Of a stretch of 60,992 nt of DNA, positions 1 through 60,992 are shown one piece after another (within the stretch, counting starts at the first letter, position 1; every line of letters begins with the position of its first letter). The position numbers and the translations under genes are program-made. Source of the stretch: Candidatus Vogelbacteria bacterium RIFOXYD1_FULL_51_18 (GTDB lineage Bacteria; Patescibacteriota; Minisyncoccia; Phycocordibacterales; UBA9988); the NCBI GenBank assembly GCA_001823095.1, contig MHTL01000011.1, positions 1 to 60,992 of the forward strand, in the 5' to 3' direction. The notes beneath the pieces are model-generated. The model saw only the letters and a list, made by a program, of their open reading frames with translations, was not told the origin of the DNA and searched no databases.

Positions 1-110
1 TCGCCCGAGCGTAGCGAGGTGCGACCATGGCGAACGAGGTAGTAACACGTAGGAACGTACCCCCGAGTCGGGCATAATCAGCCGAAAGGTTGAACAATTC
101 CCGATGGTCT

Positions 111-241
111 GTCAGTGCAGAGCACTGACCGCAGAATAACGCGGAATAGACGCAGAAGTACGCAGAAGAATACAGATTGTATTTTTCGGCGAAATTCAGC
201 GTACAGTCTGCGTATGTCCGCGGCCAATGTTCTGCATTGGC
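111..241 (+). repeat. 16S insertion 1 (V2 region): hairpin + long ACGCAGA-repeat imperfect hairpin + hairpin
   Basis: Extra ~130 nt between CCCGATGGTCT and AGTAAAGATTTATCGC; flanking hairpins GTCAGTGC/GCACTGAC and GCCAATG/CATTGGC; central CGCAGAA repeats facing TTCAGCG/TCTGCG repeats; no ORF. Confidence 0.9.
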
Positions 242-1444
242 AGTAAAGATTTATCGCTCGGGGAGCGGCCTGCGCAGTATCAGCTAGTTGGTAGGGTAAC
301 GGCCTACCAAGGCTATGACGCTTAGGGGAGGTGAGAGCCTGACCCCCACCGATGGGACTGAGACACGGCCCATACACCTACGGGTGGCCGCAGTCGAGAA
401 TCTTCCGCAATGGACGAAAGTCTGACGGAGCGACGCCGCGTGGTGGATGAAGTCCTTCGGGACGTAAACACCTTTTATGAGGGAGGAAGTCATTGACGTT
501 ACCTCATGAATAAGGACCTGCTAAACTCGTGCCAGCAGCAGCGGTAATACGAGTGGTCCAAGCGTTATCCGGAATCACTGGGCGTAAAGGGTGTGTAGGT
601 GGCACTGTTAGTCTCTTGTTAAAGCTCCCGGCTCAACCGGGAAAAGGCGAGAGAAACGGCAGCGCTCGAGGGCGCGAGAGGCGTACGGAACTATAGGAGT
701 AGGGGTGAAATCCGTTGATACCTATGGGAACACCACATGCGAAGGCAGTACGCTGGCGCGCACCTGACACTGAAACACGAAAGCGTGGGTAGCGAACGGG
801 ATTAGATACCCCGGTAGTCCACGCCCTAAACGATCTTCACTAGCTTTTCGGAGTATCGACCCTCTGAGAGGCGAAGCTAACGCGTTAAGTGAAGCGCCTG
901 GGAAGTACGAGCGCAAGCTTAAAACTCAAAAGAATAGACGGGGACTCGCACAAGCGGTGGATCATGCGGTTTAATTCGATGCTAAACGAAGAACCTCACC
1001 AGGGCTAGAAATCCAAGCGAAGTTCCAGCGAAAGTTGGGATGTCTCACAAGGACGGTTGGACAGGTGTTGCATGGCTGTCGTCAGTTCGTGGTTTGAATT
1101 GTTCCCTTAAGTGGGGTAACGAACGCAACCCTTGCCGCGTGTTACAAGTGTCACGTGGGACTGTCCGCCCTAGGCGGAAGGAAGCGAGGATGACGCCAAG
1201 TCAGCATGACCCTTGATGTCCTGGGCTACACGCATGATACAATGGCTGCAACAGAAGGTCGCGACGGCACTAAGCCCGAGCCAATCCCCAAATGCAGCCC
1301 CAGTTCGGATTGAGGTCTGCAACTCGACCTCATGAAGCCGGAATCGCTAGTAATCGCAGGTCAGCTATACTGCGGTGAATACGTTCTCGAGTCTTGTACT
1401 CACTGCCCGTCAAGTCAAGGGAGCCGGGAGTACCCGAAGTTCCT

Positions 1445-1595
1445 CCACTTTGTTCGCAAGCGAACAAAGTGGCGCAGACAAACGCAGACTGTACGCAGAA
1501 TTACGCAGACTCAAAGAAAGTTTTCTTTTTTCAGCGACTTTCTGTGTTTATTCAGCGTTATTCAGCGCCATTTTACAAACTTGTTTGCAAAGTGG
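1445..1595 (+). repeat. 16S insertion 2 (tip of helix 44, V9): inverted copy of the insertion-1 element
   Basis: Extra ~150 nt enclosed by CCTCCACTTTG (1442-1452)/CAAAGTGGAGG (1588-1598); 1470-1503 is the near-exact reverse complement of 192-226. Confidence 0.9.
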
Positions 1596-1861
1596 AGGGC
1601 CTACGGTAAGCTCGGTGACAGGGATTAAGTCGTAACAAGGCACGGCTAGCGGAAGCTGGTCGTGGAATTCTTCCGAAGGAAACACGTTCGTCTTGTCACA
1701 AGCAGGATGGACTTATCGTCGATGTTCTGTACCTCGTACGAGTGCAGAACCGAGTGATGGCTCTAGTACTCTATACAACAGTGGGCTGGCCCTACTACAT
1801 CCGCTTCGCGGATTACGAAGGGCAAGTGAGAATGGAACAGGAGAAAGTGCGCTTTTTTTGT

Positions 1862-1890
1862 TTGTCAGGTACAGTACTTTTTGCTATAGT
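1862..1890 (+). promoter_or_regulatory. sigma70-type promoter for tRNA-Ile
   Basis: TTGTCA (1862-67), 17 nt, TATAGT (1885-90), 13 nt before the tRNA. Confidence 0.7.
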
Positions 1891-1903
1891 TTGCGCGACA
1901 TGC

Positions 1904-1978
1904 GCGAGTGTAGTTCAGTGGTAGAACGCTGTCCTGATAAGACAGAGGTCGAAGGTCCGATTCCTTCCACTCGCACCA
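1904..1978 (+). tRNA. tRNA-Ile(GAT)
   Basis: Acceptor GCGAGTG/CACTCGC, anticodon arm CTGTC-CTGATAA-GACAG, T arm GAAGG-TCCGATT-CCTTC, encoded CCA. Confidence 0.97.
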
Positions 1979-2118
1979 AAATCTGACTTTCAGAAAATTG
2001 ACCGACTTTTTTGTATTTTGCAAAGCAAAATGAGCCGCAGAGATTCTTGCCCTTGCCCCACTCCACCCATGCGCGGGCAAGTTTATGGAACTCCCTTTGA
2101 TTAAATCAGAATATTTTG

Positions 2119-2173
2119 GTAACATTATATTGTGTTTAGGGCTTTCAATAAGTATATCACAATTTAATGTTAC
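2119..2173. promoter_or_regulatory. 16-bp inverted repeat upstream of the XRE gene, probable operator pair
   Basis: GTAACATTATATTGTG (2119-2134) and CACAATTTAATGTTAC (2158-2173): 15/16 complementary, 23-nt spacer. Confidence 0.6.
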
Positions 2174-2182
2174 TAATCTATT

Positions 2183-2395
2183 ATGGCAGAGTCAAGTAAA
2201 ACCAACATAGGCAAAACTGTAAAGAAATTAAGAGAGAAACTGGGCATATCGCAGGAAAAACTTGCTCGCCTTGCTGACGTTTCCAATAATACAGTTGTTA
2301 ATATTGAGGCGGGCAAACAAGATAATCCGACAATCGAAACCTTGAAGAAGGTCGCCAATGCCCTGCAAGTCGGGGTTGATGATTTAATTAAATGA
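2183..2395 (+). CDS. XRE-family HTH regulator (C-protein-like)
   Basis: KKLREKLGISQEKLARLADVS...NIEAG...NPTIETLKKVANAL; ATGA overlap with the methyltransferase. Confidence 0.92.
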   Translation: MAESSKTNIGKTVKKLREKLGISQEKLARLADVSNNTVVNIEAGKQDNPTIETLKKVANALQVGVDDLIK

Positions 2396-3411
2396 CTATG
2401 GCAAACGGAAACGGCAAAAAATTCAAATTCATAGACCTGTTCGCTGGCATTGGCGGCATCCGTATTGCTTTTGAACGTGCGGGAGGCAAATGCGTTTTTA
2501 CTTCTGAATGGGACGAGCCGTGCCAAGTCATGTATGAAGCTAATTTTGGCGAAAGACCTTTTGGCGATATTACAAAAATCATTGCAGATGAAGTGCCAGA
2601 TCACGAAATTTTGACCGGAGGATTTCCGTGCCAAGCGTTTAGTATTATCGGCAATGGGCGCGGTTTTGCAGATACACGAGGAACTTTATTTTTTGATGTT
2701 GAACGAATTTTGAGAGCGAAACAGCCAAAAGCGTTTTTGTTGGAGAATGTGAAGCAACTCACAACGCACGATGATGGCAGAACATTCAAGGTTATTTTAG
2801 AACACTTGGAAAACTTGGGTTATTTCGTTCACTATAAAGTCCTCAACGGACTTGATTTTGGAGTGCCGCAAAAAAGGGAACGAATAATGATTGTTGGGTT
2901 CAAAGAAAATTATCCTTTTGAATTTCCGAGAAATGGCGCGGAAACAAAAACGCTTTCGGACATTTTAGAGCCAGAGCACCAAATTGATAAAAAACATTTT
3001 TTGAGCGATTACTTCCGTCAAAAACTCCAACGAAAACTAAAAGAGCAGGGAAAGAAAATCATGACTCGCCCCGTCGTTATTCACGAAAATAAGGGCGGCA
3101 ATTTAGGTATACATCCTTTTTCTACCGCTTTGCGCGCAAACGGCTCATACAATTATGTTACTGTGAACGGCGAACGCCGACTTACTCCGAGGGAAATGTT
3201 GCGTTTGCAGGGCTACCCCGATACTTTCAAAATGGTTGTGCCTGACACGCAGGTTAGAAAACAAGCTGGTAACAGTGTGGTTATTCCTAAAATTGAAGCC
3301 GTTGCGCGCGCAATGGTTCAAGCAATGAGCCAAAAGCCGCAACGCAAGCCGGTTCAGTCCGATTTATTCGCAACAGAAGAAAAAATAGAAAAAATATATG
3401 CGCACAAATAA
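2392..3411 (+). CDS. DNA (cytosine-5)-methyltransferase (HaeII-like cognate)
   Basis: Motif I FIDLFAGIGG, IV GGFPCQAFS, VI ENV, VIII QKRERI, IX RRLTPREMLRLQG, X QAGNSV. Confidence 0.97.
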   Translation: MTMANGNGKKFKFIDLFAGIGGIRIAFERAGGKCVFTSEWDEPCQVMYEANFGERPFGDITKIIADEVPDHEILTGGFPCQAFSIIGNGRGFADTRGTLFFDVERILRAKQPKAFLLENVKQLTTHDDGRTFKVILEHLENLGYFVHYKVLNGLDFGVPQKRERIMIVGFKENYPFEFPRNGAETKTLSDILEPEHQIDKKHFLSDYFRQKLQRKLKEQGKKIMTRPVVIHENKGGNLGIHPFSTALRANGSYNYVTVNGERRLTPREMLRLQGYPDTFKMVVPDTQVRKQAGNSVVIPKIEAVARAMVQAMSQKPQRKPVQSDLFATEEKIEKIYAHK

Positions 3412-4468
3412 TAATCTATCGAAAAAGGCGTTGGATTTGGTGATACGCAAATCGCGCGTTCATTTGTACAAGCCAATTCAGATTGCTGAAATTTTATATC
3501 ACCACAGAACAGAGCGTGGTTTGGATTTGAGCGATTTGCAGTCATATCGCAACATTTCTAAGCGTTGGCGAGACGAAGTTTCTTTACTTTTGGTTGGACG
3601 GCGAAGCACTTCAAGCCAAAAATATCAGGATAATGTTTTTGAGGCCAACGCCATGCCGCCGGAACTGCTTACAAAACTTGGAGAAATAAACAAGAAAAGC
3701 AAGGGTGTTGTTGAAGCATATATTTACAAAGCGTTGGAAGCGCGTCTCTCGTCCGTTCGAGAGGTTGAGGACTATATTAGAAAATCAACACCGGACACTT
3801 TCGATCTCAAAAAATTGGTTTCTATTTTTCAAACTACGCCCGGACTGCGTCGTAGCGTAGACAAAATGTACGAAATTTTGGTTTACGCCCTTTTTACGAC
3901 AATCGTCCGCGCATTAAAAGCGCAAGTAACTTTGGAGATTGGTAATAAAGATAAGGAAATTTTGAAGGACTTTGAGCGATTTATAAAAATGGTTCTCGGC
4001 ATTGACGCAAAACAAACCCGACTTGTTTCGCCCGCCGCGCTGTATCGCGTCGGCGTAACAAATGCCTCGGACAGGGGTTTGGATATCTGGGCCAACTTTG
4101 GCCCGGCAATTCAAGTTAAACACCTTACACTCACCCCGGAACTTATGGAGGACATCGCGGATGACATAACTTCAGACAGGATTGTAATTGTTTGTATTGA
4201 TACCGAACGAGAAACGATTGAGACATTGCTCAAACAAGTCGGGTGGAGTGAACGAATACAGGGCGTTATTACCATTAACGATCTGGATGATTGGTATAAG
4301 CTTTGTTTGAGTAAAAAATACAGGGCTAATCTCGGCGCAAAATTACTGCAAGATGTTGGGCGAGAATTTGCCGCAGAATTTCCGTCAAGCAAAGAAATTG
4401 CGCCATTTATGGCAAAGCGCGGATACGACAAAATTGTTATGCCCTCTGATTGGCAAATTCAAATATAG
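3398..4468 (+). CDS. HaeII-family type II restriction endonuclease
   Basis: N-terminal KALDLVIRKSRVHLYKPIQIAEILY and GVTNASDRGLDIWANFGPAIQVKH recalled as RE_HaeII family; coupled to a C5 MTase. Confidence 0.85.
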   Translation: MRTNNNLSKKALDLVIRKSRVHLYKPIQIAEILYHHRTERGLDLSDLQSYRNISKRWRDEVSLLLVGRRSTSSQKYQDNVFEANAMPPELLTKLGEINKKSKGVVEAYIYKALEARLSSVREVEDYIRKSTPDTFDLKKLVSIFQTTPGLRRSVDKMYEILVYALFTTIVRALKAQVTLEIGNKDKEILKDFERFIKMVLGIDAKQTRLVSPAALYRVGVTNASDRGLDIWANFGPAIQVKHLTLTPELMEDIADDITSDRIVIVCIDTERETIETLLKQVGWSERIQGVITINDLDDWYKLCLSKKYRANLGAKLLQDVGREFAAEFPSSKEIAPFMAKRGYDKIVMPSDWQIQI

Positions 4469-4475
4469 CGTATGT

Positions 4476-4880
4476 ATGGACACTGTTTCAAAACAAAAGC
4501 GAAGCGAAATAATGTCTCGGATAAAAAGTCGAGACAGCAAGATTGAGACATTATTTCGCAAAGAGCTTTGGAAACTTGGCTTTCGCTACCGCAAAAACTC
4601 CGGCAAATACTTTGGGAAGCCGGATATTGTTTTGAAACAGAGGAAAGTAGTTATTTTTATTGATTCCTGCTTTTGGCACGGGTGTAAAAAGCATTGTCGC
4701 ATTCCAACCGTTCGCAAAAGTTATTGGTTGAAAAAAATTGCAAGAAATGTGGCGAGGGACAAAGAGGTAAAGAAGCACTACAAAAAACAGGAATGGAAAA
4801 TTTTTAGAATTTGGGAACATAAGATCAAGTTAAGTAAGGATAGAGCAGTAGCGGGTATTGTTGAAAGGATAGCCAGCTAG
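4476..4880 (+). CDS. vsr: Very-short-patch repair endonuclease
   Basis: MDTVSKQKRSEIMSRIKS, GKPD, FIDSCFWHGC, IWEH; start re-assigned to ATG 4476. Confidence 0.95.
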   Translation: MDTVSKQKRSEIMSRIKSRDSKIETLFRKELWKLGFRYRKNSGKYFGKPDIVLKQRKVVIFIDSCFWHGCKKHCRIPTVRKSYWLKKIARNVARDKEVKKHYKKQEWKIFRIWEHKIKLSKDRAVAGIVERIAS

Positions 4881-4937
4881 TTAAGTAAATACACACTTTG
4901 GGTAAATTAGCGGCTTGATAAGCCGCTAAATAAAACT

Positions 4938-5135
4938 ATGGACGAAAATAAAAAACAAGACAACGAAATAATTTTTTCTGTAACTGTTGAGAATTTACAA
5001 AACGAAGCAACTAATAGAATTGGCAGAAAATTGACGGGATATGAATTGTATACTGCCATAAAGGGTGTAGAATCTGGTTTGTCGTTTGATATTGATACGA
5101 TATTCAAGACTGCCATCGAGGAAGCCGTTGAATAA
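4938..5135 (+). CDS. Small acidic hypothetical protein (65 aa)
   Basis: Clean ATG-TAA ORF co-oriented in the island; no recognised motif. Confidence 0.6.
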
Positions 5136-5428
5136 AAAAATCAAAAACGAAACTTTTGGAATGGGTAGCGCGCCGCCGAAGTCCAATTAAAATTTTTCTA
5201 GCTTTCCCGTATAATCCATACCACCCGCAACCATACGAGCGATTTACGGAGCAAGGCGTTTTGGATCGAGGAAAAGAATTTTTGATTGGCAAGGAATACT
5301 GGAATTTTCTCGGAGGCGAAAATACCTTTGAGGAATTATTTACGTTGTTTGATGATGTCGGTAAAAAATTCAAAGAGAAAATTCAGTCGAAAATTAAAGA
5401 AGTGGCCCGCGCTAAAATGTCCGGATAG
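5132..5428 (+). pseudogene. 3' remnant of a second type II restriction endonuclease (TdeIII/MjaII-like)
   Basis: Frame opens after TGA at 5129-31 with no good start: SKTKLLEWVA...FLAFPYNPY...LIGKEYWNFLGGENTFEEL, recalled as the C-terminus of this family. Confidence 0.6.
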
Positions 5429-5434
5429 GTATTT

Positions 5435-6193
5435 ATGAAAGTTGATTTTATCAATTCAGAAAGAGTAAAAGTCGGCGACGAGGAACTGATTTACTTTATG
5501 CACCCCAACATGTTGAGAGACAAGCTTATTGAAGCCGTTGAGAAGATTGGGGCGCAAAAATTCTTTTCCAGTCCGGAAGAAAATGTTAAAAAGGCGCGGG
5601 AAAATGTCGCTGAATACTTTTTTGTTTTAGGTCTTAAAAAAGACAGCGGGCAAGATTGGTTCTTAATGCAACCCAAAAAAGACCCACCCGATTTTATTCT
5701 GATGACCGTAGCGGCCAATCCAATAACAATTACTCTTGACCATTTCGAGTTGGTTGAAATACCCGGTCGGTGTAAATCATTCGAGGAAATGTTGGAGATT
5801 GTCCGCGGTAAATTAAATAAGGGATATGCAGGGAAATATCATTTATTGATTTTTGTTAATCACGAAAAAAGTAAGGAGTGGATAAATACGCTTCATCAAC
5901 AAATACAAGATTTTGCTCCATTCAAGACAGTATGGACAGTTCATCTTGTGTGGTACAAAGGAAAGAGTAGTTTATACGGAAGCGTAGTAAATCGCTTGCG
6001 ACCATATCCCACAAGATCAATTGAAGTTGCTCTAGATGACGAGGCGTTACGCCAAAGTTCACCATTGCCCGATCATATGGAAGAATTGAAAATTGATGGA
6101 AAGACGTTTATCAATTTCAAACCGGATTTTGTGAAGGAATTGACAATGGCAATGAGAAAATCACTCCTTGCTAGGTCGCAAGCGAGAAGATAA
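5435..6193 (+). CDS. Hypothetical protein, possible PD-(D/E)xK-like nuclease fold
   Basis: 252-aa ORF; spacing E...PKKDPPDF...FELVEI...KLNKGY resembles restriction-endonuclease-like folds (inference). Confidence 0.7.
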   Translation: MKVDFINSERVKVGDEELIYFMHPNMLRDKLIEAVEKIGAQKFFSSPEENVKKARENVAEYFFVLGLKKDSGQDWFLMQPKKDPPDFILMTVAANPITITLDHFELVEIPGRCKSFEEMLEIVRGKLNKGYAGKYHLLIFVNHEKSKEWINTLHQQIQDFAPFKTVWTVHLVWYKGKSSLYGSVVNRLRPYPTRSIEVALDDEALRQSSPLPDHMEELKIDGKTFINFKPDFVKELTMAMRKSLLARSQARR

Positions 6194-6530
6194 TCGCCGC
6201 CCAAAATCCCGTCCGTCCGAGCGAGGGTGCGGCGGAGGTGTGGGGGGAATTCCGCCATTCCCTTGCAAAAAACAGAGGCCAGCCCCGCGCCCTGCTCGTT
6301 CAGAGCAGAAGCCAGCAAAAAAGTTTTCTTTTCCTTTTACCTGCCCGCCGAAGCCTCGGCGCAGGCGGGGAAGAAAAAATCGGGCGCGCGCAAATCAGGA
6401 AATGCGAAGAAAACTTTTTTGCTGGGTGGCAAGTGCCAGCGAGCGGCGGCGGGGTGCCTGCCCGCCAAAGCTTTAGCGTCGGAGGGGCTTCCTTGGTCTG
6501 GTTTCGTTCAGGAATTTCGGATAAAATGAG
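6194..6530. repeat. GC-rich structured non-coding tract closing the R-M island
   Basis: 19-bp perfect inverted repeat 6312-6330/6407-6425; direct repeat CCTGCCCGCC-RAAGC-YTYRGCG at 6340 and 6457. Confidence 0.65.
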
Positions 6531-6636
6531 TTCGAGCCAAACTGTAAAGACACACCAATCATTAAGCGGCGAGTTATAAACAATTTTAATCCTAGGCAAT
6601 TGCTGTAGGGGGTATTTTTGCTACAATGCACAGGTT

Positions 6637-7023
6637 GTGGAAAAAATTACCAAGCAAAACTATGAGGCGCTGGGGAGTTGGGGCATACTCACGAGCCTTG
6701 ACTTGCACGGCTGTAACGGCGAGACCATCCGGAGTGCAGAGAAGATCCGTGAGTTTACCGTAGCGCTCTGCGAGCTCATTGGGGTGACGCGCTTTGGCGA
6801 GCCGACCGTCGTGCACTTTGGCGAACGTGAAGAAATTGCCGGCTACTCACTCGTCCAGCTCATAGAGACCTCACTGGTCTCCGGGCACTTTGCAAATGCA
6901 ACAAATACTGTGTACTTGGATATCTTTTCCTGCTCGTACTACGATGCCGATACGGCCGTAGAGTTCTCAAAAAAGTTTTTTGAGGCGCAGGATGCGACGG
7001 TACATACTCTATTAAGAAAATGA
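6637..7023 (+). CDS. speD: S-adenosylmethionine decarboxylase-family proenzyme (pyruvoyl-dependent)
   Basis: SLDLHGC...GYSLVQLIETSLVSGHF...YLDIFSC; GTG start. Confidence 0.85.
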   Translation: MEKITKQNYEALGSWGILTSLDLHGCNGETIRSAEKIREFTVALCELIGVTRFGEPTVVHFGEREEIAGYSLVQLIETSLVSGHFANATNTVYLDIFSCSYYDADTAVEFSKKFFEAQDATVHTLLRK

Positions 7024-7043
7024 CCCAGCTGGGTCATTTTCTT
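7014..7043. terminator. 30-bp perfect palindrome between convergent genes (bidirectional terminator)
   Basis: AAGAAAATGACCCAG|CTGGGTCATTTTCTT, overlapping the speD stop. Confidence 0.75.
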
Positions 7044-7063
7044 CCTGCTTTTTAATTGTCCTT

Positions 7064-7270
7064 TTATACGGCAGGTGCTGCAGGGGCAGCGGGAGCGGCA
7101 GGAGCTGCCGGTGCGCAGGAACACTTCCCATCGGCCTCGTTGCAGGCGGCGCACTTGGGCATGCAGTGATCTGCGCCGCAGGCGTGCGCCGCGTCGTGCT
7201 CGGCGCTCTCTGTTCCGCACATATCGCACTTGTAGCCACTCGTTGCTCCGTCACATGTTTTGCAATTCAT
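7064..7270 (-). CDS. Cys/His-rich microprotein, metallothionein- or zinc-finger-like
   Basis: 68 aa, 10 Cys + 3 His in first 52 aa (CxxC x3, CxC), (PAA)n tail; TACACT -10 upstream, terminator downstream. Confidence 0.8.
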   Translation of the reverse strand: MNCKTCDGATSGYKCDMCGTESAEHDAAHACGADHCMPKCAACNEADGKCSCAPAAPAAPAAPAAPAV

Positions 7271-7336
7271 AACTCTTTTGGTGTTTAACCAGTAATGACG
7301 ACCTCCTGGCAGTGTAGCACACTAGTGCCGAAGAGA

Positions 7337-7371
7337 CCCATACCGAACGTGCCGAACACGTTCGGTATGGG
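7337..7371. repeat. 15-bp perfect hairpin 3' of tRNA-Leu
   Basis: CCCATACCGAACGTG-ccgaa-CACGTTCGGTATGGG. Confidence 0.7.
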
Positions 7372-7387
7372 CGGGGGACTTGAACTG

Positions 7388-7469
7388 TGGGTGTGGAGGG
7401 ACTCGAACCCTCACGGATTGCTCCATACGTCTCTGAAACGTACGCGTATACCAATTCCGCCACACACCC
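7388..7469 (-). tRNA. tRNA-Leu(CAG)
   Basis: Reverse complement: GGGTGTG acceptor, GGAATTGGTA D loop, TACGT-TTCAGAG-ACGTA, long variable arm, GAGGG-TTCGAGT-CCCTC; CCA not encoded. Confidence 0.95.
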
Positions 7470-7594
7470 TCACCACTTCGGCGTGCGAAAATAAGTATAG
7501 TGAAATAATTGACGTCTGTCTATTATTGTAGTACGGTGGATGCGGCATACACCAGCAGCTGCTGGTTCTGATCTTTGTAATAAGGAGAACAAGT

Positions 7595-8350
7595 ATGGAC
7601 TTAACAGAAGCACGCAAGCGCATTATCGTAGCAGTGGATGTTCCCGATCTTGATAAGGCATGGGAAATCACAGACAAGTTGGACAGTACCGGAGTGCTCT
7701 TCAAAATCGGGCTTGAGCTCATTGTACCCTTTGGCATAGGGGAAATTCTCAATCGGTTGACAACCGACCAAATTGAGAATGATCGTTTCTTCATTGACGC
7801 TAAACTCTGCGACATCCCAAACACTGTCGGCGCCGCAGCACGGCAGATTGCCATGTGCGATGTGGGCATGTTTAACGTCCACGCAAGCGCGGGAGCGGAC
7901 GCAATGGCCGTGGCAGTGCAGAATCGCGGAGTCTCTAAGGTATTGGCCGTAACCATACTCACCTCGCTCTCAAACGAGCAGTGCAAGGAGATCTACGGCA
8001 ACGAGCCGAACGACGCGGTACTGCTCCTCGCCCTCTTAGCGCACACAGCGGGAGTGCAAGGGCTCATCTGCTCTCCCAAGGAGCTCACCATGCTCCATGA
8101 ACACCGTGTAGCAGAAGATATGCTCAAGATTACTCCCGGAGTCCGTCCCACATGGGCGGCGGCAAATGATCAAAAGCGAGTGATGACGCCCGCAGAGGCA
8201 ATCCGTGCGGGTGCAACGCACTTAGTCATTGGACGTCCTATTACCAAACCGCCAGAAAGTTTAGGCGGTGAGCTGTACGAGCGAATGGAAAAAGCGGTTG
8301 ATCTCATTGCTGCAGAAATCGCCGGAGCGCCTGCGGAGGTGGTGGCATGA
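7595..8350 (+). CDS. pyrF: Orotidine-5'-phosphate decarboxylase
   Basis: IIVAVD, FKIG, DAKLCDIPNTV (DxKxxD), NVHAS, ITPGVRP, DQKRVMTP, VIGRPIT. Confidence 0.97.
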   Translation: MDLTEARKRIIVAVDVPDLDKAWEITDKLDSTGVLFKIGLELIVPFGIGEILNRLTTDQIENDRFFIDAKLCDIPNTVGAAARQIAMCDVGMFNVHASAGADAMAVAVQNRGVSKVLAVTILTSLSNEQCKEIYGNEPNDAVLLLALLAHTAGVQGLICSPKELTMLHEHRVAEDMLKITPGVRPTWAAANDQKRVMTPAEAIRAGATHLVIGRPITKPPESLGGELYERMEKAVDLIAAEIAGAPAEVVA

Positions 8351-8466
8351 ATTAAAGCAAGGAGCATCAAAACCTGATCCGCATCCTACCACTCTTAGAA
8401 GCAGTTAAAGCTGCGCAGTATGGTCCGTTTCTCCCTCTGCACCATCGGCCCTGTCCGGCACTATAG
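8347..8466 (+). pseudogene. Decayed ORF translationally coupled to pyrF (possible pyrE 5' remnant)
   Basis: GGAGGT (8335-40) + 6 nt + ATG overlapping the pyrF TGA, stop at codon 3 (TAA), then open: SKEHQNLIRILPLLEAVKAAQYGPF. Confidence 0.4.
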
Positions 8467-8486
8467 TCAGGACGGGGGTTTTTTTT
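8449..8486 (+). terminator. Intrinsic terminator after pyrF unit
   Basis: CCCTGTCC...GGACGGGG followed by a T8 run. Confidence 0.7.
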
Positions 8487-8502
8487 GTGATAGAATATGC
8501 CT

Positions 8503-9402
8503 ATGAATCAGCGAGGATTTGGGCTCATGCCCGCCATCGGCGCTGTGAGTTTTGTGATCATCTTTGTCGCGGGCTATTTTGCGGTGCGCACGCTCTCCCC
8601 GGTGTCAGCAGTTCCTGCACCTCTTACAGAGCAGAGCACAACAACAAATACTGCCGCACTGCGCACAGCGGTCAGCGGCACCATTGACCCTCGCGATATT
8701 GAGAGCGTCTTATTTACCGTTGGCGCGGCGCCCTCGGTGCGCGTAACCGTTGATACACCGACTGCCGGAGTGGTGGTGAAGGTTACCGACCCCAAGGGAG
8801 GGACCTACTCTGCGATCGCTAATACCGGCAATGCCGACAGCAAGGAGGGAGAGCGCTACATCATAGAGCGCAAACCAGACGGCACATATCGCATTACCAT
8901 TATTGCTCCAGGCGGAACAACTCCCGGCGAGTATCGTGTAACTGTTGAGAATCCAAGCGGGAGTAGCCCGGCGCCTTATACGGTTGACATTCCCGATGCG
9001 CCGGTTGTTGTGACTGATACGCAGAATGTCGGCGGGAGCAGTGCAAACATAGAGGTTTCCATTACTGTAGGGGAGACTATTGCCCTCTCGGGTTTTGTGG
9101 CAATTGCAGACGCGCAAGTGATTGCCACTATCACTGCGCCCAGCGGGACCCAAACATCGCTTTTACTTGCCGAAGAGGAGGGGAGTCTGGGCACCTACAG
9201 CGGGACCTTTAACGGCGCCACGGAGAGCGGCACCTACAGTGTTGAATACGTTATTCAAGGTGAAAACTCCGCGGAAGACGAATTTTACAAAACTTCGTAC
9301 GACCAATTTACCGTCGCCGGCGGGACCGTAACCGGTTCAGGAGGGGTAAATAAAAAATTTGACATTAACCGCGGCGATGAGATACAACTCATTGGTTACT
9401 AG
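8503..9402 (+). CDS. Pilin-like (class III signal) surface protein with Ig-like beta domains
   Basis: MNQRGF-GLMPAIGAVSFVIIFVAGYFAV then Thr/Gly/Val-rich beta repeats; start 8503 or 8497. Confidence 0.75.
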   Translation: MNQRGFGLMPAIGAVSFVIIFVAGYFAVRTLSPVSAVPAPLTEQSTTTNTAALRTAVSGTIDPRDIESVLFTVGAAPSVRVTVDTPTAGVVVKVTDPKGGTYSAIANTGNADSKEGERYIIERKPDGTYRITIIAPGGTTPGEYRVTVENPSGSSPAPYTVDIPDAPVVVTDTQNVGGSSANIEVSITVGETIALSGFVAIADAQVIATITAPSGTQTSLLLAEEEGSLGTYSGTFNGATESGTYSVEYVIQGENSAEDEFYKTSYDQFTVAGGTVTGSGGVNKKFDINRGDEIQLIGY

Positions 9403-9436
9403 AGCAAGAGGCGTTTTTCCCGTATACTACATATAT

Positions 9437-9703
9437 ATGCCGACTAAATCATGGAAGAACTGGATACTCCTTGCGGCAGGGCTCGTAACGCTCATCATGC
9501 CCTATTTGGGATTCCCGCGCGGTGTTAAAGACTTTTTCTTTGTCCTTGCCGGCTTGGCAATACTCGCGATTGCCATCAATCTCCTCTGGCCATACACAGC
9601 TCCTGCGTCCGTACGTCATCCTAAAAAACCCCGCCCGCGCCGAGAGGCGGTGCCCGAGATTACGCCGCCGATAGAAACGCCTCATGAAGAGGAGGCTCAT
9701 TAA
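9437..9703 (+). CDS. Small two-helix membrane protein
   Basis: Two hydrophobic segments around YLGFPRGVKD; TATACT 8 nt upstream of ATG 9437. Confidence 0.75.
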   Translation: MPTKSWKNWILLAAGLVTLIMPYLGFPRGVKDFFFVLAGLAILAIAINLLWPYTAPASVRHPKKPRPRREAVPEITPPIETPHEEEAH

Positions 9704-10862
9704 TCCCATCACCGGTTACGCACTCTTTCTCGCAGGGCTCGTGTTTTTTGCTGCGCTCTTATTTGTGGCGCCATGGTCCCAGTCTGCGCTAGTCTATTCC
9801 ACTGATGACGGATTTGCTATTGCCAGTACTACCCCGCCCACTCCACCAGAACCTCCCAAACCAAAACATATTGAAACACCGGAGTCCGTGAAGGCAATTT
9901 ACATGTCCAGCTGGGTGGCGGGCACGCCCTCCGTGCGCGAGGGGCTCATCAAACTTGCCGAAGAGACCGAGATCAATGCCATCATGATTGATGTGAAGGA
10001 CTATACCGGCCGCATCTCCTTTGCCGTCAACGACCCCGCGCTTGCGCGCTACGGCTCCGCCGACCCCACGCGCATCAAAGATATTGACGCGCTCATTGCG
10101 GAGCTTCACGAAAAAAATATTTACATAATTGCGCGTATTGCCGTTTTCCAAGACGACTTCCTTGCGCGCAAGCGGCCCGACCTTGCCGTCAAGCGCGCTT
10201 CCACAGGCAACATCTGGCTGGATCATAAAAAGATCGCGTGGCTGGATACCAGCGCTCCCGAGGTCTGGGATTACAGTTTTTTGGTTGCGCAGGAAGCGGT
10301 GAAGCGCGGCTTTGACGAAATAAATTTGGACTACATCCGCTTCCCCTCCGATGGAGCAGTCTCCGACACAAGCTATCCCTACTACCGCCCGAGCGAAGAG
10401 AGCAAGGCAGAAGCTGTGCGGCGCTACTACGCCTACATCGGGGAGCGCAAGGAGGAATTAGGCGTGCCCGTCTCGGGAGACCTCTTTGGCATGGTGCTCA
10501 CCGAGACCTCTGACATGAACATCGGGCAAATTTTGGAAAACGGTTTGGAATATTTCGACTATGTGGCGCCGATGATCTACCCCTCGCATTACCCGGACGG
10601 CTTTAATGGGTGGAAGAAGCCGGCAACCGTGCCCTACGAGCTTGCCAAGTATGTGCTGGATGCGGGCGTCGCGCGATCCGTTGCGGCGAGCACGACACCG
10701 GAAAAAATTCGCCCATGGCTGCAGGACTTTGACCTCGGCGCCGACTACACGGCGGAGATGGTGCGCGCGCAGATCAAGGCTACCTATGATGCAGGGCTTG
10801 ACTCATGGATGCTCTGGGCTCCCTCAAACAAATACACCCGCGCCGCCTTGCTGGAGGAGTGA
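9684..10862 (+). CDS. Putative glycoside hydrolase (DUF4015-like), N-terminal membrane anchor
   Basis: VKAIYMSSW, EINAIMIDVKDYTG, GFDEINLDYIRFP, DYVAPMIYPSHY, RPWLQDF. Confidence 0.85.
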   Translation: MKRRLINPITGYALFLAGLVFFAALLFVAPWSQSALVYSTDDGFAIASTTPPTPPEPPKPKHIETPESVKAIYMSSWVAGTPSVREGLIKLAEETEINAIMIDVKDYTGRISFAVNDPALARYGSADPTRIKDIDALIAELHEKNIYIIARIAVFQDDFLARKRPDLAVKRASTGNIWLDHKKIAWLDTSAPEVWDYSFLVAQEAVKRGFDEINLDYIRFPSDGAVSDTSYPYYRPSEESKAEAVRRYYAYIGERKEELGVPVSGDLFGMVLTETSDMNIGQILENGLEYFDYVAPMIYPSHYPDGFNGWKKPATVPYELAKYVLDAGVARSVAASTTPEKIRPWLQDFDLGADYTAEMVRAQIKATYDAGLDSWMLWAPSNKYTRAALLEE

Positions 10863-10903
10863 TGGAAGTGAGACTCGCCGCGGCGAGTCTCACTTCCATC
10901 ACT
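10858..10903. repeat. 46-bp perfect palindrome, GGAAGT...ACTTCC family
   Basis: AGTGATGGAAGTGAGACTCGCCG|CGGCGAGTCTCACTTCCATCACT at the gene stop. Confidence 0.9.
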
Positions 10904-10973
10904 TGCGCGTGCACGCTACACTTGGCGCATGGCAAAAGAACCTCTGGCAGCGCGGCTGCGGCCGAAAGGTGGC

Positions 10974-11002
10974 TTGACTTTGTATTGCAGGTTTGCTATA
11001 AT
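10974..11002 (+). promoter_or_regulatory. sigma70-type promoter for the 206-aa gene
   Basis: TTGACT-17 nt-TATAAT; leader has GATACCTTGAAAA (11010-22), a hairpin and AAGGAG. Confidence 0.8.
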
Positions 11003-11072
11003 GGTAAAAGATACCTTGAAAAGGCCCTAATTCGCGACGGCGAAGGGGTAAAAAACCAAGTAGAAGGAGCAG

Positions 11073-11693
11073 ATGATGAAAACCATCAGTCATGGTCAAA
11101 CCCGCGCTCTTGTTGGGTCGTTTCTCATTGATACGCCGTGGGACGACATCGAAGTCCCCGATGATGATGACTTTGTTCAATCTTTCATCCAACTTCGGCC
11201 AGAAGAACGCGGGAGAAAGTTTGCTGATTTCATCAGAGACAGGTTCCAGATTGTTTCCACTGCGGTTAAACATGCGGTTAAACACCTCATCAATCTCGAC
11301 ACCATCCCCTTCACCCCCAACGGCTGGAGTGTAGAGGAACACCAGGAGGGAGGAATGCTTGAGTGGAACTCCAACAAAGTCTCCCTCCACCTCTCTCCCA
11401 ACCAAGAAGGGAACATATACATTAAGGGCAACGAGCTCCGCACAGAGCTCAAGGGCAAACCTGTCTTGAATGCAAACGTTCTAGACTACCTCCTTATCCA
11501 CCAAGACCTCATCCCCGAGGAGTGGAAAGACCAGAGCATCTTCTTCTGGGGCACCATCTACTGCGGCCTGGACGGCACCCTGTTTGTCCGTTACCTCTAC
11601 TGGCACGGCGGCTGGTGGCACTGGGACTTCCTCTGGCTTGGCAGCGATTGGTTCTGCCACCGCCCGGCTCTCGTTCTCGCAAGTGGGCAATGA
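11073..11693 (+). CDS. Probable DGR-type variable protein (CLec-like C-terminus)
   Basis: C-terminus FWGTIY...LFVRYLYWHGGWWHWDFLWLGSDWFCHRPALVLAS; 11561-11680 has only 10 A in 120 nt and variable codons are NNC. Confidence 0.65.
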   Translation: MMKTISHGQTRALVGSFLIDTPWDDIEVPDDDDFVQSFIQLRPEERGRKFADFIRDRFQIVSTAVKHAVKHLINLDTIPFTPNGWSVEEHQEGGMLEWNSNKVSLHLSPNQEGNIYIKGNELRTELKGKPVLNANVLDYLLIHQDLIPEEWKDQSIFFWGTIYCGLDGTLFVRYLYWHGGWWHWDFLWLGSDWFCHRPALVLASGQ

Positions 11694-11746
11694 GAGCTTA
11701 GTACCTTACGCTTCAGCCCTTAACCCTGAACACCTAGATCTTTAGA

Positions 11747-11786
11747 CCCCGTCCGCGACACGCATGTGTTGAGATGGGGCTTTTTG
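11747..11786 (+). terminator. GC hairpin with T-tract after the 206-aa gene
   Basis: CCCCGTC...GATGGGG-CTTTTT with internal ACAC-GCAT-GTGT. Confidence 0.6.
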
Positions 11787-11872
11787 TTTGCATTTTACAT
11801 CGTCATTTTAATTTTTGATATTTCATTTTTGATTTAATATAGCCCGCAATTATGGTATAATACGCGCCAACT

Positions 11873-13618
11873 ATGGCCGACCTCCTTAAACAGGGTATGG
11901 CATATCTTGCCGAGACCGACTTTCGCGGCGCTAAGACGCGTTTTGGCATTAAAAACAGCGACCGCGCGCGGCATGTCTACGTCATCGGCAAGACCGGCAT
12001 GGGCAAGAGCACCTTGCTGGAGAACATGGCAATCCAAGATATGGCCAACGGCGAGGGGCTCGGCTTCATAGACCCTCACGGCGGCACTGCGGAAAAACTC
12101 TTGGATTACATCCCCGAGGAGCGCACCAAGGATGTGATTTACTTTGCCCCCTACGACCTTGACTACCCCATCTCCTTCAACGTGATGGAGGACGTGGGCA
12201 AGGACCAGCGCTACCTTGTGGCAAACGGGCTGATGTCCTCGTTCAAAAAAATCTGGCCCGACGTATGGAGCGCGCGCATGGAGTACATCCTCAACAACAC
12301 TCTCCTCGCGCTCCTTGAATACCCCGACTCAACCCTCCTCGGCGTCAATCGCATGTTGAGCGACAAAAATTATCGCACACAGGTAGTCAATAATATTTCA
12401 GACCCATCTGTGAAGGCTTTTTGGCTAGATGAGTTTGCTAAGTATAACGAGCGCTACATGCAGGAAGCGGGCGACGCGATTAAAAACAAAATCGGTCAGT
12501 TCACCAGTAATCCCCTCATCAGAAATATTATTGGCCAGCCCAAGTCCAGCTTTGACATCCGCGAGGTGATGGACGGGAAGAAGATTCTCATCATGAACCT
12601 CTCCAAGGGCCGCGTGGGCGAGCAGAACGCCTTTCTCCTCGGCGGCATGCTCATCACCAAGATTTATCTCGCCGCCATGAGCCGCGCCAATGCTACGACG
12701 GCGACACTCCAAGCGCTTCCATCCTTCTACCTCTTTGTAGACGAGTTCCAGTCCTTCGTCAACGACTCTTTTGCCGACATCCTTGCCGAGGCGCGCAAAT
12801 ACAAGCTCAATCTCACCATCGCGCACCAATATATTGACCAGATGCCCGAGACGGTGCAGAGCGCGGTCTTTGGCAATGTGGGCACGACCATCGCCTTCCG
12901 CGTGGGTCCCTTTGATGCCGAGAAGCTGGAAAAGATTTTCAGCCCTAAGTTTACTGAAGAGGATCTCGTTAATCTCGGCTTTGCCCAGATTTACCTCACT
13001 CTTATGATAGATGGCGTAGGCTCGCCGTCCTTCTCTGCGACCACGCTTGCGCCGATAGAAAATGCCATGCAGGAGCTCCACGCGGGACTCAAAGAGCAAA
13101 TCATCGCTTCCTCTCGCGCGCAGTACGCGCATCCGCGCGAGGAGGTGGAGAAGGCGATTACCGAGTGGCACAAGGTGGCGCTCTCCTCAATAGAGAAGGC
13201 GGATAGAGCGGGAAGGGTCAATCCGCCGGCCGGCGGACAAGGGCCAAGTAAAAAGTATCATACAGGAAGTCGGACTTCGGGGGCGGCGGAAGTCCGACTT
13301 CCGTTCCAGAAGCGCGCGACTCTCATTAAGGAGGCGGCGCAGGACCGCACGCGAGAGCTCTCCCTAGAAGCGCTCGTTGCGGCGAAGAACAAGGAGACAG
13401 TGAAAGCAACGCCACAGGCAAAAGAAGATCTCAAGTCTTTTTTGCAAGACGTTATTAAGTCAGTCCCCAAAGAAAAGAAAGAAGAAGTGCCAAGTATCAA
13501 GGATCAAGCAGACCAGAGGTCGGACTTCAAGGGCGGCGGAAGTCCGACTTCTGATTCCCAAGAAATTCCAGAAGACGAGCTCCGGCATATGCTTGAGGTA
13601 CCTAAAAGAAACGGGTAG
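11873..13618 (+). CDS. VirD4/TraG/TrwB-like (T4CP/HerA superfamily) ATPase
   Basis: Walker A IGKTGMGKS, Walker B LFVDEFQ, EARKYKL, HQYIDQ; low-complexity C-terminal tail. Confidence 0.9.
   Translation: MADLLKQGMAYLAETDFRGAKTRFGIKNSDRARHVYVIGKTGMGKSTLLENMAIQDMANGEGLGFIDPHGGTAEKLLDYIPEERTKDVIYFAPYDLDYPISFNVMEDVGKDQRYLVANGLMSSFKKIWPDVWSARMEYILNNTLLALLEYPDSTLLGVNRMLSDKNYRTQVVNNISDPSVKAFWLDEFAKYNERYMQEAGDAIKNKIGQFTSNPLIRNIIGQPKSSFDIREVMDGKKILIMNLSKGRVGEQNAFLLGGMLITKIYLAAMSRANATTATLQALPSFYLFVDEFQSFVNDSFADILAEARKYKLNLTIAHQYIDQMPETVQSAVFGNVGTTIAFRVGPFDAEKLEKIFSPKFTEEDLVNLGFAQIYLTLMIDGVGSPSFSATTLAPIENAMQELHAGLKEQIIASSRAQYAHPREEVEKAITEWHKVALSSIEKADRAGRVNPPAGGQGPSKKYHTGSRTSGAAEVRLPFQKRATLIKEAAQDRTRELSLEALVAAKNKETVKATPQAKEDLKSFLQDVIKSVPKEKKEEVPSIKDQADQRSDFKGGGSPTSDSQEIPEDELRHMLEVPKRNG
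13265..13302. repeat. GGAAGT-family palindrome inside the ATPase CDS (copy 1)
   Basis: GGAAGTCGGACTTC-10 nt-GAAGTCCGACTTCC, read as GSRTSGAAEVRLP. Confidence 0.85.
13514..13553. repeat. GGAAGT-family palindrome inside the ATPase CDS (copy 2, different frame)
   Basis: CAGAGGTCGGACTTC-10 nt-GAAGTCCGACTTCTG, read as QRSDFKGGGSPTS. Confidence 0.85.
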
Positions 13619-13627
13619 AGTGCCTGT

Positions 13628-14755
13628 ATGAGAGAGTTCCGCACGGCGCTAATTTATACCACTGCCTATCTGCCCTATATTGGCGGAGCGGAGTTGGCGC
13701 TCAAAGAGATTACCGAGCGTTGGCACAATGTGCGGGTGCTTATCGTAACGGCGCGGCTCTCGCGCACAGTGCCGCAAAGGGAGCGCATCGGCCGCGCCGA
13801 AGTCATCCGCATTGGCATCGGCATCCCACGCGTTGACAAGCTCCTCCTTGCAGTATTCGGCAAGAGGGCGGGAGAGAGGGCGCTCAAAGGGAGCGAACCA
13901 GACTGCGTATGGGCAATCATGGCAAGCTATGGCGCGCTCGCCGCGCTTGCCTACAAACGCGCGCACCCGCGTGTGTCCTTCATACTCACCTTGCAGGAAG
14001 GGGATACGCATGAGCACATTGCGCGCCGAGCGCGCTTCCTCGGCAAGCGCTTTAGAGAAATTTTTGAGCGCGCTGACGCTATTCAGGCAATTTCGCAATA
14101 CCTTGCGGACTGGGCGCGCGATATGGGCGCGACGGCTCCAATCACAGTTATCCCTAATGGAGTAGATATAGAGAAATTCAGATTTCGAAGTTGGAAGTCG
14201 GATTCGCCACAGGCGAATCCGACTTCCAAGAGTATAGAACTCATTACCACGTCTCGGCTGGTGAAGAAGAATGCAGTAGACGACATTATCCGCGCGCTCG
14301 CGCACTTGCCGGAGACAGTAACACTTGAGGTCGTAGGGGACGGAGTAGAACGAAATAATTTGAAAGTACTCACACTCTCTCTCAACCTTTCTTCCCGTGT
14401 TCATTTTGCTGGCGCTATTGCTCCTGAAGAAATTCCCTTAGCGCTCGCCCGTGCGGATATTTTTGTTCGCCCCTCACTCTCTGAAGGTTTAGGAAATTCT
14501 TTTTTGGAAGCGTTTGCCGCGGGTCTCCCCGTGATTGCCACACCTGTTGGTGGTATCCCTGATTTTCTCCGTGATGGCGAAACGGGCTGGTTTGCCGAGG
14601 TGAGGAACCCCGAGTCCATTGCCGCCTGCGTGCGCTATATTATTAATCCTGCACACGAGGAGCATGTGACACACGTTACTGCTGCCGCACGAGCACTTAT
14701 TGAGAAAGATTATACATGGGAATCTGTTATGGTGCGGATGGGAGCTATCCTGTAA
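13628..14755 (+). CDS. GT4 glycosyltransferase
   Basis: AYLPYIGGAE, IPNGVD, TTSRLVKKN, FVRPSLSEGLGNSFLEAFAAGLPVIAT. Confidence 0.95.
   Translation: MREFRTALIYTTAYLPYIGGAELALKEITERWHNVRVLIVTARLSRTVPQRERIGRAEVIRIGIGIPRVDKLLLAVFGKRAGERALKGSEPDCVWAIMASYGALAALAYKRAHPRVSFILTLQEGDTHEHIARRARFLGKRFREIFERADAIQAISQYLADWARDMGATAPITVIPNGVDIEKFRFRSWKSDSPQANPTSKSIELITTSRLVKKNAVDDIIRALAHLPETVTLEVVGDGVERNNLKVLTLSLNLSSRVHFAGAIAPEEIPLALARADIFVRPSLSEGLGNSFLEAFAAGLPVIATPVGGIPDFLRDGETGWFAEVRNPESIAACVRYIINPAHEEHVTHVTAAARALIEKDYTWESVMVRMGAIL
14191..14229. repeat. 39-bp GGAAGT-family palindrome in-frame in the GT4 interdomain linker
   Basis: TTGGAAGTCGGATTCGCC-ACA-GGCGAATCCGACTTCCAA (perfect 18-bp stem; 39 nt, a multiple of 3). 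Confidence 0.9.
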
Positions 14756-14761
14756 AACTAT

Positions 14762-15856
14762 ATGACAGGAGAAAATCGTCCACATATTGCGATCATCGGA
14801 GGAGGATTCTTTGGAGCTACCGTCGCTTATGTTCTCGCGGAAGCGGGGTATCCGGTCACCCTGTTTGAGAAACACGATGATTTACTTCAGGCCGCATCAG
14901 GAATTAATCAATTCCGTCTCCATCGTGGGTACCATTATCCACGAAGTGCTGAAACTGCGCGAGAGTGTGCTGAAGCAGAACAAATCTTTTTAGAAGAATT
15001 TCCCGGACTTGTCTCGTTTGAGAACGATCATTACTATTGTATTGCGCGTGAAGGAAGCAAGATTTCTCCTGAGGATTTTCGTGCTTTTTGCGATGCGGTT
15101 GGTCTTGAGTATGAGGAGGCACACTCCCCTGTGGTTAATCGGGAAGAGATACTCTGGAGCGTTAAGGTACGTGAAGGACTCGTCCGTATTGATGCGGCAC
15201 GTTGCTATCTACGAGAGCGTTTAGAACATTTAGGAGTTGCTCTTCGTTTCAATACGCTAGCGACGGAAGAACTTCTTCGCCCGTTTTCAAAAGTAGTGGT
15301 ATGTACTTATGCATCAAACAACCAGGTGCTTCGTACGTTATTACACGACGAGCATATTCAAGAGTATCAGTACGAACTGTGTGAAAAGATCGTGTTGGAA
15401 CTTCCCACGGAGTTTCAGCATCAGAGTGTTGTTATTATGGACGGGCCTTTTATGTGTGTTGACCCCTTTTGTGACACTCCCTACCATCTGATGGGGAATG
15501 TAGTACACGCAATCCACAGATCCTCTGTAGGCGCGTATCCAGAAATTCCCACTCACCTTGCCCAATTCATTAATAGGGGATTAGTAAACAAACCGCCGCA
15601 CTCTAATTTTCGGCACTTTATTAAATCAGCATCACAGTATTTTCCTCACGTGTACGCCGCACGTCATGTGGGTTCTATGTATACCATTCGTACGGTGCTC
15701 CCCAATCTTGATCACTCCGATGCTCGCCCGACGATTGTTGAGCCCTTAAGTGAGCGTGTGATCCGTGTGTTCTCTGGCAAGATTGGTAACTGTGTACTTG
15801 CGGCATGGCAGGTGCGAAGACTCATTACTAAGTCTGAGGGAAAGCATCCGCAATAA
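14762..15856 (+). CDS. FAD-dependent oxidoreductase
   Basis: IAIIGGGFFG...FEK; ASGINQFRLHRGYHYPRS; FSGKI near C-terminus. Confidence 0.9.
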   Translation: MTGENRPHIAIIGGGFFGATVAYVLAEAGYPVTLFEKHDDLLQAASGINQFRLHRGYHYPRSAETARECAEAEQIFLEEFPGLVSFENDHYYCIAREGSKISPEDFRAFCDAVGLEYEEAHSPVVNREEILWSVKVREGLVRIDAARCYLRERLEHLGVALRFNTLATEELLRPFSKVVVCTYASNNQVLRTLLHDEHIQEYQYELCEKIVLELPTEFQHQSVVIMDGPFMCVDPFCDTPYHLMGNVVHAIHRSSVGAYPEIPTHLAQFINRGLVNKPPHSNFRHFIKSASQYFPHVYAARHVGSMYTIRTVLPNLDHSDARPTIVEPLSERVIRVFSGKIGNCVLAAWQVRRLITKSEGKHPQ

Positions 15857-16724
15857 TTTTTGTTACGAGCGTTGCTTGTGCACCGTTTGTGATTGGCGCT
15901 TTTCGACAGTGAAGTGACTCAATAAAAGCATCACACTCTCTATCTAGAGGTACTGTCGTGCTTTCAGCAATGATCGTTGGTTCTTTTTCTTTTTCCACAC
16001 GCAAAAGACGATTTCCTTCCCATAGGTAGGTCTGCGTCTGTGTCGTAATGGTAATCGTATGTTTGGTGACAGAAGAAAGACGATTGACGAGCCCGAATGC
16101 TTTTGCGCCGCTTGGATATTCTAGTGAAAAAGTATACGCATCATGAGTGCCGAGAGTTGAAATAAGGGGATGTATCTGTGCAACCGTGGGCGTGCCGAGG
16201 AGATCGTTTGCTAAAGACACCTCATGCACGGCGAGATTCCAAATCCCGTCCTCGTGGAAGGATCCGTATTTTTCCCACGTAAAAAGGACGTTCTGTATCT
16301 GTTCCTGTGCAATTTCTGTTTTTAATTTTTGCCATAGCTCGTGATAAAGGTATATGTAGCCAACCATCAGGATTTTATTTTTTTGTTGCGCAAGTTCTGT
16401 GAGCGCCATCGCTTCGACTGGATCTTGGCAGAGTGGTTTCTCTACAAAAACGTCCTTCTCATGCTCCAGCGCTACACGAACAAGAGATGAGTGCGTGTGA
16501 ATGGGCGTTGCAATACACACGGCAGAGATGTCAACATTCTCCATGACTTCATCCACGTTGTGAGTCACGGGAATGTGCGGGTACTCGCTTTTAAGCCATT
16601 CGTCCGTCGCCGAGTCTCCGGTATGACAAATAAGCGATATCTCCGCCCGGACAGAGAATGTTTTAAGGAGGTTCTTCCCCCAACGGCCAACTCCGATGAT
16701 TGCGATTTTGTCCTTACTGTGCAT
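15828..16724 (-). CDS. Gfo/Idh/MocA-family oxidoreductase
   Basis: IAIIGVGRWG, IATPIHTH, VFVEKPL, MVGY, NLAVHE. Confidence 0.92.
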   Translation of the reverse strand: MHSKDKIAIIGVGRWGKNLLKTFSVRAEISLICHTGDSATDEWLKSEYPHIPVTHNVDEVMENVDISAVCIATPIHTHSSLVRVALEHEKDVFVEKPLCQDPVEAMALTELAQQKNKILMVGYIYLYHELWQKLKTEIAQEQIQNVLFTWEKYGSFHEDGIWNLAVHEVSLANDLLGTPTVAQIHPLISTLGTHDAYTFSLEYPSGAKAFGLVNRLSSVTKHTITITTQTQTYLWEGNRLLRVEKEKEPTIIAESTTVPLDRECDAFIESLHCRKAPITNGAQATLVTKIIADAFPQT

Positions 16725-16733
16725 AATGAATTT

Positions 16734-17861
16734 GTGAAGAAGATACTTTTAGCAACGGGTATATTCTACCCTGATGTTGGCGGGCCCGCAATACATGCTC
16801 GACATATTGCTGACGAGATTGTCAAGCATGGGGGACGAGTCCGTGTGATTACCTACGGAGGAGCTTTTCCTGTTGGTACGGTGTTACTCCCGTATCCGGT
16901 GACGCGTATCCCGCTCTCACTATGGGCGCCGCTTAGATGGGCTCTCTATGCGCTCGCTGCGCTTAAGGATTCTCTTTGGGCGGAGGTGATTTACGCGTTT
17001 GATTTGAGCGCGGCTGGTGTACCTGCCGCGTGCGCAGCCACACTTACGGGCAAAAAGTTTTTTATACGCATCGGTGGAGATCCCCTCTGGGAACGTGTTG
17101 TTGAACATGGCAAGCGCTTCCTCTCTCTTGACGAGTACTACGCACACGGCTACTACCTCACTGATAGACCTTTTCTCTTTCGTCTTATACGCTGGGTGCT
17201 CTCTCGCACTGATTATGTGATTACCTACGCACAAATGCTTGCTGATCTCTACACAAAGTATTTTAACGTGCCACCTGAGCACATTCATATTATTCCTAAC
17301 CCGTTCCCCGCTGTTCCTTCTGGAACTAAAACACTTACTGACGCACCGCTTACTTTGTATGCAGGACGTTTTGTAAAATATAAGAATCTTCCCTTTGTTC
17401 TCCGAGTATTTAGGCGTATCCATACTGCACATCCCGCCAGTCGTCTTATGCTCGTTGGTTCTGGCCCAGAATTTACATCAGTGAAGGAATACGCCACGAC
17501 GCTTGCGCTCGGTGATGCGCTCCAGATTCTCCCCGCGGTACCTCATGAGCAGTTAAGAGAATTCCAAGCGCGCGCGTCATTGGCGCTTGCACCCGCGCTG
17601 ACGGAATTTAGTCCTAATTTTGCACTAGAGGCGCTTGCCACCGGTACGCCAATCCTCATTAGCCGAGGAAATGGTCTTACCGTGCAGCTCCCGGAGGAGT
17701 GTCTCTTTGATCCTAGTAAGGAAGATGAGTTGTACGAACGTTGGAATGCTCTCCTTGATCCTGTTGTGTACGCGAAAGTTGTGCAAGAGGTCATCGCTTC
17801 CATCCCGCACTATACGTGGACGGAAGTAGAGGCCGCTCACGCTGTACTCCTCGGACTATGA
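16734..17861 (+). CDS. GT4 glycosyltransferase
   Basis: GTG start KKILLATGIFYPDVGGPA; YAGRFVKYKN; EFSPNFALEALATGTP. Confidence 0.92.
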   Translation: MKKILLATGIFYPDVGGPAIHARHIADEIVKHGGRVRVITYGGAFPVGTVLLPYPVTRIPLSLWAPLRWALYALAALKDSLWAEVIYAFDLSAAGVPAACAATLTGKKFFIRIGGDPLWERVVEHGKRFLSLDEYYAHGYYLTDRPFLFRLIRWVLSRTDYVITYAQMLADLYTKYFNVPPEHIHIIPNPFPAVPSGTKTLTDAPLTLYAGRFVKYKNLPFVLRVFRRIHTAHPASRLMLVGSGPEFTSVKEYATTLALGDALQILPAVPHEQLREFQARASLALAPALTEFSPNFALEALATGTPILISRGNGLTVQLPEECLFDPSKEDELYERWNALLDPVVYAKVVQEVIASIPHYTWTEVEAAHAVLLGL

Positions 17862-19315
17862 ACACAAAGCTCCGTGTCCTGATGATCTCTGGTGATCCGA
17901 TGGTGCTGGAGGGGGGGAGTGCTGTCTCGGGGCGGCTCTCTGTATATGGGAAGTTTTGTGAACACCTTGATGTCCTTGTGTGCACGCGTACAGCGGTAGG
18001 GGAGCGGTCTTTGGGGAACCTCCACATGCATGGCGTTGTCTGCACGAGCATCCTTGGATTTTACCGTGCTATTATAGTAGGAGAGGGTATGCCAAAACCT
18101 GACCTCGTCACGGCACAAGACCCTTTTTTCCTCGGCACTGTAGGGCTTTTTATTGCTCGCCATCATCGGATACCTCTTGAAATACAGATTCATACTGATC
18201 TTTACGACCCAGAATTTATTCGGTTCAACATAAGGAATCGTTTTCGCTCTTTCCTCGCACGCTTTATTATCGCTCGCGCAGGGCAGGTGCGTGTTGTGTC
18301 TAATCGGATCAAAAAAAATTTGAGCGAACAAAAATTTGCAGAGGGGATCCATATATCAGTTGTTCCTGTCCCGGTAACGCTTACTTCTCTCCCCACTATG
18401 TCCAGACGCGGAGTTGGCGAGCGCCTCCGCGTCCTCACCGTGTCACGTCTCACCGCAGAAAAAGATCTCTTTCTCGCACTCGATGCTTTCGCACTTCTCC
18501 ATAAAGAAAGGCCAGAATCAACCTTTGTTATTGTGGGAGACGGGCCTCTGCGCTACTCTCTTGAGGCATACGCGGAACGCTGTGGGATATCATCCTTCGT
18601 CATATTTGTAGGAGCACAGAAGGATGTTACTCCTTACTATCACGATGCGAATGTATACTTGAGCACCGCTCGGTATGAGGGCTATGGCCTCTCTCTTGTT
18701 GAAGCAGCGCTCTGTGGGCTCCCTATCGTTTCTACTGATGTTGGTGTTGCGCGTGAATTGGGGCCGAGCGCTCTCGTCCCTCGAGATGCGCAAAAAATTG
18801 CTCAAGCACTCACTGCTCCGTTTTCGTCCCCTCATGTCCCACACTCTCTCGTGTGTACAGTTGAGGAAAGTGCTCGTCAGATCGCAGAGAATTGGAGCAC
18901 GCTCCCACCTCCCCCTACTACTCCTCGGGCGCGTACGCCGCTTTGGTTTTTGGTGAAGTATGTCGCGTCGGGTGGAATGGCAACTGCGGTAAATCTTAGT
19001 TTTCTTTATATCCTTACCGAATTTTTTTCTATCTGGTATGTTTTTTCTGCGGGACTTGCGTATGCGGCTGCCTTCATTGTGAGCTTTACTCTCCAGAAAT
19101 TTTGGACTTTCCATAATGGAACATTGACGCGTGTTCGGTCTCAATTTGCACTCTATGTTACGTTGGGAACCTTCAACGTGTTCTTAAATACATCGCTCAT
19201 CTATCTCATTGTTGAATCAACGGGTGTGCATTATCTTGTGGCGCAAATCGGCATTGGTCTACTCATTGCACTGTGGTCGCTCTTCTTTTATCGTATTCTC
19301 TTTGCAAATCCATGA
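17858..19315 (+). CDS. GT4 glycosyltransferase fused to C-terminal GtrA-like domain
   Basis: TVSRLTAEKD, STARYEGYGLSLVEAALCGLP; after a Pro-rich linker KYVASGGMATAVNLSFLYILTE...SFTLQKFWTF. Confidence 0.9.
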   Translation: MNTKLRVLMISGDPMVLEGGSAVSGRLSVYGKFCEHLDVLVCTRTAVGERSLGNLHMHGVVCTSILGFYRAIIVGEGMPKPDLVTAQDPFFLGTVGLFIARHHRIPLEIQIHTDLYDPEFIRFNIRNRFRSFLARFIIARAGQVRVVSNRIKKNLSEQKFAEGIHISVVPVPVTLTSLPTMSRRGVGERLRVLTVSRLTAEKDLFLALDAFALLHKERPESTFVIVGDGPLRYSLEAYAERCGISSFVIFVGAQKDVTPYYHDANVYLSTARYEGYGLSLVEAALCGLPIVSTDVGVARELGPSALVPRDAQKIAQALTAPFSSPHVPHSLVCTVEESARQIAENWSTLPPPPTTPRARTPLWFLVKYVASGGMATAVNLSFLYILTEFFSIWYVFSAGLAYAAAFIVSFTLQKFWTFHNGTLTRVRSQFALYVTLGTFNVFLNTSLIYLIVESTGVHYLVAQIGIGLLIALWSLFFYRILFANP

Positions 19316-20352
19316 AGCTTCTTTTTATTACACAGGTATGGGATGAGAATGATAGCGTCTTGGGGTTTGTCCCCTCATGGGTAGAAGCATTTCGTCCAGT
19401 TTCTACATCACTTTCTGTCATAGCTCTCCGCGTCTCATCAAGCGAGCATCTCAATGGTATCCCCGTCCATTCTCTAGGGAAAGAGGAGGGGAGAGGACAT
19501 ACGCGGAAAATTTTCCGATTTTATCAGTTACTGTTGGATCTTCGTAATTCTTATGACACGGTGTTTGTCCACATGAATCCAGAGTATGTGGTACTCGCGG
19601 GATTTTTGTGGCGACTTATGGGAAAAAAAGTAGTGCTTTGGTACGCGCATGGCATTGTTACATGGAAGCTCCATGCCGCGACGCCTTTCTGTTCGCGTAT
19701 TCTGACCTCAACACCAGAAGGATGTCGCATCAGTTCAAAGAAGCTTCGCGTTATTGGACAAGCCATTGATACCGAACTCTTTAGTCCGGCATCTCACGTT
19801 CCCCTTATTCCAAAACTTTTTGTTGTGGGAAGAATAGCTGAGATCAAGAGCCAAGCGCTTGCAGTACGCGCACTCGCGCTTATTCATAAAGAATATCCAG
19901 AGGCAACGCTCGAAATTATTGGAGCGCCTGTGTACGACGCTGATCGTATCTACGAATCTTCTGTGCGAGAACTCTCTCGTGAGCTTGGTGTTGAATCATT
20001 CGTGCGCTGGTGTGGTCCGCTCACGCGCATAGAACTTGCTCGTGAATTACCGCATGCATCTTTGTGCATCAATATGAGCACTAACGGGAGTCTTGATAAG
20101 GCAGGGCTTGAGGCGCTTGCCGCAGGGGTGCCTGTTATTACCGCTAATCCCGCATTTCGTTCAATCCTTATGGGTGTCGCTGACATACTCTTCATGTCCT
20201 CTCAAGAGAGTAGCGATGTTTCCCGCGCTATTCTCTTATATTTAACACTTCCGTCTGAAGAGCGTGAACATATCCGTAGGACACTTCGGGAACGAGCTGT
20301 CGCGGAGCATAGCATTACAACATTTGCTGAACGGGTAGTATCTACACTATGA
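19312..20352 (+). CDS. GT4 glycosyltransferase
   Basis: MKLLFITQ, VHMNPEY, VGRIAEIK, GSLDKAGLEALAAGVP. Confidence 0.92.
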   Translation: MKLLFITQVWDENDSVLGFVPSWVEAFRPVSTSLSVIALRVSSSEHLNGIPVHSLGKEEGRGHTRKIFRFYQLLLDLRNSYDTVFVHMNPEYVVLAGFLWRLMGKKVVLWYAHGIVTWKLHAATPFCSRILTSTPEGCRISSKKLRVIGQAIDTELFSPASHVPLIPKLFVVGRIAEIKSQALAVRALALIHKEYPEATLEIIGAPVYDADRIYESSVRELSRELGVESFVRWCGPLTRIELARELPHASLCINMSTNGSLDKAGLEALAAGVPVITANPAFRSILMGVADILFMSSQESSDVSRAILLYLTLPSEEREHIRRTLRERAVAEHSITTFAERVVSTL

Positions 20353-21788
20353 ACAGCGCCTTCTCACGACTTTCTGTCCTCCTTATCGTTCTGGCGTTCT
20401 GTGTTCTTGGGGCGCTCTCGTTCTGGCGTCTTACGGAGATTCCCGCAACGTGGATGGACGAGGGAGCAATTGATCAAGTCGCTATGAACCTTGCCCAAAA
20501 AGGAATCTATGGATATCAAATCGCGCCAGGAGATTTTATCTCTGCAGAATTTTTGACCACTGGGTATCCGGTAGTGTATCCCATCACGCTCTCGTTTTTA
20601 TTATTTGGGAAGAGTCTTTTTGCCGCGCGATTTATCATGGTAGTGTTCATGTTTCTCTTAAGTATATCCGTATACTGGTATAGCACATTGCTCGCGCCTA
20701 ATCGATCTTCTCTTCGTTTGTTTCCTATCATCACACTCTTTTTATTAATAAGTTTTGCGCCATTGTACGGGCATGGAAAAAATGTACTCGGTGAAGTGCC
20801 CGGGCTTACGTTTTTTGTATTCTCATTGGTTTCTCTGTATATTTTTGAACAAAAACATCGTGTAGAGTGGCTCATATTTTTGTCGGGAATATTGAGCGGT
20901 CTTTCTATGGCGACAAAACCTCTCTATCTTATCCTCATTCTCCCATCATCTCTCTGCGTATTCTTTTTATTTAGACGCAAGTCGTTCTCTCTAAAAGAGA
21001 AAGGTCTCTTTATGTTGGGTATGTGCATCCCCCTCTTATGGTGGATATTCGCTCAATCAGGTGATCATTCTGTATTGAATACTTTTTTTTATGGAAATCC
21101 TGATCAGACATCATTCATCTCTTTGATAACAAGGAATAGCGCTCGTTTTTTTACTGAAATTTCGCCAATATATTTCCTTGCACTTTTGTTGTGTTGGTGG
21201 TTAGGAATGCTTTTGAAGGGGAGAAAAGATTCCAAAATTTTAACTACAGAGTGGTTTGCTTTTATTTTTTCGTTCCTTAATCTCATCAGTTTCCTGACTA
21301 CTCGCGGTTTTTATAGATATTTCTTTCCCTCTGAAGTGCTTGCCCTTCTATTTTTACCTTATGCTCTCTATAGCATTATGCAATTCCGGTTGAATCCCAC
21401 GCGATCATTGTTGGGTGTTGTTTTTGTCACTGCCGTACTTATCGGTATACAGAGCTACCAACTATTCTTTCATTCTTGGGTGTCAGATTCACAGCACAGC
21501 GCGAGAGCCACCATCCTCTCTCGCGAGCTAGGAGTGTTAGAGCCAAAACGATCCGTCTTCTTTTACAATGTTCCTGAAGCAGTACTTTTTTTACCTCATA
21601 AAAATTATTACCAGTACCTTCGATTTGCAGACACTGTAGAACGGGGTAGTGACACACTCCCACTCCTTGAGCGCGGGCGGGTTGATCTTGTTCTTGTTGA
21701 CGGTCGCTTTTCTACGAGTACTTTTCCCTTGAATCATTACAAAGAAAAATCACGCTTTGATAAATACACACTCTATGAAAAAAAATAA
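20349..21788 (+). CDS. ArnT/PMT-like GT-C polytopic membrane glycosyltransferase
   Basis: First-loop WMDEG, many TM helices, soluble C-terminal domain. Confidence 0.8.
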   Translation: MNSAFSRLSVLLIVLAFCVLGALSFWRLTEIPATWMDEGAIDQVAMNLAQKGIYGYQIAPGDFISAEFLTTGYPVVYPITLSFLLFGKSLFAARFIMVVFMFLLSISVYWYSTLLAPNRSSLRLFPIITLFLLISFAPLYGHGKNVLGEVPGLTFFVFSLVSLYIFEQKHRVEWLIFLSGILSGLSMATKPLYLILILPSSLCVFFLFRRKSFSLKEKGLFMLGMCIPLLWWIFAQSGDHSVLNTFFYGNPDQTSFISLITRNSARFFTEISPIYFLALLLCWWLGMLLKGRKDSKILTTEWFAFIFSFLNLISFLTTRGFYRYFFPSEVLALLFLPYALYSIMQFRLNPTRSLLGVVFVTAVLIGIQSYQLFFHSWVSDSQHSARATILSRELGVLEPKRSVFFYNVPEAVLFLPHKNYYQYLRFADTVERGSDTLPLLERGRVDLVLVDGRFSTSTFPLNHYKEKSRFDKYTLYEKK

Positions 21789-23415
21789 CGCGCTGTTCCT
21801 TTTTGTTCTCCTCGCACTCTTTCTCCTTCTACGTATCCCTGGCCTCTCGCTTCCCTACCACCAGGACGAGTGGAAGACCGCTCGCGCGGTAGAGATTGGT
21901 GCGGAGGCCGCGAGCAGTCTCTACCACCCACCGCTTACCCAGCTCTCGTATCGGGTAGCAGAAGCGCTCTTTGGCGGTGCCCACCTGCGGCTGCTCCCTT
22001 TTTTCTTTTCTTTCCTCTCCCTTTTTCTCCTCTATGCAGTAGTACGGCGGCGGATGGACGAACGAGCAGCCCTCCTCTCTGTCTTTTTATATTCCATTTC
22101 TTTCTATAGCATTCTTGCGTCACACATGATTGATACCGATGGGGCTCTTCTGCCTTTTTTCTTCCTCCTCTCTCTCGTTTGTTATGATCGGTGGAACGAG
22201 AGGGGAGAACCTCACCCTCGATACTGGTTCCTCGGGTTTATTGCTGCCCTGTTTGCTGGTTTTATGGTGAAGCTGAGTTTCATTATTATCCTGGGAGTTT
22301 TTATTATTGACTATATCTTCATCCACTACACACGATTTGGTAGGAAAGAGATTCTTATTCTCTTGTATGGTGCAGGAACCTTTATTGGAGTATCAGTCCT
22401 TGCTCTTGTTGCAACAAAATTTATTTACCCAGCGTTTCAATTAGGTGCAATGGTAGATCATGCACTCCTGTATGTGCATCTCTCGGGGAGGAACTATACT
22501 CAAATTATTGTTCAGACTATTAAAGCTGTGGAGTACCTCTCTCCATTTCTCCTCGCACCCCTTCTGCTTATGACACGAGACCATGCTCGCGCGTCTCGCA
22601 TTTTCCTTATATACCTTGCGCTTGGGGCGATCTTTTACTTTATTCTCTTTGATTTTTCCCGCGGCGCACTTGATAAATACTTGATGTATACAATCGTTCC
22701 TCTCTCGGCGATCGTTGGTATAATTTTAGCGCCGTACATAGAGAGAGCGAAAAAAAATTTCAAAGACCCACTCATTATTGGTATACTTTTTTCATTCGCA
22801 CTTTTTGCACTTAACTTTTTTTATCATACGGTGCCGCCACTCTACCCTAAACAAGAATGGTTCATGCGAGCGCTTGAGGGGAAGTGGGCGTTCCTTACTC
22901 CATTCACTGGGGGATCTGGTCCACTTGGTTTTTATGTCTCCTTCCTCTTCATTGGGGCCTCCTTTCTTTTTGCGTTTGTACTCGTGACGCTTGCTCGGGC
23001 ACGGGTGCTCCCCCTGCCTGCGGTCGCGCTCATCCTCATTGTGAGTGGGATCACCTATAACGCGGTCTTTATAGAGGAGTACCAGTGGGGGATGATCAAT
23101 GGGAGCGCTCCACAGGTTCTCTACAAGTCGCTTGCGCGCATTGAGCGCGACACCGCAATCAAAACGGTAATTACCTATAACGACATTGGCGCCTATGAGC
23201 TCTCGCGCATGGGGAAATATGCAAACCGCTTTTACGCGGTACCAGAATATGAATCTGTGCATAGAGCACGCTTCTCAGATTTTACGGGGCACTTCCTTAT
23301 TGTTGATATCCCCCGTATCTACACAGGGGGCTACTACGAAGAATTTTTCAACAAATGTGCTAAGGTGTTTGAGACGCGCTCGCGCGAAATAACTGGAACT
23401 ATCTATGACTGTTAG
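21775..23415 (+). CDS. ArnT/PMT-like GT-C polytopic membrane glycosyltransferase
   Basis: PYHQDEWK, YHPPL, IDTDG, multiple TM helices. Confidence 0.8.
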   Translation: MKKNNALFLFVLLALFLLLRIPGLSLPYHQDEWKTARAVEIGAEAASSLYHPPLTQLSYRVAEALFGGAHLRLLPFFFSFLSLFLLYAVVRRRMDERAALLSVFLYSISFYSILASHMIDTDGALLPFFFLLSLVCYDRWNERGEPHPRYWFLGFIAALFAGFMVKLSFIIILGVFIIDYIFIHYTRFGRKEILILLYGAGTFIGVSVLALVATKFIYPAFQLGAMVDHALLYVHLSGRNYTQIIVQTIKAVEYLSPFLLAPLLLMTRDHARASRIFLIYLALGAIFYFILFDFSRGALDKYLMYTIVPLSAIVGIILAPYIERAKKNFKDPLIIGILFSFALFALNFFYHTVPPLYPKQEWFMRALEGKWAFLTPFTGGSGPLGFYVSFLFIGASFLFAFVLVTLARARVLPLPAVALILIVSGITYNAVFIEEYQWGMINGSAPQVLYKSLARIERDTAIKTVITYNDIGAYELSRMGKYANRFYAVPEYESVHRARFSDFTGHFLIVDIPRIYTGGYYEEFFNKCAKVFETRSREITGTIYDC

Positions 23416-24130
23416 TCTCTCAATCGTACTCCCCGCGTATAAGGAGAAGGAAAATCTTGCTGTTTTGGTACCTCAGATTGAGGCAGAGTTTCAAGGGGAT
23501 TCCTTTGAGATCATCGTCGTAGATGATCACTCTTGTGACGGCACGCGAGAACTAGTGGACAAGTTACATGAGCAGTACCACAACGTGCGGCTCCTTGAGC
23601 GGCAGGGGCTCTTGGGTGTTGGCTCTGCTCTTCGCGATGGCTATAACACGGCAAACGGGGAGTACATCCTCTCATCTGACGCGGACCTCTCCTTTGCGGC
23701 GGACGATATGCGTGCACTGTATGAAAAGATTTGCACTGATTACGACATGGTGCTCGGATACAAAATCTCCGGAAAAAGAAAAGGAAGTACAGACGTTGCA
23801 CGTCGAACACTTCATGGGTGGGCAGAGGAGTACCTCACGAGCCCATTTTCCAATTGGATTATCCGTCTTGTGAGCGGTGTTAGACTCAAGAACTACAACA
23901 CTGACTTCAGAATCATCCGCGCATCTATCTGGAAGCGCATCCGCACCGTTGAAGACCGGCAATTCTTTCTCTTTGAGACGATTTACCGTACCGTTGAGGC
24001 AGGTGGACGCATTACCGAGATCCCGGTAGTCTTTTGCCCGCGCAAATTCGGCGAGTCAAAAGTCAGTTTTTTCAAGCAAGCGCCACGTTATCTTCTCAAA
24101 CTTGTCCGTTTGCGCTCTTCCTCATCTTGA
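23405..24130 (+). CDS. GT2 polyprenol-phosphate glycosyltransferase (DPM1/GtrB-like)
   Basis: SIVLPAYKE, IVVDDHSCDGT, SSDADLS, EIPVVF...RKFGESK. Confidence 0.92.
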   Translation: MTVSLSIVLPAYKEKENLAVLVPQIEAEFQGDSFEIIVVDDHSCDGTRELVDKLHEQYHNVRLLERQGLLGVGSALRDGYNTANGEYILSSDADLSFAADDMRALYEKICTDYDMVLGYKISGKRKGSTDVARRTLHGWAEEYLTSPFSNWIIRLVSGVRLKNYNTDFRIIRASIWKRIRTVEDRQFFLFETIYRTVEAGGRITEIPVVFCPRKFGESKVSFFKQAPRYLLKLVRLRSSSS

Positions 24131-24161
24131 CATCCCGAGGCGCCTCTCTATACTGAAGTCC

Positions 24162-24569
24162 ATGAAGATAAAAGTCCTGCATCCATCCTGCAACCTTGAC
24201 ACCGTCCGTGACGGACGGGGAGGAATCTTTACCTGGCTCCCCGAAGATAACATCGTAGAATTTAATGTTCTTTACTTCCAGCCCGGCAAAACCCGCGGGC
24301 ATCACTACCATCCAGAGTTCAACGAGTATTTTTTGGTGGTAGAAGGGTCCGGGGTTATGGTTACCAGAGACTCCGAAGATGCTCCCGAAGAGCTCGTTCA
24401 CATGAGCCGAGGGACTTGTGCGCGAACGCCGATGGGAGTCTCGCATACCTTCTACGCAATCACTGCCGTTACGGCTGTGGCAATGCTCTCAAAGCGCTGG
24501 GATGACTGCGAAAAGCCCATTATCCGGGTTGACTTCCTGCAGGGCAAGGGCACGCAGTCGGCGCAGTAA
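24162..24569 (+). CDS. Cupin-fold NDP-sugar isomerase/epimerase (FdtA/WxcM-like)
   Basis: DGRG, RGHHYH, EYFLVVEG, P.GVSH. Confidence 0.8.
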   Translation: MKIKVLHPSCNLDTVRDGRGGIFTWLPEDNIVEFNVLYFQPGKTRGHHYHPEFNEYFLVVEGSGVMVTRDSEDAPEELVHMSRGTCARTPMGVSHTFYAITAVTAVAMLSKRWDDCEKPIIRVDFLQGKGTQSAQ

Positions 24570-24572
24570 GGC

Positions 24573-25289
24573 ATGCAGCGGATTGCCGTAGTGGGAGCGC
24601 GAGGGTATGTGGGAAGTGCGCTCGCCCGCGCGCTCATGAGCGGAGGACAGTACTCGGTAACGGAAGTGACGCGTGAGAACTACATGCTCGCACAGAAGGA
24701 GTCCTATGATGTGCTCATTAACTGCGCAATGCCCTCTGCCCGTTTTTGGGCAAAGAGCAATCCCGAGAAAGATTTTATTGAAACCGTGGAAAAGACGGCA
24801 CAGCTCCTCTATGCCTGGAATTTCAAAAAATTTGTGCAGGTGAGCTCTGTCTCTGCGCGTTGCCAGCTGGATACCGTATATGGCCGCCACAAGGCGGCGG
24901 CGGAGAAGCTCGTTGACCAGGAGAAGCACCTGATTGTTCGTCTGGGCCCCATGTATAGCCCGGAGCTCACCAAGGGCGTGCTTGTGGACATTCGGGAAGG
25001 AAAAAAGGTGTTTGTGGACGGCAAGAGCCGTTACTCTTTTGCCCCTCTCTCCTTTAATGCGGAGTGGATTGCTTCACATCTTGAGCGCCGTGGCGTTGTT
25101 GAGGTCGGGGCCAGAAATGCCCTTGCGCTTGAAGAGCTTGCGTCAACGCTCGGCGTCCCTGCCGCGTTTGAAGGCGCGCTTGACCATCAGGAAATTGAAA
25201 ATCCGGAACCAGACTTCCCTGATGCTCTGGATGTTATTGTATTTATGGACAAGTGGGGTGAGGAACCGTACAATACACAAAATACATAA
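24573..25289 (+). CDS. Short NAD-dependent epimerase/dehydratase-like protein
   Basis: IAVVGARGYVG, VSS, YGRHK (YxxxK). Confidence 0.85.
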   Translation: MQRIAVVGARGYVGSALARALMSGGQYSVTEVTRENYMLAQKESYDVLINCAMPSARFWAKSNPEKDFIETVEKTAQLLYAWNFKKFVQVSSVSARCQLDTVYGRHKAAAEKLVDQEKHLIVRLGPMYSPELTKGVLVDIREGKKVFVDGKSRYSFAPLSFNAEWIASHLERRGVVEVGARNALALEELASTLGVPAAFEGALDHQEIENPEPDFPDALDVIVFMDKWGEEPYNTQNT

Positions 25290-25308
25290 TTACCATATTT
25301 TTTTCTCT

Positions 25309-26583
25309 ATGGAACACAAAACTCCATCACTCTCTGCTCGCGAGGTGCGCCAGTGCCGCGTGTGCGGGAACACGGAGCTCATTTCCGTCGTAGACATCGG
25401 CGAACAGTACCTCTCGTCAGTCTTCCCCGAAGACCTTGGGTATCGCGCGACCGCATCGCGCTACCCGCTTAAGCTTGCGCTTTGTCGCAAAAAGAATGAC
25501 GGCGCCTCGTGCGGTCTGCTCCAGCTGAGGCACCACTTGGACCTCACGCCCATGTATGACGCTTACCCCTACACGAGCGCAACCAACTCCTCCATGACCC
25601 AGATACTCCGCGATGTTGCGGAGAGCGGACGCGCTGTGGCGGATCTCAAGCCCGATGACATCATCCTTGATATCGGCGGCAATGATGGGACGCTCCTTTC
25701 ATTTTTCAAAGACGAGCCGTACCAACTGCTTAATATTGACCCGGCAAAAAACGTGGTCGCGCTTGTAGACTCCCCCCGCTACCGCGCGGTCAACGCTTTT
25801 TTCTCCGAAGCCTCATTCCGCTCCGTCTCGCAAAAAAAAGCCAAACTCATCTTCAGCATTGCTATGTTCTACCATCTTGATAATCCCATGCAGTTCTCGC
25901 GCGAAGTCGCCGCGGTTCTTGATGACGACGGCGTGTGGATCATCCAAATGGCTTACCTTCCCGCAATGATCCGGACGAATATGTACGACAATATTGTCCA
26001 TGAGCATGCCGGCTACTACGCGACCCAGCAGGTAAAGTGGATTATGGAGAAAGTGGGGCTTGAAGTCTTTGACGTGCTGGAAAACGATGTCTATGGGGGG
26101 AGCTTCCGCATCTTTGTAAAAAAGAAGGGCTCTCCGCGCTGTGTTCCCACCGAGCGCCTCCGCACGACGCTTGAACGGGAACTGTCTGAAGGGATTTTTG
26201 AAGAAGCCACCTATCGCGCTTTCATGCAGCGCATTGAAAAGACGCGAGAAGATCTGCTCGCGCTCATCACGCGAATCAAAGCAGAAGGGAAGTCTATCTG
26301 GATTTATGGCGCTTCCACCAAAGGCAATACCATCCTGCAGTACTGCGGTTTGGGGAATAAGGAAATTGACGCCGCCGCGGACTCCAATGCATTCAAGATT
26401 GGTAAGTACATTATTGGCTCTGACATCCCTATCAAGGATGAAGCGGCGATGCGCGCGGCGAAGCCGAACTACCTCCTCGCGCTCCCGTACAGCTTTGTTG
26501 ACGGCTTTATGAAGCGCGAAGCCGAGCTCATCGCCCACGGCACAAAATTCATCGTCCCCCTACCGGAGGTTAAAATTGTCTGA
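25309..26583 (+). CDS. NDP-hexose 3-C-methyltransferase family
   Basis: Zn-binding CRVCG...CGLLQ, LDIGGNDG, YDNIVHEH, YGASTKGN, D.N..KIG. Confidence 0.92.
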   Translation: MEHKTPSLSAREVRQCRVCGNTELISVVDIGEQYLSSVFPEDLGYRATASRYPLKLALCRKKNDGASCGLLQLRHHLDLTPMYDAYPYTSATNSSMTQILRDVAESGRAVADLKPDDIILDIGGNDGTLLSFFKDEPYQLLNIDPAKNVVALVDSPRYRAVNAFFSEASFRSVSQKKAKLIFSIAMFYHLDNPMQFSREVAAVLDDDGVWIIQMAYLPAMIRTNMYDNIVHEHAGYYATQQVKWIMEKVGLEVFDVLENDVYGGSFRIFVKKKGSPRCVPTERLRTTLERELSEGIFEEATYRAFMQRIEKTREDLLALITRIKAEGKSIWIYGASTKGNTILQYCGLGNKEIDAAADSNAFKIGKYIIGSDIPIKDEAAMRAAKPNYLLALPYSFVDGFMKREAELIAHGTKFIVPLPEVKIV

Positions 26584-26662
26584 TATAGAGGATTATCCTC
26601 TGTAAAGAAAAAAGCGGCGAGATGTGAATTTTGCCGCTTCATTTGCTTGTACGCGAGTGCCG

Positions 26663-27190
26663 TTAGAGAATTGCCGCTGATTCCCGATCTCCCTTAAACC
26701 ACTTTTGGAAATAGGCAAGGTACCGAGGAACATTCTGCGGGATGACGTCCGGGGGATTTTCCGTAAACCACTTGAGGTCGTCCCGCTCTGTCACCTCGCT
26801 AGTCGCTCTGCAGGCGATGATTAGTGAGATGGGATATCCAAAGGGATGTTCCCTGTGGAGCCATGTGTGAGTGCCAATGAGTTCAAGACTAGAAACTCCA
26901 TCGGCGATCCCTTCCTTGCGAACATGGTAGTCACAGGCATCTTGGTAACTCTGGCCTGGCTTCATGTATCCGCCCGGGATATGCCACCCCTTGAAGTCAT
27001 CATCCCGATGGCTCAGGAGAAATCTTCCTCCATCATCATAGATGAGGACCTCAACCGCAGGCCACGGCACAAGCTTGTGTATGAACCGGTACGCAGAATC
27101 CGGGATAAACCCCTTATCCTGCTCAACCACGACTGCTAGCAGATGTCCCAATTCCGCCTGTTCTTCAGGCGAAAGTGATGAACTCGGCAT
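26663..27190 (-). CDS. NUDIX hydrolase (GDP-mannose mannosyl hydrolase-like)
   Basis: VPWPAVEVLI, WHIPGG.MKPGQSY; GGGAGG SD and TTGACA/TATACT promoter. Confidence 0.8.
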   Translation of the reverse strand: MPSSSLSPEEQAELGHLLAVVVEQDKGFIPDSAYRFIHKLVPWPAVEVLIYDDGGRFLLSHRDDDFKGWHIPGGYMKPGQSYQDACDYHVRKEGIADGVSSLELIGTHTWLHREHPFGYPISLIIACRATSEVTERDDLKWFTENPPDVIPQNVPRYLAYFQKWFKGDRESAAIL

Positions 27191-27295
27191 TGTCTAATCC
27201 TCCCTTTCCTCAAGTTTCTATCTGTGTTCAGTATACACGAACTACAGATTTTGTCAATAGCGACAGGGACGCATAAGGCAGGCTACAATCAGGAT

Positions 27296-28285
27296 ATGAA
27301 AAGAGCTCTGATTACCGGTATTGCGGGGCAGGATGGATCGTATATGGCGGAACTGCTCCTCTCTAAGGGCTACCACGTTTTTGGATTGGTACAAGAGGGG
27401 GGGAATACACGTTACGTTCCGCAGGGGGCAAAAGTGACCTACGGGGACCTACGAGATCCGCAGTCTCTTACAGCTCTTGTTGCGGAGTCACAACCCGATG
27501 AGGTATACAATTTAGCTGGCATCACTGATCTTAAGACTGCGTATGAGCAACCCGAGTTAGCCATGAAGATAAATTATGAGAGCGTTGGCGTACTTCTTAA
27601 TGAAAGTATACGAGTAAATCCACACGTGCATTTTCTTCAGGCATCATCAAGCGAAATATTTATTCCTTCCGAAACTCCGCTCAATGAGGATTCGCCACGT
27701 GATTGGGATACCACTAACCCCTATGCCAGAGCAAAAATGATGGCTGACCGCGACTTTGTCGCTCTCGCGCGGGAGCGTGGCGGACGTTTTGCCTGCTCCG
27801 CGATACTCTTTAACCACGAATCTCCGCGGCGTCCCGAGGCGAGTGTTTTGCGGAAAATTACCAGTACGCTTGCCGCTATCGCCCGCGGCAAAGAAGAGCG
27901 CCTCCGTATCGGCAATGTAACGATGAAGCGCGATTGGGGATTTGCTCCTGACTATGTGCGGGCGATGTGGTCTATGCTACAAATGGATGCTCCCACTGAT
28001 CTGGTTGTGGCTACGGGGGAAACACATTCGGTCCAGGACGCAATTACTATTGCAGCAGAACTTCTGGGTATGAGTCTTTCATGGCAAGGGGGGGGAGTAA
28101 ATACCTGTGCGTACGACAGCGCGGGGAAAAAAGTGGTTGCTGTTGATCCAAATTTCTATAAACCAGCAGAGCAGTATCCTAAGGTAGGAGATACACACAA
28201 AATACAAGAGCTCACTGGCTGGAGCCCCAAAACAAGTTTTACCTCACTCATTAAGACAATGGTTGACTCGGCTCTATCCTCTTAA
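27296..28285 (+). CDS. gmd: GDP-mannose 4,6-dehydratase family
   Basis: ALITGIAGQDGSY, QASSSE, YARAK, ILFNHESPRR, RDWGFAPDYV. Confidence 0.9.
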   Translation: MKRALITGIAGQDGSYMAELLLSKGYHVFGLVQEGGNTRYVPQGAKVTYGDLRDPQSLTALVAESQPDEVYNLAGITDLKTAYEQPELAMKINYESVGVLLNESIRVNPHVHFLQASSSEIFIPSETPLNEDSPRDWDTTNPYARAKMMADRDFVALARERGGRFACSAILFNHESPRRPEASVLRKITSTLAAIARGKEERLRIGNVTMKRDWGFAPDYVRAMWSMLQMDAPTDLVVATGETHSVQDAITIAAELLGMSLSWQGGGVNTCAYDSAGKKVVAVDPNFYKPAEQYPKVGDTHKIQELTGWSPKTSFTSLIKTMVDSALSS

Positions 28286-29522
28286 AGAAAAAAATATTGG
28301 CACCACAGGTGACGAGATGGAAAGCGATTAAACTTAAGACTATTCCCCAAATACCATAGAGGGGAATCAGAATAGCAAAGAGGGCAATTTTTACCGATGG
28401 TCCGATAAAACTCAAGTAGTACTTCTCTCGTATTTTTGCATGCGCAGTGAAGATAGTACTCACAAACATGATAGGAAGTGAGAGAAGTAACGTGAATGAC
28501 AGCGCTTGGGAGTACCTAATTGATTCAAGATATTGGGGGAAGAGGAGCGAGTATAAAAATGGCGCGAGAAGTATGTATACTCCAACAATAACGGCAATAT
28601 AAAAAAAGAGACGAGCACCTTTACGGTACACGTTTTTACGGAGCTCCCCTATGCCTCTCTCTGCAATCTTTGGGAAGATAAGGGTGTCTAATTTTCCAAT
28701 GATTGCCTCTATGTTGCTAATAGGCGCCAGTGCAATGGTGTATACGGCCAACTGAGCTCCCCCTAAAAAATGCCAAAGGAGGAATTTATCTATATTTTGT
28801 GCAACGATGCTAAAAATCCCCATTGCGCTTAAGTGCTTGCCGTAGGAAATAACTTCTGGATCGTAGACACTGTCCCGCATATGTTTTTGTACGGTGAGGT
28901 AGAGGAACAATCCCTTCAGGATTGTATACGGTAAGAAGTAACTCACTAGAAGTACAGTGAGGTTCCCTCCAAAAAACAGCATTCCTATCAAAATGAGCGC
29001 GGGGATGGCGAGTGAGAGCGCGTGGTAGAGCGCGTACTGTTTGAAAAGCTTCTTTCCGCGGAGAAAGTACGAGTATACTTCAAAAGAGTAAAAGAGCGGT
29101 ACAAAGAGTGAAATTATGAAAAGATTGAGAGCAAGAGAGACTGCTCCTTGGGCAAGGTAATAGAGCGCAACCGCGAGACCAGCGAGTGTGCCGAGGAATC
29201 CCCAGAGTAATCGGGTTTTGAATGAGAGCAGGAGAGAATTCTCCATCCCTTGAGCAGCTGCTCTCATGAGGGCAACATTGATGCCGGTGAGTGTGGGAAT
29301 GGCGAGAAAATTAAAGATAGTCAGGATATAGCGATAGGTGCCATACACATCAGGCTCGAGTAAGTTGGCAAAAGCAACCGAGAGACCAAAAGAAACACCA
29401 GACACAATGAGCTGTCCTACAACAAGCCAAAATCCTCCTTTGGCCAGATACACCATATCGGTTTTGAAGTATTTTTCGCTGGAGCGGAGTAGTGTGTATG
29501 TCGCAGATCGCCACTGAACCAT
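28251..29522 (-). CDS. wzx: Wzx-type oligosaccharide flippase
   Basis: About 12 TM helices, LANLL...YGTYRY, DKFLLWHFLGGAQLAVY; start taken at ATG 29522. Confidence 0.88.
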   Translation of the reverse strand: MVQWRSATYTLLRSSEKYFKTDMVYLAKGGFWLVVGQLIVSGVSFGLSVAFANLLEPDVYGTYRYILTIFNFLAIPTLTGINVALMRAAAQGMENSLLLSFKTRLLWGFLGTLAGLAVALYYLAQGAVSLALNLFIISLFVPLFYSFEVYSYFLRGKKLFKQYALYHALSLAIPALILIGMLFFGGNLTVLLVSYFLPYTILKGLFLYLTVQKHMRDSVYDPEVISYGKHLSAMGIFSIVAQNIDKFLLWHFLGGAQLAVYTIALAPISNIEAIIGKLDTLIFPKIAERGIGELRKNVYRKGARLFFYIAVIVGVYILLAPFLYSLLFPQYLESIRYSQALSFTLLLSLPIMFVSTIFTAHAKIREKYYLSFIGPSVKIALFAILIPLYGIWGIVLSLIAFHLVTCGANIFFFKRIEPSQPLS

Positions 29523-29615
29523 GTAAACATCATACAATTTTTTTGCCTCTAGATCAATAGAAATAAAAAAGTCCTCAATGTGCTGCAACAAATTGAGGAC
29601 TAGAGGTCTAGAGGT

Positions 29616-31298
29616 CTACATATCGAGAATCCGTTCAATCTGACCTGTGTCGACGTGTTCTCGCGCTTGCAAGAAGACATCATCAGGCATCTCACCAAAG
29701 TTAAGCGGTGCGCCGTCGCTACCATGCATTACCTTGGTTGCATCATCGAGCTCTAAAATGTAAGCGCGGAGCGCTTCGTTAGCAACTGGCTCACCATCCA
29801 CATGGAAACTGATACCGAAGTTGTAACTAAGCAGTTGTTTGCAGGCTACATCCTTGAACATTGCTGTACCCGGATAAGCAGTGGCGACAAACATCTTCCG
29901 ATTGACCGCCTCTTTGGCTACTAGTTCTTCTTGCCAGAGGATGAAGGCCACGCTGGTCTGAAGGTCACGAAGCGTCTCGCCTGGATAACCCATAATCCAG
30001 GTACAGTTGGCGTGGATACCAACTCTCTGGCAGTTCTGAATGCCCTGTACCATGGTGGTGGGAAAATCAAAACCATTGAGTCGAGTCAAGTCATTCTTCT
30101 GGGCGCCTCGCGGTCGAAGAATGAAGCCACCCTTATTCATTCGTTCAAGGACATTGGGACTAGCACTTTCGGCACCGAAACCGATGTAGATACAGCCAGC
30201 TTCGGCCATCCAGTCGGCTCGTTCATCAGCCGCCTCATCCAGACGAGTGTGCGTGCCCCAGCGCAAACCACCCAAAGGCTCAAAAGCATCAGGTAAGGCC
30301 TTGATACGACGGGGGTCAACGGCGAAGTTGTCGTCATTGAAGCCCAGGAAGTCAATCCGGTAGGTCTCCATCAACCACAGTGCTTCTTGGACAATGTTGC
30401 CCGGCGAGTGCATACCATATAACCGCTCGCCTTGGGCACCGCGATAACAAAAAGCACAAGCATAAGGGCAACCACGACTAGAGACTCTGGTCAGACTTCG
30501 GTTCATCTGGAAGGAGGTGGCCGAACTGTTGTTAGCCTCCAGGCCCCAGACCGGCACTTTAATATACCATTCCATGATCGGGTTGCCATCAACATCTTGG
30601 TGGAGTAGATCCCATGCGGCAAAAGGCAATCTATCAAGACCTCTTGGTCGGTCACCGGCATAAAGGAAACGGGTCCGACCACCAATCTTGCCCAAACACT
30701 CATGGAGATGAGACATACCTCGCCGTTGGTGTCGCTTCGCCTCGAGGACGTCTTTGGCTAAGATCGGTAAGATATCATCGCCTTCAGAGTGGGCAACGCA
30801 ATCAAGCTCGGGCAACCACTCGAACAGTCCGCCCTTGATCTCGGTGGCAAGGCCCCCACCAGAGATGATAAAAGCGTCCGGCACCAATTGGCGACAAATG
30901 GCAGTCGCCCATTCTTGCCAACGGAGTGTGGTAATCATTCCCGACAGGGCGATGATGTCTGGCTCGCCATGCCGGTGGAAGTGACGAGTCAAGAGACCCT
31001 CGGCTTCTTTGGGTGTAAGGTGACGGCCGTGTGCTTTGCCAGCTAAGTGGGCGGTCTCGTCTTTGATTCGGTAAGCGTTCAGGTCAACAATGCTCACTTC
31101 GGCGCCAAATTGGCGCAGACGAGCGGCCAACAGCCCTGGCCCTTGCGGTGGTGTGTTAGGGGTCGCCGATTCGCGTAGTGGCATATTGATAAAGACAACC
31201 GTCAATCCCTCCAAATCGCGATATGTCATTTCTTGGACGAGTTCTGCCGGATGGAGAACCCTTGTTCGTGTGGGGATTTGTACAGGGGCCTCTGTCAT
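29616..31298 (-). CDS. B12-binding radical SAM protein
   Basis: SRGCPYACAFC (CxxxCxxC), DDNF, GAESAS, MGYPGET; N-terminal cobalamin-binding Rossmoid domain; AAGGAGG SD. Confidence 0.92.
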   Translation of the reverse strand: MTEAPVQIPTRTRVLHPAELVQEMTYRDLEGLTVVFINMPLRESATPNTPPQGPGLLAARLRQFGAEVSIVDLNAYRIKDETAHLAGKAHGRHLTPKEAEGLLTRHFHRHGEPDIIALSGMITTLRWQEWATAICRQLVPDAFIISGGGLATEIKGGLFEWLPELDCVAHSEGDDILPILAKDVLEAKRHQRRGMSHLHECLGKIGGRTRFLYAGDRPRGLDRLPFAAWDLLHQDVDGNPIMEWYIKVPVWGLEANNSSATSFQMNRSLTRVSSRGCPYACAFCYRGAQGERLYGMHSPGNIVQEALWLMETYRIDFLGFNDDNFAVDPRRIKALPDAFEPLGGLRWGTHTRLDEAADERADWMAEAGCIYIGFGAESASPNVLERMNKGGFILRPRGAQKNDLTRLNGFDFPTTMVQGIQNCQRVGIHANCTWIMGYPGETLRDLQTSVAFILWQEELVAKEAVNRKMFVATAYPGTAMFKDVACKQLLSYNFGISFHVDGEPVANEALRAYILELDDATKVMHGSDGAPLNFGEMPDDVFLQAREHVDTGQIERILDM

Positions 31299-31446
31299 AA
31301 GAGCTCCTCCTTTTCTTTTCTGTATCAGATTTAGTATGGATTCTCAAAGAACCACTCTTGAGGTAGTATGCATTATCTTTTAATTTTAGCAAGAGGCACT
31401 CTCTGAACTTATTGACCAGAAAGATGAAGAGTGCTATTGTTCTTTT

Positions 31447-32256
31447 GTGAATACTATCAGTATTATTCAGGGGCGACTCTCCCCATCCTTAGAGGGCCGT
31501 TTCCAATTCTTCCCCTCCACTTGGATGGATGAATTTCCTCTCGCTAAAGAAATGGGCTTTAATGCCATTGATTGGTTTTTAGATCGTGGTATTGCAAAAT
31601 TTGATCCCATACATGATGTATGGGCTAAGCAAGAGGTGCTCAAAGATATTGATCAGGCACGAACTATCCTCCCTATCAGCTCAATTGATTGCGGACCGTA
31701 TTCTTTGTTTGGAGAAGCTGGTAAAACTTCTCTCGCTGACTTCCTCACACTCTTACCTGCGCTCATTCCACGGCTAGAAAGTAAAATTATCACGATTCCC
31801 CTCGTAGAGGAGTGTGCGCCAAAAACAGAGGAGCAAAAACGAGAGGCTCATGAGACACTCCGTCAGATCACCGAGCTTGCACACTCACTTGGCGCTCGTA
31901 TTGCTCTTGAAACGGAGTTACCAGCAGAAGAGCTCGCTTCCTTCATTGATTCATTTAATAGTCCCGCTATTGGTGTGTGCTACGATACGGGTAATACGAC
32001 TACCTTTGGTTTTGATTGTCCAAATGAAATCCGTACCCTCAATGAAAAAATCTTCTCTGTGCACCTTAAAGATCGCAAGGTGGGGAGCACCCAATCGCTC
32101 CTTCTCGGTACAGGGGACGTTGCTTTTGATGAGTGTTTCCGCGCGCTTAAAGAGATTCATTTTACTGGTCCCTACACGCTCCAAGCGTGGCGCGGGGAAG
32201 ACTATTTACAAGATGCAAAAGATCAGCTCGCTTTTGTAAAAACAAAACTTACTTAA
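31447..32256 (+). CDS. Sugar-phosphate isomerase/epimerase (xylose-isomerase-like TIM barrel)
   Basis: IIQGRLSP, ALETE, YDTGN, VHLKDR, GTGDV. Confidence 0.9.
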   Translation: MNTISIIQGRLSPSLEGRFQFFPSTWMDEFPLAKEMGFNAIDWFLDRGIAKFDPIHDVWAKQEVLKDIDQARTILPISSIDCGPYSLFGEAGKTSLADFLTLLPALIPRLESKIITIPLVEECAPKTEEQKREAHETLRQITELAHSLGARIALETELPAEELASFIDSFNSPAIGVCYDTGNTTTFGFDCPNEIRTLNEKIFSVHLKDRKVGSTQSLLLGTGDVAFDECFRALKEIHFTGPYTLQAWRGEDYLQDAKDQLAFVKTKLT

Positions 32257-32260
32257 CACT

Positions 32261-33040
32261 ATGCCTCATAACCCACTCAAACTTTTTTCTCTCAAAGGTA
32301 AGGTCATCATCATTACCGGTGGTGCAGGATTTTTAGGGACGCAGTATGCGCGCGCGCTCACAGGAGCTGGAGCAAAAGTAATGCTTTGGGATATGAAAAA
32401 AGCTCCCGGAGTAGAACTGGTAGATATTACTGATGAGCCTACCGTTCAGGCGGCGGTAAAGAAAATTATCAAAAAGTATGGACGTATAGATGCACTGGTT
32501 AACAATGCCGCAATGAATCCCGCTGTTGGTAGCCCTGAATCACAAACGCAGTTTGTCCCGTATGAAAAATATCCGATAGACCTCTGGAAGCAAGAGCTCA
32601 TGGTGAATCTTACTGGTATGATGATCTGCACCAAGGCGGTTGCGCCAATCATGATGAAGCAGAAGTCTGGTTCAATTGTAAACATAGCTTCAGAACTTTC
32701 TGTTACAGCCCATGATTATCGATTTTACGATGATCCCAAGAATAAAAAGTATAAATCTGTTGGATATACAACAACTAAATCAGGCGTGCTTGGTTTAACG
32801 CGGCAGTGGGCTGTGCGCCTCGGTCAATATAATGTTCGGATCAACGCCTTCTCACCCGTTGGAATGCAGACAGATAAGACTCCGAAAGATTTTATCAAAC
32901 GCTATGCTCATTCAATAATGTTTGGACGAATGGCCAGACCGGGGGAATATACTGGCGCTATAATTTTCCTTTGCAGTGATGCTTCAGCGTTTATGACAGG
33001 GCATAACTTAGTTATAGATGGGGGTAAGACTGCGTGGTAA
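32261..33040 (+). CDS. SDR-family oxidoreductase
   Basis: TGGAGFLG, LVNNAA, NIAS, YTTTK, VRINAFSP. Confidence 0.95.
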   Translation: MPHNPLKLFSLKGKVIIITGGAGFLGTQYARALTGAGAKVMLWDMKKAPGVELVDITDEPTVQAAVKKIIKKYGRIDALVNNAAMNPAVGSPESQTQFVPYEKYPIDLWKQELMVNLTGMMICTKAVAPIMMKQKSGSIVNIASELSVTAHDYRFYDDPKNKKYKSVGYTTTKSGVLGLTRQWAVRLGQYNVRINAFSPVGMQTDKTPKDFIKRYAHSIMFGRMARPGEYTGAIIFLCSDASAFMTGHNLVIDGGKTAW

Positions 33041-33044
33041 TAGA

Positions 33045-34002
33045 TGTACATAATAGACGTATTAAGTTCAATACCTTGGAACCAGTGAGAGAGGTGTCTG
33101 ATAATTGATTCCCATGTGGGAACGCTCTGTATTGTACCAAAACAAATACTCACGCAGTGCATGTTTAAACCCAACAACCGTGTGCACAGTCTGATCCACA
33201 CACTCCTCTTGCAGTGTCCGATTAAACCGTTCAATGTGCGCATTGTCGTTTGATTGTCGTACCCGTGAGTGTCGGAGTGCAATACCCTGTGTCACAAGTG
33301 CATGCGTGAACCACGTGGAGAACTCACTGCCGTGGTCTGTCTGCACCATCACAAAAAGGAAGGATGCAGACTTCTGTGCTTGCTCAATGAAGCGCGCACT
33401 CCTTTGTGCACTAATTCGTTCCACCACCTCTGCGTATGCCCACCTACTAAAGAGGTCAATGAGAGTGTACACATACAACCGTGAACCATCAGGCAACACG
33501 AAGTGCACTGTATCAGCTTGCAACAGAGCCCCGCACGCTGTTACCACTGGTCTCTCGGTATAGTCATGGGGTCGCTTCCAAGGAGATCGTTTCTTAATGA
33601 GGTGACAGCGATTCAACACCCGCTTCACTGAGGAGAGCGAGACTAACACACCCTTGTTCTTGAGCGTATGGTGCACATGTTCAGCACAACGACTCCTTCC
33701 CATCCTTTCACTAATAATTGCTTCCACGAGCTCACGCGACAGAGAGAGTGGATGGTGTTTTGGCTTTGAGCTCTGTGTGGGTATCGATCCATACCCCCAG
33801 ACTTCTGCCTTTTTCTTCCACTTCACCACTGCAGAGTGACTAAATCCACAGTGACGAGCCACCTTCCTTGTGCTCCAACCCTTCCTCACGAGCTCCACCG
33901 CCTGTCCCCGTACCTTAGGAAGATTGGGATTTTGTGTGTATGCCATATATGGCTTAGTTTAGCCCTCAGAGTGGTTCCAAGCTATTGAACCATTACGAGA
34001 CA
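33045..34002 (-). mobile_element. IS481-family insertion sequence (left boundary approximate)
   Basis: Inverted repeats GTTCAATACCTTGGAACCAGT (33066-86) and AGTGGTTCCAAGCTATTGAAC (33970-90), 19/21; right end ...GAGACA (5'-TGT on minus strand). Confidence 0.8.
33068..33946 (-). CDS. IS481-family DDE transposase
   Basis: N-terminal HTH; LQADT, QTDHGSEF, NAHIERFNRTL (D-D-E intact). Confidence 0.92.
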   Translation of the reverse strand: MAYTQNPNLPKVRGQAVELVRKGWSTRKVARHCGFSHSAVVKWKKKAEVWGYGSIPTQSSKPKHHPLSLSRELVEAIISERMGRSRCAEHVHHTLKNKGVLVSLSSVKRVLNRCHLIKKRSPWKRPHDYTERPVVTACGALLQADTVHFVLPDGSRLYVYTLIDLFSRWAYAEVVERISAQRSARFIEQAQKSASFLFVMVQTDHGSEFSTWFTHALVTQGIALRHSRVRQSNDNAHIERFNRTLQEECVDQTVHTVVGFKHALREYLFWYNTERSHMGINYQTPLSLVPRY

Positions 34003-34101
34003 TTGACAGAAGATTTGGGGTATGCTACAATAGAACACAGATAGAAACCCGAGGTAGTGCCTCGTAAAAAAGAACCTTGAAGTAGAAAGGAGTAAAGAGT
34101 A

Positions 34102-34710
34102 ATGACCGATGTTCATGAAGAGGTGCAGTTGCTAGCTCAAAAAATCAAGGCAGTCATCTTTGATGTTGATGGAGTCGTATTCCCCGCGGAGGTAACCGAA
34201 GGGTGGTACGACGCGGAGGGTAAACCTATTCGCGTAAAAACGCGGAGTTACACGGATGGTCAAGGCGTCTCCTTGCTCCGTGCAATCCATTTGCCCGTTG
34301 CCTTCATTACAAACGAGCATGGTGACCATGCGCGTGCAATCTCTGGAGTCGTTGAGAAGTGGAACACCCTCCCCTCCTCTACAAAAGCTCCTGGGGATGG
34401 AGGGTGGCCGTCTGTCCACCTTTACACTGGTATGGGTGGGGAGAAAAAGGTGGTCGCCGCCAAACAATTTCTGCAAAAGGTTGGTCTTAGATCGCTCCAA
34501 GATTGTGCAATGATGGGAGATGATCTCGTTGATGTACCTCTACTACGTCTCGTCTCCCTTCGTGCAGCACCAGCTCAGGCAGAAGACGTGGTAAAAAACT
34601 TGTGCCATTTTGTTGCTAAGCGAGATGGTGGTAAGGGAGCAATTCGTGACCTAGCTAACTTTATTCTTGATGCACGGGGTATAGACCCAACAACATTGCC
34701 CCCAAACTAA
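34102..34710 (+). CDS. KdsC-like HAD phosphatase, paralogue 1
   Basis: FDVDGV, DGQG, EKK, MGDDLVD, GGKGAIRD. Confidence 0.9.
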   Translation: MTDVHEEVQLLAQKIKAVIFDVDGVVFPAEVTEGWYDAEGKPIRVKTRSYTDGQGVSLLRAIHLPVAFITNEHGDHARAISGVVEKWNTLPSSTKAPGDGGWPSVHLYTGMGGEKKVVAAKQFLQKVGLRSLQDCAMMGDDLVDVPLLRLVSLRAAPAQAEDVVKNLCHFVAKRDGGKGAIRDLANFILDARGIDPTTLPPN

Positions 34711-34720
34711 GCAGTACCCA

Positions 34721-34752
34721 CCCCCTCCTCGCCATAGCGATGAGGGGGTTTT
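34721..34752 (+). terminator. Intrinsic terminator
   Basis: CCCCCTC...GAGGGGG-TTTT. Confidence 0.7.
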
Positions 34753-34940
34753 CTAATACCCCAAGAGGCATTTAACTTTGTCGTACTGTGGGGGTTTATT
34801 AGGTATGACATATCCCTGATCTTAACCCCTCAAGTGTTGTGAAGCCCATGAGACATTACGTACGGTTGACGGCGGAAAAACCGTATGGTAGATTAACGGT
34901 TGCTGTTTGAAAAACAAGACTCTAAAGGAGGAAAAGAAAA

Positions 34941-35522
34941 GTGGACCGATTACTCGTTGATCTTGCTAAAGATGTTAAGGCTATTGCGTTTGACTTTGAT
35001 GGTGTGTTCACAGACAACAGGGAACTGCTCGGATTCCCTGAGGGGGTGGTTGTTAAAGAGAGGAGCCATTATGATGGCCAAGGAGTTTCTTTACTCCGAG
35101 ACATTGGCATCTATATTGCTCTGGTCACTAATCAAAAAGAAAAGAGCGCTGAACCTGCTCACTTTCTTGTGAAGAAATGGAATGCGTTGCCCTCGGCCCA
35201 GCCCTTCGTAATAAATCCTTGGCATCCCGTTACTTTGTTTACCGGGGTAGGTCATGTTAAGAAGGCAGAAGCTGTGGGTGCATGGTTGGAGGAACTTCAC
35301 TTGTGTCCAGGGGACTGCGCTGCGATGGGGGATGATATTGTTGATGTACCCCTCTTGCAGTTTGTTAGCCTTCGAGCTGCTCCCTGTACGGCCGAAAAAG
35401 TTGTGCGAGATATGGTGCACTATCTGAGCGAGCGTCCTGCTGGGTATGGTGCTGTGCGTGATTTTGCTAATCTCATTCTTGAGTCTCGTGGTATTGATCC
35501 ACGCACCCTTCGCCCATTCTAG
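34941..35522 (+). CDS. KdsC-like HAD phosphatase, paralogue 2
   Basis: FDFDGV, DGQG, MGDDIVD, GYGAVRD; GTG start after AAGGAGG. Confidence 0.9.
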   Translation: MDRLLVDLAKDVKAIAFDFDGVFTDNRELLGFPEGVVVKERSHYDGQGVSLLRDIGIYIALVTNQKEKSAEPAHFLVKKWNALPSAQPFVINPWHPVTLFTGVGHVKKAEAVGAWLEELHLCPGDCAAMGDDIVDVPLLQFVSLRAAPCTAEKVVRDMVHYLSERPAGYGAVRDFANLILESRGIDPRTLRPF

Positions 35523-35528
35523 TGTACG

Positions 35529-35570
35529 CCCTTATTCCTCAGTATTTTGGAATAAGGGTTTTGTTTTTTT
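35529..35570. terminator. Terminator between convergent paralogues 2 and 3
   Basis: CCCTTATTCC/GGAATAAGGG with T-run. Confidence 0.7.
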
Positions 35571-35573
35571 AGA

Positions 35574-36113
35574 TTATAGGACCAGTTTTGTCAGATCAAA
35601 TCCTTGAGCAATCAACAAAGCTTCAATAATCTCTCGTATGGCACCCCTTCCTCCATGCTTCGTGGTAACATGGTGGGCAGCTTGTATAACAAGAGGATGT
35701 CCATCAGGTACGGTGACTGCAAGTCCCACCGCATGTAAGATTGCTAAATCATTAATATCATCACCCATGTAGGCAACTTCTAGTACAGTAATTCCTAACT
35801 CCTGACAATGAGTAGTGAGTATATCTAATTTACCGTTCCCTTTTTCTACCGACTGCCAGTAGTGTAGCTGGAGCTTTTTTGCTCGTGCGGCGACAACAGG
35901 ATTTGGTTCTCGGGAGATAATGCAGGCAGGGATCTGTGCGTGGCGCAACATCTCAAACCCGAGGCCATCTCGTCGATCACAGCGAACAGTCTCCTTTTCA
36001 TTTTCGTCCACGTACACTGACCCATCAGTAAAAATACCGTCAAAATCTAGAGCAAGTAATTTAATTTTTGCTAAGCGTTCCTGTATGTCCTGTGTGGAGA
36101 GTTGAGCGTTCAT
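35574..36113 (-). CDS. KdsC-like HAD phosphatase, paralogue 3
   Basis: LDFDGIFTD, RRDGLG, GKL, YMGDDIND, GGRGAIRE. Confidence 0.93.
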   Translation of the reverse strand: MNAQLSTQDIQERLAKIKLLALDFDGIFTDGSVYVDENEKETVRCDRRDGLGFEMLRHAQIPACIISREPNPVVAARAKKLQLHYWQSVEKGNGKLDILTTHCQELGITVLEVAYMGDDINDLAILHAVGLAVTVPDGHPLVIQAAHHVTTKHGGRGAIREIIEALLIAQGFDLTKLVL

Positions 36114-36229
36114 AAGATGCCCTTAGCATACCCCATTTGAGACTTAAAATAAAGGTATTGCAAAGTCAAGAAATATATGCTATAAACTCTTTAGCGAGAT
36201 CTTTTCCAAAAAACTGAAAGGAGCAATGT

Positions 36230-36766
36230 ATGAACATTACCGATATCTCTGTAGAAAGATGGCTACAGATCAGGCTTTTTGTCCTTGATTTTGATGGCAT
36301 CCTCAATGACGGATATGTCTATATCTGCGAGACAGGGTTAGAGACTAACCGTTTTAGCCACTTGGACGGTAAGGGTGTTGATCATCTCTTAGCGGCCGGC
36401 ATCATTGTTCACGTTCTCTCGGGTCAGGTAAACAAGATTGTGGAGACACGATGCACCAAGCTTAAAATCAGCTGGGATTCTGGCCGAACGCTCAAGAGCG
36501 CTGAAGGCAAGCTGGCGGGGTTTGAACAAATCCTCCTTCGCCACGGCCTACAGTCCGACGAGAGCCTGTACATGGGTGATGACGTGAATGACCTCCTAGT
36601 ACTTCAGCGTGCGGGTATTGGCATCACCGTGCCCAATGGGCATCCTCTGGTGCTACAGAAATGTCCGTTGGTTACCGTGGCTCGTGGCGGACACGGGGCG
36701 GTCCGTGAAGTGGTGGACTATCTCTTGCATCTGCAAGACATTAATCGAAGAAAGGAGGAGGAATGA
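36230..36766 (+). CDS. KdsC-like HAD phosphatase, paralogue 4
   Basis: LDFDGILND, LDGKG, GKL, YMGDDVND, GGHGAVRE. Confidence 0.93.
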   Translation: MNITDISVERWLQIRLFVLDFDGILNDGYVYICETGLETNRFSHLDGKGVDHLLAAGIIVHVLSGQVNKIVETRCTKLKISWDSGRTLKSAEGKLAGFEQILLRHGLQSDESLYMGDDVNDLLVLQRAGIGITVPNGHPLVLQKCPLVTVARGGHGAVREVVDYLLHLQDINRRKEEE

Positions 36767-37476
36767 TGGACAGGATTGTTGTTGTCGCTTCTGGTTTGCC
36801 CTACAGCGGTAAATCGTGGCAGATACAGAGAATGCTTGGACTACCCGGGTTCCAGAAAGCAGTGGTGGTCCGTATGGATGATGTGCGAGTCCAACTCTAT
36901 GGCGATCGATCAGATACCCACGTTACTAAAAGTGAACATCTCTTCAAGAATGAGAAGACTCGCAATCTCATTCTGGAGCAGCTCGTCCTTGGTGCTGAAC
37001 TCGTGTTGACAGAAGCTATCTTGCTCACTGAGGAAGGTCATCAAAAACCGTTTCTCGAGATGCTCGAAAGAGCCGATAACTATGTCCAGGTAATTGAACA
37101 GGAGTATGCCAAGCGTGATAATGCTCGAACCCCAGATTCTCCGAGTATGGTCTTTGGACGGGTGATCCTCTTCCATGCAAGTCTTGCGGCGACTGAACGT
37201 CGTATTGAGCGGAGTAGCGCGGATCGACGTGAGAGCAATGCCGCAGTGTTTGATCTTCAAGGATTATACGGCGCTGTTTCCGGGCTGGAGTACCCTAAGC
37301 TCTATCAGCCTCTCGTTGTGGATACTTCTGATGAATCTGGACCTGTTCACGCTCGTCAAGTAGAGGAGATACAAGATTTTGTATTTCGTGGGCTCTTACC
37401 CAGTGATCAGAAGCAACGTTGGAATCAGATGCTCCAGCATCATGAACAGCTACGGAAAGCATTGAAAATCTCCTAA
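36763..37476 (+). CDS. P-loop kinase-like protein (AAA_33-like)
   Basis: VVASGLPYSGKS Walker A, VRMDDVR; ATGA overlap with paralogue 4. Confidence 0.75.
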   Translation: MMDRIVVVASGLPYSGKSWQIQRMLGLPGFQKAVVVRMDDVRVQLYGDRSDTHVTKSEHLFKNEKTRNLILEQLVLGAELVLTEAILLTEEGHQKPFLEMLERADNYVQVIEQEYAKRDNARTPDSPSMVFGRVILFHASLAATERRIERSSADRRESNAAVFDLQGLYGAVSGLEYPKLYQPLVVDTSDESGPVHARQVEEIQDFVFRGLLPSDQKQRWNQMLQHHEQLRKALKIS

Positions 37477-37481
37477 GTAGT

Positions 37482-37522
37482 AACCCTCACATGTTTGTTA
37501 TACAAATGTGTGAGGGTTTTTT
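37482..37522 (+). terminator. Intrinsic terminator
   Basis: AACCCTCAC/GTGAGGGTT plus T-run. Confidence 0.7.
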
Positions 37523-38465
37523 ATACGTGCTTCTTTTTACCAATAAAGAGAATATTAGAGGTGATGTGGTGATCAGCAAGGAGTTTTTTGTATTCGGCAT
37601 CTGCTGTGGTGATAAAGTGGGAGAGGGCACGCTGTGTTTTTGTAGGTGCTCCCTGTTTAAAAGGGAATACGGGAGCAGAGAGGCCAGGTACTCCTGTTGA
37701 CTGTGGCTCATCACGGAGCACCCAGTGAATGTGGTTCATCACATTGTAGTCTTGGATGTGGTGAGTTTTCCCCCGCACGCCACATTTTTTCATGAGTGAC
37801 TCAAGACTCTTTTGTGTGAAGTACCAGAGGTGAGCGCGGTGGTAAAAAAACTTCCAATGATGAGGGAGATCGTACACATGCGCGAGAACATCGTAGAGGT
37901 TGGGGACTTCAATGGCAATAACACCGCCGGGAGCAAGGTACTCTGTGAGCTCGGTAATAAACGCCTCTGGATCGCGCACATGCTCTAATGTTTGGAAGGC
38001 AACGATACTATCAAATGAGTGTTTTGTGAGCGGAGTTTTACTAATCTCTGTGGTGTATACCGTACAGCCGCACTTTTTTGCCGCGTAGTGAGCCGATGAC
38101 TCATCGTAGTCTATACCCACAACTTCCTTTACATGTTTTTTCGCATGGAAGAGGAACATTCCCGCAGAACACCCCACTTCAAGGAGACGTTTTTTTTTAC
38201 TAAAGTAGGGTTTGAGGAGACGGAGTCTATCGCTTTGGAACTTTGAGTAGATGTTAAAAAGCCGCTCTGGCTCTGCGTAGCTGGTGAGGGTGCGCTTTTT
38301 CCTATACTCCTGTGCATAGAATTTTTTTAATTCTTGTTCTGTATCCTTACCATTGAGTATCCCGAGTTCACACACTGGACAAAAGTGAACATCTCCCTTA
38401 CTCCCATCACGCAAAACGCGGGTGAGTATGTGGGTACGAGATTTTTTACAGAGTGGACAGACCAT
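37521..38465 (-). CDS. Class I SAM-dependent methyltransferase with N-terminal Zn ribbon
   Basis: CPLC...CPVC, LLEVGCSAG, FQTLEHV. Confidence 0.92.
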   Translation of the reverse strand: MVCPLCKKSRTHILTRVLRDGSKGDVHFCPVCELGILNGKDTEQELKKFYAQEYRKKRTLTSYAEPERLFNIYSKFQSDRLRLLKPYFSKKKRLLEVGCSAGMFLFHAKKHVKEVVGIDYDESSAHYAAKKCGCTVYTTEISKTPLTKHSFDSIVAFQTLEHVRDPEAFITELTEYLAPGGVIAIEVPNLYDVLAHVYDLPHHWKFFYHRAHLWYFTQKSLESLMKKCGVRGKTHHIQDYNVMNHIHWVLRDEPQSTGVPGLSAPVFPFKQGAPTKTQRALSHFITTADAEYKKLLADHHITSNILFIGKKKHV

Positions 38466-38468
38466 AGC

Positions 38469-39407
38469 TTATGAAAGTTTTGGCCAGTGGGCGGGGTCTA
38501 TTTGTGCGATGTCGGTAACAGCACACGCTTCTAGTTTTGCGATAACCTCTCCCGAAAGAGGACCCGCTCCCAGCGCAGTAAGAGCCTTTTGTACATTTTC
38601 TATCTTATTTGTCCCAACGAGCGAACATGCAATGAGGGGGTTACTAATAGCAAAACGGATGGCAAGTGTGGGGAGGTCCATCCCGAGCGACACGGCAAGT
38701 TCCTCTACAGTGTCGGCAGCAGCGCGCAGTGGTTCAAGGCCTACCGGTAGTTTGGCACGAAGGGGAGTGAGAGACCCCTTTAAGAGAACTGAGCGGTTTA
38801 CGATACCAACCCCTCTCTTTTGAGCCAGCGGGAGCACCTCTTTAGCCATACGCTGATCCAGTATACTGTAGGCCACCTGTACCACATCAACCCCATTTAC
38901 ACTGACTGCTGCCAGTGCTGGTTCCTCACCACGAACAGAAATACCAATGAACTTGATAAGACCCTCCTGTTTTAATTTTTGAAGAATTTGTAATAGCACT
39001 CCCCCCTCAATTTGTTCTCGACTTGGTCCATGGAGCATAAGTATGGAGAGTGTGGGTACTCGCATCTTCTCCAAACTATCGTTTACTTGAGCTCGGATTT
39101 TTTCTTCAAGCTCTACTGGAGAGAAGTACTCTCCCTTCTCTAAAAATTGAGCGCACTTTGTTTCTACAACAACATTAGGATTATTGAGGACACCCGACTT
39201 TCCGAGGCGTACTTCTGATTCTCCATAGTAGTTTGCTGTATCAAAAAAAGTGATACCAAGCTCCGTAACTTTTTGCAGAAAAGAGATGGCCTCTGCTTCT
39301 GTGGGGAGTGGGCGGTCTCCAATACCATAACTAAAACCAATCTCTGCTGTCCCGAGCCCGAGTCGTGAGACAGAGAGACCTGTTTTACCTAAAGGATTAG
39401 TAGTCAT
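38469..39407 (-). CDS. Aldo/keto reductase
   Basis: LGKTGLSVSRLGLG, FDTANYYG, VETK, LMLH, IGIS. Confidence 0.93.
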   Translation of the reverse strand: MTTNPLGKTGLSVSRLGLGTAEIGFSYGIGDRPLPTEAEAISFLQKVTELGITFFDTANYYGESEVRLGKSGVLNNPNVVVETKCAQFLEKGEYFSPVELEEKIRAQVNDSLEKMRVPTLSILMLHGPSREQIEGGVLLQILQKLKQEGLIKFIGISVRGEEPALAAVSVNGVDVVQVAYSILDQRMAKEVLPLAQKRGVGIVNRSVLLKGSLTPLRAKLPVGLEPLRAAADTVEELAVSLGMDLPTLAIRFAISNPLIACSLVGTNKIENVQKALTALGAGPLSGEVIAKLEACAVTDIAQIDPAHWPKLS

Positions 39408-39483
39408 GGAAGTACTATAGCGTTTGCTTATAAAAAAACAACTATTGCGTCACCTCAGAAGTAAAGATATGATAGCAGTTATT

Positions 39484-40287
39484 ATGTTAACTCTGGTCAA
39501 GAAAGCTTTCTCCTGGGTTGATAATTATCTGTGCCGCAGCCGTTTTATTCAACGAGTGGTCTTATATCAATACAGGAGGGCGCCGCTTCCACTTGCGGTG
39601 TTTGATTATCTTTTTCGTTCGGCATTACGGCGCAGGCTCTTTAATTTCTACGCTTTCCACATTTTCCATGATTCGTATACAAAAAGAGATGGAGACCAAT
39701 TAGGATATTGGTTAAGTAAAGAGTCATTATACTGGCATTTTTGGCGTCAGACAGATATTGATCAGACAGCGCTCGATGAGGTGGTTTCTCTAGCGCCAGT
39801 CCATCAGAGTTTGCATAACAAGGAGTTGATCGCAGTAGAAATCGGATTTGGCATAGGAAAGGGCTATGCCTCTCGATTAAAAGATAATACACTGAAAAAA
39901 TATATTGCAGTTGAACCAAATGCATATCTCTGTACCCATATGCAAAAAAAGTTTAAGTCAGAACAAAATTTTGAGGTCGTCTGTGCTACCGCAGATGAGT
40001 TTATAGCTCAAGATCGGGGGGGGGTTGATATTCTTTTGTGCGCCAATGGTGTTTTTATGTACATGGATCCTGATTCTGTAGATGCTTTTTTTCAGTCTCT
40101 ATGTGCCAAAGGTGTCCAGTTTATACTTATTTTAAATGAGGGCACACCTTCTGCCGATATCCATCGCGAGGATGGGACTGTTATGTACAATTTTAAAGAG
40201 CGGCTCCTTGCCTCTGGGTATGCAGATAAGCACTTTATTGAGAAACGGCGCCCCGATGGCCTCTACCGTTACTTTTTAATGTACTGA
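39484..40287 (+). CDS. Class I SAM-dependent methyltransferase
   Basis: VEIGFGIG, AVEPN, GVFMY; start uncertain (39424-39484). Confidence 0.75.
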   Translation: MLTLVKKAFSWVDNYLCRSRFIQRVVLYQYRRAPLPLAVFDYLFRSALRRRLFNFYAFHIFHDSYTKRDGDQLGYWLSKESLYWHFWRQTDIDQTALDEVVSLAPVHQSLHNKELIAVEIGFGIGKGYASRLKDNTLKKYIAVEPNAYLCTHMQKKFKSEQNFEVVCATADEFIAQDRGGVDILLCANGVFMYMDPDSVDAFFQSLCAKGVQFILILNEGTPSADIHREDGTVMYNFKERLLASGYADKHFIEKRRPDGLYRYFLMY

Positions 40288-40317
40288 TACAAAATATAGT
40301 GGAGGTAAAATCAACAT

Positions 40318-41247
40318 TCATAAAAACAACCCCCGCAAACTCTTTTTAACAAACTCTAAGGTTCTTTGATCCCAGAAGGTAAAGGCAATGCAATAGAGCA
40401 CAATGCCGGTGATTTTGTATACGTCAATACTTTCACTAAACAGAAGCGCTCCCGCAATCATCACGGTTGAGAGGTGGATACCGTTCATAACGAGTTTTTT
40501 TAGTGCGATCGTCGCACCGCTCCGATAGCTCATCACGTTAAATATCCACAAACCAACATTGATAACCCCAATGAGGAGAGAGAAGCCGATAAAATATGTG
40601 GTGAGACTCTCTGTTTTTAAAAGAGTGGGATTGATGAGATACAGAAGGGGGAGTGTTGCTATTCCAGCAATGAATTGCGTGCCTCCACCCCAAAAGTTCT
40701 TTACCATAGGGTCTATATCTTGGATGAACTGTGTTACACCCTGATTGATTGCAATGCCCAGCATCATTATAAATGAGAGCCATACCCATAGGGGGAAGTT
40801 CATGACCTCACTAATAGATGGCGCTCCAAGCACCGCATATCCAGCAAGGACGGCGATTGCTACCGCAATCCATTGACGACTCTTCAAGTGATGGTGAAAG
40901 AATATGCTGTCAATGATACCGCCAGGGATGATCGCAAGAGTGGTAATGAGAGTATTCACCCCCACATCCCCGCCATATGTAAATGTCAGGAAGCCAAGCA
41001 CGATGACGCAGTATCCGACTAGCCCGAACGCACAAGCTCCGATAATTTCCCTTCGTGATACGAGCAGGGACTTGCCACACTGTATAGTAACAGCCAATCC
41101 GAGTACTGCCTGAACTACTCCCACAATCATAGACGCAAGCACTGCATCAACAAACTTAACGCTCACGATGCCCGTGAGCTTGAGTAGAACTTTCGTTACT
41201 GTCCTCGTGAGAGCCTCAGCGATGGTCCATCCTATCCATAACTTCAT
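40318..41247 (-). CDS. EamA/DMT-family transporter-like membrane protein
   Basis: About 10 TM helices in two repeats; AAGGAG SD. Confidence 0.75.
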   Translation of the reverse strand: MKLWIGWTIAEALTRTVTKVLLKLTGIVSVKFVDAVLASMIVGVVQAVLGLAVTIQCGKSLLVSRREIIGACAFGLVGYCVIVLGFLTFTYGGDVGVNTLITTLAIIPGGIIDSIFFHHHLKSRQWIAVAIAVLAGYAVLGAPSISEVMNFPLWVWLSFIMMLGIAINQGVTQFIQDIDPMVKNFWGGGTQFIAGIATLPLLYLINPTLLKTESLTTYFIGFSLLIGVINVGLWIFNVMSYRSGATIALKKLVMNGIHLSTVMIAGALLFSESIDVYKITGIVLYCIAFTFWDQRTLEFVKKSLRGLFL

Positions 41248-41367
41248 TTCGGTTTCTCCTTAGTCATTATAATGTTCCATCTACATAAAACATAACATAA
41301 GAAGTAAAGAACACAAGGATTGTTCCAATTGGTATTTTTTGATGTATTAGTGCTATAGTAGAGTCCT

Positions 41368-42615
41368 ATGGCAATAAAAACTAAACACAGGGAGATTAAA
41401 GATGGTTTTTCCATAGACAGTACATTATTTGATGCATTGGCAAAAATGGAGCCGAAGGCAACACATCAATTTATTCCTCTGACATGGAAGAAGGCGGTAG
41501 ACTTTTCTGTATGGGATGAACATGGTAATAAGTGGATAGATCTTACCTCTGCGATTTTTGTTGCTAATGCTGGTCATGCAAATTCAAAAATAAAACAGGC
41601 AATTAAAGATCAGGTAGATGCCGATTTACTTTTTGCGTACAACTATCCAACAGAGATTAAGTATAAATTTATTTCTAAACTCCTTGAGATTTCCCCAAAA
41701 CATTTTAACCGTGTTACTCTCCTCAATTCCGGATCGGAAGCGATGGATATTACTTATCGCCTCGTGAAGCAGTATGGGAAGGCCCGCAATAAAAAATATA
41801 TAGTCACGTTTACTGGCGCATACCATGGACGAGGATTGAGCAATGAGCTCATTTCAGGCAATAAAGAGAAGGCAAGCTCCTGGTCTGGTATTAGTGACTC
41901 TGATATCGTATTTTTAAATTTTCCCTATGACGAGAAAAGCGCTTTTGATGTCTCCCAATTACCACCAGCTGACCAGATTGCGGGATTTATCTTAGAGACC
42001 TTTCAGGGCTGGGGTGCGTGGTTCTATCCTAAAGGTTTTGTCAACGAGATCTACGCTCTCGCTCAAAAACACGGAGCACTTCTGTGTTTTGATGAAATGC
42101 AGGCAGGATTCTATCGTCTTGGTCCTCTCTACGGTTACATGACTTACGGAGAAGAAATTAAGCCAGATATTATTGCTCTCGGTAAGGGGATCTCCTCTTC
42201 ACTTCCACTCTCTGCGGTTCTCTCTCGAGAGGATCTAGTTGATTTAGATCCAAAAGCTGATCTCCACGGGACTCACTCGGGGAACGCTGTGTGTTGTGCC
42301 GCTTCGCTCGCTAATATAGAATTTTTGAGCAGTGCAGAAGAGGTGCAAAAACGCACAAAAACAAACGCTGTTTTTACTTCTGAACTCCAAAATCTTGCAT
42401 CTTCTCCACTCATTAAACAGGTCAACGTGCGAGGAATGATTGCGGCGCTCATCTTTCATAAAACGGAGGAGGCTTCGCGTGTGGTGCGTGGGTGTATAGA
42501 GAGTGGTGTGCTCCCTGTGTGTACGAATCGTGAGTCAATCAAAATTGCCCCACCGCTTACCATTACCGAGGATGCTATCCGCGAGTGTATGGGAGTAATT
42601 AAAAGTTTTCTTTAA
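41368..42615 (+). CDS. Class III PLP-dependent aminotransferase
   Basis: WIDLTS, NSGSEA, YHG, FDEMQAGF, PDIIALGKGI, GTHSGN. Confidence 0.95.
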   Translation: MAIKTKHREIKDGFSIDSTLFDALAKMEPKATHQFIPLTWKKAVDFSVWDEHGNKWIDLTSAIFVANAGHANSKIKQAIKDQVDADLLFAYNYPTEIKYKFISKLLEISPKHFNRVTLLNSGSEAMDITYRLVKQYGKARNKKYIVTFTGAYHGRGLSNELISGNKEKASSWSGISDSDIVFLNFPYDEKSAFDVSQLPPADQIAGFILETFQGWGAWFYPKGFVNEIYALAQKHGALLCFDEMQAGFYRLGPLYGYMTYGEEIKPDIIALGKGISSSLPLSAVLSREDLVDLDPKADLHGTHSGNAVCCAASLANIEFLSSAEEVQKRTKTNAVFTSELQNLASSPLIKQVNVRGMIAALIFHKTEEASRVVRGCIESGVLPVCTNRESIKIAPPLTITEDAIRECMGVIKSFL

Positions 42616-43342
42616 GGTACTTATAAATCTCCCACGGCTCTTTCTCTAGAGTGTACTCAATAAATTTGAAGTCTTCTAGCCGGTCTACCTCGCCGGTGTC
42701 GGGGCTTGCGTAAGCGAGTATACGTGGGCCGTGTATGCTCTCATTATTTTTAATCCATTCCGTTACTATTACATCTACATAGCCATCGGGTTGGTACACG
42801 GGAGGGAAGGATTGGCGGGGGAGGTCATAGTATTCGGGACGTGGATCGCTAGGGAAGAGCCCGACAAAGAATCCGTCTTTCATACCAAAGAGCTTGTAAG
42901 GAGACTCACGTATCTCATGCCCGGAGCGCATTGACGTTGCTTCCTTATTATTTTTAATGAGCTCCACTGCTTCATCAATATGTTTTGGGTCACGTAGGGG
43001 AGTGGTGGGGCGGAGATTGACGAAGTGGCTCGGGTACCCACCCTCATTCTTTTCAAACCACTCAAGCGCGTGGAGGAGATAGTGAGCATCAGGAGACTTA
43101 TCGCTTGCAAATTCAGAGGGTCGGAGGAAGGGGACCTCTGCTCCAAATTTTTTTGCTACTTCAGCAATCTCTTCACTATCGGTACTTACAATCACGCGCT
43201 CAACACTTTTGGCAAGCTGTGCCGCCACAATGGAGTAGGCAACGAGTGGGAAGCCACCGAGGAGGTGGATATTCTTTTTTGGTACTCCTTTTGACCCTCC
43301 GCGTGCGGGGATGATTGCCACTATGTTCTTATTTGAATTCAT
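42599..43342 (-). CDS. neuA: Acylneuraminate cytidylyltransferase (CMP-NulO synthetase)
   Basis: IIPARGGSKGVPKKN, VSTDSEEI, FLRP, LRPTTPLR, EVDRLEDF. Confidence 0.92.
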   Translation of the reverse strand: MNSNKNIVAIIPARGGSKGVPKKNIHLLGGFPLVAYSIVAAQLAKSVERVIVSTDSEEIAEVAKKFGAEVPFLRPSEFASDKSPDAHYLLHALEWFEKNEGGYPSHFVNLRPTTPLRDPKHIDEAVELIKNNKEATSMRSGHEIRESPYKLFGMKDGFFVGLFPSDPRPEYYDLPRQSFPPVYQPDGYVDVIVTEWIKNNESIHGPRILAYASPDTGEVDRLEDFKFIEYTLEKEPWEIYKYLKENF

Positions 43343-43457
43343 GTAGCGCTTATTGTATCTCACAATGCCTACCCAACTCAAGCAATTGACAAACCTTTGT
43401 TTATATAGTAGTGTTGGAAACGGAAAAATCATTGAAAAAATAAAGAAAGGAGAACCC

Positions 43458-44390
43458 ATGAACTCAACAGCGTTGATGTTGGTACTGGGTTTTTGCGTAA
43501 CTGAAGCTCTCTACAATGTCTGTATTACTCAGGTGACGAAACAAAAACCCCAGTTAAAAAAGAGGATCATGACGCTTGCTGGCTTGGTTGGCCTCGTCGC
43601 GACAGTATTACTGTTTCTTGTTGCTTTTATAACTGGTGGCATGGAAGTGACCGAAGGTTGGTGGAAGCCGGTACTTATCACTGGGGTTCTGGCTGGAGGA
43701 GTACTATTCGCCGAGTTTAAAGCGTTTTCTCTTGAAGATGCTTCACTTGTAGCGCCAATCTCCTCGACTACGCCAGCGCTTGTTATTGTGACAAGCTTCA
43801 TTATCCTTGGTGAATATCCCAGTTCAGCTGGATGGGTTGGTATTCAGTTTATTGTTCTGGGTACCTATCTTCTCAACATACAAACCCACCTTAGACGATG
43901 CCGGGAAGCCGGCACGCGGATAACTTGGAAAGATTGGTTAGCTCCATTCATTATGTTGGCCAAAAGCAAGGGAGTTCGTTACGCCTACCTTTGTGTCCTG
44001 TTTGCGATCTTCAGTCTCAACTATGAGGCATTAGCGGTACGCAAAGCAAATGTCGCCTTTGCTTCGGCTTGCATCTTCGGCATTGCATCTCTTCTTAATC
44101 TTGCTGTTGCTTCGTATGTGGAAGGGAAAATTACTACTCGCGAGGTGATATTTCTAAGACAGCCTCTCGTGTTAGTAATCGCAACCTGTCTTTTTCTTGG
44201 GATCTTTCTGTCTAATTCAGCGTTTCGTTATGACATTGTTCCTTATGTGGGCACACTTAAAAGACTACAAATCCCACTGACTATCCTTTTCGCGTGGTAT
44301 TTCCTCGGAGAGCGAGAGAATTTTAAAGGACGATTGTTTGGAGGATCTCTCATGGCGGTAGGCGCGATTTTCATTGCTCTTGGTGGATGA
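43458..44390 (+). CDS. EamA/DMT-family transporter
   Basis: DASLVAPI...P...ILGE; YVGTLKRL...FLGER; AAGGAG SD. Confidence 0.85.
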   Translation: MNSTALMLVLGFCVTEALYNVCITQVTKQKPQLKKRIMTLAGLVGLVATVLLFLVAFITGGMEVTEGWWKPVLITGVLAGGVLFAEFKAFSLEDASLVAPISSTTPALVIVTSFIILGEYPSSAGWVGIQFIVLGTYLLNIQTHLRRCREAGTRITWKDWLAPFIMLAKSKGVRYAYLCVLFAIFSLNYEALAVRKANVAFASACIFGIASLLNLAVASYVEGKITTREVIFLRQPLVLVIATCLFLGIFLSNSAFRYDIVPYVGTLKRLQIPLTILFAWYFLGERENFKGRLFGGSLMAVGAIFIALGG

Positions 44391-44419
44391 TAATTTACTT
44401 ATTCCCATCTGAGTATGGT

Positions 44420-44452
44420 AAAAGCGACAACTCTACAGTTGTCGCTTTTTTT
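44420..44452. terminator. Bidirectional terminator
   Basis: AAAAGCGACAAC/GTTGTCGCTTTT. Confidence 0.8.
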
Positions 44453-44462
44453 GTATAAAAAA

Positions 44463-44487
44463 CCGGTGGATCCACTGGATCCACCGG
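44463..44487. repeat. 25-bp palindrome with 1-nt centre
   Basis: CCGGTGGATCCA-C-TGGATCCACCGG. Confidence 0.75.
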
Positions 44488-44493
44488 CAAATA

Positions 44494-45492
44494 TCACACG
44501 ACAGAAAGAGTGCGACGCACACGCCGTAATTTTTCAATTATAGCTTGCTCGTCCGGATAAATACTGATCTCACCATTTCCCTGTGCTATATAGAGTTCTC
44601 TAACTGCCCGACACAAGCGTATCAGGTCTCCTGGCTCGGAAGAGAGCGCTTGATCAGATCCAAACATGCCCCGCTCTTGCGTGATATGTTTCTCAATCAT
44701 ACATGCTCCCATGGCAGCTGCGGCGAAGGTGGGCATAATTCCCGTATCATGGCTGGAGAAGCCGATGGGCACCCCAAACTCATTACGGAGACGGGCCATA
44801 CCTTTTAGATTGACACAGCGGAGCACCTCTTCCGGCGTCCCGGTGCCTGTTGGGTAGATACTGGTGCAATGGAGAATAACGAGATTCTCTGTTCCGAGTA
44901 CCTCCACAACAGCGCGGACCCCGTCCATGTCGGTCATGCCGGTAGAGAGGATGAGCGGTTTGCCGGTTGCCCGTAGGCGGAGCATCAGTTCGTCATCCTC
45001 GTTGCAGGGTGACGCGATTTTGTGGGCGGGCGGATTGAATTGTTCAATAAAATCCACCGACTCGCAGTCCCAACATGAGGCAAACCATGCAATCCGCTTC
45101 TCTTTGCAATACGCATCAATCTCGGCATACTCGTCTTCAGTGAACTCAAGTGCGTACTTGAGATCACCGTTGCGGGTATCGGTAAAATCCGATTGCATCA
45201 GCCGTTGCACAGATTCTGGAGGGAGTACGCCTCGCTTTATCGCGTTCTCCAAAACATGTTTTCCTTTTCGCATCTCTCGCGGGCGACCCAGCTCTTGTTG
45301 GTTGTATACCACAGAGATGGTGCGTTTTTGGAATTTAACCGCATCGCATCCAGCAAAGGCCGCTACATCAATGAGCCTCTTTGCCATGGCCAGATCCCCA
45401 TTATGGTTGATGCCGATTTCCGCGACGATGTACGCGTCTTCTCCCGGGCCGACGAGGCGATTGCCAATGGCGACCGCGCCTTGTATAGACAT
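44494..45492 (-). CDS. neuB: N-acetylneuraminate synthase family (no C-terminal SAF domain)
   Basis: AEIGINHNG, DAVKFQ, KIAS, LSTGM, HCTSIYP, GFSSHD, IEKHIT, DQ; ends just after KLRR. Confidence 0.93.
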   Translation of the reverse strand: MSIQGAVAIGNRLVGPGEDAYIVAEIGINHNGDLAMAKRLIDVAAFAGCDAVKFQKRTISVVYNQQELGRPREMRKGKHVLENAIKRGVLPPESVQRLMQSDFTDTRNGDLKYALEFTEDEYAEIDAYCKEKRIAWFASCWDCESVDFIEQFNPPAHKIASPCNEDDELMLRLRATGKPLILSTGMTDMDGVRAVVEVLGTENLVILHCTSIYPTGTGTPEEVLRCVNLKGMARLRNEFGVPIGFSSHDTGIMPTFAAAAMGACMIEKHITQERGMFGSDQALSSEPGDLIRLCRAVRELYIAQGNGEISIYPDEQAIIEKLRRVRRTLSVV

Positions 45493-45572
45493 GGAGAGAC
45501 TCCTTTCTGAAGGTTTTTACTTGGCAAGGAACATGCTTTTGCCTTCCGCGATAGTACTACTAGGAAAAATAA

Positions 45573-47528
45573 ATGCAAGTGTGTTATGCTGTGCGTCATA
45601 TGGGTGCGGTTCGGAAGATATTCTTCCCATATCTTATTGATTTTAAGGTCTCTCTGCCTGTCCACGAGCGGATGGTTGTTTTTTTCGGCACCAATTTTCT
45701 TGGTCCAGCACTGCCTATTGGATGGAACGATGCACTCTTTATTGAACGGACAAATGCGATGCTCTCATACATACGGGAACACTTTTGTGGGTATCGCCTT
45801 ATCTACCAACCGCATCCCAACGAGACAAACGAGACGGACTACTTTGATATGATTGGCTTCACAGTGGGAGAGACGACTGTTGCGGAGCTTTTCCTCTATA
45901 CGAACGCTCCTTCCATTGAGTATGTATTCTCTGCGTGCTCAAATGCCTCCGCGTCGGCCTACGCAATGGGCCTCAATGCGGGTGTTTTTCTGGATACTCT
46001 CGGAGGCGTTATTCCTGATGAGTCTATGCGTGTATATCATGGCTACTTTGCGGGTTTGCCAGAGAATTTTTTCATCCGTTCATTTACTGATACTCCTCGT
46101 TGGCGCGCTCCCTACTCATTGGAAGGGGAGCATGAGGGGCTCGCACGACTTCGTGAGGCGCTTGATAAAAAGAAACGCCTCTGGTTTTTGTGTGCTGACC
46201 CAGCGCTCGCTCTGCGTGCAGCGATTATTATTCGCGCACTAAAGAAAAACTCTCCTCATATTGAAGCAGGTCTCATCCAGATACACCACCGTCGATGGGA
46301 TCTTCTCTCGTCATTCGGGTCCTTTTTACAAGAATTTTCTACAGTGATAGAACTTCCTCTACCGAGAGCTTGGTATTCGGTGCGTTTCTCTAAAATACTC
46401 CACGCATTTCGCGTTGCCCGTTCACTCCGTCACCTAGATATTCGTCCTGATGATGTACTCGTGAGCTTTTCCAACCTGCTCTTTGAAGAGAATTGTCTCT
46501 TATCTTTTTACCCGCGCACAGAAAAAATCCTCATTATTGAGAATCGATGGTTTGATTTTGTATATGAAAAAGGGTATGAATTGCTCCCTGCTTCGTCTTT
46601 TTATATCCCATGGGGGGTATACTTTTTTAATTACCTAGTAGAACTTCCGCTGAAACTCCATCGAACAATTTTTAATGAATTTACCGATAAAACAGTTAAT
46701 ATTTTTCGTTATGAGGCGCCTCTCGATCAAATCTACAATGCTGTCTTTGTTCTTATGCCGGCGCCTTCCCCATCGGCCCCCCCTATTGTTGATAGAAAGA
46801 CCCCTCATCTCTTTGAGCGCCTCATTGTGTCGGGATTCGGGTGGAAAAAATTAAAGCGCCTTACCCTTGGGCGCGTCCATCGCTCTCGGCTTATTTCTCA
46901 ACTACAGAGCGGTGAGGTGTTGAATACACGTCGCTCACTCCAGCTACTTCTCGATGCGCCCGCACTCATTAATGACTCTGAAGTGCTTGTCCTTCAGCGT
47001 TACGGTCGCACTGCGCCACAGACGATTGTTGAAATCGGTGCTGCCTACGGTGGTTCCTCCCTCCTTTTTCTCTATATCATACAGCCTCACGCACACCTTT
47101 TTTCTATAGACCCATTCGTTGTTGATTCTATGGGAGATTTTCAAGCTACTCAAAAGTTGTGCACACAGCGGGTAACCCGTGCGCTCACTGATCTGGGGGT
47201 GGGGGAGCGTCTTGCCCAATGGACACTTATTCCAAAGTATAGTTACGACGTTGTTTCTTCTTGGAAGCAGCCAATCGATCTTCTCTTTATTGATGGGGAC
47301 CACCGTTACGAAGCGGTACGAAAGGATTTTGAGGATTGGTTCTCTTTTGTTACTACCGGTGGTTTCATCATGTTCCATGACTCATGTAAGTCAGAGGGAG
47401 CGGATCCTAATATCTATGATCACGGCTGGGATGGTCCGAGCGATCTCGTTCGTGAACTGGTAAATGATACTCGACTCTCTTTGGTTGAGCAGACGTTCTC
47501 TCTCAGTGTCTTTAAAAAAAGTTTATGA
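45573..47528 (+). CDS. Sialyltransferase-like GT-B domains fused to C-terminal class I methyltransferase (Methyltransf_24-like)
   Basis: YQPHP and FSACSNAS near the N-terminus; VEIGAAYGGS, IDPF, FIDGDH.YE, FHD at the C-terminus. Confidence 0.7.
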   Translation: MQVCYAVRHMGAVRKIFFPYLIDFKVSLPVHERMVVFFGTNFLGPALPIGWNDALFIERTNAMLSYIREHFCGYRLIYQPHPNETNETDYFDMIGFTVGETTVAELFLYTNAPSIEYVFSACSNASASAYAMGLNAGVFLDTLGGVIPDESMRVYHGYFAGLPENFFIRSFTDTPRWRAPYSLEGEHEGLARLREALDKKKRLWFLCADPALALRAAIIIRALKKNSPHIEAGLIQIHHRRWDLLSSFGSFLQEFSTVIELPLPRAWYSVRFSKILHAFRVARSLRHLDIRPDDVLVSFSNLLFEENCLLSFYPRTEKILIIENRWFDFVYEKGYELLPASSFYIPWGVYFFNYLVELPLKLHRTIFNEFTDKTVNIFRYEAPLDQIYNAVFVLMPAPSPSAPPIVDRKTPHLFERLIVSGFGWKKLKRLTLGRVHRSRLISQLQSGEVLNTRRSLQLLLDAPALINDSEVLVLQRYGRTAPQTIVEIGAAYGGSSLLFLYIIQPHAHLFSIDPFVVDSMGDFQATQKLCTQRVTRALTDLGVGERLAQWTLIPKYSYDVVSSWKQPIDLLFIDGDHRYEAVRKDFEDWFSFVTTGGFIMFHDSCKSEGADPNIYDHGWDGPSDLVRELVNDTRLSLVEQTFSLSVFKKSL

Positions 47529-48613
47529 CTAAACCGACGATACACTTTGCTTTTACTGTTCCGCGGAGTGCATACCTTCCACGTCGCGTGTTTGATCGCG
47601 CGCTCAATCTTTTTCAAGTTACCCCACTCTATCGTTTTGGGTATGATGCTTTTATCCCATGGCAGTGGCCCTTGCGCTCAACGCACGCGATTGCATACCA
47701 TTTACTTCATACTTTCCGAATGCGCGGGTACCCAGTTCGCTTTTATACGACATATGAACATACCGTGTGTCCGCTCAAGCCCAACGATATTTTTATTGGT
47801 ATGCCGCTACCGGCGAATGGATTTGATGAACCTCGGTCTGGCTCTGACGATATCACTTCAGTTACCTCGCGTACTATTAGGGAGTATCCACAGAATAAAA
47901 ATTTTATTATCATGCCTTACGCGCACGACGCAACCTATGTGAACTGGTCTAAAGATATCATACGTCAAAACGCGCTACAGGGAGGAGGGGCTATTTTTAT
48001 TGGGGGAGATATCTGGCAACGGAATTGGGAACGTTCCCCGCTTGCCGATATTCTATTTCCTAAAAAAATACATGTGATTATGGGTATAGACCCTCTACAT
48101 CATCCGCGAGTCAAAAAGCATTTTAATGCTAAAGGAAAGAGAAAATATCTTTATATGGGTCATACTGCGTGGTATAAAAATACCAGAGAGCTTGAGCGAA
48201 TTGCGAGTGAGCTCCCTCAGTTTGAGTGGGCACACATTGGAGGAGGAACTATCCCCGGGTGGAAAAAATTAGCAGAGTTTATCGCTCTTACGCCATCCGC
48301 AATGACAGAGCTTGCCCGGGACTACGATTTTTTTGTTAGTACGAGTAGTGCTGATCCTCAGGCGACAACCATCCTTGAGCAAATGTGCGCAGGACTTGTG
48401 GTTGCGTGTACCCCGGAGACTGGGTATGAGTATCCCTCACTGGTGCGCTTATCTGTTAGTGAGACTGAATCTAACGTGAATACACTTCTTGGATTGCAAT
48501 ATGTTACGGAATCTGATTTATTAGCATTAGCAGAGTGTAATCGAGAGATTGCTTCTCATAGGCACAGCTGGCAGCAATTTTGTGACTCGGTCGCCTCTTT
48601 TATGGAACTATAG
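47525..48613 (+). CDS. GT-B fold glycosyltransferase-like protein
   Basis: YLYMGH...KN, FVSTSSADPQATTILEQMCAGL resembles the GT4 donor-binding helix. Confidence 0.65.
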   Translation: MTKPTIHFAFTVPRSAYLPRRVFDRALNLFQVTPLYRFGYDAFIPWQWPLRSTHAIAYHLLHTFRMRGYPVRFYTTYEHTVCPLKPNDIFIGMPLPANGFDEPRSGSDDITSVTSRTIREYPQNKNFIIMPYAHDATYVNWSKDIIRQNALQGGGAIFIGGDIWQRNWERSPLADILFPKKIHVIMGIDPLHHPRVKKHFNAKGKRKYLYMGHTAWYKNTRELERIASELPQFEWAHIGGGTIPGWKKLAEFIALTPSAMTELARDYDFFVSTSSADPQATTILEQMCAGLVVACTPETGYEYPSLVRLSVSETESNVNTLLGLQYVTESDLLALAECNREIASHRHSWQQFCDSVASFMEL

Positions 48614-49153
48614 ATGACATTTACTTTTAGAACCCTCTCTCTTTCCGGGCTTACTCGTATAGAGCCACACGTGTATCCTGATGTGCGTGGAGTATTTATA
48701 GAGTTATATAAACATTCTGATTTTACACGTGCAGGAATCAACGAACATTTTGTGCAAGAAAACTATTCATTTTCTAAAAAAGGAGTTCTTCGAGGTCTCC
48801 ATTATCAATCGGGTCCTCTGGCACAAGGAAAGTTGGTGCGTTGTCTCCATGGAGAGATATTTGATATTGCGGCTGATGTTACGCAAGACTCTCCCACCTA
48901 TGGAAAGTGGGAAGGAGTCACTCTTTCTTCAGACAATCGCTACCAACTCTATATTCCTGCTGGTTACGCACACGGTTTTTGTGTTTTGAGCGATAGCGCC
49001 GAAGTTGTTTATCTATGCACAGAAGAGTACAATCCTTCAATTGAACGAGGGGTCCGTTGGGACGACCCTCTGCTTGATATCACCTGGCCTATTAGTAATC
49101 CTATTCTTTCTGATCGCGATCAGCGCCATCCCTTACTCAATGCCCGATTCTAA
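48614..49153 (+). CDS. rmlC: dTDP-4-dehydrorhamnose 3,5-epimerase
   Basis: DVRGVF, QENYSFS.KGVLRGLHYQ, QGKLVRC, YAHGF, LSDRD. Confidence 0.95.
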   Translation: MTFTFRTLSLSGLTRIEPHVYPDVRGVFIELYKHSDFTRAGINEHFVQENYSFSKKGVLRGLHYQSGPLAQGKLVRCLHGEIFDIAADVTQDSPTYGKWEGVTLSSDNRYQLYIPAGYAHGFCVLSDSAEVVYLCTEEYNPSIERGVRWDDPLLDITWPISNPILSDRDQRHPLLNARF

Positions 49154-50153
49154 TATTCTCTCTGTGTATAGTAATAAACGCGTCCTGATTACTGGGGGGC
49201 TTGGTTTTTTGGGTAGTTCGCTCGCACACGCATTAGTGGCGCGTGGAGCTGACGTAGCTCTTTTAGATAATTTGGCACCACTCTATGGCGGTAATGAGTT
49301 TAATATTGATACTATTAAAGATCAGGTTACTGTGACCATTGGCGATATTCGAGATTCGGGACTGCTACATAAAGTAATCTTAGACTGCGACTTTATTTTT
49401 AATTTTGCCGCTCAAGTGAGCCATAGCGACAGTGCCACAATGCCCTTTGAGGACTTGGACATCAACGCACGTGGGCAACTTATGATCCTTGAAGCGTGTC
49501 GTCTCTATAATCCACACGCCAAGATTATCTTTCCTAGCTCCCGCTTAGTTTTTGGGAGAATACAACACACTCCTGTCACTGAAGAACATCCTACACACCC
49601 ACTGGGTCTCTATGGTGTGCATAAATTGACTGCTGAAAAGTACTATCAACTCTACCACCACTTGTATGGTATGCGTACCGTGGTGCTCAGACTGACCAAT
49701 CCCTATGGTCCTCGACAACAAATTAAGCATAGTAAGTACTCTATCCCAGGCTGGTTTATGAGATTAGCAATGGAAGGCAAGGAAATCTCTATCTTTGGAG
49801 AAGGAGAACAAAAGCGAGATTACATTTATGTAGATGATGTAGTGCAATCCTTTCTTCTCGTTGGTGCCCTAGATATAACAGATGGTAAAGTCTATAACTG
49901 TGGGTATGGTAGCTCTGTTGCATTTAAAGACATGGTAACTGCACTTATCACTATAGTTGGAAGCGGAAATGTCCGCTTTGTCCCGTGGCCTTCACACTAT
50001 GAAAAAGAAGAGACCGGCAGTTTTGAGGTTGATACGTCTCTCTTACGACGGGATACACAATGGGTTCCAGCAGTTTCTCTCAAAGAAGGTTTACAACGTA
50101 TGTGCCAATATTATATAGAGTATAAAAACCACTATCTCTTTCCAAATCTATGA
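49140..50153 (+). CDS. NAD-dependent epimerase/dehydratase
   Basis: LITGGLGFLG, FAAQ, YGVHK, LRLTNPYGP, RDYIYVDD. Confidence 0.95.
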   Translation: MPDSNILSVYSNKRVLITGGLGFLGSSLAHALVARGADVALLDNLAPLYGGNEFNIDTIKDQVTVTIGDIRDSGLLHKVILDCDFIFNFAAQVSHSDSATMPFEDLDINARGQLMILEACRLYNPHAKIIFPSSRLVFGRIQHTPVTEEHPTHPLGLYGVHKLTAEKYYQLYHHLYGMRTVVLRLTNPYGPRQQIKHSKYSIPGWFMRLAMEGKEISIFGEGEQKRDYIYVDDVVQSFLLVGALDITDGKVYNCGYGSSVAFKDMVTALITIVGSGNVRFVPWPSHYEKEETGSFEVDTSLLRRDTQWVPAVSLKEGLQRMCQYYIEYKNHYLFPNL

Positions 50154-50782
50154 TGAAATCATTTTTTATTCGCTGGTATGAGTATGGGCGCAGTCTCCTG
50201 CGCCGCTTGTATCGATTTTTTATTAAACCATCCCTTCCTCATACAGAGGGCAACCACATGTGTGTAAATCTTGGATGTGGGGAACAGTCTGGACCAGAGT
50301 ACATTAATGTTGATATTGTTCCTTCTCCCCACATTCACTATGTACACGATATTAAAGTTTTAGATATGTTTGATTCAGAGAGCGTGGATCTTTTGTACGC
50401 GAGTCATGTGATGGAACATATCCCTCGACACGAACTTGATGCGGTCATTGCTGAATGGAGACGCGTCTTGAAGCCGGGAGGGGTTTTACGCATTTCGGTA
50501 CCTGATTTTGATAACCTCTTAAAAATTTACTCTGCTTCAGGTAACGATATCAACTCTATTGTGGCACAACTCTTGGGACAAGAGCCACCCTACAATAACC
50601 ACTACAGCGTGTGGAATTGGGAGTTCATCAAAAAATTTTTTATGGAGAGGGGCTTTAGTGATGTCCGCCGTTGGGATCCTAAGACAGCACAGCACTATTC
50701 AATGCACGATAGGGCAGAGAGAACACTCTCTGCTGGCGGAGTTTTAATTCCCTTGAGCCTCAACGTAGAGGCAATTAAGTGA
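50150..50782 (+). CDS. Class I SAM-dependent methyltransferase
   Basis: VNLGCG, YASHVMEH, RVLKPGG.LRISVPD. Confidence 0.9.
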   Translation: MMKSFFIRWYEYGRSLLRRLYRFFIKPSLPHTEGNHMCVNLGCGEQSGPEYINVDIVPSPHIHYVHDIKVLDMFDSESVDLLYASHVMEHIPRHELDAVIAEWRRVLKPGGVLRISVPDFDNLLKIYSASGNDINSIVAQLLGQEPPYNNHYSVWNWEFIKKFFMERGFSDVRRWDPKTAQHYSMHDRAERTLSAGGVLIPLSLNVEAIK

Positions 50783-50788
50783 CTCTCT

Positions 50789-51862
50789 ATGAAAGTTTCT
50801 TTTATCTGTCCCTTTAGTCTTGATCGTCCCACGGGCACCCCGAGTCGTGCTCGTACCACGATTCGTTCCGCCTCTGGTTTTACTGAAACGAGTGTGGTAA
50901 CACTCCTCATGTCCTCTGTACCGGAGGGAATTACTGTTAAAAGTGTTGGTATATGCGGTCTCATCCCTTTTACTCGTCGTGCGCTACGGGAATTACAAGT
51001 AATCCACCCAGATATACTCCATGGCATAACGACGGCATCGATACCCACTCTTTTTCTCTATAAGTGGCTGGTGCATCCACGAGCAAAAATTATATTTGAG
51101 ATGCACGGGTGGGCGTGGTTCGAGATGCGAGGGACAGGGCGTTTTTTCTTGAGAATGACCTTTCTCCTCTTAGATCTCCTTGGGTTACAGGTAGCGGATG
51201 TGATTATTGTCATGAGTCACACCCAGAAAGCCTTTGTCTCACGGTGGACATTTAACTCGGGACGAATTCTGGTTCTCTGGGGTCCCGTCGATTCTCTCCC
51301 ATCCTTCATCCCCGCTTCACCAGAAGGCCCTCTCGTGGTTGGGTACCTCGGAAATAGCTCCTGGTGGCAAGGGCTACACTACTTATTAAACGCGACAATC
51401 CTCCTGAAAGACGATCCCTCGTTTGAGTTCTGGTTCGCTGGTTTTGAGGCATCGGATTTAGAAAGTATTCCACGTATCCCTTCAATCCACTATAAAGGGA
51501 TTCTCAAAGACAGCGAGGTACTCCCTTTTTTGCGTGGATGTCATGTGCTGGTCTCTCCTCGTGTGCTGGAGCCAGTGAGTAATCTCCAATTTCCCCATAA
51601 ACTCTCGGGATATTTAAGTGCTGGCAGACCAGTCGTTGTCTCTGCTACGAATGATCAACCTCGTATTATAGCTGAAGCACGGTGTGGTTTTGTCATTGAT
51701 CCACTTAACGCAGAATCGCTTGTCCATGCGCTCAAAAAATTTTCTCAACTGCCACGGGAAGAGCAACAAAAGATGGGGGAGCGATCCTCCCTTTTTGCAC
51801 GTGAACATTTCTCTCCGGAGATTCTCACCACTGCCTTAAAAGAACTCTATGTGATAGAGTAA
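50789..51862 (+). CDS. GT4 glycosyltransferase
   Basis: GYLGNSSWWQG, FPHKLSGYLSAGRPVV. Confidence 0.9.
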   Translation: MKVSFICPFSLDRPTGTPSRARTTIRSASGFTETSVVTLLMSSVPEGITVKSVGICGLIPFTRRALRELQVIHPDILHGITTASIPTLFLYKWLVHPRAKIIFEMHGWAWFEMRGTGRFFLRMTFLLLDLLGLQVADVIIVMSHTQKAFVSRWTFNSGRILVLWGPVDSLPSFIPASPEGPLVVGYLGNSSWWQGLHYLLNATILLKDDPSFEFWFAGFEASDLESIPRIPSIHYKGILKDSEVLPFLRGCHVLVSPRVLEPVSNLQFPHKLSGYLSAGRPVVVSATNDQPRIIAEARCGFVIDPLNAESLVHALKKFSQLPREEQQKMGERSSLFAREHFSPEILTTALKELYVIE

Positions 51863-51867
51863 ATTAT

Positions 51868-54069
51868 ATGTCAAATAGTATGTTACAGAAGCAAATTATT
51901 TTTTGGGGACTCTCATTACTCCTTGTAACACCGCTCCTCGTAGCAAATTTCTTGTTCTTCCCTTTTATTACAGGAAAAAATTTCTTTTTTCGAATCATTG
52001 TAGAAATCCTAACCGCCCTGTGGTTGAGTAAATGTTTCATCGATACCTCATGGCGCCCACGGAAGGGTCTTCTCCTCACGGTTCTCTCAGGGCTTCTGCT
52101 CGCAGTTTTTGTCTCGACTATCTTCAGTGTTGATCCCTCCCGTAGTTTTTGGTCTAATTTTGAGCGCATGGAAGGGGCAATTACGTACATTCACGCTTTC
52201 TTACTCTTTCTCATTGCTACAAGCACACTCTCTTCTGTAAAAGATTGGAAAAGATTCTGGTTTATCAATACCTACATGAGTCTCATTATCGCTGGGATTG
52301 CTGGCATGCAAATCCTCGGTTACTATGCGGTGCATCAAGGGTCAACTCGTCTTGACGCAACACTAGGGAATGCATCGTACCTCGCGGTGTATATGCTCAT
52401 CAGCATTTTTATTGCTGGCCTCCTCTGGATCCAGAGTACGAATCAGAATGCCCGTAGATACTTTTACCCTCTCTGTATTCTCATTCAAATATTTGTTCTC
52501 TATAAAACAGGGACGCGCGGTGCAATCCTCGGACTCATTTTTGGTCTTGGTATTGCAAGTTTGTTTTTCTTGATTCGTGGCAAAGATCATCTTCGTGCTC
52601 GATGGTATGCGGCGGGTTTTTTAGTAGGAATGATCGTATTTGGCAGTATTTTTGTCGCGCTCAAAGATGTACCATTTGTGCAATCAAGTCCAATACTCTC
52701 ACGTTTCGCAAGTATTTCATCAACCGAAAGAACGGTAGCCTCACGTCTGACGATATGGAAAATGAGCTGGGAGGGATTCACCGAGCGTCCTGTGTTTGGA
52801 TGGGGTTTGGAAAACTTCGGAGCTGTCTTTAATAAGCACTATGAACCAGAACTGTGGCGCCAGGAGGCGTGGTTCGATCGCTCCCACAATGTCTTTCTTG
52901 ATTGGCTAACGCTCACTGGTGTTGTGGGGTTTGTCTTTTATGTGGGGCTCTACTGTTCCGCATTTTACCTTTTCTGGCGTCGTAGTTCGGCTTTTGATGT
53001 AAAAGAGCGCGTTCTCTTAACCGCACTCATTGCCGCATACCTCTTCCAAAATCTCTTTATATTTGACAATATCGTAAGCCTCATTCTCTTTATCTCACTG
53101 CTCGCGTACATTCATGTGCGATCATCTGAAAAAAATGAGCGCCTTTTTACTTCAGTACAATGGAAGAAGCTCCCCGTATGGGGGATTACTCCTATCATTA
53201 TCGTCTTAGGCGCATCACTCTACTTCGTCAACCTGCAACCACTCATTGCTGGCGCTGAGATGATACGAGGTTTACAGCCACAAGAAAAAGGACTTACGGA
53301 AAATTTAAAAGCATTCAAATCAGTTTTTTCCCGTAACACTTTTGCCTCGGGCGAAGCCTCGGAGCAATTGATCCCTCTTACTCAACAAATTATTTCTAAC
53401 GCAGACATTTCTAATGAGATAAAGCAAGAAGCGGTGACTTTTGCCTCACAGACACTGGAAGATCAGATGGATAAAACTCCCTACGATGCGCGACTCCGCT
53501 TCTTTTATGGGTATTTCCTTGAGAATATCAATCAAAAAGAGCGTGCTGAAAAGTATTTGAGAGAAGCACTCGCGCTCTCACCGCGGAAACAGCTGATACT
53601 CTTTCAGCTCGGCTCTCTCTATTTGGGAGATGGGCGGAGTGAGGAAGCTCTCGCAACCCAAAAACAGGCATTTGAATTAGATCAAGACTTTCCTGAAGCA
53701 CGAAAAATTTATGCATTAACAGCACTACTCACTAACCATACAGATATTGCGCAATCACTCTTGGTTCCTGCTTACGGTAGTATGGCGGTCCCTGATGCTC
53801 GATTTGCAATATTTTATACTCGTGAAAATGATTTTCCTCTCGCCATACAGTCGCTAGAAGCGATAGAAAAAGATCCTGAACTAAATTTAGACAGCAGAGA
53901 TCGCCTCCTCCTCTCAAGTCTCTATGTCCGAGTGGGGAGACGTAATGATGCTATTGCCCACATAGAGTTGGTAAGGAAGCAAAGTCCCGAGAGTATTCCT
54001 AATGCGGACGTGCTTATTTCAGAAATACGAGCGGGGAGAGATCCTTACCGTGTTCAAATATCACAATGA
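51868..54069 (+). CDS. O-antigen-ligase-family (Wzy_C) membrane protein with TPR-like C-terminus, paralogue 1
   Basis: FWSNFERMEG, RLDATLGNASY, TGTRGA, GWGLENF, FDRSHN. Confidence 0.92.
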   Translation: MSNSMLQKQIIFWGLSLLLVTPLLVANFLFFPFITGKNFFFRIIVEILTALWLSKCFIDTSWRPRKGLLLTVLSGLLLAVFVSTIFSVDPSRSFWSNFERMEGAITYIHAFLLFLIATSTLSSVKDWKRFWFINTYMSLIIAGIAGMQILGYYAVHQGSTRLDATLGNASYLAVYMLISIFIAGLLWIQSTNQNARRYFYPLCILIQIFVLYKTGTRGAILGLIFGLGIASLFFLIRGKDHLRARWYAAGFLVGMIVFGSIFVALKDVPFVQSSPILSRFASISSTERTVASRLTIWKMSWEGFTERPVFGWGLENFGAVFNKHYEPELWRQEAWFDRSHNVFLDWLTLTGVVGFVFYVGLYCSAFYLFWRRSSAFDVKERVLLTALIAAYLFQNLFIFDNIVSLILFISLLAYIHVRSSEKNERLFTSVQWKKLPVWGITPIIIVLGASLYFVNLQPLIAGAEMIRGLQPQEKGLTENLKAFKSVFSRNTFASGEASEQLIPLTQQIISNADISNEIKQEAVTFASQTLEDQMDKTPYDARLRFFYGYFLENINQKERAEKYLREALALSPRKQLILFQLGSLYLGDGRSEEALATQKQAFELDQDFPEARKIYALTALLTNHTDIAQSLLVPAYGSMAVPDARFAIFYTRENDFPLAIQSLEAIEKDPELNLDSRDRLLLSSLYVRVGRRNDAIAHIELVRKQSPESIPNADVLISEIRAGRDPYRVQISQ

Positions 54070-54076
54070 TCTACCC

Positions 54077-54179
54077 AGTAGGTTCAATGAGTAAGTGCAA
54101 CACTTTGAGATAATCAGAGTGTATGCAATACAAACACTTTTCGGTTGAGGAGCGTGAGAAGATACAGGAAATGCTCTGG
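54077..54179 (+). mobile_element. IS30-family left-end remnant (IR plus first 19 transposase codons)
   Basis: AGTAGGTTCAATGAGTAAGTGCAACA (54077-102) resembles the IS30 IR as I recall it; ATG 54123 reads MQYKHFSVEEREKIQEMLW, then similarity stops. Confidence 0.7.
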
Positions 54180-54268
54180 CACGCCGCCCGCATCCTTCTC
54201 GCGTCACTCGGAATCCTTTTGGCTTTTTTGAAAAAGACAAGTATTATGAGCGTACGCGCGCGGAAAAC

Positions 54269-56479
54269 ATGAAAATTAACACACTAGTGCGCTTTGGGAT
54301 ATATGGAGGATTATTCCTCGTGCCTTTTATTCCGCTTGTAGTGAGCTCGTCGCTCTTCTTCCCCTATATTACGGCAAAGAACGTTATATTCCGGGTTCTG
54401 GTGGAGCTCATTACTCTCTTGTGGGTGATAGTGGCCCTGCGCGAGCCGAAGTATCGCCCCAGACGCTCCTGGGTGCTTTACGCAGTGCTCGCAGTGAGTA
54501 CGGCTCTTACCATTGCAACAGTGACAGGAATTAATCCATACCGCAGTTTCTGGTCCAACTATGAGCGGATGGACGGACTGGTTACCAATCTGCATCTTCT
54601 TCTCTATTTTTTGGTGATAGGAAGCGTCCTGCTTACCGAGCATCTCTGGACATGGCTCCTGCGCACCTATGTTGGCGCAAGCGTCATCATGAGCTTCATC
54701 GCGCTCGCGCAGTATGCAGAGGGACTCTCTAAAGGAATTTCGGTGCGCTTGGATGCGCAACTGGGCAACGCGACGTACCTCGCGTTTTACATGTACTTTC
54801 ACATCTTCTTGGCATCGCTTCTTTTAGTGCGGCAATGGAAGTCGCTTGGCTTCCGCATTCTCTACATCTCACTCATCGCCATTGAACTCGCGGTTCTGTA
54901 TCTCACGGCGACCCGTGGCGCTCTCCTGGGACTCCTTGTGGCGATAGCAACTATTGCGGCGCTCACTTCGTATGTGTACTGGGAAGAGCTCCGAATACGG
55001 AACTATGCGCTTACCGCGCTTGGGGTGGTGTGCGCGTTTGTTATTATCTTCTATGGGTTGAAAGATTCCAACTTCATCCAGGGAAGCCCGGTGCTCTCTC
55101 GATTTGCGAACATTTCTCCGACTGAAACGACGACTGAATCGCGCTTCATTATTTGGGGGATGGCGCTTAAGGGATTTACGGAGCATCCGCTCTTCGGCTG
55201 GGGGCCGGAGAATTTCAATATCCTCTTCAACAAATACTATGAGCCGCACCTCTGGCGGCAGGAACCGTGGTTTGACCGCTCGCACAACGTCTTTCTTGAT
55301 TGGCTCGTCTCCGCGGGGCTCGTGGGTCTCGCGAGCTACCTTGCGCTCTATGTCGCTTCACTCTTTTATCTCTGGAAAAAATCTTCCCGCGAACGGATAT
55401 TCCCTGCCCATGAGGCAATCCTTTTCTCCGGCCTCTTGGCTGGATACCTATTTCAGAACATCTTCGTATTTGATAACATCGTGAGCTACATGCTCTTCTT
55501 CACCATTCTCGCGTATGTGCATGTGCGAGTTACTGCGGATGAGCATCCAATAGGAAGTAGCATCCGCCCCCATCAGGGGCTTGTGGCGGCTGGAGCAATC
55601 CTTGCGACGCTCGCGTTTGGAGCGTCGCTGTATGTGGCGAACATTAAACCAGTACTCGCAAATCGCACTCTCATCCGAGGCATTATACCGCCGGTACAGG
55701 GCGAGAAAGCAGAAGACTTCCTCAAGTCTCGCAATGATGAATTTCTCCGCGCTATCAGCTACAACACCTTCGGCACTACTGAAGCAAGAGAACAGTACTT
55801 GCAGTTTGCCGGAAGGGTCATTGGCACACAAACAATCCCAGAAGCTACCCGCATAGCAATTGGTTCAAGCGCAGTATCAGAGATGAAGAAGCAAATTACT
55901 GAATATCCAGATGATGCGCGCTACCGAATGTTCCTCGGGTCCTTTTTAAGTGCGGTAGGCGATGCGCCGGGGGCAATCGCAGAGTTTCAAAAAGCGCTTG
56001 AGCTCTCTCCGGGAAAACAGCAAATCCTGCTGGAGCTCGCGGCGGCCTATGAGCGCGCTGGCAAAAAAGTCGAGAGCAGAGAGACAATCCGCACAGCGTT
56101 TGAGCTTGACCCGACAAATCCGGAAATTGCCAAAACCCACGCCTACCTCCTCCTGTTGGAGGGAAAGCGGGCGGAAGCGGAACAGGTTCTCACGCCTCTC
56201 TATGGCAGTATTGCCGCGCCGGATCCGCGCTTTGTTAATTACTTCCTTGAGCGGAAAGAGTACCAGAATCTGCTTATCTCCATGGAGGGCGTCGCAGAGG
56301 CAAATCCCTCTGACATACAACTTCAGTATTCGCTCGCGGCGGCGTACCTGCAGGTAGGCGAGCGCGCGCAGTCTGTCACCCAACTTAAAAAAATCGGTGA
56401 ACAATTTCCTCAGCAAGCAACGCAAACGCGTGCGCTTATCGGAGAAATTGAAGCGGGACGCAATCCGATACAAGAGTAG
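54269..56479 (+). CDS. O-antigen-ligase-family membrane protein with TPR-like C-terminus, paralogue 2
   Basis: FWSNYERMDG, RLDAQLGNATY, TATRGA, GWGPENF, FDRSHN. Confidence 0.92.
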   Translation: MKINTLVRFGIYGGLFLVPFIPLVVSSSLFFPYITAKNVIFRVLVELITLLWVIVALREPKYRPRRSWVLYAVLAVSTALTIATVTGINPYRSFWSNYERMDGLVTNLHLLLYFLVIGSVLLTEHLWTWLLRTYVGASVIMSFIALAQYAEGLSKGISVRLDAQLGNATYLAFYMYFHIFLASLLLVRQWKSLGFRILYISLIAIELAVLYLTATRGALLGLLVAIATIAALTSYVYWEELRIRNYALTALGVVCAFVIIFYGLKDSNFIQGSPVLSRFANISPTETTTESRFIIWGMALKGFTEHPLFGWGPENFNILFNKYYEPHLWRQEPWFDRSHNVFLDWLVSAGLVGLASYLALYVASLFYLWKKSSRERIFPAHEAILFSGLLAGYLFQNIFVFDNIVSYMLFFTILAYVHVRVTADEHPIGSSIRPHQGLVAAGAILATLAFGASLYVANIKPVLANRTLIRGIIPPVQGEKAEDFLKSRNDEFLRAISYNTFGTTEAREQYLQFAGRVIGTQTIPEATRIAIGSSAVSEMKKQITEYPDDARYRMFLGSFLSAVGDAPGAIAEFQKALELSPGKQQILLELAAAYERAGKKVESRETIRTAFELDPTNPEIAKTHAYLLLLEGKRAEAEQVLTPLYGSIAAPDPRFVNYFLERKEYQNLLISMEGVAEANPSDIQLQYSLAAAYLQVGERAQSVTQLKKIGEQFPQQATQTRALIGEIEAGRNPIQE

Positions 56480-56513
56480 CTTGATTTTTTTCCGTACCCG
56501 TGTATACTAGAGG

Positions 56514-56706
56514 ATGTGAGTGCTTCTGTCCGCCTCGGCGGAGCGGATGCGCAACGAATATCTGCGAAAGGTCCGTTCGCTTCGGCGAGACGGGTTTTTC
56601 GTTTTTCTGCTATACTGGGCGTATCCGCGCGCTCGCGGCTGGTGACAGCACTCACATAAGATATTTGTTGGAGTTCGCATTCACCAGCCACGAGCGCGCA
56701 GAAAAT
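56514..56706 (+). ncRNA. Candidate structured non-coding RNA(s), family unrecognised
   Basis: TTGATT-16-TATACT upstream; hairpins incl. C(UUCG)G plus U-run; 19-bp stem 56627-45/56681-99 whose loop is complementary to 56514-24, 56547-51 and 56552-63. Confidence 0.45.
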
Positions 56707-56729
56707 TTTTTTCAAAAAATATTTTTTAG

Positions 56730-56738
56730 TTATCCACA
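56730..56738 (+). promoter_or_regulatory. Single perfect DnaA box
   Basis: TTATCCACA in an AT-rich tract upstream of a TATAAT promoter. Confidence 0.45.
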
Positions 56739-56846
56739 CATATCGCAAAAAAATTCTGTTTTGTAACTTTTTTGCACTATAATAGTGTAAGCACTCGCGG
56801 GAATGGTCGAACCGCAAATTCTTACTAACGAGTTTCAAACAAAATT

Positions 56847-56930
56847 ATGGCAAAGAAGAGAAAGACAGCCAAGAAGACGACAAAGAAGGCTGCCAAGAAA
56901 AAGAGCACAAAGCGCTCAAAGAAGAGGTAG
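56847..56930 (+). CDS. 27-aa Lys/Arg-rich peptide (histone H1-like)
   Basis: MAKKRKTAKKTTKKAAKKKSTKRSKKR*; own TATAAT promoter and terminator; below the ORF-track cutoff. Confidence 0.7.
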   Translation: MAKKRKTAKKTTKKAAKKKSTKRSKKR

Positions 56931-56945
56931 TATCTTTCTACCACT

Positions 56946-57002
56946 AAAATAAAATCTCCGTTCACCTCCGCCAGCCGGTGGAGCGGACGGAGATTTTATT
57001 TT
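56946..57002. terminator. Terminator after the basic peptide
   Basis: AAAATAAAATCTCCG/CGGAGATTTTATTTT. Confidence 0.8.
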
Positions 57003-57031
57003 CTGCCGACAAGTGCTAGAATGTGCACCCA

Positions 57032-59518
57032 ATGGCCTTGCTTGAACAGATATTCGGGAGCAAATCAACGCGTGCGGTGAAATCACTTGCGCCGATTGTG
57101 GCTGAAATAAACAGAGTGGAAGCGGAACTTGCGTCTTTGTCTCCGGGCGAACTCTTGGAACGGATGGCGCTCCTCAAGCAGAAACTGTCCGAGGGCTCCT
57201 CGCTGGATGAGCTTGTGGTGCCCGCCTTTGCGCTCGTGCGCGAGGCAAGCAAGCGCACGCTTGGACAGCGGCATTTTGACGTCCAACTTATGGGTGGCAT
57301 CGTTATGCATCAGGGCGGCATTGCCGAGATGAAGACGGGTGAGGGCAAGACGCTTGTGGCAACGCTCCCCGCGTGCTTAAACGCTCTCACCGGGAAAGGC
57401 GCGCACATCGTAACGGTGAATGACTACCTTGCCCGCCGCGATGCGGTGTGGATGGGGCAGATATATCATGCGCTCGGCTTGAGCGTCGGTGTGGTCACGC
57501 AAGCGGGCTCCTACCGCTACACAGCGCCTCCCAGCGCCGATGACGCCGAGAGGGATACAAGCGGCGCTTACCATATTGAACACGAGTTCCTCGTTGCCTG
57601 CACTAAGCGCGAAGCGTACGCCTGCGACGTCACCTACGGCACTAACAACGAGTACGGCTTTGACTACCTGCGCGATAATATCGCCTTCAGGCCCGAGGAT
57701 CTGGCCCAGCGCGAATACGCATACGCAATCGTGGACGAGATTGACTCCATCCTCATTGACGAAGCGCGAACGCCCCTAATCATCTCGGCGCCCTCGCAGG
57801 AATCGGAGGCGCTCTACCATACCTTTGCGCGCATCGCGACTACGCTTACTCTCGGTGAGGATTACACGGTTGATGAGAAGGCAAAGGCCATCCTCGTGAC
57901 CGACCAAGGCATCTCTCGTGCGGAAAAACTTCTCGGTGTGGGGAATATTTACACCGAACACGGCGTGAAGTACGTCCACCATCTGGAGACTGCCATCCGC
58001 GCCAAGGCGCTCTACGAGCGGGATAGGGAGTATGTGGTCGGAAACGACGGCGTGGTAATCGTTGATGAGTTTACCGGGCGTCTCCAGCCCGGCCGGCGCT
58101 GGTCGGAGGGACTCCACCAGGCGATTGAAGCGAAGGAGGGAGTCGCGGTCCAGCGCGAGAGTCGCACCGTGGCCTCCATTACCTTCCAGAATTACTTCAG
58201 AATGTATACAAAGCTCTCCGGCATGACCGGCACGGCTGCAACAAGCGCGGAAGAGTTCCGAAAGGTCTACGGCTTGGAGGTGCTCTCCATTCCATCAAAT
58301 GCGAAGATCGCTCGCGTTGACCTCCCTGACCAGATTTTTAAAAACGAGCGCGGCAAGGTGACCGCGGTGGTGCGCCGCGTACGCGAACTGCATGAGAAGG
58401 GTCAGCCCGTGCTCGTTGGCTCAATTTCTATAGAGAAAAATGAAATCTTTTCCAGCTACCTCAATAAAGAAGGAATCCCGCACCAGGTCCTCAATGCCAA
58501 GAACCACGAACGAGAGGGTGAGATTATCGCAGACGCGGGACGCAAGGGGAGTGTGGTGATTGCAACCAATATGGCCGGGCGCGGCGTTGATATTAAGCTT
58601 GGCGGCGCGCAGGCAACTAAAGAAGAGTATGAAGAGGTGAAAGCGCTCGGGGGGCTCTTTGTGCTCGGCACCGAGCGTCATGAAGCGCGGCGTATAGACA
58701 ACCAGCTGCGCGGCCGCGCAGGGCGCCAAGGAGACCCCGGCGCAACGCAGTTCTTTATTTCCATGGAGGACGAGCTCGCGCGCGTCTTCGGTCCCGGGCG
58801 CGAGCGCATCAAGGCAATCTATGACCGCTTTGGCGTTGCGGAAGATGAGCCGATGGAAGCAAGGATGATTACGCGGATTATAGAAAACGCGCAGAACAAA
58901 ATTGAGGGACTCAACTTTGACGCCCGCAAGCACGTGCTGGAGTACGACGACGTGATGAACCACCAGCGCGGCATCATGTACGTGAGGCGACGTAAGCTCC
59001 TCATTGGTAATCAAGAGTACATGGCTGAATTTGCGGACCGTCTCAAGGACCATGCGTCTACGACGGGGGAAGCAAGCGAGATAGCTTCGGTTGTAGAGAC
59101 TAAAGAGCAGGAGCTGGGAAGGGAGATGTTTTTGCAGGCAGTGCGCCAGTTGGCGCTCCAGACGCTGGATACCTTGTGGATGGAGCATCTGGAGGCGATG
59201 GATTACCTGCGCGGCTCGGTGAACCTGCGCGCCTATGGCCAGCGCGACCCCTTAGTAGAGTATAAAAAAGAGGGCCTGCGGCTCTATAAGGATTTGGAGT
59301 TCTCGCTTTTTGATACCATTTTCAAACACCTTGAACGTGTTGCTCCCGCCGCCGTGGCATTCACTCCCGTTATTGATCTCTCACAAATCAAGGAGGGCGG
59401 TCCCGAATCTGCACAGGTTTCTCCCAATGATCCTGCAAGTAGCGTGCCAAAAGTCGGTAGGAATGATCCCTGCCCGTGCGGAAGCGGGAAGAAGTACAAA
59501 AAGTGTCATGGGAAATAA
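57032..59518 (+). CDS. secA: Preprotein translocase ATPase SecA
   Basis: [71 protein letters not shown]. Confidence 0.99.
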
Positions 59519-59740
59519 CATTAAAGAAGTGGTACTGCCCGTGGTGCGGGACAGAAAATACTTACAAGAAAAATTATGACAGATGAAAAACATACTTACA
59601 AACTGGAGTATATAGGGATGTTTTGAAACGATGTCGGGACGAACTTAAAAATGTTCTTGAGAGCTGGCTCTTGCTTACAATACAGAGTAGAGAAAAAGTT
59701 CCTGGGTTGCGTCTCTCTCCACATTTTGTATAATGACCCC

Positions 59741-60445
59741 ATGAACGCTGAAAAACAGAATTTCCTCATCCCGGCGGCTATCATTATTGCGGGAGCGCTC
59801 ATTGCGGCAGGTATCTACTTTGGCGGCGTAAACAGGGGGAGCACCGGTCCTACTACTGATGGGAGACCGGATCCACTCGAGCTCGCCAAGAATGTTGCGC
59901 CCGTATCAAATACCGACCACGTGCAGGGCTCCGCGCAGGCGCAAGTTACCATCATAGAGTTCTCCGACTTGGAATGCCCCTTCTGCAAGAGCTTCCACCA
60001 GACCATGCGGCAGGTGATGGATGAGTACGGCGCGGACGGGCGCGTGCGCTGGGTGTACCGCCACTTCCCGCTCGTTGGGCTCCATCAGAAAGCCTCCAAA
60101 GAAGCAGAAGCTGCCGAATGTGCGGGAGAGTTGGGAGGTAATGAGGTATTTTGGAAATACATCACTAAGATTTTTGAAGTTACGCCTTCAAATGACGGGC
60201 TTGACCCGGCAGAGCTCCCAAAGATCGCCGCAGGTTTAGGGCTGGATAAGCAGAAGTTTGAAGCCTGCCTTGCGAGCGGAAGGCACGCGGCGCTCGTTGA
60301 GGCGCAGGCGCAGGATGCGCAGAACGCGGGAGGGACGGGGACGCCCTTCAGTGTCATCATCACCGCAAAAGGAGAATACATCCCACTCAACGGAGCCTAC
60401 GGACTCCCTGAAATGAAGGTGTATCTGGACAAGGCTTTGGAGTAG
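59741..60445 (+). CDS. DsbA-family thioredoxin-fold protein with N-terminal anchor
   Basis: IIEFSDLECPFC, YRHFPL, GTP. Confidence 0.93.
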   Translation: MNAEKQNFLIPAAIIIAGALIAAGIYFGGVNRGSTGPTTDGRPDPLELAKNVAPVSNTDHVQGSAQAQVTIIEFSDLECPFCKSFHQTMRQVMDEYGADGRVRWVYRHFPLVGLHQKASKEAEAAECAGELGGNEVFWKYITKIFEVTPSNDGLDPAELPKIAAGLGLDKQKFEACLASGRHAALVEAQAQDAQNAGGTGTPFSVIITAKGEYIPLNGAYGLPEMKVYLDKALE

Positions 60446-60448
60446 TAA

Positions 60449-60471
60449 TGATGGAAGTCTCACTTCCATCA
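60449..60471. repeat. Internally deleted GGAAGT-family palindrome after the DsbA stop
   Basis: TGATGGAAGT-CTC-ACTTCCATCA, matching both ends of the 10858 element. Confidence 0.8.
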
Positions 60472-60723
60472 ATGAGCCATTTTTTTGCTTGCAAAAAAAT
60501 CGTATCACTTTTCCACGATCGTAGTTTTTTGGTATGATTTTGAAACACATCTGCACCTATCGCGCCTTCCACCGCGACGACATCCAGAACGAATTTATGG
60601 GGGGTAGAATTATTTGCAAGACATTCCCCACGAGACGTAGTTTAGATATGGATTAGCATCTAAAACATTCGGTGTCCACAGACACGGGGCGTTTTTTATT
60701 TTAATAAACGCTATAATAGAGAC

Positions 60724-60992
60724 ATGGATGAAAACCGGCACACCGGGAGTTTGTCGTACGCCAACTCTGTGCCCATTACGCCTATACCGGATTCTACCGT
60801 TCTGCAAGCGGGAAGCCATTTCCCTGTAGAACCCTACACACCGCGCCCGCTCCTGCGTTACGAAAAAAAACTTCCTCTTTACATTGCCACTGCGCTCGTA
60901 TCCTACGTGCTTGTGGTGATGGGGATGAGTGGCGCATGGCGTTTTGGCGTACAGGGCATACGCGTGGCTCTTGAGCACACTTCGCAATCGGT
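60724..60992 (+). CDS. Partial CDS (3'-truncated by window), one TM helix
   Basis: TATAAT 6 nt before ATG; frame open to window end: MDENRHTG...LYIATALVSYVLVVMGMSGAW. Confidence 0.55.
   Translation, partial: MDENRHTGSLSYANSVPITPIPDSTVLQAGSHFPVEPYTPRPLLRYEKKLPLYIATALVSYVLVVMGMSGAWRFGVQGIRVALEHTSQS

Follow-up and report, generated by a model that had tools for sequence, protein, structure and literature searches.

What has lengthened the 16S rRNA gene of an ultra-small bacterium with long hairpins, and where did these come from? The gene opens a 60,992-nucleotide stretch of DNA (the window, analysed at its full length) from Candidatus Vogelbacteria bacterium RIFOXYD1_FULL_51_18, an ultra-small CPR bacterium from groundwater. 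A sequence-only reading of the window had proposed that one REP/MITE-like repeat was inserted twice, in opposite orientations, in the V2 region and in helix 44. Here we compare the inserts with each other, with independent assemblies and with other genomes and metagenomes, and propose that they are probably miniature forms, without an ORF, of a dispersed palindromic DNA element, some relatives of which encode a GxxExxY nuclease.

Covariance alignment to the Rfam model leaves 114 nt unaligned at model position 188/192 (the V2 insert) and 138 nt at position 1439/1446 (the tip of helix 44); in the independently assembled contig L121, which holds the whole gene, an insert of 127 nt lies at position 80/83, the tip of helix 6 (Table 1). 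The V2 site is the hairpin directly 5′ of the conserved UAAAG, which we take from the alignment to be helix 9 in Escherichia coli numbering. Downstream of the 16S gene is a tRNA at 1904-1975, presumably tRNA-Ile(GAU) as read from its anticodon loop; no 23S rRNA was found in the remaining 59 kb of the window. Close relatives, represented in both DNA and cDNA, have a V2 loop of 6 nt (GGTCT-CGCAAG-AGTAAAG) and a helix 44 tip of 16 nt (ATCCGCATAAGCGGGT), and thus the ribosome functions without the inserts.

Table 1 Parts of the 16S rRNA gene and of its elements. Positions refer to the window unless contig L121 is named.
Feature	Position	Strand	Details
16S rRNA gene, 5′ end cut by the window	1..1677	+	Rfam RF00177, 1248 bits, model positions 75-1533
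Full 16S rRNA gene	L121:7418-9286		Full-length Rfam match in independent assembly
Helix 6 tip (V1) copy, last 27 nt	1..27	+	Whole copy at L121:7483-7636
Leader copy	L121:7203-7356		Outside the window; exact 154-nt duplicate of the helix 6 copy
V2 element, left local hairpin	111..129	+	GTCAGTGC-AGA-GCACTGAC
V2 element, 5′ arm	130..166	+	Four CGCRGA boxes at 130, 140, 151, 161
V2 element, apical stem-loop	167..185	+	
V2 element, 3′ arm	186..222	+	TCGGCG, TCAGCG, TCTGCG, TCCGCG; spacing 10-11-10
V2 element, right local hairpin	223..241	+	GCCAATG-TTCTG-CATTGGC
Helix 44 element, left local hairpin	1445..1472	+	Perfect 13-bp stem
Helix 44 element, 5′ arm	1473..1509	+	Four CGCAGA boxes at 1473, 1483, 1494, 1504
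Helix 44 element, apical stem-loop	1510..1530	+	
Helix 44 element, 3′ arm	1531..1567	+	TCAGCG, TCTGTG, TCAGCG, TCAGCG; spacing 10-11-10
Helix 44 element, right local hairpin	1568..1595	+	

An assembly artefact, or a chimera formed at a repeat, is an extremely improbable source of the inserts. The window does start inside a repeat copy, and in five runs the Logan unitigs do not include the helix 44 insert. Against this, both junctions of the V2 insert are crossed by zero-difference unitigs in six groundwater runs from six samples, and a 247-nt unitig from run X1 spans the helix 44 insert. Both inserts are also present in five independently assembled contigs (JGI 3300025015 and 3300025311, and three ENA assemblies), which were retrieved through the neighbouring Dcm methyltransferase gene; each copy is the same in all of these contigs, which come from different samples and assemblers. 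We therefore treat the missing helix 44 unitigs as unitig loss, and the misassembly that the sequence-only reading had raised as a concern is not supported. Over 2400 nt, four of the contigs match the window at 99.96-100% identity; the fifth, a strain variant at 99.4%, has 15 differing alignment columns (13 substitutions and 2 one-base indels, at 443-493 and 1156), none of them within an insert. Contamination by SMART oligonucleotides or adapters was rejected as a source of the ACGCAGA repeats, on the basis of its wrong period and of genome-level depth in six samples.

The two inserts in the window are built alike. Each comprises a local hairpin, four CGCRGA boxes, a loop, four complementary TCNGCG boxes and a second local hairpin; boxes are spaced 10-11-10 nt in both arms. 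Insert lengths are 131-154 nt, and 19-21 nt separate the arms in the window’s copies. A layout of a long periodic hairpin between two shorter ones had already been described, although with a period of 7-10 nt where we find 10-11 nt. A repeat search showed that 186-222 and 1473-1509 are 86% complementary (32/37) without the indel that had been assumed for this match, and that the corresponding match of the other two arms, also claimed previously, is 78% complementary between 130-170 and 1527-1567 (32/41). The likeness is beyond chance: the best local score between the inserts was 73, whereas 2000 shuffles averaged 16.1 and reached at most 31.

As each insert is a palindrome built from the same repeated box, 130-166 is also 81% identical to 1473-1509 in direct orientation. 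The spacers between the boxes are more telling. If one insert is reverse-complemented, the V2 3′ arm agrees with the helix 44 5′ arm at 11/13 spacer positions and the V2 5′ arm with the helix 44 3′ arm at 9/13 (counted by hand), whereas all other pairings of arms, also that of the two arms within one insert, give 3-7/13. The likeness thus exceeds the shared box and, judged by these spacers, the V2 and helix 44 inserts are inversions of one another, in agreement with the opposite orientations first proposed. Folding both inserts, a check suggested at the outset, predicts strong hairpins of −71.1 kcal/mol (V2) and −81.3 kcal/mol (helix 44), with z-scores of about −10 and −9; in these computations each copy is more stable as a single extended hairpin than as three separate ones, by 9-18 kcal/mol.

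The element is not confined to these two sites. The single 16S transcription unit holds four copies of the same architecture, in the leader and at the tips of helices 6, 9 (V2) and 44, so that the count of two insertions was right for V2 and helix 44 but too low for the operon. Arrays of the additional copies were found at L121:7234 and 7514. The leader copy is a direct repeat of the helix 6 copy, identical at 154/154 positions with the local hairpins included, whereas the other copies are only 42-59% alike. It begins about 40 nt past a promoter-like sequence (TTGACT-16-TATAAT, L121:7137-7164) and is thus presumably within the pre-rRNA leader. As the duplicate includes apparently native helix 6 sequence, its origin fits gene conversion or segmental copying better than transposition. 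Reads matched at 80% likeness support at least one extra locus with foreign flanks, the depth of which scales with that of the organism and is about twice as high in three runs; its flanks did not locate it among the retrieved loci. Outside the 16S gene, the 61-kb window contains no further copy. An absence of further copies would have weighed against a mobile repeat in the first reading; we find two more in the operon, the extra locus in reads and dozens in other genomes.

Two scans define the wider distribution. Searching a single genome of each species for three ACGCRGA boxes gave at least 120 loci, and a metagenome scan for the four-box pattern, with the spacing set by the pattern, returned at least 120 loci with at least 134 arrays. 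About 20 of the 120 genome-scan matches listed have the palindromic form (boxes, loop, complementary boxes), and these come from many phyla. All of the approximately 15 CPR/Patescibacteria matches of the genome scan that we inspected have four boxes, with spacings of 10, 11-12 and 10 nt in all but two. Across both scans, among the matches listed, 183 arrays have at least four boxes: a partner arm lies within 60 nt in 56 of them and at 351-700 nt in 8, and none was found within 2.5 kb in 73. Also among the matches listed, a perfect hairpin of at least 7 bp adjoins the outer end of the array in 16% of cases, compared with 0.8% at random positions. A Liptonbacteria genome from the same aquifer (L085) has two intergenic copies with the full hairpin-core-hairpin build; it was rejected as the organism of the window on the basis of its depth in four runs (2-3x versus 16-80x).

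Other CPR bacteria have members of the family between genes, within coding sequences, in 23S rRNA and in an RNase P RNA gene. Among the matches listed, 62 of 157 arrays lie in stop-free frames of host genes, which, on the basis of conserved motifs, we take to be UvrA, UvrB, RecG, Mfd, AtpA, IleRS, GatB, LepA, Tgt, TsaD and cysteine desulfurase. Arrays occur in three 23S rRNA genes (L188, L130 and L201), in another 16S rRNA gene (L191) and in an internal transcribed spacer directly after the 3′ end of 16S (L212). The array at L149 lies in an RNase P RNA gene (RF00010, a full-model match with E = 3e-8 that is below the gathering score), and, aligned in direct orientation over 138 nt, this copy shares 73% identity with the V2 insert. 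Its flanking hairpins differ from those of V2 by compensatory changes: GTCAGTGC/GCACTGAC becomes GTCAATGC/GCATTGAC on the left, and GCCAATG/CATTGGC becomes GCCAACGC/GCGTTGGC on the right. Neither a neighbouring transposase nor any consistent neighbour was found beside the copies, which are flanked by the housekeeping genes accC, pfk, murB/ddl, murF or an aminotransferase gene.

One idea is that the local hairpins are inverted copies of host flank made during insertion. In gatB and lepA the outer arm overlaps conserved host codons, as this idea would have it, but near-identical GTCAGTGC...GCACTGAC flank hairpins recur in 16S, RNase P RNA and 23S copies, and the leader copy bears the flanks of helix 6.

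Some arrays bracket a gene. In gatB (L217) and in lepA (L239 and L214, at the same insertion site), arrays enclose about 125 codons that continue the host frame with no stop. The bracketed codons form a complete PF13366 (PDDEXK_3)/TIGR04256 (GxxExxY) domain (E = 1e-32 to 6e-36) that divides GatB_N or GTP_EFTU into two pieces. A tblastn search found the array-ORF-array arrangement at eight of about 246 loci (L010, L061, L189, L202, L214, L217, L239 and L246). At four of these (L010, L061, L202 and L246) the ORF stands alone between housekeeping genes such as murB and ddl; two of them are Chloroflexi, namely L010 (Thermoflexales) and L061 (Anaerolineae), and L202 and L246 are metagenome contigs. 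The arrays are thus linked to the nuclease ORF. The loaded cassettes have the same left end as the 16S inserts, consisting of a local hairpin and a 10-11-10 array, and for this reason we call the 16S copies ORF-less derivatives. A GxxExxY gene gave no tblastn match within the 61-kb window and, with 19-21 nt between their arms, the window’s copies can only be such derivatives. PDDEXK_3 is listed, with function unknown, in a survey of the PD-(D/E)XK superfamily (PMC3424549).

The sequence-only reading had also held that the inserts are neither introns nor endonuclease-coding. At 131-154 nt they have no Rfam intron match: group I and II intron covariance models matched nothing in positions 1-12000 of the window or in L121:6800-9900, and the same scan found Intron_gpI in L188 and L190. 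Its term ‘REP/MITE-like’ is apt, as ORF-less palindromic copies coexist with a coding parent and the two have their inverted arms in common, as MITEs and their parents do.

On these sequence comparisons, the 16S inserts can be read as ORF-less MITE-like derivatives of the GxxExxY cassette that settled at tolerant helix tips. The arms are phased arrays of four CGCRGA boxes, one per helical turn (10-11(12)-10 nt) and usually capped by a hairpin, and full-length relatives have an ORF of about 125 residues (GxxExxY/PD-(D/E)XK; PF13366, TIGR04256) between the same two arms. Copies would spread as DNA, mobilized in trans by a GxxExxY nuclease that recognizes the phased boxes, and would survive only at places that tolerate a long hairpin, for example solvent-exposed rRNA helix tips and protein surface loops. 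In the pre-rRNA, each copy would fold as one extended imperfect hairpin of about 65-75 bp, which may then be cut out like a classical intervening sequence, leaving the 16S in pieces, or be kept as an expansion segment. We know of no GxxExxY protein for which cutting or binding has been demonstrated. The distribution of the element suggests mobility; against it, neither a target-site duplication nor direct repeats were seen beside the four copies, and no pair of empty and filled sites was found at the species level.

The lack of a visible target duplication would suit another origin, in which expansion segments grew in place by slippage and palindrome extension and their likeness elsewhere is convergence on a GC-box repeat. 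The tandem unit is short, and the sites are ones at which rRNA length commonly varies. However, a layout of four boxes at 10-11-10 spacing with capping hairpins is too particular to have arisen time after time, and it recurs in at least 183 arrays in many genomes. Nor does growth in place account for an inverted pair that agrees at 11/13 spacer positions, for a copy with 73% identity, flank hairpins included, in the RNase P RNA gene of another organism, or for arms that bracket a nuclease ORF elsewhere. We regard this origin as very unlikely and close to refuted.

One observation counts against our preferred explanation of a DNA element mobilized by its nuclease. In both inserts, the centres of the 5′ boxes are all purines on the rRNA-sense strand and those of the 3′ boxes are often A on the same strand, so that A comes to stand opposite A, G or C when the element folds. 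Of the five positions at which the related arms differ, three are among the four box centres (hypergeometric p ~ 0.005). Among 41 compact elements, purine-purine centres are on the host sense strand in 11/13 copies in stop-free frames and in 5/5 informative copies in RNA genes. Such strand asymmetry is not predicted by purely DNA-level recognition with two-fold symmetry. It may either have been inherited from sense-oriented, ORF-loaded ancestors or reflect selection on a transcript or single-strand hairpin. As a two-fold site in duplex DNA cannot distinguish the strands, readings at the level of RNA, including domestication, are kept alive.

Domestication would make the hairpins functional modules of the pre-rRNA or ribosome, for example docking sites for processing or assembly factors, that are selected and not passengers; in a variant, the leader and helix 6 copies could pair and enclose the 5′ end of 16S. 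The asymmetry in RNA-gene and coding-sequence copies and the clustering of differences on box centres speak for such a role, as do the presence of four copies in one transcription unit, unchanged in a strain that has 14 differences elsewhere in 16S, and the exact identity of the leader and helix 6 copies beside the divergence of the others. Yet the same arrays also turn up between genes and, in several different frames, within numerous unrelated proteins; the ribosomes of close relatives work with a plain helix 44 tip and V2 loop; the sampled words of the V2 insert are in none of the indexed RNA runs; and the asymmetry could come simply from sense-oriented, ORF-loaded ancestors. On balance we consider domestication unlikely. 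Slightly more credible, although still doubtful, is that GxxExxY cassettes are an unrecognized class of prokaryotic mobile elements, the arrays of which are read as a folded single strand and not as symmetric duplex DNA. The hairpins, which conserve purine-purine box centres on the transcript strand, would then be recognized and removed from the pre-rRNA. The ORF-less rRNA copies would be protein-assisted intervening sequences, the 16S would be in four pieces, and the leader and helix 6 copies would pair as a 5′ processing stem.

Returning to the preferred reading of ORF-less cassette derivatives, several known systems share some of its features. Intervening sequences (IVSs) removed by RNase III occur in helices 25 and 45 of 23S rRNA in Salmonella and Yersinia, and ORF-bearing forms are found in Leptospira and Coxiella (PF05635). 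These resemble our inserts in being extra stem-loops at surface rRNA helix tips with ends in a long duplex, in a sporadic distribution that suggests horizontal spread, and in having forms with and without a small ORF. By contrast, the present copies are in 16S (at three sites) and its leader and have arms composed of phased 6-nt box arrays, the element is also in protein-coding genes, RNase P RNA and intergenic DNA, and its ORF is a PD-(D/E)XK (GxxExxY) protein and not a four-helix-bundle IVS protein. The Rickettsia palindromic elements (RPE), reportedly described by Ogata et al. in 2000, are likewise palindromes of 100-150 nt that a reduced genome tolerates in-frame within protein genes and carries in RNA genes and between genes as well; they differ in their unrelated sequence and host clade, and have neither phased box arrays nor a known ORF-carrying parent.

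MITEs and REP/BIME elements with autonomous partners (insertion sequences, or RAYT in ‘REPtrons’) are also short, non-coding, multicopy inverted repeats with ends in common with a coding version. Here, however, the putative enzyme would be a nuclease of 125 residues and not a recognized transposase or HUH enzyme, target-site duplications were not found for these copies, and the coding form in CPR lacks signals for its own expression, being read through within the host protein. Compared with REP/RAYT systems in particular, the elements are longer (131-154 nt versus REP hairpins of 20-40 nt), their local hairpins vary by copy and no RAYT is nearby. As with inteins and intron-borne homing endonuclease genes, a nuclease gene sits in conserved genes and rRNA and recurs at the same site (lepA, L214 and L239), but the cassettes have no Hint/splicing domain and no ribozyme fold, and the 16S copies have no ORF.

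In CPR bacteria, insertions are known from roughly one in two 16S genes and from the majority of 23S genes, and include group I and II introns with LAGLIDADG genes (PMC11270868). The same systematic survey, which covers 380 16S and 348 23S CPR genes, recognizes group I and II introns and LAGLIDADG, GIY-YIG and 23S_rRNA_IVP ORFs, and leaves short (<200 bp), ORF-less, non-intron insertions ‘uncharacterized’, perhaps as RNase III-type IVSs; it makes no mention of palindromes, repeats or PD-(D/E)XK ORFs (PMC11270868). Searches of full-text literature, by family names and for in-frame palindromic elements in Patescibacteria, found no published description of a phased-array GxxExxY cassette, a family that we define operationally from this analysis. 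A nuclease cassette tied to 16S inserts is thus apparently undescribed. This case shows that some, at least, of the short CPR rRNA insertions are members of a dispersed family that also invades protein genes and RNase P RNA and has a nuclease-coding parent form, through which PF13366/TIGR04256, of unknown function, gains a testable role. The occurrence of the same hairpin in rRNA, mRNA and untranscribed DNA offers a natural experiment for distinguishing selection on the DNA from selection on the transcript. The three inserts add about 400 nt to the 16S and alter V1, V2 and helix 44, which affects amplicon surveys and rRNA classification.

The fate of the inserts in RNA was sought in metatranscriptomes. 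The organism is not present in groundwater datasets X11, X15, X16, X19 and X42-X44. Wastewater cDNA was considered as a spliced form and rejected: it holds only a relative with 98.6% identity, the short helix 44 tip of which is also found in DNA. Three SOLiD metatranscriptomes from the same study contain zero-difference pieces of 16S contigs at a depth of about 50-70, all within 689-1326. At 96-98% likeness the same sets hold nothing on 1-256 or 1409-1677, including native sequence at 29-110 and 1597-1677, in data that comprise contigs only and have patchy coverage. Coverage is also empty at 449-512, where strains differ, and no junction was observed. The pattern is as expected if the 16S is cut at the helix 9 and helix 44 elements and the short end fragments are lost during library preparation, and we lean towards excision of the inserts over their retention, although the two are almost evenly balanced.

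In two protein-coding genes, the element sits at a shared insertion site. In lepA, the site common to L214 and L239 follows VRM(V)Y within the G domain of the protein; in gatB, the one common to L133 and L217 follows EANISV. Each site is occupied in different genomes, and the gatB site holds the form loaded with the GxxExxY nuclease ORF in one genome and an ORF-less array in the other. A further copy of the element, 73% identical to the V2 insert of the window, lies in an RNase P RNA gene, and may be the reason that this gene was missed by standard annotation.

Coordinates of features in the window and in other loci that carry the arrays.
Feature	Location	Details
Exact 154-nt direct repeat	L121:7203-7356 and 7483-7636	Just upstream of window position 1, outside the window
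tRNA-like sequence, then terminator-like hairpin	L121:6985-7092	Just upstream of the rRNA promoter; tRNA-like end ...GGTTCAAATCCAACCGGCCCTCACCA
Restriction-modification island	window 2183-4880	Directly after 16S and tRNA; HTH controller PF01381, Dcm-type methyltransferase PF00145, HaeII-family endonuclease PF09554, Vsr PF03852
RNase P RNA gene with element copy	L149:4844-5149, minus strand	Rfam RF00010, E = 3e-8, below gathering score
Free-standing GxxExxY gene between inverted arrays	L010:6268-6808	Chloroflexi
Same	L061:1-660	Chloroflexi
Same	L202:6868-7505	Metagenome contig
Same	L246:528-1031	Metagenome contig

In L121, an independently assembled contig of the same organism, the rRNA leader carries a second copy of the whole extended 16S helix 6 hairpin, 280 nt upstream; the 154-nt duplication is also present in L124, a 99.4% identical strain variant. 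Because each copy is palindromic, the leader and helix 6 copies could pair with each other, besides folding on themselves. The tRNA-like sequence farther upstream was not called by ARAGORN or Rfam.

Over 2,400 nt, the window and L124 differ in 15 alignment columns, of which 13 are substitutions and 2 are one-base indels. Fourteen of these columns fall in the V3 hairpin (window 443-493), and the remaining one is at 1156. The clustering suggests a recombination patch or a series of compensatory changes. Window positions 449-512 are also missing from the metatranscriptome contigs.

Downstream of the 16S, contig LCQX01000002.1 of an NCBI assembly of this organism (GCA_001004355.1) begins or ends some 300 nt before the HTH gene is reached, at about window position 1880, where the assembly presumably broke at the rRNA operon or at one of its repeats. 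As this end lies within the 16S-tRNA spacer, that assembly is without the 16S.

The inverted arrays around the four free-standing GxxExxY genes are built of ACGCAGAT-type decamers, and the genes are flanked by housekeeping genes, for example, murB-ddl, or murF downstream. Multi-copy, ORF-less palindromes of such decamers occur in an Omnitrophota genome (L040 and L116) and in a Betaproteobacteria genome (L074 and L103).

Follow-up and report, generated by a model that had tools for sequence, protein, structure and literature searches.

Gene starts and transcription units

The window, that is, the whole stretch of 60,992 nucleotides analysed here, belongs to a member of the Vogelbacteria, ultra-small bacteria of the candidate phyla radiation. 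Most of its genes carry a TANNNT box 6–11 nt 5' of the start codon and are without a Shine-Dalgarno (SD) sequence; most mRNAs of this genome begin at, or a few bases 5' of, the start codon. To our knowledge, the CCUCC anti-SD is absent almost universally in Paceibacteria and their mRNAs are mostly leaderless; the 16S tail of the host reads CUUCC where CCUCC is usual. A scan of the window returned 11 starts with AAGGAG, AGGAGG or GGGAGG 5–10 nt upstream. One of these, AAA33, is operon-internal, while the other 10 are promoter-proximal units; operon-internal genes here are mostly without an SD. All 10 units have their own promoter and an AAGGAG-type ribosome-binding site, and nine also have a leader of 39–70 nt, the exception being EamA1 (18 nt). 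A TTGnnn-16/17-TAnnnT promoter is found in seven, with radical SAM (rSAM) and KdsC4 as near-fits. The units are as follows (promoters as hexamer-spacer-hexamer):

7509–7597, + strand: pyrF; TTGACG-17-TACGGT, 57-nt leader, SD AAGGAG at 7582–7587, ATG at 7595
10974–11075, + strand: g11073, a DGR-target-family protein; TTGACT-17-TATAAT, 70-nt leader, SD at 11063–11069, ATG at 11073
27190–27257, − strand: NUDIX; TTGACA-16-TATACT, 39-nt leader, SD GGGAGG at 27199–27204, ATG at 27190
31298–31392, − strand: rSAM; TTGCTA-17-ATACTA, ~65-nt leader, SD at 31304–31313, ATG at 31298
34003–34104, + strand: KdsC1; TTGACA-17-TACAAT, 70-nt leader, SD at 34086–34092, ATG at 34102
34866–34943, + strand: KdsC2; TTGACG-17-TAGATT, 46-nt leader, SD at 34924–34931, GTG at 34941
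36158–36232, + strand: KdsC4, with AAA33 (SD-led start at 36763, + strand); TTGCAA-17-TATAAA, 43-nt leader, SD at 36217–36223, ATG at 36230
41247–41274, − strand: EamA1, SD-led, without the motif described below; TATAAT, 18-nt leader with TAAGGAG, start at 41247
43386–43460, + strand: EamA2; TTGACA-17-TAGTGT, 43-nt leader, SD at 43446–43452, ATG at 43458
45492–45578, − strand: neuB; TTGCAT-16-TACTAT, 58-nt leader, SD at 45500–45506, ATG at 45492

This layout of leaderless genes beside SD-led units, with mostly clear promoters of the above type and leaders of 40–70 nt, had been outlined in a preliminary description and is borne out, EamA1 aside; all 11 strings quoted there, two hairpins among them, lie exactly where they had been placed. 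Its view of the SD-led class as a simple mode for accessory genes is not fully supported, given that pyrF is a housekeeping gene and that the composition of the SD-led genes shows no foreign character (GC3 0.52 vs. 0.49, P = 0.21).

A shared motif in the leaders

This minority of units combines a sigma-70-type promoter with an untranslated leader of 40–70 nt ending in AAGGAG, and mostly with a boxA on the sense strand. Leaders amounting to ~500 nt in total were tested with two priors, both independent of the window, namely a 15-nt matrix, WGTWCNTTGAMAAYT, built from ~100 ribosomal RNA (rrn) leaders of Paceibacteria relatives, and the published B. subtilis rrn boxA, GAUCUUUGAAA. The rrn-leader matrix started from a seed chosen by eye, a weakness mitigated by testing the published consensus as well. 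Scores in bits refer to the matrix:

7551–7566, + strand: pyrF hairpin, a 16-nt perfect palindrome directly 5' of the boxA, in a boxB-like position
7569–7583, + strand: pyrF boxA TGATCTTTGTAATAA, 11.7 bits, shuffle P = 0.002
11010–11024, + strand: g11073 weak boxA-like site GATACCTTGAAAAGG, 5.4 bits, shuffle P = 0.02, 7 nt past the −10 box
27205–27219, − strand: NUDIX degenerate boxA-like site AGAAACTTGAGGAAA, −2.1 bits
31339–31353, − strand: rSAM boxA GGTTCTTTGAGAATC, 13.8 bits, second-best match of the whole window
34050–34064, + strand: KdsC1 hairpin CGAGG-TAGTG-CCTCG, 5' of the KdsC1 box
34071–34085, + strand: KdsC1 weak boxA-like site AGAACCTTGAAGTAG, 4.3 bits, shuffle P = 0.04, abutting the SD
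34901–34915, + strand: KdsC2 boxA TGCTGTTTGAAAAAC, 10.3 bits, 6 nt past the −10 box
36197–36211, + strand: KdsC4 weak boxA-like site AGATCTTTTCCAAAA, uncertain, 5.25 bits, shuffle P = 0.11
43426–43440, + strand: EamA2 boxA AAATCATTGAAAAAA, 11.5 bits, shuffle P = 0.0015
45519–45533, − strand: neuB boxA TGTTCCTTGCCAAGT, 9.4 bits, shuffle P = 0.0075

Both external priors find 4–5 strong sense-strand sites in the ~500 nt of leaders against ~0.1 expected. With the rrn-trained matrix, five of the 10 leaders reach at least 9.4 bits in sense (rSAM, pyrF, EamA2, KdsC2 and neuB) and antisense scores are low. When the rSAM site is left out, four leaders reach this score where 0.12 are expected, a count attained in none of 2000 shuffles; the rSAM site raises it to five. 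Across the whole window (122 kb on both strands) there are 27 matches of at least 9.4 bits compared with 15 ± 4 after block shuffling, giving ~0.06 matches expected in the leaders. The B. subtilis boxA core GATCTTTGAAA is matched with at most two mismatches in four of the 10 leaders (one mismatch in pyrF, two in KdsC2), against 0.07–0.11 expected and none of 5000 shuffles. Over its 61 kb the window has five strong and 3–4 weaker sites, most of them within a sugar-biosynthesis cluster. The g11073, KdsC1 and KdsC4 sites are weak on their own, and the motif is not universal among SD-led units, the NUDIX site being degenerate and EamA1 having none.

A motif arising by chance from A/T-rich leaders and selection by eye would fit the weakness of several sites, the matches inside coding regions, which occur at about the chance rate (three of at least 13.5 bits vs. 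1.5 expected), and the de novo k-mer max-statistic, which is not significant for nine leaders compared with dinucleotide shuffles (P 0.1–0.7). The excess found with two external priors and the retention of the box in orthologous leaders of five gene families (see below) largely refute this reading, and we regard it as very improbable.

Outside the window the association is selective. In 762 kb flanking the rrn operons of diverse Paceibacteria, boxA is not enriched before SD-led ORFs (7 vs. ~3; 4 of 322 matches vs. 1.5% with permuted matrices), from which it follows that the association is specific to certain gene families and not general to every SD-led gene. In 26 kb of the host genome beyond the window, the sole further gene with promoter, leader and SD has a hairpin followed by TGGACTTTGACTGAA.

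Relation to the ribosomal RNA leader boxA

The rrn leader of the host, recovered from four sister assemblies (L120–L123) with 99.8–99.99% identity to the window, has the sequence TTGACT-16-TATAAT-gcatgggcg-CACCTTGACAACT; its box, CGCACCTTGACAACT, lies 9 nt after the TATAAT and scores 12.3 bits. Of 110 Paceibacteria rrn leaders, 100 have WGTWCNTTGAMAAYT between the promoter, often together with a hairpin, and the 16S gene, and 59 of the 110 are within two mismatches of the B. subtilis boxA core (12.7 in shuffles); in the relative L082 the rrn boxA is AGAACCTTGAAAATT, to be compared with the weak KdsC1 site. The rrn boxA of E. coli is UGCUCUUUAACA; boxes of this class recruit NusB-NusE(S10) and nucleate assembly of the antitermination complex on rrn operons. 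In B. subtilis the rrn boxA, AUGAUCUUUGAAA, is preceded by a 5' hairpin and its binding by NusB has been followed by NMR; boxA is nearly universal in bacteria, with NusB binding shown in E. coli and B. subtilis (PMC13753749). The motif of the window is of this boxA type, matching the host's own rrn box, the rrn boxes of ~100 relatives and that of B. subtilis. Enrichment over background with both external priors and resemblance to CGCACCTTGACAACT, two of the properties by which the preliminary description had proposed to judge its boxA assignment, were both found.

Conservation and geometry

Orthologs from five families, rSAM, pyrF, DGR-target, EamA and NUDIX, keep the box in their leaders. In rSAM orthologs of 65–97% identity (L126–L133) the box GGTTCTTTGAGAAYC is nearly invariant while its flanks diverge, and 10 of 34 near rSAM orthologs reach at least 9.4 bits, compared with 1.3 in shuffles. 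pyrF orthologs with 60% and 56% protein identity keep TGATCTTTG together with promoter, hairpin and SD, the hairpin being maintained through compensatory changes in L206 and L207. The homologs of g11073 adjoin genes for bAvd and reverse transcriptase, and each of their four distinct leaders shows a boxA-like box 4–15 nt past the −10 box. The degenerate NUDIX site has a strong counterpart, TGTCATTTGAAAACT (14.5 bits), at the equivalent place in the syntenic ortholog of L221, and in the syntenic cluster of L219 an EamA gene carries TGAACATTGTCAATT (13.7 bits) and one leader contains AGAACCTTGAAAAGGAG, comparable to the KdsC1 box. Glycan clusters syntenic in three relatives separate the two classes by family: promoter, boxA-like box and SD occur on rSAM, EamA, NUDIX, Hydrolase_3 and an unnamed 239-aa gene, whereas AP_endo2, SDR, AKR, GMD and ABC2 are without an SD and have their −10 box immediately 5' of the start codon.

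All sites are in sense and lie 6–39 nt, usually 6–17 nt, past the predicted −10 boxes, which places the box mostly within about the first 25 nt of the RNA as judged from predicted transcription starts. From the end of the box to the start codon there are 11 nt in pyrF, 14 in NUDIX, 16 in KdsC1, 17 in EamA2, 18 in KdsC4, 25 in KdsC2, 26 in neuB, 40 in rSAM and 48 in g11073. These distances would be short enough for the box to occlude ribosome binding in some units and not in others. In pyrF (where two bases are shared), KdsC1 and NUDIX the box abuts or overlaps the SD. In pyrF and KdsC1 the box comes after a hairpin, an arrangement also seen in rrn leaders both of relatives and of B. subtilis.

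In principle a further promoter inside the leader could use the TTGA(C/A)A core as its −35 hexamer, as both TTGACA and TTGAAA are close to the −35 consensus of this genome. By inspection, however, no TANNNT lies 16–18 nt 3' of the core in any leader or rrn leader, and conservation reaches 6 nt upstream of the TTG, making this the least credible of the readings considered, with next to no probability.

Proposed function

The reading we favour, and hold to be likely, is that the leaders share a true boxA, the element also present in the host's own 16S leader, and that it loads NusB-S10 on leadered mRNAs. As an rrn boxA stands on these leaders and is kept on the same genes in relatives, transcription factors of the rRNA type probably act on these mRNAs too. 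The nascent boxA would be bound by NusB and ribosomal protein S10 (NusE), which together with NusG and NusA would modify RNA polymerase as on pre-rRNA, and the modified polymerase may keep transcription of the untranslated leader from being terminated early, before a ribosome has loaded at the SD. In pyrF, KdsC1 and NUDIX, with the box touching or overlapping the SD and 10–17 nt from the start, binding could compete with the 30S subunit; expression would then depend on how much free NusB/S10 there is, a link demonstrated for suhB of E. coli. A search of the available RNA runs found none in which this sequence is present, and tblastn with E. coli NusB gave no match in the 1.37 Mb of loci covered, a result uninformative on the presence of the gene. 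A nusG gene is present in one relative.

Two other accounts accept the element as real. In the first its reader is not NusB-S10: a DNA-binding regulator just past the promoter could control rRNA together with these genes, some other RNA-binding protein could bind, or an RNase could process the RNA there. Conservation and enrichment show function and are compatible with any such reader, and many boxes lie within ~25 nt of the promoter, where a repressor roadblock could act. Yet the motif matches the near-universal boxA to which NusB binds in E. coli and B. subtilis, every site is strand-specific, and the variable −10 distance and the compensatory changes in the hairpin are more in keeping with an RNA element than with a DNA operator of fixed position, so that we consider a different reader unlikely. 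In the second the box works purely in cis by mimicking an anti-SD: its CUUU/CCUU core would pair with AAAGG of the SD and sequester the ribosome-binding site, and no Nus factor would take part. Minimum-free-energy folds do pair the box core with the SD in pyrF, KdsC1 and KdsC4, but not in g11073, rSAM, KdsC2, EamA2 or neuB; the conserved G2, C5 and GA(A/C)AA fall outside any SD complement, and the same box occurs in rrn leaders, which have no SD. This account is accordingly quite improbable.

NusB-S10 loading on a boxA may also be part of something broader. In Paceibacteria, the use of boxA and NusB-S10 on rRNA might have spread to a conserved group of leadered mRNAs, giving these an expression channel of their own. 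The complex would dock at the first 10–25 nt of the transcript; its tasks there could include reading or processing of the 5' end and, via S10, transfer of the leader to the small subunit, in partial replacement of SD/anti-SD pairing in mRNA selection. This is speculative and unlikely. The preliminary interpretation is supported in part: an enriched, rrn-like element of boxA type stands, a mode purely for accessory genes does not, and dependence on Nus/S10 is a proposal.

Gene regulation in bacteria of the candidate phyla radiation is almost unexplored, and boxA offers a concrete, testable cis-element conserved across species. NusB-S10 is the probable trans-factor for a defined gene set that covers surface-sugar synthesis, transporters, a DGR-diversified protein and pyrF. 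Nus factors have long been regarded as dedicated to rRNA; the present results suggest that their mRNA regulon here is much larger than the 0–7 sites per genome of gamma-proteobacteria, in a lineage where translation initiation is unusual, with mRNAs that lack leaders and an anti-SD that is weak or missing. Gene families in the syntenic clusters examined keep their expression mode (leaderless, or promoter with boxA and SD), which should improve the prediction of gene starts and operons in these genomes.

Comparison with known systems

With rrn boxA the sites share the type of sequence and the position on the same strand past a predicted promoter, sometimes after a small hairpin. They differ in heading protein-coding units whose leader ends in an SD, on which binding and antitermination are predicted from sequence. 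The lambda nut sites (boxA plus boxB) likewise set a linear box beside a short hairpin of the nascent RNA, as in pyrF (7551–7583) and KdsC1 (34050–34085), but here the hairpin precedes the box as in rrn leaders, and there is neither an N protein nor a phage context. Genomes mixing leaderless and SD-led genes are known from the Actinobacteria and Deinococcus-Thermus and form the "leaderless plus SD" class of gene-start models. They have in common with the present genome a −10 box 6–11 nt before many starts and an SD-led minority; their SD-led genes are mostly operon-internal, whereas those described here are promoter-proximal units with a boxA.

The closest precedent is found in gamma-proteobacteria, where boxA occurs in mRNA 5' UTRs (suhB, rpsJ and a ParE-like toxin) with BoxA-dependent control demonstrated experimentally, at 0–7 mRNA sites per genome, mostly on translation-related and Nus genes (Baniulyte et al., 2017, PMC5725501); BoxA before CRISPR arrays has also been cited (PMC13753749). 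The preliminary description knew of no account of such an expression mode; boxA on mRNAs is on record for gamma-proteobacteria, and for Patescibacteria a literature search found none. Common to both groups is an rrn-type box within tens of nucleotides of the start codon, and the SD-abutting geometry of pyrF, KdsC1 and NUDIX is that which gives translational repression in suhB. Unlike in gamma-proteobacteria, the 61 kb examined here have five strong and 3–4 weaker sites, most of which belong to a sugar-biosynthesis cluster, and the box lies at the very start of the predicted RNA while most mRNAs of the genome are leaderless. What is new is the density of boxA, its predicted 5'-end position and its leaderless, anti-SD-poor setting.

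Genomic setting

The window, from a Vogelbacteria-like member of the Paceibacteria, opens inside a 16S rRNA gene bearing large insertions. Among 119 related loci this gene is most similar, at 82-89% identity, to those of Vogelbacteria and Paceibacteria genomes. The 3' tail of this gene, GGAATTCTTCCGAA (window 1664-1682), carries CUUCC in place of the usual CCUCC, a form found only in this organism, while CCUCC is entirely missing from the 16S tails of 47 of 48 related Paceibacteria (GGAAUAAUUCAA or GGAUUUAUUUCAA types). Even in relatives without CCUCC, some genes are preceded by AAGGAG-type sequences, for example in locus L072. Beyond the 16S gene (window 1678-1990) lies a terminator-like GC stem with a T-run (about 1845-1860), followed by a tRNA-Ile with a separate TTGTCA-17-TATAGT promoter and then by a restriction-modification system; the rRNA genes are considered unlinked because a 23S gene is absent after the 16S in the window. 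A sugar biosynthesis cluster of the nonulosonic-acid type occupies 27-50 kb and comprises NeuB, a CMP-transferase, four KdsC-like phosphatases, an aminotransferase, methyltransferases, a B12-radical SAM enzyme, a flippase, two EamA transporters and one IS. An Rfam scan of the window returned rRNA and tRNA families only, and the window sequence was absent from six metatranscriptome runs.

Two classes of genes

The preliminary description separated Shine-Dalgarno (SD)-led genes with their own promoter and a boxA-like leader from leaderless ones. This division is real, and every string quoted for it is found at the position it was assigned. AAGGAG, AGGAGG or GGGAGG is located 5-10 nt upstream of eleven starts, 10/11 with a promoter of their own. 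Among the ten SD-led units (pyrF, g11073, NUDIX, the radical SAM gene rSAM, KdsC1, KdsC2, KdsC4, EamA1, EamA2 and neuB), seven promoters fit TTGnnn-16/17-TAnnnT and two are near-fits, with leaders of 39-70 nt except for EamA1 (18 nt). Most remaining genes, apparent operon members included, harbor TANNNT 6-11 nt upstream of the start codon and lack an SD, which suggests that many genes, even those that look operon-internal, may possess their own leaderless promoter. Individual features of the two classes are as follows.

13600-13630, 14745-14765, 20330-20350 and 51850-51870: operon-internal-looking genes with TANNNT 6-10 nt before the start and no SD
27214-27229 (-): NUDIX leader, first 16 nt GAACACAGATAGAAAC directly after the -10, then nnGAGG
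34033-34048 (+): KdsC1 leader, first 16 nt identical to those of NUDIX, likewise followed by nnGAGG

A foreign origin of the SD-led genes was considered and rejected, as neither GC nor GC3 differs across the whole window (P=0.21). Inside the sugar cluster (window 27000-50000) mean GC is 0.498 in SD-led genes versus 0.457 in their leaderless neighbours (Mann-Whitney P=0.004), so that there the former look less foreign, not more.

The box in ribosomal RNA leaders

Paceibacteria rrn loci (119) were collected by scanning genome contigs with a lineage-specific 16S word. In their leaders a box (for example AGTCCTTTGACAATC, AGTTCATTGAAAACT or AGAACCTTGAAAATT) comes after the promoter, in most cases with a hairpin between the two. 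A short Gibbs sampler and k-mer count on 110 of these leaders for the most part picked up the promoter together with a TTTTCTTTTGTTCCGTT box and did not recover boxA, the short rrn-leader RNA element that binds NusB-S10. A de novo k-mer max-statistic on nine leaders of the window was not significant (P 0.1-0.7), A-rich words prevailing; on the window alone the motif is thus indistinguishable from A-rich background. Since de novo searches missed boxA, a seeded matrix and the published consensus were used instead. The matrix, 15 nt long and refined on the relatives' rrn leaders (consensus WGTWCNTTGAMAAYT), identifies a box in 100/110 of them, while the published B. subtilis core is present with at most 2 mismatches in 59/110, versus 12.7 in shuffles.

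The organism's own rrn leader was reached through longer sister assemblies (99.8-99.99% identical, extending 7.6 kb upstream of the window), found by means of the window's C5-methyltransferase. It reads TTGACT-16-TATAAT-gcatgggcg-CACCTTGACAACT, identical in four assemblies, with a box of 12.3 bits; its CCTTGA form is shared by the leaders of g11073, KdsC1 and neuB. The leader motif therefore resembles the organism's own rrn box, one of the points on which the preliminary description had made its boxA reading depend.

Several further features surround the 16S gene. A strongly conserved box, TTTTCTTYTGTTCCGTTY, is situated just upstream of it (7393-7412 in sister assembly L120; 20-60 nt before the 16S in L001-L119) and is possibly a processing stem or boxC-like element; TGTTCCGT is found in 71/110 rrn leaders, this organism having CTCTCTTGTTCCATTCTCC. 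A perfect 154-nt direct repeat (L120 7203-7356 and 7483-7636, the second copy ending at window position 27) places one copy in the rrn leader and the other as an insertion in the 16S 5' domain (helix 6 region). Four assemblies that come from different samples agree exactly in this repeat, within or immediately before which three contigs, the window among them, break. A tRNA-like segment (L120 7039-7088), situated some 40 nt upstream of the rrn promoter, scores 25 bits in Rfam (cut-off 29) and is not called by ARAGORN.

Boxes in the SD-led leaders

Across both strands of the window (122 kb) the matrix finds 27 matches of at least 9.4 bits, versus 15+-4 in block shuffles, and 5/27 lie on the sense strand within roughly 500 nt of SD-led leaders.

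Boxes in the SD-led leaders of the window
rSAM: 13.8 bits
pyrF: 11.7 bits
EamA2: 11.5 bits
KdsC2: 10.3 bits
neuB: 9.4 bits
g11073: 5.4 bits (weak)
KdsC4: 5.25 bits (weak)
KdsC1: 4.3 bits (weak)
NUDIX: -2.1 bits (weak)
EamA1: no box

In shuffled leaders a mean of 0.12 reach 9.4 bits and 0/2000 shuffles attain four, the number counted in this test, in which the rSAM leader ended at the second CATACT; the rSAM site of the whole-window scan is the fifth. With the B. subtilis core alone, 4/10 leaders match with at most 2 mismatches, against 0.07-0.11 expected. Matches of at least 13.5 bits number 3 in the window, near the chance expectation of 1.5, and boxA-like strings also occur inside coding regions at 22755-22769 (-), 54792-54806 (+) and 14356-14370 (-), with 14.7, 13.5 and 12.0 bits, respectively. 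In 26 kb of the same genome outside the window, only one more gene has promoter, leader and SD, and in it a hairpin is followed by TGGACTTTGACTGAA. Also just outside the window (L217 5860-7700, -), a repeated hairpin-like element, CCTCCCCCTTACTTATCC...CAGGGGAGGGGAAGAAG, precedes three small toxin-antitoxin or methyltransferase genes. SD-led ORFs show no general enrichment of boxA upstream of them in 762 kb flanking rrn operons from 119 diverse Paceibacteria.

Conservation in orthologous leaders

A metagenome scan for rSAM orthologs returned 80 loci. In those of 65-97% identity, GGTTCTTTGAGAAYC or a close variant is kept 7-16 nt after the -10 while the flanks diverge, and 10/34 distinct near orthologs reach at least 9.4 bits versus 1.3 in shuffles; distant orthologs display TTTCACA or TTGTCA variants, which are found among rrn boxes too. 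In pyrF orthologs (60% and 56% identity) the TTGAC promoter, hairpin, TGATCTTTG(T/A) and SD are all kept, and the hairpin differs by a compensatory change (ACCAGCAGCTGCTGGT in the window, ATCAGCGTGGCTGAT in the orthologs). The gene g11073 (window 11073-11693) belongs to a large family of diversity-generating retroelement (DGR) target proteins, in which the box lies 4-15 nt after the -10 in 4/4 distinct homolog leaders. In L208, L211 and L213 the family members have bAvd and reverse transcriptase genes as neighbours; g11073 itself has neither a reverse transcriptase nor an Avd gene beside it in the window and is followed by a type IV coupling-protein-like gene.

Boxes in leaders of g11073 homologs and of syntenic sugar clusters
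g11073 homologs: AGTACCTTGAATTTC; AGTTCTTTGTTATGT; TGTTCTTTACAATCT; AGCTCTTTTAAATAT
EamA, L219: TGAACATTGTCAATT, 13.7 bits
NUDIX, L221, divergent from GMD as in the window: TGTCATTTGAAAACT, 14.5 bits
Hydrolase_3, L219: GGTTCTTTAAC
Unnamed 239-aa gene, L219: AGAACCTTGAAAAGGAG, 9.1 bits
rSAM: L219, 11.1 bits; L221, 13.8 bits; L220, weak variant, -0.4 bits, no clear SD

The syntenic sugar clusters of three relatives (L219, L220 and L221) were compared. AP_endo2, SDR, AKR, GMD and ABC2 once more lack an SD and carry a -10 immediately upstream of the start codon, and the L220 NeuB and Hydrolase_3 leaders retain an SD with a weak or absent box. As the box and SD pattern recurs by family, the mode of expression in these clusters is largely conserved by gene family.

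Candidate mechanisms

The leader boxes are strand-specific and lie 6-39 nt from the promoter, some after a covarying hairpin. The most economical reading, and on these sequence comparisons a fairly probable one, is that NusB-S10 binds them in the nascent leader as genuine boxA elements. Their TTGA(C/A)A cores could alternatively be taken as the -35 of a second promoter, which is ruled out because the boxes are without a downstream -10 partner. Systematic pairing of box and SD in cis was also rejected, occurring in three of nine folds only. Binding of NusB-S10 to a true boxA could have two outcomes: a polymerase that, as on rrn, resists termination while it crosses the untranslated leader, or, in leaders whose box adjoins the SD, a block to ribosome binding as in suhB. 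In the units of the latter arrangement the box is 11 (pyrF), 14 (NUDIX) and 16 nt (KdsC1) from the start codon. A tblastn search of the collected loci with E. coli NusB gave no match and is uninformative. The observation made in the preliminary description is thus confirmed, and its boxA/Nus interpretation is supported in part.

Comparison with known systems

The boxA of B. subtilis, AUGAUCUUUGAAA, is a NusB-binding site located downstream of a small 5' hairpin (PMC13753749). It is nearly identical to the box described here. On mRNAs, boxA is established in gamma-proteobacteria, with 0-7 sites per genome, including suhB, where it is linked to occlusion of ribosome binding (PMC5725501). A literature search on boxA, anti-SD or leaderless mRNAs in Patescibacteria found nothing. 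Relative to these systems, the density of sites (5 strong and 3-4 weaker per 61 kb) and the lineage context, in which 47/48 related 16S tails are without CCUCC, are new, as would be the predicted position of boxA at the transcript 5' end and its apparent tie to a leadered class specific to certain gene families, in a genome where leaderless genes dominate.

Follow-up and report, generated by a model that had tools for sequence, protein, structure and literature searches.

Palindromes within protein-coding genes of a Patescibacteria genome as probable REP/REPIN-type repeats accompanied by RAYT-like Y1 tyrosine transposases

We show here that five GGAAGT...ACTTCC palindromes in a 60,992-nucleotide stretch of Patescibacteria DNA (the window) belong to a dispersed family of hairpin elements. 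These elements are probably REP/REPIN-type repeats. Elsewhere in the genome lie single-copy genes for RAYT-like Y1 (HUH) tyrosine transposases, which are likely to process the repeats in trans. The system is of a known kind, REP/REPIN-RAYT, and what is new is its intragenic, miniature CPR variant. Its basic unit would be a 15-23-nt hairpin, GGAAGT-NNN-ACTTCC, used as a singlet at gene ends (copy 5), as an inverted doublet with a spacer of about 10 nt that may be viewed as a miniature REPIN (copies 2 and 3), or as a long perfect palindrome (copies 1 and 4), presumably a species-specific derivative whose interior was made symmetrical about CGCC-N2-3-GGCG. If the RAYT protein behaves like E. coli TnpA-REP and IS608 TnpA, it would bind the single-stranded hairpin and cut and rejoin it at the foot. 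With about 90% of the genome coding, the surviving copies would be those in loops, linkers and tails with a length divisible by three, and compensating arm changes may then arise from arm-to-arm templating (quasi-palindrome correction) or from copy-to-copy conversion.

An earlier note on this DNA had described the five palindromes, and all of them are present at the positions given there (Table 1). The pattern GGAAGT-N3-33-ACTTCC has 5 matches in the window against 0.17 expected, a count reached in 0 of 100 shuffles, and folding of the palindromes as single-stranded DNA gives z-scores of -5 to -11. The co-variation claimed for the stems is real, with compensating differences between GAGA/TCTC and CGGA/TCCG arms, and the two copies in the ATPase tail do lie in different frames, since their offset of 250 nt places their reading registers one base apart.

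Table 1. Palindromes and host genes in the window
Feature	Positions	Strand	Description
Copy 1	10858..10903	.	F1 long form, 46-nt perfect palindrome AGTGATGGAAGTGAGACTCGCC-GC-GGCGAGTCTCACTTCCATCACT
Copy 2	13265..13302	.	F3 doublet, mini-REPIN-like, GGAAGTCGGACTTC-GGGGGCGGCG-GAAGTCCGACTTCC; 14-bp arms, 10-nt loop
Copy 3	13514..13553	.	Second F3 doublet, ATPase tail; 15-bp arms, one G.T pair, 10-nt loop
Copy 4	14191..14229	.	F2 long form, 39-nt perfect palindrome TTGGAAGTCGGATTCGCC-ACA-GGCGAATCCGACTTCCAA; 18-bp arms, 3-nt loop
Copy 5	60449..60471	.	A-type REP singlet TGATGGAAGTCTCACTTCCATCA; 10-bp arms
Extra palindrome	13222..13237	.	16-nt perfect palindrome TCCGCCGGCCGGCGGA; CGCC/GGCG module
Host gene 1	9684..10862	+	DUF4015 putative glycosyl hydrolase; stop codon within F1 palindrome
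Host gene 2	11873..13618	+	TraG/VirD4-like P-loop ATPase; poorly conserved C-terminal tail with two F3 doublets
Host gene 3	13628..14755	+	GT4 glycosyltransferase; palindrome in linker joining two Rossmann-like domains

The two copies at gene ends are tied by sequence to one of the transposase-like genes, RAYT-A (C17:22982-23620). Copy 5, which begins 3 nt past a TAG stop (60443-45), is identical to the hairpins bracketing and interrupting RAYT-A, and the outer 14 nt of either arm of copy 1 are the RAYT-A cognate hairpin. Copy 1 contains the TGA stop (10860-62) of the upstream DUF4015 ORF, and its 34-nt core recurs identically at C1:7620. In G001, a genome of the same genus, the orthologue of this ORF is 82% identical and ends on the same residue, and the matching post-stop position holds a hairpin from a different family, CGTTCAACCTACGAGGTTGAACG. 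The remaining copies lie in coding sequence. Copy 2, read in frame as GSRTSGAAEVRLP, has a near-identical counterpart at C10:6807 and is missing from the orthologues in the five genomes checked (G001, G002, G003, G033 and G006); judged from these alignments, it is unique to this species. The extra palindrome, 28 nt upstream, shares with it a segment specific to this genome, VNPPAGGQGPSK. Copy 3 encodes RSDFKGGGSPTSD and has a degenerate orthologous counterpart in G001, QRSGFEGSRSPTSD, and no palindrome was found in this region in G002 or G003. Copy 4 encodes WKSDSPQANPTSK; its site holds an F3-like doublet in G001, no palindrome in G002 and two small tandem palindromes in G003.

Further copies exist well beyond the window. 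The 634-kb genome carries about 60 hairpin elements of 15-46 nt, which comprise a GGAAGT super-family of about 25 members and, additionally, three to four sister hairpin families. Exact-pattern counts are 9 for A, 10 for F3 units, 16 for B, 10 for C and 11 for the F1/F2 core, against 0-0.1 in shuffles, and identical 34-mers at unlinked loci attest to dispersal. Eight F1/F2 forms were counted here, whereas 40 relatives have none. Long forms are intragenic in 17 of 20 cases, in ORFs whose homology to G001 continues through the element, and short singlets sit mostly at gene ends; inverted F3 doublets occur at copies 2 and 3 and at C10:6807, C6:5793, C10:5766 and C13:25607. The hairpin units are largely stop-free, with four to six of the six frames open (all six in most F3 doublets), and the peptides that they encode are short and polar, such as GS[RP]TS, EV[GR]LP and KSDF. 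A copies are preceded by (T/A)TTGAT directly at GGAAGT, long forms have no common flank, and neither a GTAG nor a CGTC tetranucleotide was found at the 5' foot of the hairpin in the flanks of either.

Comparison with orthologues supports the proposal that a miniature element lands, as DNA, in coding genes. At least six in-gene copies (C9:17283, C6:5793, C10:17913, C4:8465, C10:6807 and C10:5766) face a clean empty site of 24-36 nt in G001, which lacks both the peptide and the DNA. Some further sites are filled in both genomes with differing variants, and three orthologous sites hold doublets in G001 but F1/F2 forms here. However, copies at C3:11752, C14:51481 and C10:13604, as well as the copy-3 region compared with G002, align to their orthologues without a gap, so that simple insertion cannot account for all sites. 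The idea that insertion adds a peptide holds where G001 has a clean gap, whereas some in-gene copies swap sequence of equal length. Co-occurring strains reveal turnover of element interiors. At the GT4 site (runs X18 and X20), an F3-type doublet, GGAAGTCGGACCTCGGGGGCGGCAGAAGTCCGACTTCC, replaces the perfect palindrome of the window in strains that are 99.8% identical across a 1.1-kb contig, with 2 other SNPs, which indicates that the elements are still changing; at C10:13604 the strain alleles differ by a centre flip and an arm change. Among about 12 elements in four metagenome runs (Logan contigs, which drop rare variants) no presence/absence polymorphism was detected. The term 'active' used in the earlier note is therefore apt for strain-level conversion of element interiors, but not for new insertion, of which no case was seen.

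Given such replacements, the long forms could in theory spread and change without any transposase, by replication template switching in quasi-palindromes and gene conversion between copies, which would create, symmetrise and homogenise them, leaving RAYT relevant to the short singlets at most. The F3-to-F2 change in GT4 replaces several bases, all of them in the interior, and the new left half exactly complements the new right half; the flip at C10:13604, AC to GT, is typical of hairpin-mediated inversion; and several in-gene replacements are length-neutral. In addition, the CGCC-N2-3-GGCG centre is common to unrelated terminator-like palindromes, and G002, in which no RAYT is detectable, keeps 11 copies of the motif, a point that also counts against the REP-RAYT reading. 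Nevertheless, template switching can neither put identical 34-mers on unlinked loci nor yield clean additions at six or more sites, and the cognate hairpins that bracket RAYT genes across Patescibacteria point to a relation of enzyme and substrate. As a full explanation we consider it unlikely; template switching and conversion are best seen as a complementary step after insertion.

The earlier note had advised a search for a HUH/RAYT transposase with the repeat on its flanks, and such genes are indeed present. Three genes match PF01797 (32.6-38.9 bits, cut-off 23 bits; 31.6 bits for RAYT-A by hmmscan), all on contigs other than that of the window, and each has a hairpin family of its own on both sides, 0-50 nt away. 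The RAYT-A hairpin, TGATGGAAGT-CTC-ACTTCCATCA, equals copy 5 and recurs in the outer arms of copy 1. RAYT-A and RAYT-B each contain two internal hairpins, in frame and at the same two protein positions. The proteins show RAYT-type features, namely HUH, the TnpA-REP fold, and a Y-I/V-x-x-N-P motif that holds the catalytic Tyr and precedes WSS. An alignment of 14 homologues shows no variation at HUH (H76/H78), Y136-I-x-x-N-P (I137, N140, P141), S155 or S156. By sequence, neither a single RAYT protein nor the 14-sequence profile found a chain in the PDB. By structure, the top Foldseek match is 4ER8_A, E. coli TnpA-REP/YafM with a REP hairpin (TM 0.69, rmsd 3.4). Their sole NCBIfam match is REP_Tyr_transpos (RAYT equivalog NF047646), at 34.6-49.1 bits and thus under its 80-bit cut-off, making them distant relatives rather than equivalogs. 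These three genes are strong candidates for the mobiliser, although this score and the lack of a PDB match by sequence count against the REP-RAYT reading.

A Y1 gene between hairpins is also the layout of ordinary IS200/IS605-type insertion sequences, in which case the dispersed palindromes would be MITE/PATE remnants derived from their ends. An 80-nt direct repeat flanks RAYT-A, and the IS608 and ISDra2 TnpA folds match as well. Several observations nonetheless make this reading very improbable. The IS608 and ISDra2 transposases rank below TnpA-REP, and NCBIfam returns the RAYT model only. The Y1 genes are present once each, with one hairpin family apiece; all three keep their gene neighbourhood in the sister species G001 (synteny), at 68-78% identity, as for their neighbours and the genome on average, the pattern of single-copy, vertically inherited genes. 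No adjacent TnpB partner was seen for any of them, and their left and right hairpins are the same instead of forming distinct LE and RE ends. More improbable still is that the hairpins are host-selected cis elements (domesticated Y1 binding sites, signals for RNA stability or termination, or for replication or recombination) and not selfish repeats. In favour of this view, singlets prefer sites just past stop codons or at gene starts, two species carry different hairpin families at the post-stop position of copy 1, and the hairpins at conserved positions within RAYT genes persist over deep divergence. Against it, the copies inside genes take any frame and orientation, and the housekeeping proteins that hold them are unrelated; orthologues do without them and with no compensation seen, neither copy 1 (followed by TGCGCGTGCACGC) nor copy 5 (followed by ATGAGCCATTTTTTT, with a T-run beginning only 9 nt downstream) has the immediate T-run of an intrinsic terminator, and an Rfam search of the window matched only rRNA and tRNA families.

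The REP/REPIN-RAYT reading draws further support from relatives. Nearly all RAYT homologues retrieved from the order have their own co-varying hairpin. In a set of 80 loci taken from Patescibacteria as a whole, matching hairpins flank the gene on both sides in 39 cases, and a matching internal copy is present in 30. That none of the three RAYT genes here has the exact F3, F1 or F2 sequence on its flanks speaks against this reading. These forms are linked to RAYT by arms and core in common, and by relatives in other genomes: GGAAGTCSGACTTCC, the unit found in copies 2-4, is paired as cognate hairpin with several related RAYT genes elsewhere in Patescibacteria. More tentatively, Patescibacteria may possess a phylum-wide and so far undescribed RAYT-hairpin branch. 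In it, coding-compatible miniature modules (stop-free in 4-6 of six frames, and with an inserted length that is a multiple of three) would spread into reading frames, two fixed loops of RAYT itself among them, and evolve in place as newer sub-family variants overwrite doublets at orthologous sites by arm-to-arm or copy-to-copy templating. If this possibility were true, the modules would be a continuing source of peptide diversity in linkers and tails where intergenic space is scarce, and a RAYT gene that carries its own substrates would constitute a heritable unit of enzyme plus substrate.

Several known systems resemble parts of this one. Rickettsia palindromic elements, reportedly described by Ogata et al. 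in 2000, are palindromic repeats of about 100-150 nt, not known outside Rickettsia, that lie in frame in protein-coding genes and extend the proteins by short peptides at surface or linker sites that tolerate them; to our knowledge, they have no mobiliser. The analogy with them drawn in the earlier note holds for the in-frame outcome, with short peptides added to coding genes, and not beyond it: our elements are 3-5 times shorter, include singlets at gene ends and come with a candidate enzyme, and REP/REPIN-RAYT is the better comparison. Small dispersed repeats of cyanobacteria, which Elhai et al. are said to have described in 2008, are likewise palindromic, about 20-30 nt long, sometimes nested and sometimes in genes; they belong to another host phylum, and no enzyme is known to be associated with them. 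Quasi-palindrome correction by template switching, reportedly described by Ripley in 1982 and by the Lovett laboratory at E. coli thyA hotspots, shares with our elements the arm-to-arm templated multi-base changes from imperfect to perfect palindrome and the centre flips. It is, however, a mutational process, which here would act on a dispersed repeat family to give a species-wide derived sub-family. With IS200/IS605 elements (IS608, ISDra2) the system shares the Y1/HUH fold, the lack of a visible target-site duplication at insertion sites and, by analogy, a presumed recognition of hairpins on single-stranded DNA, but its Y1 genes are single-copy and syntenic, lack a TnpB partner and have identical hairpins on either side.

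Full-text searching of a collection of papers turned up no mention of REP or RAYT for Patescibacteria, nor is the subject raised in a 2018 survey of the Y1 family. The closest relatives are the REP/REPIN-RAYT systems of Proteobacteria (Nunvar 2010, PMC2817692; Bertels & Rainey 2011, PMC3116915). As with E. coli TnpA-REP/YafM and the Pseudomonas REPINs, short hairpin repeats are present in tens of copies, inverted doublets occur, a vertically inherited single-copy Y1/HUH gene lies between cognate hairpins, hairpin sequence tracks RAYT lineage, and TnpA-REP is the top structural match. In contrast to those extragenic repeats, the elements described here are far smaller, their long forms are mostly intragenic and in frame, hairpins also occupy two conserved positions within the RAYT reading frame, and the GTAG or CGTC tag is absent. 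Moreover, the proteins are distant from the curated RAYT family (35-49 bits, cut-off 80), and the host is an ultra-small groundwater bacterium with a Patescibacteria genome of 0.63 Mb.

The five GGAAGT...ACTTCC palindromes that an earlier note had described in this window are all present (table below), with five matches to GGAAGT-N3-33-ACTTCC against 0.17 expected, and as single-stranded DNA they fold with z-scores of -5 to -11 relative to shuffles. Copies 2 and 3 lie in reading registers that differ by one base, yielding the peptides GSRTSGAAEVRLP and RSDFKGGGSPTSD, and one DNA repeat is read as GS[RP]TS, EV[GR]LP or KSDF depending on register and orientation. A protein-level repeat motif is ruled out, since what recurs is the DNA, whose register and orientation vary from copy to copy. 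Nor is a known RNA family involved: at Rfam gathering thresholds the window matched only 16S rRNA and two tRNAs. The window begins within that 16S rRNA gene (1-1677), which carries an inverted repeat of its own at 151-166/207-222. Two further palindromes lie near the copies. One, TCCGCCGGCCGGCGGA at 13222-13237, is a 16-nt perfect palindrome that precedes copy 2 by 28 nt in the tail of the ATPase; it has the CGCC/GGCG module of the F1/F2 centres and sits inside a 12-residue segment, VNPPAGGQGPSK, missing from five orthologues. The other is a long imperfect palindrome at 60496-60541, centred on CACGATCGT directly downstream of copy 5, with perfect relatives at C8:19344, C14:49616, C1:17632 and C14:29323.

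Window palindromes, clean gaps in the same-genus genome G001, hairpin families and RAYT genes of the genome under study (C, contig; plain numbers, window)
Feature	Position	Sequence or context	Length or number
Copy 1	10858-10903	perfect palindrome; TGA stop of DUF4015 gene (9684-10862) inside	46 nt
Copy 2	13265-302	14-15-bp arms, 10-nt loop; ATPase C-terminal tail	
Copy 3	13514-553	14-15-bp arms, 10-nt loop; ATPase C-terminal tail	
Host of copies 2 and 3	11873-13618	TraG/VirD4-like ATPase	
Copy 4	14191-229	perfect palindrome; 13 linker residues of GT4 glycosyltransferase	39 nt
Copy 5	60449-71	hairpin, 3 nt past TAG stop	23 nt
Clean gap	C9:17283		30 nt
Clean gap	C6:5793		30 nt
Clean gap	C10:17913	true host frame	27 nt
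Clean gap	C4:8465		24 nt
Clean gap	C10:6807		30 nt
Clean gap	C10:5766		30 nt
Clean gap	C17:34550	neighbourhood variable too	
A singlets		TGATGGAAGT-CTC/GAG-ACTTCCATCA	9 copies
F3 doublets		GGAAGTCGGACTTC-N10-GAAGTCCGACTTCC	10 units
F1 + F2 long perfect palindromes		YCGCC-N2-3-GGCGR centre	11-13 copies
B, sister family		TTGACTG[AG]AGTC-N-GACT[TC]CAGTCAA	16 copies
C, sister family		TGTCCAAC[AC]TC-SGA-KGTTGGACA	10 copies
D, sister family		AACAC-CGA-GTGTT doublets	
RAYT-A	C17:22982-23620	A hairpin directly upstream and over stop codon; two more in frame inside	
RAYT-B	C12:34159-34805	B hairpin at the same four positions	
RAYT-C	C17:10596-11390, minus	C hairpin each side	

More copies, which the earlier note had proposed to look for, were found by exact-pattern and hairpin censuses of the entire genome (634 kb in 20 contigs, the window being contig C11; about 90% coding). 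Several hairpin forms share one unit, GGAAGT-NNN-ACTTCC, and shuffled controls gave 0-0.1 matches per hairpin pattern. The long forms lie within ORFs whose homology spans the element in 17 of 20 cases, near the ~90% coding density, and the short singlets are found mostly at gene ends. The units are open in four to six of the six frames (most F3 doublets in all six) and encode small polar peptides. The T(C/T)CGCC-GC-GGCG(G/A)A centre of F1/F2 also occurs in many otherwise unrelated palindromes of this genome (e.g. C12:45557, C20:14746, C10:13821, C2:46648 and C6:11016), some of them terminator-like with A/T-rich feet.

A search of the genome for PF01797 (Y1_Tnp) returned three genes over the Pfam cut-off, RAYT-A, -B and -C, each bracketed by its own hairpin family; the flanked HUH/RAYT gene that had been sought thus has three candidates. 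NCBIfam gives them a single match, 'REP-associated tyrosine transposase', with scores of 35-49 bits, under the 80-bit equivalog cut-off. The HUH motif (H76, H78), Y136-I-x-x-N-P and an SS further downstream show no variation across 14 homologues. Neither a single RAYT sequence nor the 14-sequence profile matched the PDB by sequence, and matches came from a fold search alone: an AlphaFold model (pLDDT 75.6) is closest to 4ER8, the E. coli TnpA-REP/REP-hairpin complex (TM 0.69, rmsd 3.4 Å), followed by the IS608 and ISDra2 transposases. The in-frame hairpins of RAYT-A encode LMEVSLPS and FDGSETSIT, and in the model the two hairpin-encoded peptides map to loops of low confidence. RAYT-A, -B and -C are each syntenic with G001, at 68-78% identity, as for neighbouring genes; each is therefore a single-copy gene passed on vertically and not a hopping insertion sequence. 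No RAYT dedicated to the F3 unit was found in the genome under study; the RAYT-B orthologue of G001 is preceded at ~80 nt by an F3-type unit, but its immediate flank is B-type. RAYT-A has on each side an 80-nt direct repeat (C17:22787-22870 and 23619-23700), made up of an A hairpin and the 3' end of the adjacent minus-strand gene, an arrangement that suggests duplication or recombination at this hairpin.

Among 41 genomes of the order, 26 have RAYT homologues. Nearly all those fetched are bracketed by a hairpin peculiar to them, and many carry it twice inside the gene as well. Orthologous hairpins differ by compensating changes, TGAAGTC/GACTTCA here versus TGGAGTC/GACTCCA in G001 for B, and TGTCCAACATC versus TGTTCAACCTC for C. 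Scanning one genome per species gave at least 541 RAYT relatives, mostly in Patescibacteria; among the best 80 of these loci, a palindrome with a stem of at least 8 bp stands at one end in 62, matching palindromes at both ends in 39 and a matching internal copy in 30. Several of these 80 loci (L102, L103, L104, L106, L109, L111 and L116) use GGAAGTCSGACTTCC or CGAAGTCGGACTTCG, the unit of window copies 2-4. In the wider group this unit is thus a genuine cognate hairpin of RAYTs, although no RAYT of the genome under study is bracketed by exactly this unit. In G002, a 96%-complete genome of the same genus, a RAYT homologue was not detected. That genome has 11 GAAGT-NNN-ACTTC motifs despite this, as against 18-30 in RAYT-bearing members of the family, and is without the GT4 and ATPase-tail elements.

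Insertion into genes, as the earlier note had it, was judged by codon alignments of the in-gene copies against all of G001. Clean gaps at several sites bear it out, but some copies align gap-free: C3:11752, C14:51481 and C10:13604, and the copy 3 region against G002. At sites of this kind there has also been replacement, or insertion followed by compensating deletion. At C3:11752-11776 a 25-nt RAYT-C hairpin, TTGTCCAACATCGGATGTTGGACAA, lies within a well-conserved 406-aa protein equal in length to that of G001 (LVQHRMLDN versus LTEHRKLGG), and looks like overwriting rather than insertion. In the ATPase, copy 2 and the 13222-37 palindrome are missing from five orthologues; copy 3 has a counterpart, a degenerate one, in G001 only. 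The GT4 linker varies among the four close relatives: it is empty in G002 and holds F2 here, an F3-like doublet in G001 and two small tandem palindromes in G003. No target-site duplication or conserved target was evident in the codon alignments.

Three sites are occupied in both orthologues, C1:7620, C14:2572 and the GT4 linker, by an F3-like doublet in G001 and by F1/F2 in the genome under study; the F1/F2 architecture was found eight times here and in none of 40 relatives. The C1:7620 elements differ in both arms by changes that compensate each other, GA/TC versus CG/CG. The co-varying stems described earlier are real, and are best explained by templating from arm to arm or copy to copy, slow compensatory selection on the arms being less likely. 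Over 13530-14634 (1.1 kb), metagenome contigs of runs X18 and X20 differ from the window only by 2 SNPs and inside the GT4 palindrome, where they read GGAAGTCGGACCTCGGGGGCGGCAGAAGTCCGACTTCC, an F3 doublet one codon longer; the interior change between F1/F2 and F3 is recent. At C10:13604 an alternative allele is distinguished by an AC-to-GT flip of its centre and by 2 nt in an arm; the alleles show 9 differences over a 60-nt tract, and both are present together in two samples. The activity that had been proposed is thus shown in part, as strain-level conversion of element interiors, but no presence/absence polymorphism was found on C10 (five elements), C17 (six) or in the window (four) in runs X15, X17, X18 and X20. 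A contig joint 10852->10932, skipping 79 nt, occurs in X18, X19 and X20, but one of its sides is only 20 nt long and the letters in the middle are undefined. Full-length contigs with the copy 1 palindrome dominate, and this weakly supported joint is not counted as an empty site for copy 1.

Other variation was seen near the elements. Seven substitutions in 25 nt (L092:2862-2886; C10:5861-5885) in runs X15 and X20 lie ~60 nt downstream of the C10:5766 doublet in contigs near-identical elsewhere, and in X15 a 458-aa protein has a 27-nt in-frame deletion polymorphism (L094:12941; C17:~34440-34466) in its low-complexity tail, ~85 nt away from the element at C17:34550. Short-read contigs of several runs stop or fork exactly at palindromes, at window 10850-10970 and other elements, and their loose ends run into paralogous copies (e.g. 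from copy 1 into the flanks of C1:7620, and from C10:6807 into those of window 13235-64). Metagenome assemblies are therefore broken up by the repeats, which bears on the quality of metagenome-assembled genomes (MAGs).

These results fit a REP/REPIN-RAYT system that has adapted to the near absence of intergenic space in its genome. That RAYT would cut and join single-stranded DNA is inferred from its fold and from the way genes and hairpins are arranged. The surviving copies sit in linkers, tails and loops, and the repeats persist through being readable as protein. New here are the long in-gene forms, the empty orthologue sites, the species-specific symmetrised sub-family, conversion at strain level and the tie of the F3 unit to RAYTs in other genomes. 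Our literature search found no paper connecting REP, RAYT or REPIN with CPR or Patescibacteria. The elements systematically give rise to short peptide insertions specific to a lineage, which could confound CPR protein annotation and alignment. Near-identical strains that carry either a doublet or a perfect palindrome provide natural allele pairs in which the symmetrisation of palindromes can be studied in vivo.

REP/REPIN elements are extragenic by definition and have been studied best in Proteobacteria. Their enzyme-plus-hairpin logic recurs in the streamlined CPR genome studied here (0.63 Mb, ~90% coding), whose elements correspond to REP/REPIN-RAYT in working and architecture but differ from the classical system in lacking an extragenic location and the GTAG/CGTC tag and in scoring below the curated equivalog cut-off. 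RAYT offers a concrete candidate mobiliser of RPE-like in-frame palindromes, a class for which no settled mechanism is known in Rickettsia. The analogy with Rickettsia palindromic elements drawn in the earlier note holds for the outcome only; otherwise, the system works like REP/REPIN-RAYT.

Follow-up and report, generated by a model that had tools for sequence, protein, structure and literature searches.

In the U4/U6 snRNA and OxyS-fhlA pairs, the helices that join two RNAs are nested, giving a Y-shaped junction, or come from two separate loops. The pT181 and pIP501 attenuators are cis-antisense systems that switch between alternative leader folds. Patescibacteria (the candidate phyla radiation) have tiny genomes and few regulators and are mostly uncultivable, and our literature searches returned no characterised regulatory small RNA for them. 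Here we describe two putative small RNAs, RNA1 and RNA2, encoded next to each other upstream of secA in a 60,992-nt stretch of Candidatus Vogelbacteria DNA (the window), together with their counterparts at related loci, which are labelled by L-numbers (L003, L004, L005, L013, L068 and so on).

RNA1 and RNA2 resemble U4/U6 and OxyS-fhlA in that two RNAs would be joined by two separate helices flanking a hairpin in one partner. The order is crossed in RNA1–RNA2, however, with the 5' tract of RNA1 predicted to pair with the 5' tract of the RNA2 loop. The likeness to pT181 and pIP501 lies in a small RNA that binds a nascent leader hairpin ahead of an intrinsic terminator, since the RNA2 stem and its U-run form a terminator that precedes genes in some lineages; in contrast to those systems, no alternative leader folds were found for RNA2, and in L068 RNA2 faces away from the genes. 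Known sponge or anti-sRNA pairs include SroC-GcvB, AgvB-GcvB and ChiX with the chb spacer (reviewed in PMC8383071). As in these, the main property of the present pair is complementarity to the other RNA's seed, so that one could titrate the other, and both partners have independent promoters and terminators. Known sponges, however, are for the most part fragments of mRNAs or of tRNA spacers that carry a single short site, whereas RNA2 is a dedicated, adjacent and co-evolving gene with two sites in a large hairpin loop, and its loop motifs GCACUCACA and UUGGAG are conserved beyond the needs of pairing.

IS10 RNA-IN/RNA-OUT and pMV158 RNAII rely on a single contiguous cis-antisense interaction and belong to a transposon or a plasmid (PMC4485353). 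They share with the predicted RNA1–RNA2 complex the pairing of one RNA's 5' end or tail with the loop domain of the other, which is critical for binding, but their single contiguous contact differs from the two-site pairing in trans proposed here. A further parallel comes from plasmid R1, where the antisense RNA CopA and its target CopT, the repA leader, form a stable complex that is described as a four-way junction with side-by-side helices and not a full duplex (Kolb et al. 2000, as cited in PMC10798244). There, too, a small hairpin RNA binds a target hairpin through loop contacts, binding spreads to a second site with a single-stranded tail, and the target can be an mRNA leader. However, CopA is transcribed from the strand opposite CopT, to which it is complementary over its full length, whereas RNA1 and RNA2 have separate genes and two short tracts of complementarity in non-nested order, and lie on a Patescibacteria chromosome with no replication gene. 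A crossed two-site fit of this kind is unusual among known antisense systems.

Both RNA genes lie in a spacer of 543 nt that separates secA (57023/57032 onward) from the gene of a Wzy_C/TPR membrane protein (54269–56479) and also encodes a 27-aa basic peptide. The SecA proteins of the window and of Parcubacteria group bacterium GW2011_GWF2_52_12 are identical (100%), and many groundwater metagenome runs contain the locus. The promoters, tracts a, b and c, hairpins, stem and loop segments listed in the initial annotation of this DNA were all found where it had placed them, as follows.

56481–56508, forward strand: RNA1 promoter, TTGATT-16-TATACT (consensus scan)
56514–56607, forward strand: RNA1, predicted small RNA of ~90 nt (ends set by promoter and terminator)
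56514–56524, forward strand: tract a, ATGTGAGTGCT / AUGUGAGUGCU, predicted 5' end of RNA1, complementary to a' (from the sequence)
56520–56552, forward strand: RNA1 hairpin, with lower stem 56520–28/56544–52, apical stem 56529–33/56538–42 and loop CUCG
56547–51, forward strand: c, ATGCG, in the 3' strand of the RNA1 hairpin
56552–56563, forward strand: tract b, CAACGAATATCT / CAACGAAUAUCU, single-stranded linker, complementary to b' (inverted repeat)
56564–56607, forward strand: RNA1 terminator, an extended stem (56564–76/56590–602) around a C(UUCG)G hairpin, then a U-run (terminator scan)
56608–56616, forward strand: RNA2 promoter, extended -10 TGcTATACT (TGnTATACT is invariant in close relatives)
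56622–56712, forward strand: RNA2, predicted hairpin RNA of ~90 nt with a 22-bp stem, a 35-nt loop and a U-run at 56706–12 (inverted repeat; extent set by signals)
56647–56657, forward strand: a', AGCACUCACAU, in the RNA2 loop, 11/11 complementary to a
56659–56670, forward strand: b', AGAUAUUUGUUG, in the RNA2 loop, 12 pairs with b, one of them G-U
56668–56673, forward strand: UUGGAG motif in the RNA2 loop, invariant in 16/16 RNA2 sequences
56676–80, forward strand: c', in the RNA2 loop, complementary to c over 5 bp

The C(UUCG)G hairpin and the U-run of RNA1 together span 56576–56607, and the U-run is interrupted (UUUUUCGUUUU). The RNA2 unit begins ~15 nt past the RNA1 unit. Its stem (56624–45/56681–702) is 22 nt long and 91% complementary and encloses the 19-bp core that had been noticed before; the loop occupies the 35 nt at 56646–80. 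The 205-nt stretch folds better than its shuffles, with z = -6.6. Comparison of RNA1 with the loop gives non-overlapping complementary runs of 12 and 11 nt, a result reached by about 1 in 20,000 loop shuffles (P ~1e-4). The coordinates also confirm that the order a'–b' is non-nested with respect to a and b.

The pair matches no Rfam family and has no description in the literature that we searched. With Rfam 15 at the gathering threshold, the whole window yields only 16S rRNA and two tRNAs; at E<=10, region 56350–57100 yields only sub-threshold chance matches to miRNA and sRNA models, and seven homologous loci gave nothing relevant. The families covered include SRP, 6S, RNase P, riboswitches, ribozymes, retron msr and raiA, and ARAGORN, run on 56300–57100 for tRNA and tmRNA (including permuted two-piece tmRNA), found no gene. 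The earlier failure to recognise an SRP, 6S, tmRNA, RNase P, riboswitch or retron signature is thus borne out by the Infernal/Rfam and ARAGORN searches. Searched viral contigs showed no match to the locus.

Several known classes were considered individually. A retron msr-msd was rejected, as the neighbours are the Wzy_C/TPR gene, the 27-aa peptide gene and secA and no retron model matches. An IS110 bridge RNA or transposon guide RNA was rejected too, since no recombinase or nuclease gene flanks the 12 syntenic loci and the chromosomal position is fixed. A cis-antisense copy-control pair such as CopA/CopT or RNAI/RNAII does not fit genes that are adjacent and non-overlapping, with complementarity of only 10–11 and 12 nt. 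A search for riboswitch or attenuator features found terminator-like hairpins, but no alternative fold and no junction resembling a ligand pocket. As in trans-encoded sRNA pairs, each RNA has, by its sequence, its own promoter and terminator, and complementarity is kept by compensatory change.

The locus is conserved in 11 distinct relatives whose SecA proteins are about 69–100% identical to that of the window (groups at 97–100%, 81–82% and 69–70%). Throughout these close relatives, the Wzy_C/TPR gene is followed by a 550–600-nt alignable spacer and then secA, and the spacer consists of four consecutive promoter-led units: RNA1, RNA2, the basic peptide and secA (~550 bp in the window, 56481–57032). 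In the third unit, an A+T-rich tract carrying an invariant DnaA box precedes a CACTATAAT promoter, the basic-peptide gene and its terminator; the fourth has a TGCTAGAAT promoter and then secA. Both RNA promoters and both terminators are retained, including, for RNA1, the -35 TTGAY and a TGnTATnnT-type -10 in every close relative. Tracts a and b and the 42 nt around the RNA2 loop are nearly invariant, and the stems vary. Scanning metagenomes for the loop motif brought only loci of the same clade, two of them additional, and one chance match (L097).

A covariance model of RNA2, R1, which gives the window copy 110.7 bits, found five distant copies in Patescibacteria with SecA 52–65% identical (E 5e-16 to 7e-4): L003 (59.8 bits), L004 (44.2 bits), L068 (43.8 bits, minus strand), L005 (42.6 bits) and L013 (22.5 bits). 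The family is patchy: RNA2 is absent within +/-3–8 kb of secA in ~20 other Patescibacteria loci; two loci at 63–64% SecA identity, one of them Lloydbacteria, lack it within 8 kb of secA. R1 found no RNA2 in 54 secA loci (436 kb) from outside the Patescibacteria.

RNA1 is conserved in the 11 distinct relatives and in L003, L005, L013 and L068, so that an RNA1 of the same architecture lies beside RNA2 in 4/5 distant copies; the contig of the fifth, L004, ends just upstream of RNA2. The order of 5' tract, hairpin, linker and terminator is constant. In the distant copies of RNA1, a promoter is followed by a UGUGAGUGC-like tract at the 5' end, a hairpin whose sequence is unrelated, a linker and, finally, a terminator extended by A/U, and the hairpin is present in minimum free energy folds of six lineages. 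TTGACA/TTGACT-17-(-10) promoters lie upstream of RNA1 in L003, L005 and L013, and promoter spacing places tract a at the extreme 5' end of RNA1 in every case. UGUGAGUGC within a is near-invariant, as is GCACUCACA within a', distant homologues included. RNA2 is likewise preceded by TATACT in L003, in L004 and, on the minus strand, in L068. The distance between the two genes varies from 15 to 230 nt. In L003, positions 1140–1185 between them hold three tandem copies of CCTAGCGTGTACCT.

Covariation within each RNA was counted on an alignment of the 11 distinct close sequences. In the RNA2 stem, 12/22 pairs are changed on both sides, as are three pairs of the extended RNA1 terminator stem, including a change from GCGAAA/UUUCGU to GCGUAA/UUACGU. 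Over the whole structure, 94% of cells are paired, versus 32–50% when the partners are slid. The lower stem of the RNA1 hairpin reads GUGCUUCUG/CGGAUGCGC in one close group and GUGCUCAU/GUGAGUAC in the other, the changes being compensatory, and L100 has an apical insertion that preserves the pairing. Since the lower stem covaries, c can be assigned to the hairpin of RNA1 itself, as its 3' strand. The contact between c and c' that had been listed alongside those of a and b does not hold beyond the closest relatives: in the second close group, 3/5 of its positions are unpaired in 4–5 of the 11 sequences. In other lineages, the tail of the RNA2 loop shows different matches to the 3' strand of the RNA1 hairpin, all too short and irregular to be counted, and c:c' was rejected as a contact kept by conservation.

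Pairing between the two RNAs was assessed on 11 distinct sets of a, b, a' and b', aligned without gaps. The segments were hand-picked to fit the helices and the counts therefore lean towards pairing: 91% of cells are paired for a:a' plus b:b', versus 28–46% when slid. Six intermolecular pairs are changed on both sides, 4/6 of them in b:b', where one position reads U-A, C-G or A-U and another changes from A-U to G-C. The alignment of close relatives likewise contains a U-A to C-G change in b:b'. The other two are in a:a', both at helix ends. In a:a' alone, 92% of cells are paired and most changes are single substitutions that preserve a wobble pair; the helix is almost invariant, so little covariation is available from it. 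The observed intermolecular covariation score was reached by 0/500 shuffles, and in L005 one nucleotide is lost on both sides of the pairing. RNAcofold, in which pseudoknots are forbidden, returned two monomer folds; as it cannot represent loop pairing, complementarity was judged by counting complementary runs. Against loop shuffles, the runs in four other lineages have P = 0.0008–0.027. In L013, tract a has drifted (one mismatch, one G-U) and a' is unchanged, and the runs do not surpass those of shuffles (P = 0.33). We take the intermolecular signal to be real in view of the slid controls and the independent lineages.

Two rearranged loci bear on whether the tracts meet within one molecule or between two. 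In L068, the RNA2 gene is opposite in strand to RNA1 and secA, with TATACT on RNA2's strand; in L003, 230 nt lie between the genes, small tandem repeat included. It follows that any pairing of the tracts has to take place in trans, with two RNA molecules involved. We consider it likely from these comparisons that two separate small RNAs pair in trans, in an antisense-type, two-site interaction of crossed (non-nested) topology that otherwise resembles antisense kissing systems. An sRNA–antisense pair expressed from tandem promoters was among the suggestions of the initial annotation, and it is the one that the data favour: promoters and terminators are kept, the locus is conserved in the homologues collected upstream of secA, the helices covary in them, and the genes are inverted or far apart in the two loci above. 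We infer that RNA1 is a trans-acting antisense regulator and the RNA2 hairpin its dedicated RNA partner.

RNA1, with its -35/-10 promoter, and RNA2, with its extended -10 promoter, would thus be separate genes working as a pair. Two trans helices of about one turn each are predicted, 9–11 bp for a:a' and 8–12 bp for b:b'. By analogy with antisense RNAs, the exposed linker b would probably dock first, on b' at the tip of the RNA2 loop; the 5' end of RNA1 would then zip onto a' and thereby open the RNA1 hairpin at its base. The order of the tracts is non-nested, so the complex cannot be a plain duplex and would be a compact intermolecular pseudoknot, possibly with side-by-side helices around a junction or as a nicked coaxial stack. 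The tracts a' and b' are 0–4 nt apart in the RNA2 loop of every lineage; the RNA1 5' end would abut the 3' side of b on a continuous RNA2 strand, with the RNA1 hairpin bridging the far ends. Such a complex would occupy nearly all accessible single-stranded sequence of both RNAs. Simultaneous full pairing of a:a' and b:b' within a closed 35-nt loop is sterically demanding. Both RNAs, at ~90 nt, are short enough for in vitro testing or structure determination without culturing.

The surroundings of RNA2 differ between lineages. It stands alone in the window clade, in L004 and in L068, where a terminator comes after it and the following gene has a promoter of its own; in the window genome, it would therefore titrate RNA1 as a decoy or partner, or be titrated by it. 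The RNA2 model match of L005 ends at 2545 and the ATG of hpf (S30AE/HPF) is at 2548, a gap of 3 nt, and in L003 and L013 the match ends 2–3 nt before the murB start codon. Measured from the end of the stem, the gaps in L003, L005 and L013 are 12–21 nt. The stretches with RNA2 and the ORF directly after it are 2454–2913 in L005, 1239–2359 in L003 and 1149–2154 in L013. As RNA2 abuts hpf or murB in these three, it may double there as a 5' leader, in which case pairing with RNA1 could set the fate of that mRNA.

Taken further, RNA2 would be mainly a cis leader or attenuator of murB, hpf or the basic peptide and then secA; RNA1 would bind the nascent loop and alter termination, RNase III processing or translation, and the free-standing RNA2 of the window would be merely the terminated product. 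RNA2 is upstream of this gene string and on its strand in 5/6 lineages, it ends directly before hpf (L005) or murB (L003, L013) with little or no room for a promoter, and the window-clade stem followed by U7–9 is a canonical intrinsic terminator. In plasmid leaders, attenuation driven by antisense RNA is well established (see PMC4878617). However, the L068 gene points away from secA, and the basic-peptide gene has a separate conserved promoter, with the DnaA box, in L004, in L068 and in the window clade. Moreover, no alternative antiterminator fold was found, and pairing in the loop leaves the 22-bp stem intact. We regard this combined reading, terminated product included, as unlikely.

The invariant GCACUCACA and UUGGAG hint at a further partner, because they are kept even in L013, where RNA1's a has drifted. 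It is conceivable, if rather doubtful, that RNA1 and RNA2 form a two-RNA lock of a new kind, with the 5' end and internal linker of one RNA filling the other's loop as two one-turn helices, and that it serves as a lineage-wide switch placed before genes for the cell wall (murB), ribosome hibernation (hpf) and secretion (secA) in ultra-small Patescibacteria, with GCACUCACA and UUGGAG read by a further protein or conserved-RNA partner. A conserved, co-evolving sRNA pair beside murB, hpf and secA would provide a first handle on post-transcriptional control in Patescibacteria.

Separate transcription of the two RNAs has to be weighed against a single long one. With read-through past the first terminator, a, b, a' and b' could form an intramolecular pseudoknotted switch, possibly an attenuator that chooses between the first and second hairpins. 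The spacing of only ~15 nt in the window, the interrupted U-run of the first terminator (UUUUUCGUUUU) and the z-score of -6.6 for the 205-nt stretch would all suit such a transcript, and the non-nested order resembles an intramolecular pseudoknot. Nevertheless, TGnTATACT between the units is invariant, and the first terminator stem covaries as a terminator with an A-tract/U-tract extension. The distance between the units ranges from 15 to 230 nt, and with RNA2 on the opposite strand in L068 the two complementary sets cannot share one transcript. The single pseudoknotted transcript proposed initially thus misfits L068, and the conserved internal terminator and second promoter also make it very unlikely.

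In a bolder form of the lock, the RNA2 loop would serve as a splint that joins the RNA1 ends: it would hold the 5' end of RNA1 beside the 3' side of b for cutting and joining, giving a ~50-nt circular or permuted RNA or head-to-tail chains of RNA1. The close spacing of a' and b' in every lineage (0–4 nt) does make the predicted 5' end of RNA1 abut the 3' end of b, and the loop exactly complements a b-to-a junction. However, signatures of a ligase or ribozyme are lacking, and no ribozyme model of Rfam matches. Past b, moreover, RNA1 runs on into a conserved terminator hairpin, which would need removal, and bipartite antisense binding accounts for the same facts without new chemistry, so that we find this idea highly improbable.

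A DNA-level element has also been considered: the nested invertible repeats suggested initially, other repeats that recombine, a cruciform, or a portion of an origin of replication beside the DnaA box. Long inverted repeats favour it, as do, 20–30 nt downstream, a perfect DnaA box and an A+T-rich tract, but we find it scarcely credible. The 61 kb contain a single DnaA box and no GC-skew turn, unlike an oriC with its cluster of boxes and skew switch, and no recombinase or invertase gene lies nearby. Contigs assembled from four independent DNA runs on the window's own population show one arrangement and no alternative joints, although rare variants can be hidden in contigs. Substitutions preserve G-U wobble pairs, which matter to RNA and not to DNA, and the inverted RNA2 of L068 makes a and a' direct repeats in DNA.

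Further targets of the trans-acting pair were sought in the window. A cis target in secA codons 5–8 (57047–57056), a 10-nt complement of tract b, is not conserved in relatives and probably a chance match. At 11366–11378, inside the ORF at 11073–11693, there is a 13-nt perfect complement, GAACTCCAACAAA, to UUUGUUGGAGUUC of the RNA2 loop, with ~0.06 such matches expected by chance in the window. Among public RNA runs, those picked out by shared words match the peptide gene in its lysine-codon repeat and nowhere else, and none match RNA1 or RNA2 (X23, X25, X28, X31); a 4.7-kb contig of a relative among the flagged runs is probably DNA, because the source of the run is listed as metagenomic. The loci of two relatives, searched against public RNA runs, matched none.

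The DnaA box of the third unit, TTATCCACA at 56730–56738, is perfect and the sole one in the window, and boxes are also present at ~660 in L004, ~2391 in L068 and ~3624 in L092. It is invariant in all relatives and lies after the A+T-rich tract, ~40–50 nt upstream of the -10 of the basic-peptide gene; judged by this position, the site looks like a DnaA-controlled promoter rather than an origin. The 27-aa lysine-rich peptide gene (56847–56930; ~3795–3857 in L092) represents the short extreme of a family that is maintained immediately before secA, and at the same place L003 encodes a 103-aa protein with AKRKPAKRK repeats (2556–2867). Pfam gave no match for either the peptide or the 103-aa protein. 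The secA leader is apparently very short, with TGCTAGAAT at 57005–13 and the ATG at 57032.

At the other end of the window, no 23S rRNA was found after the tRNA at 1904–75. The 16S rRNA gene (within 1–1975) covers model positions 75–1533 in 1677 nt, an excess of ~220 nt that suggests an insertion in this gene.
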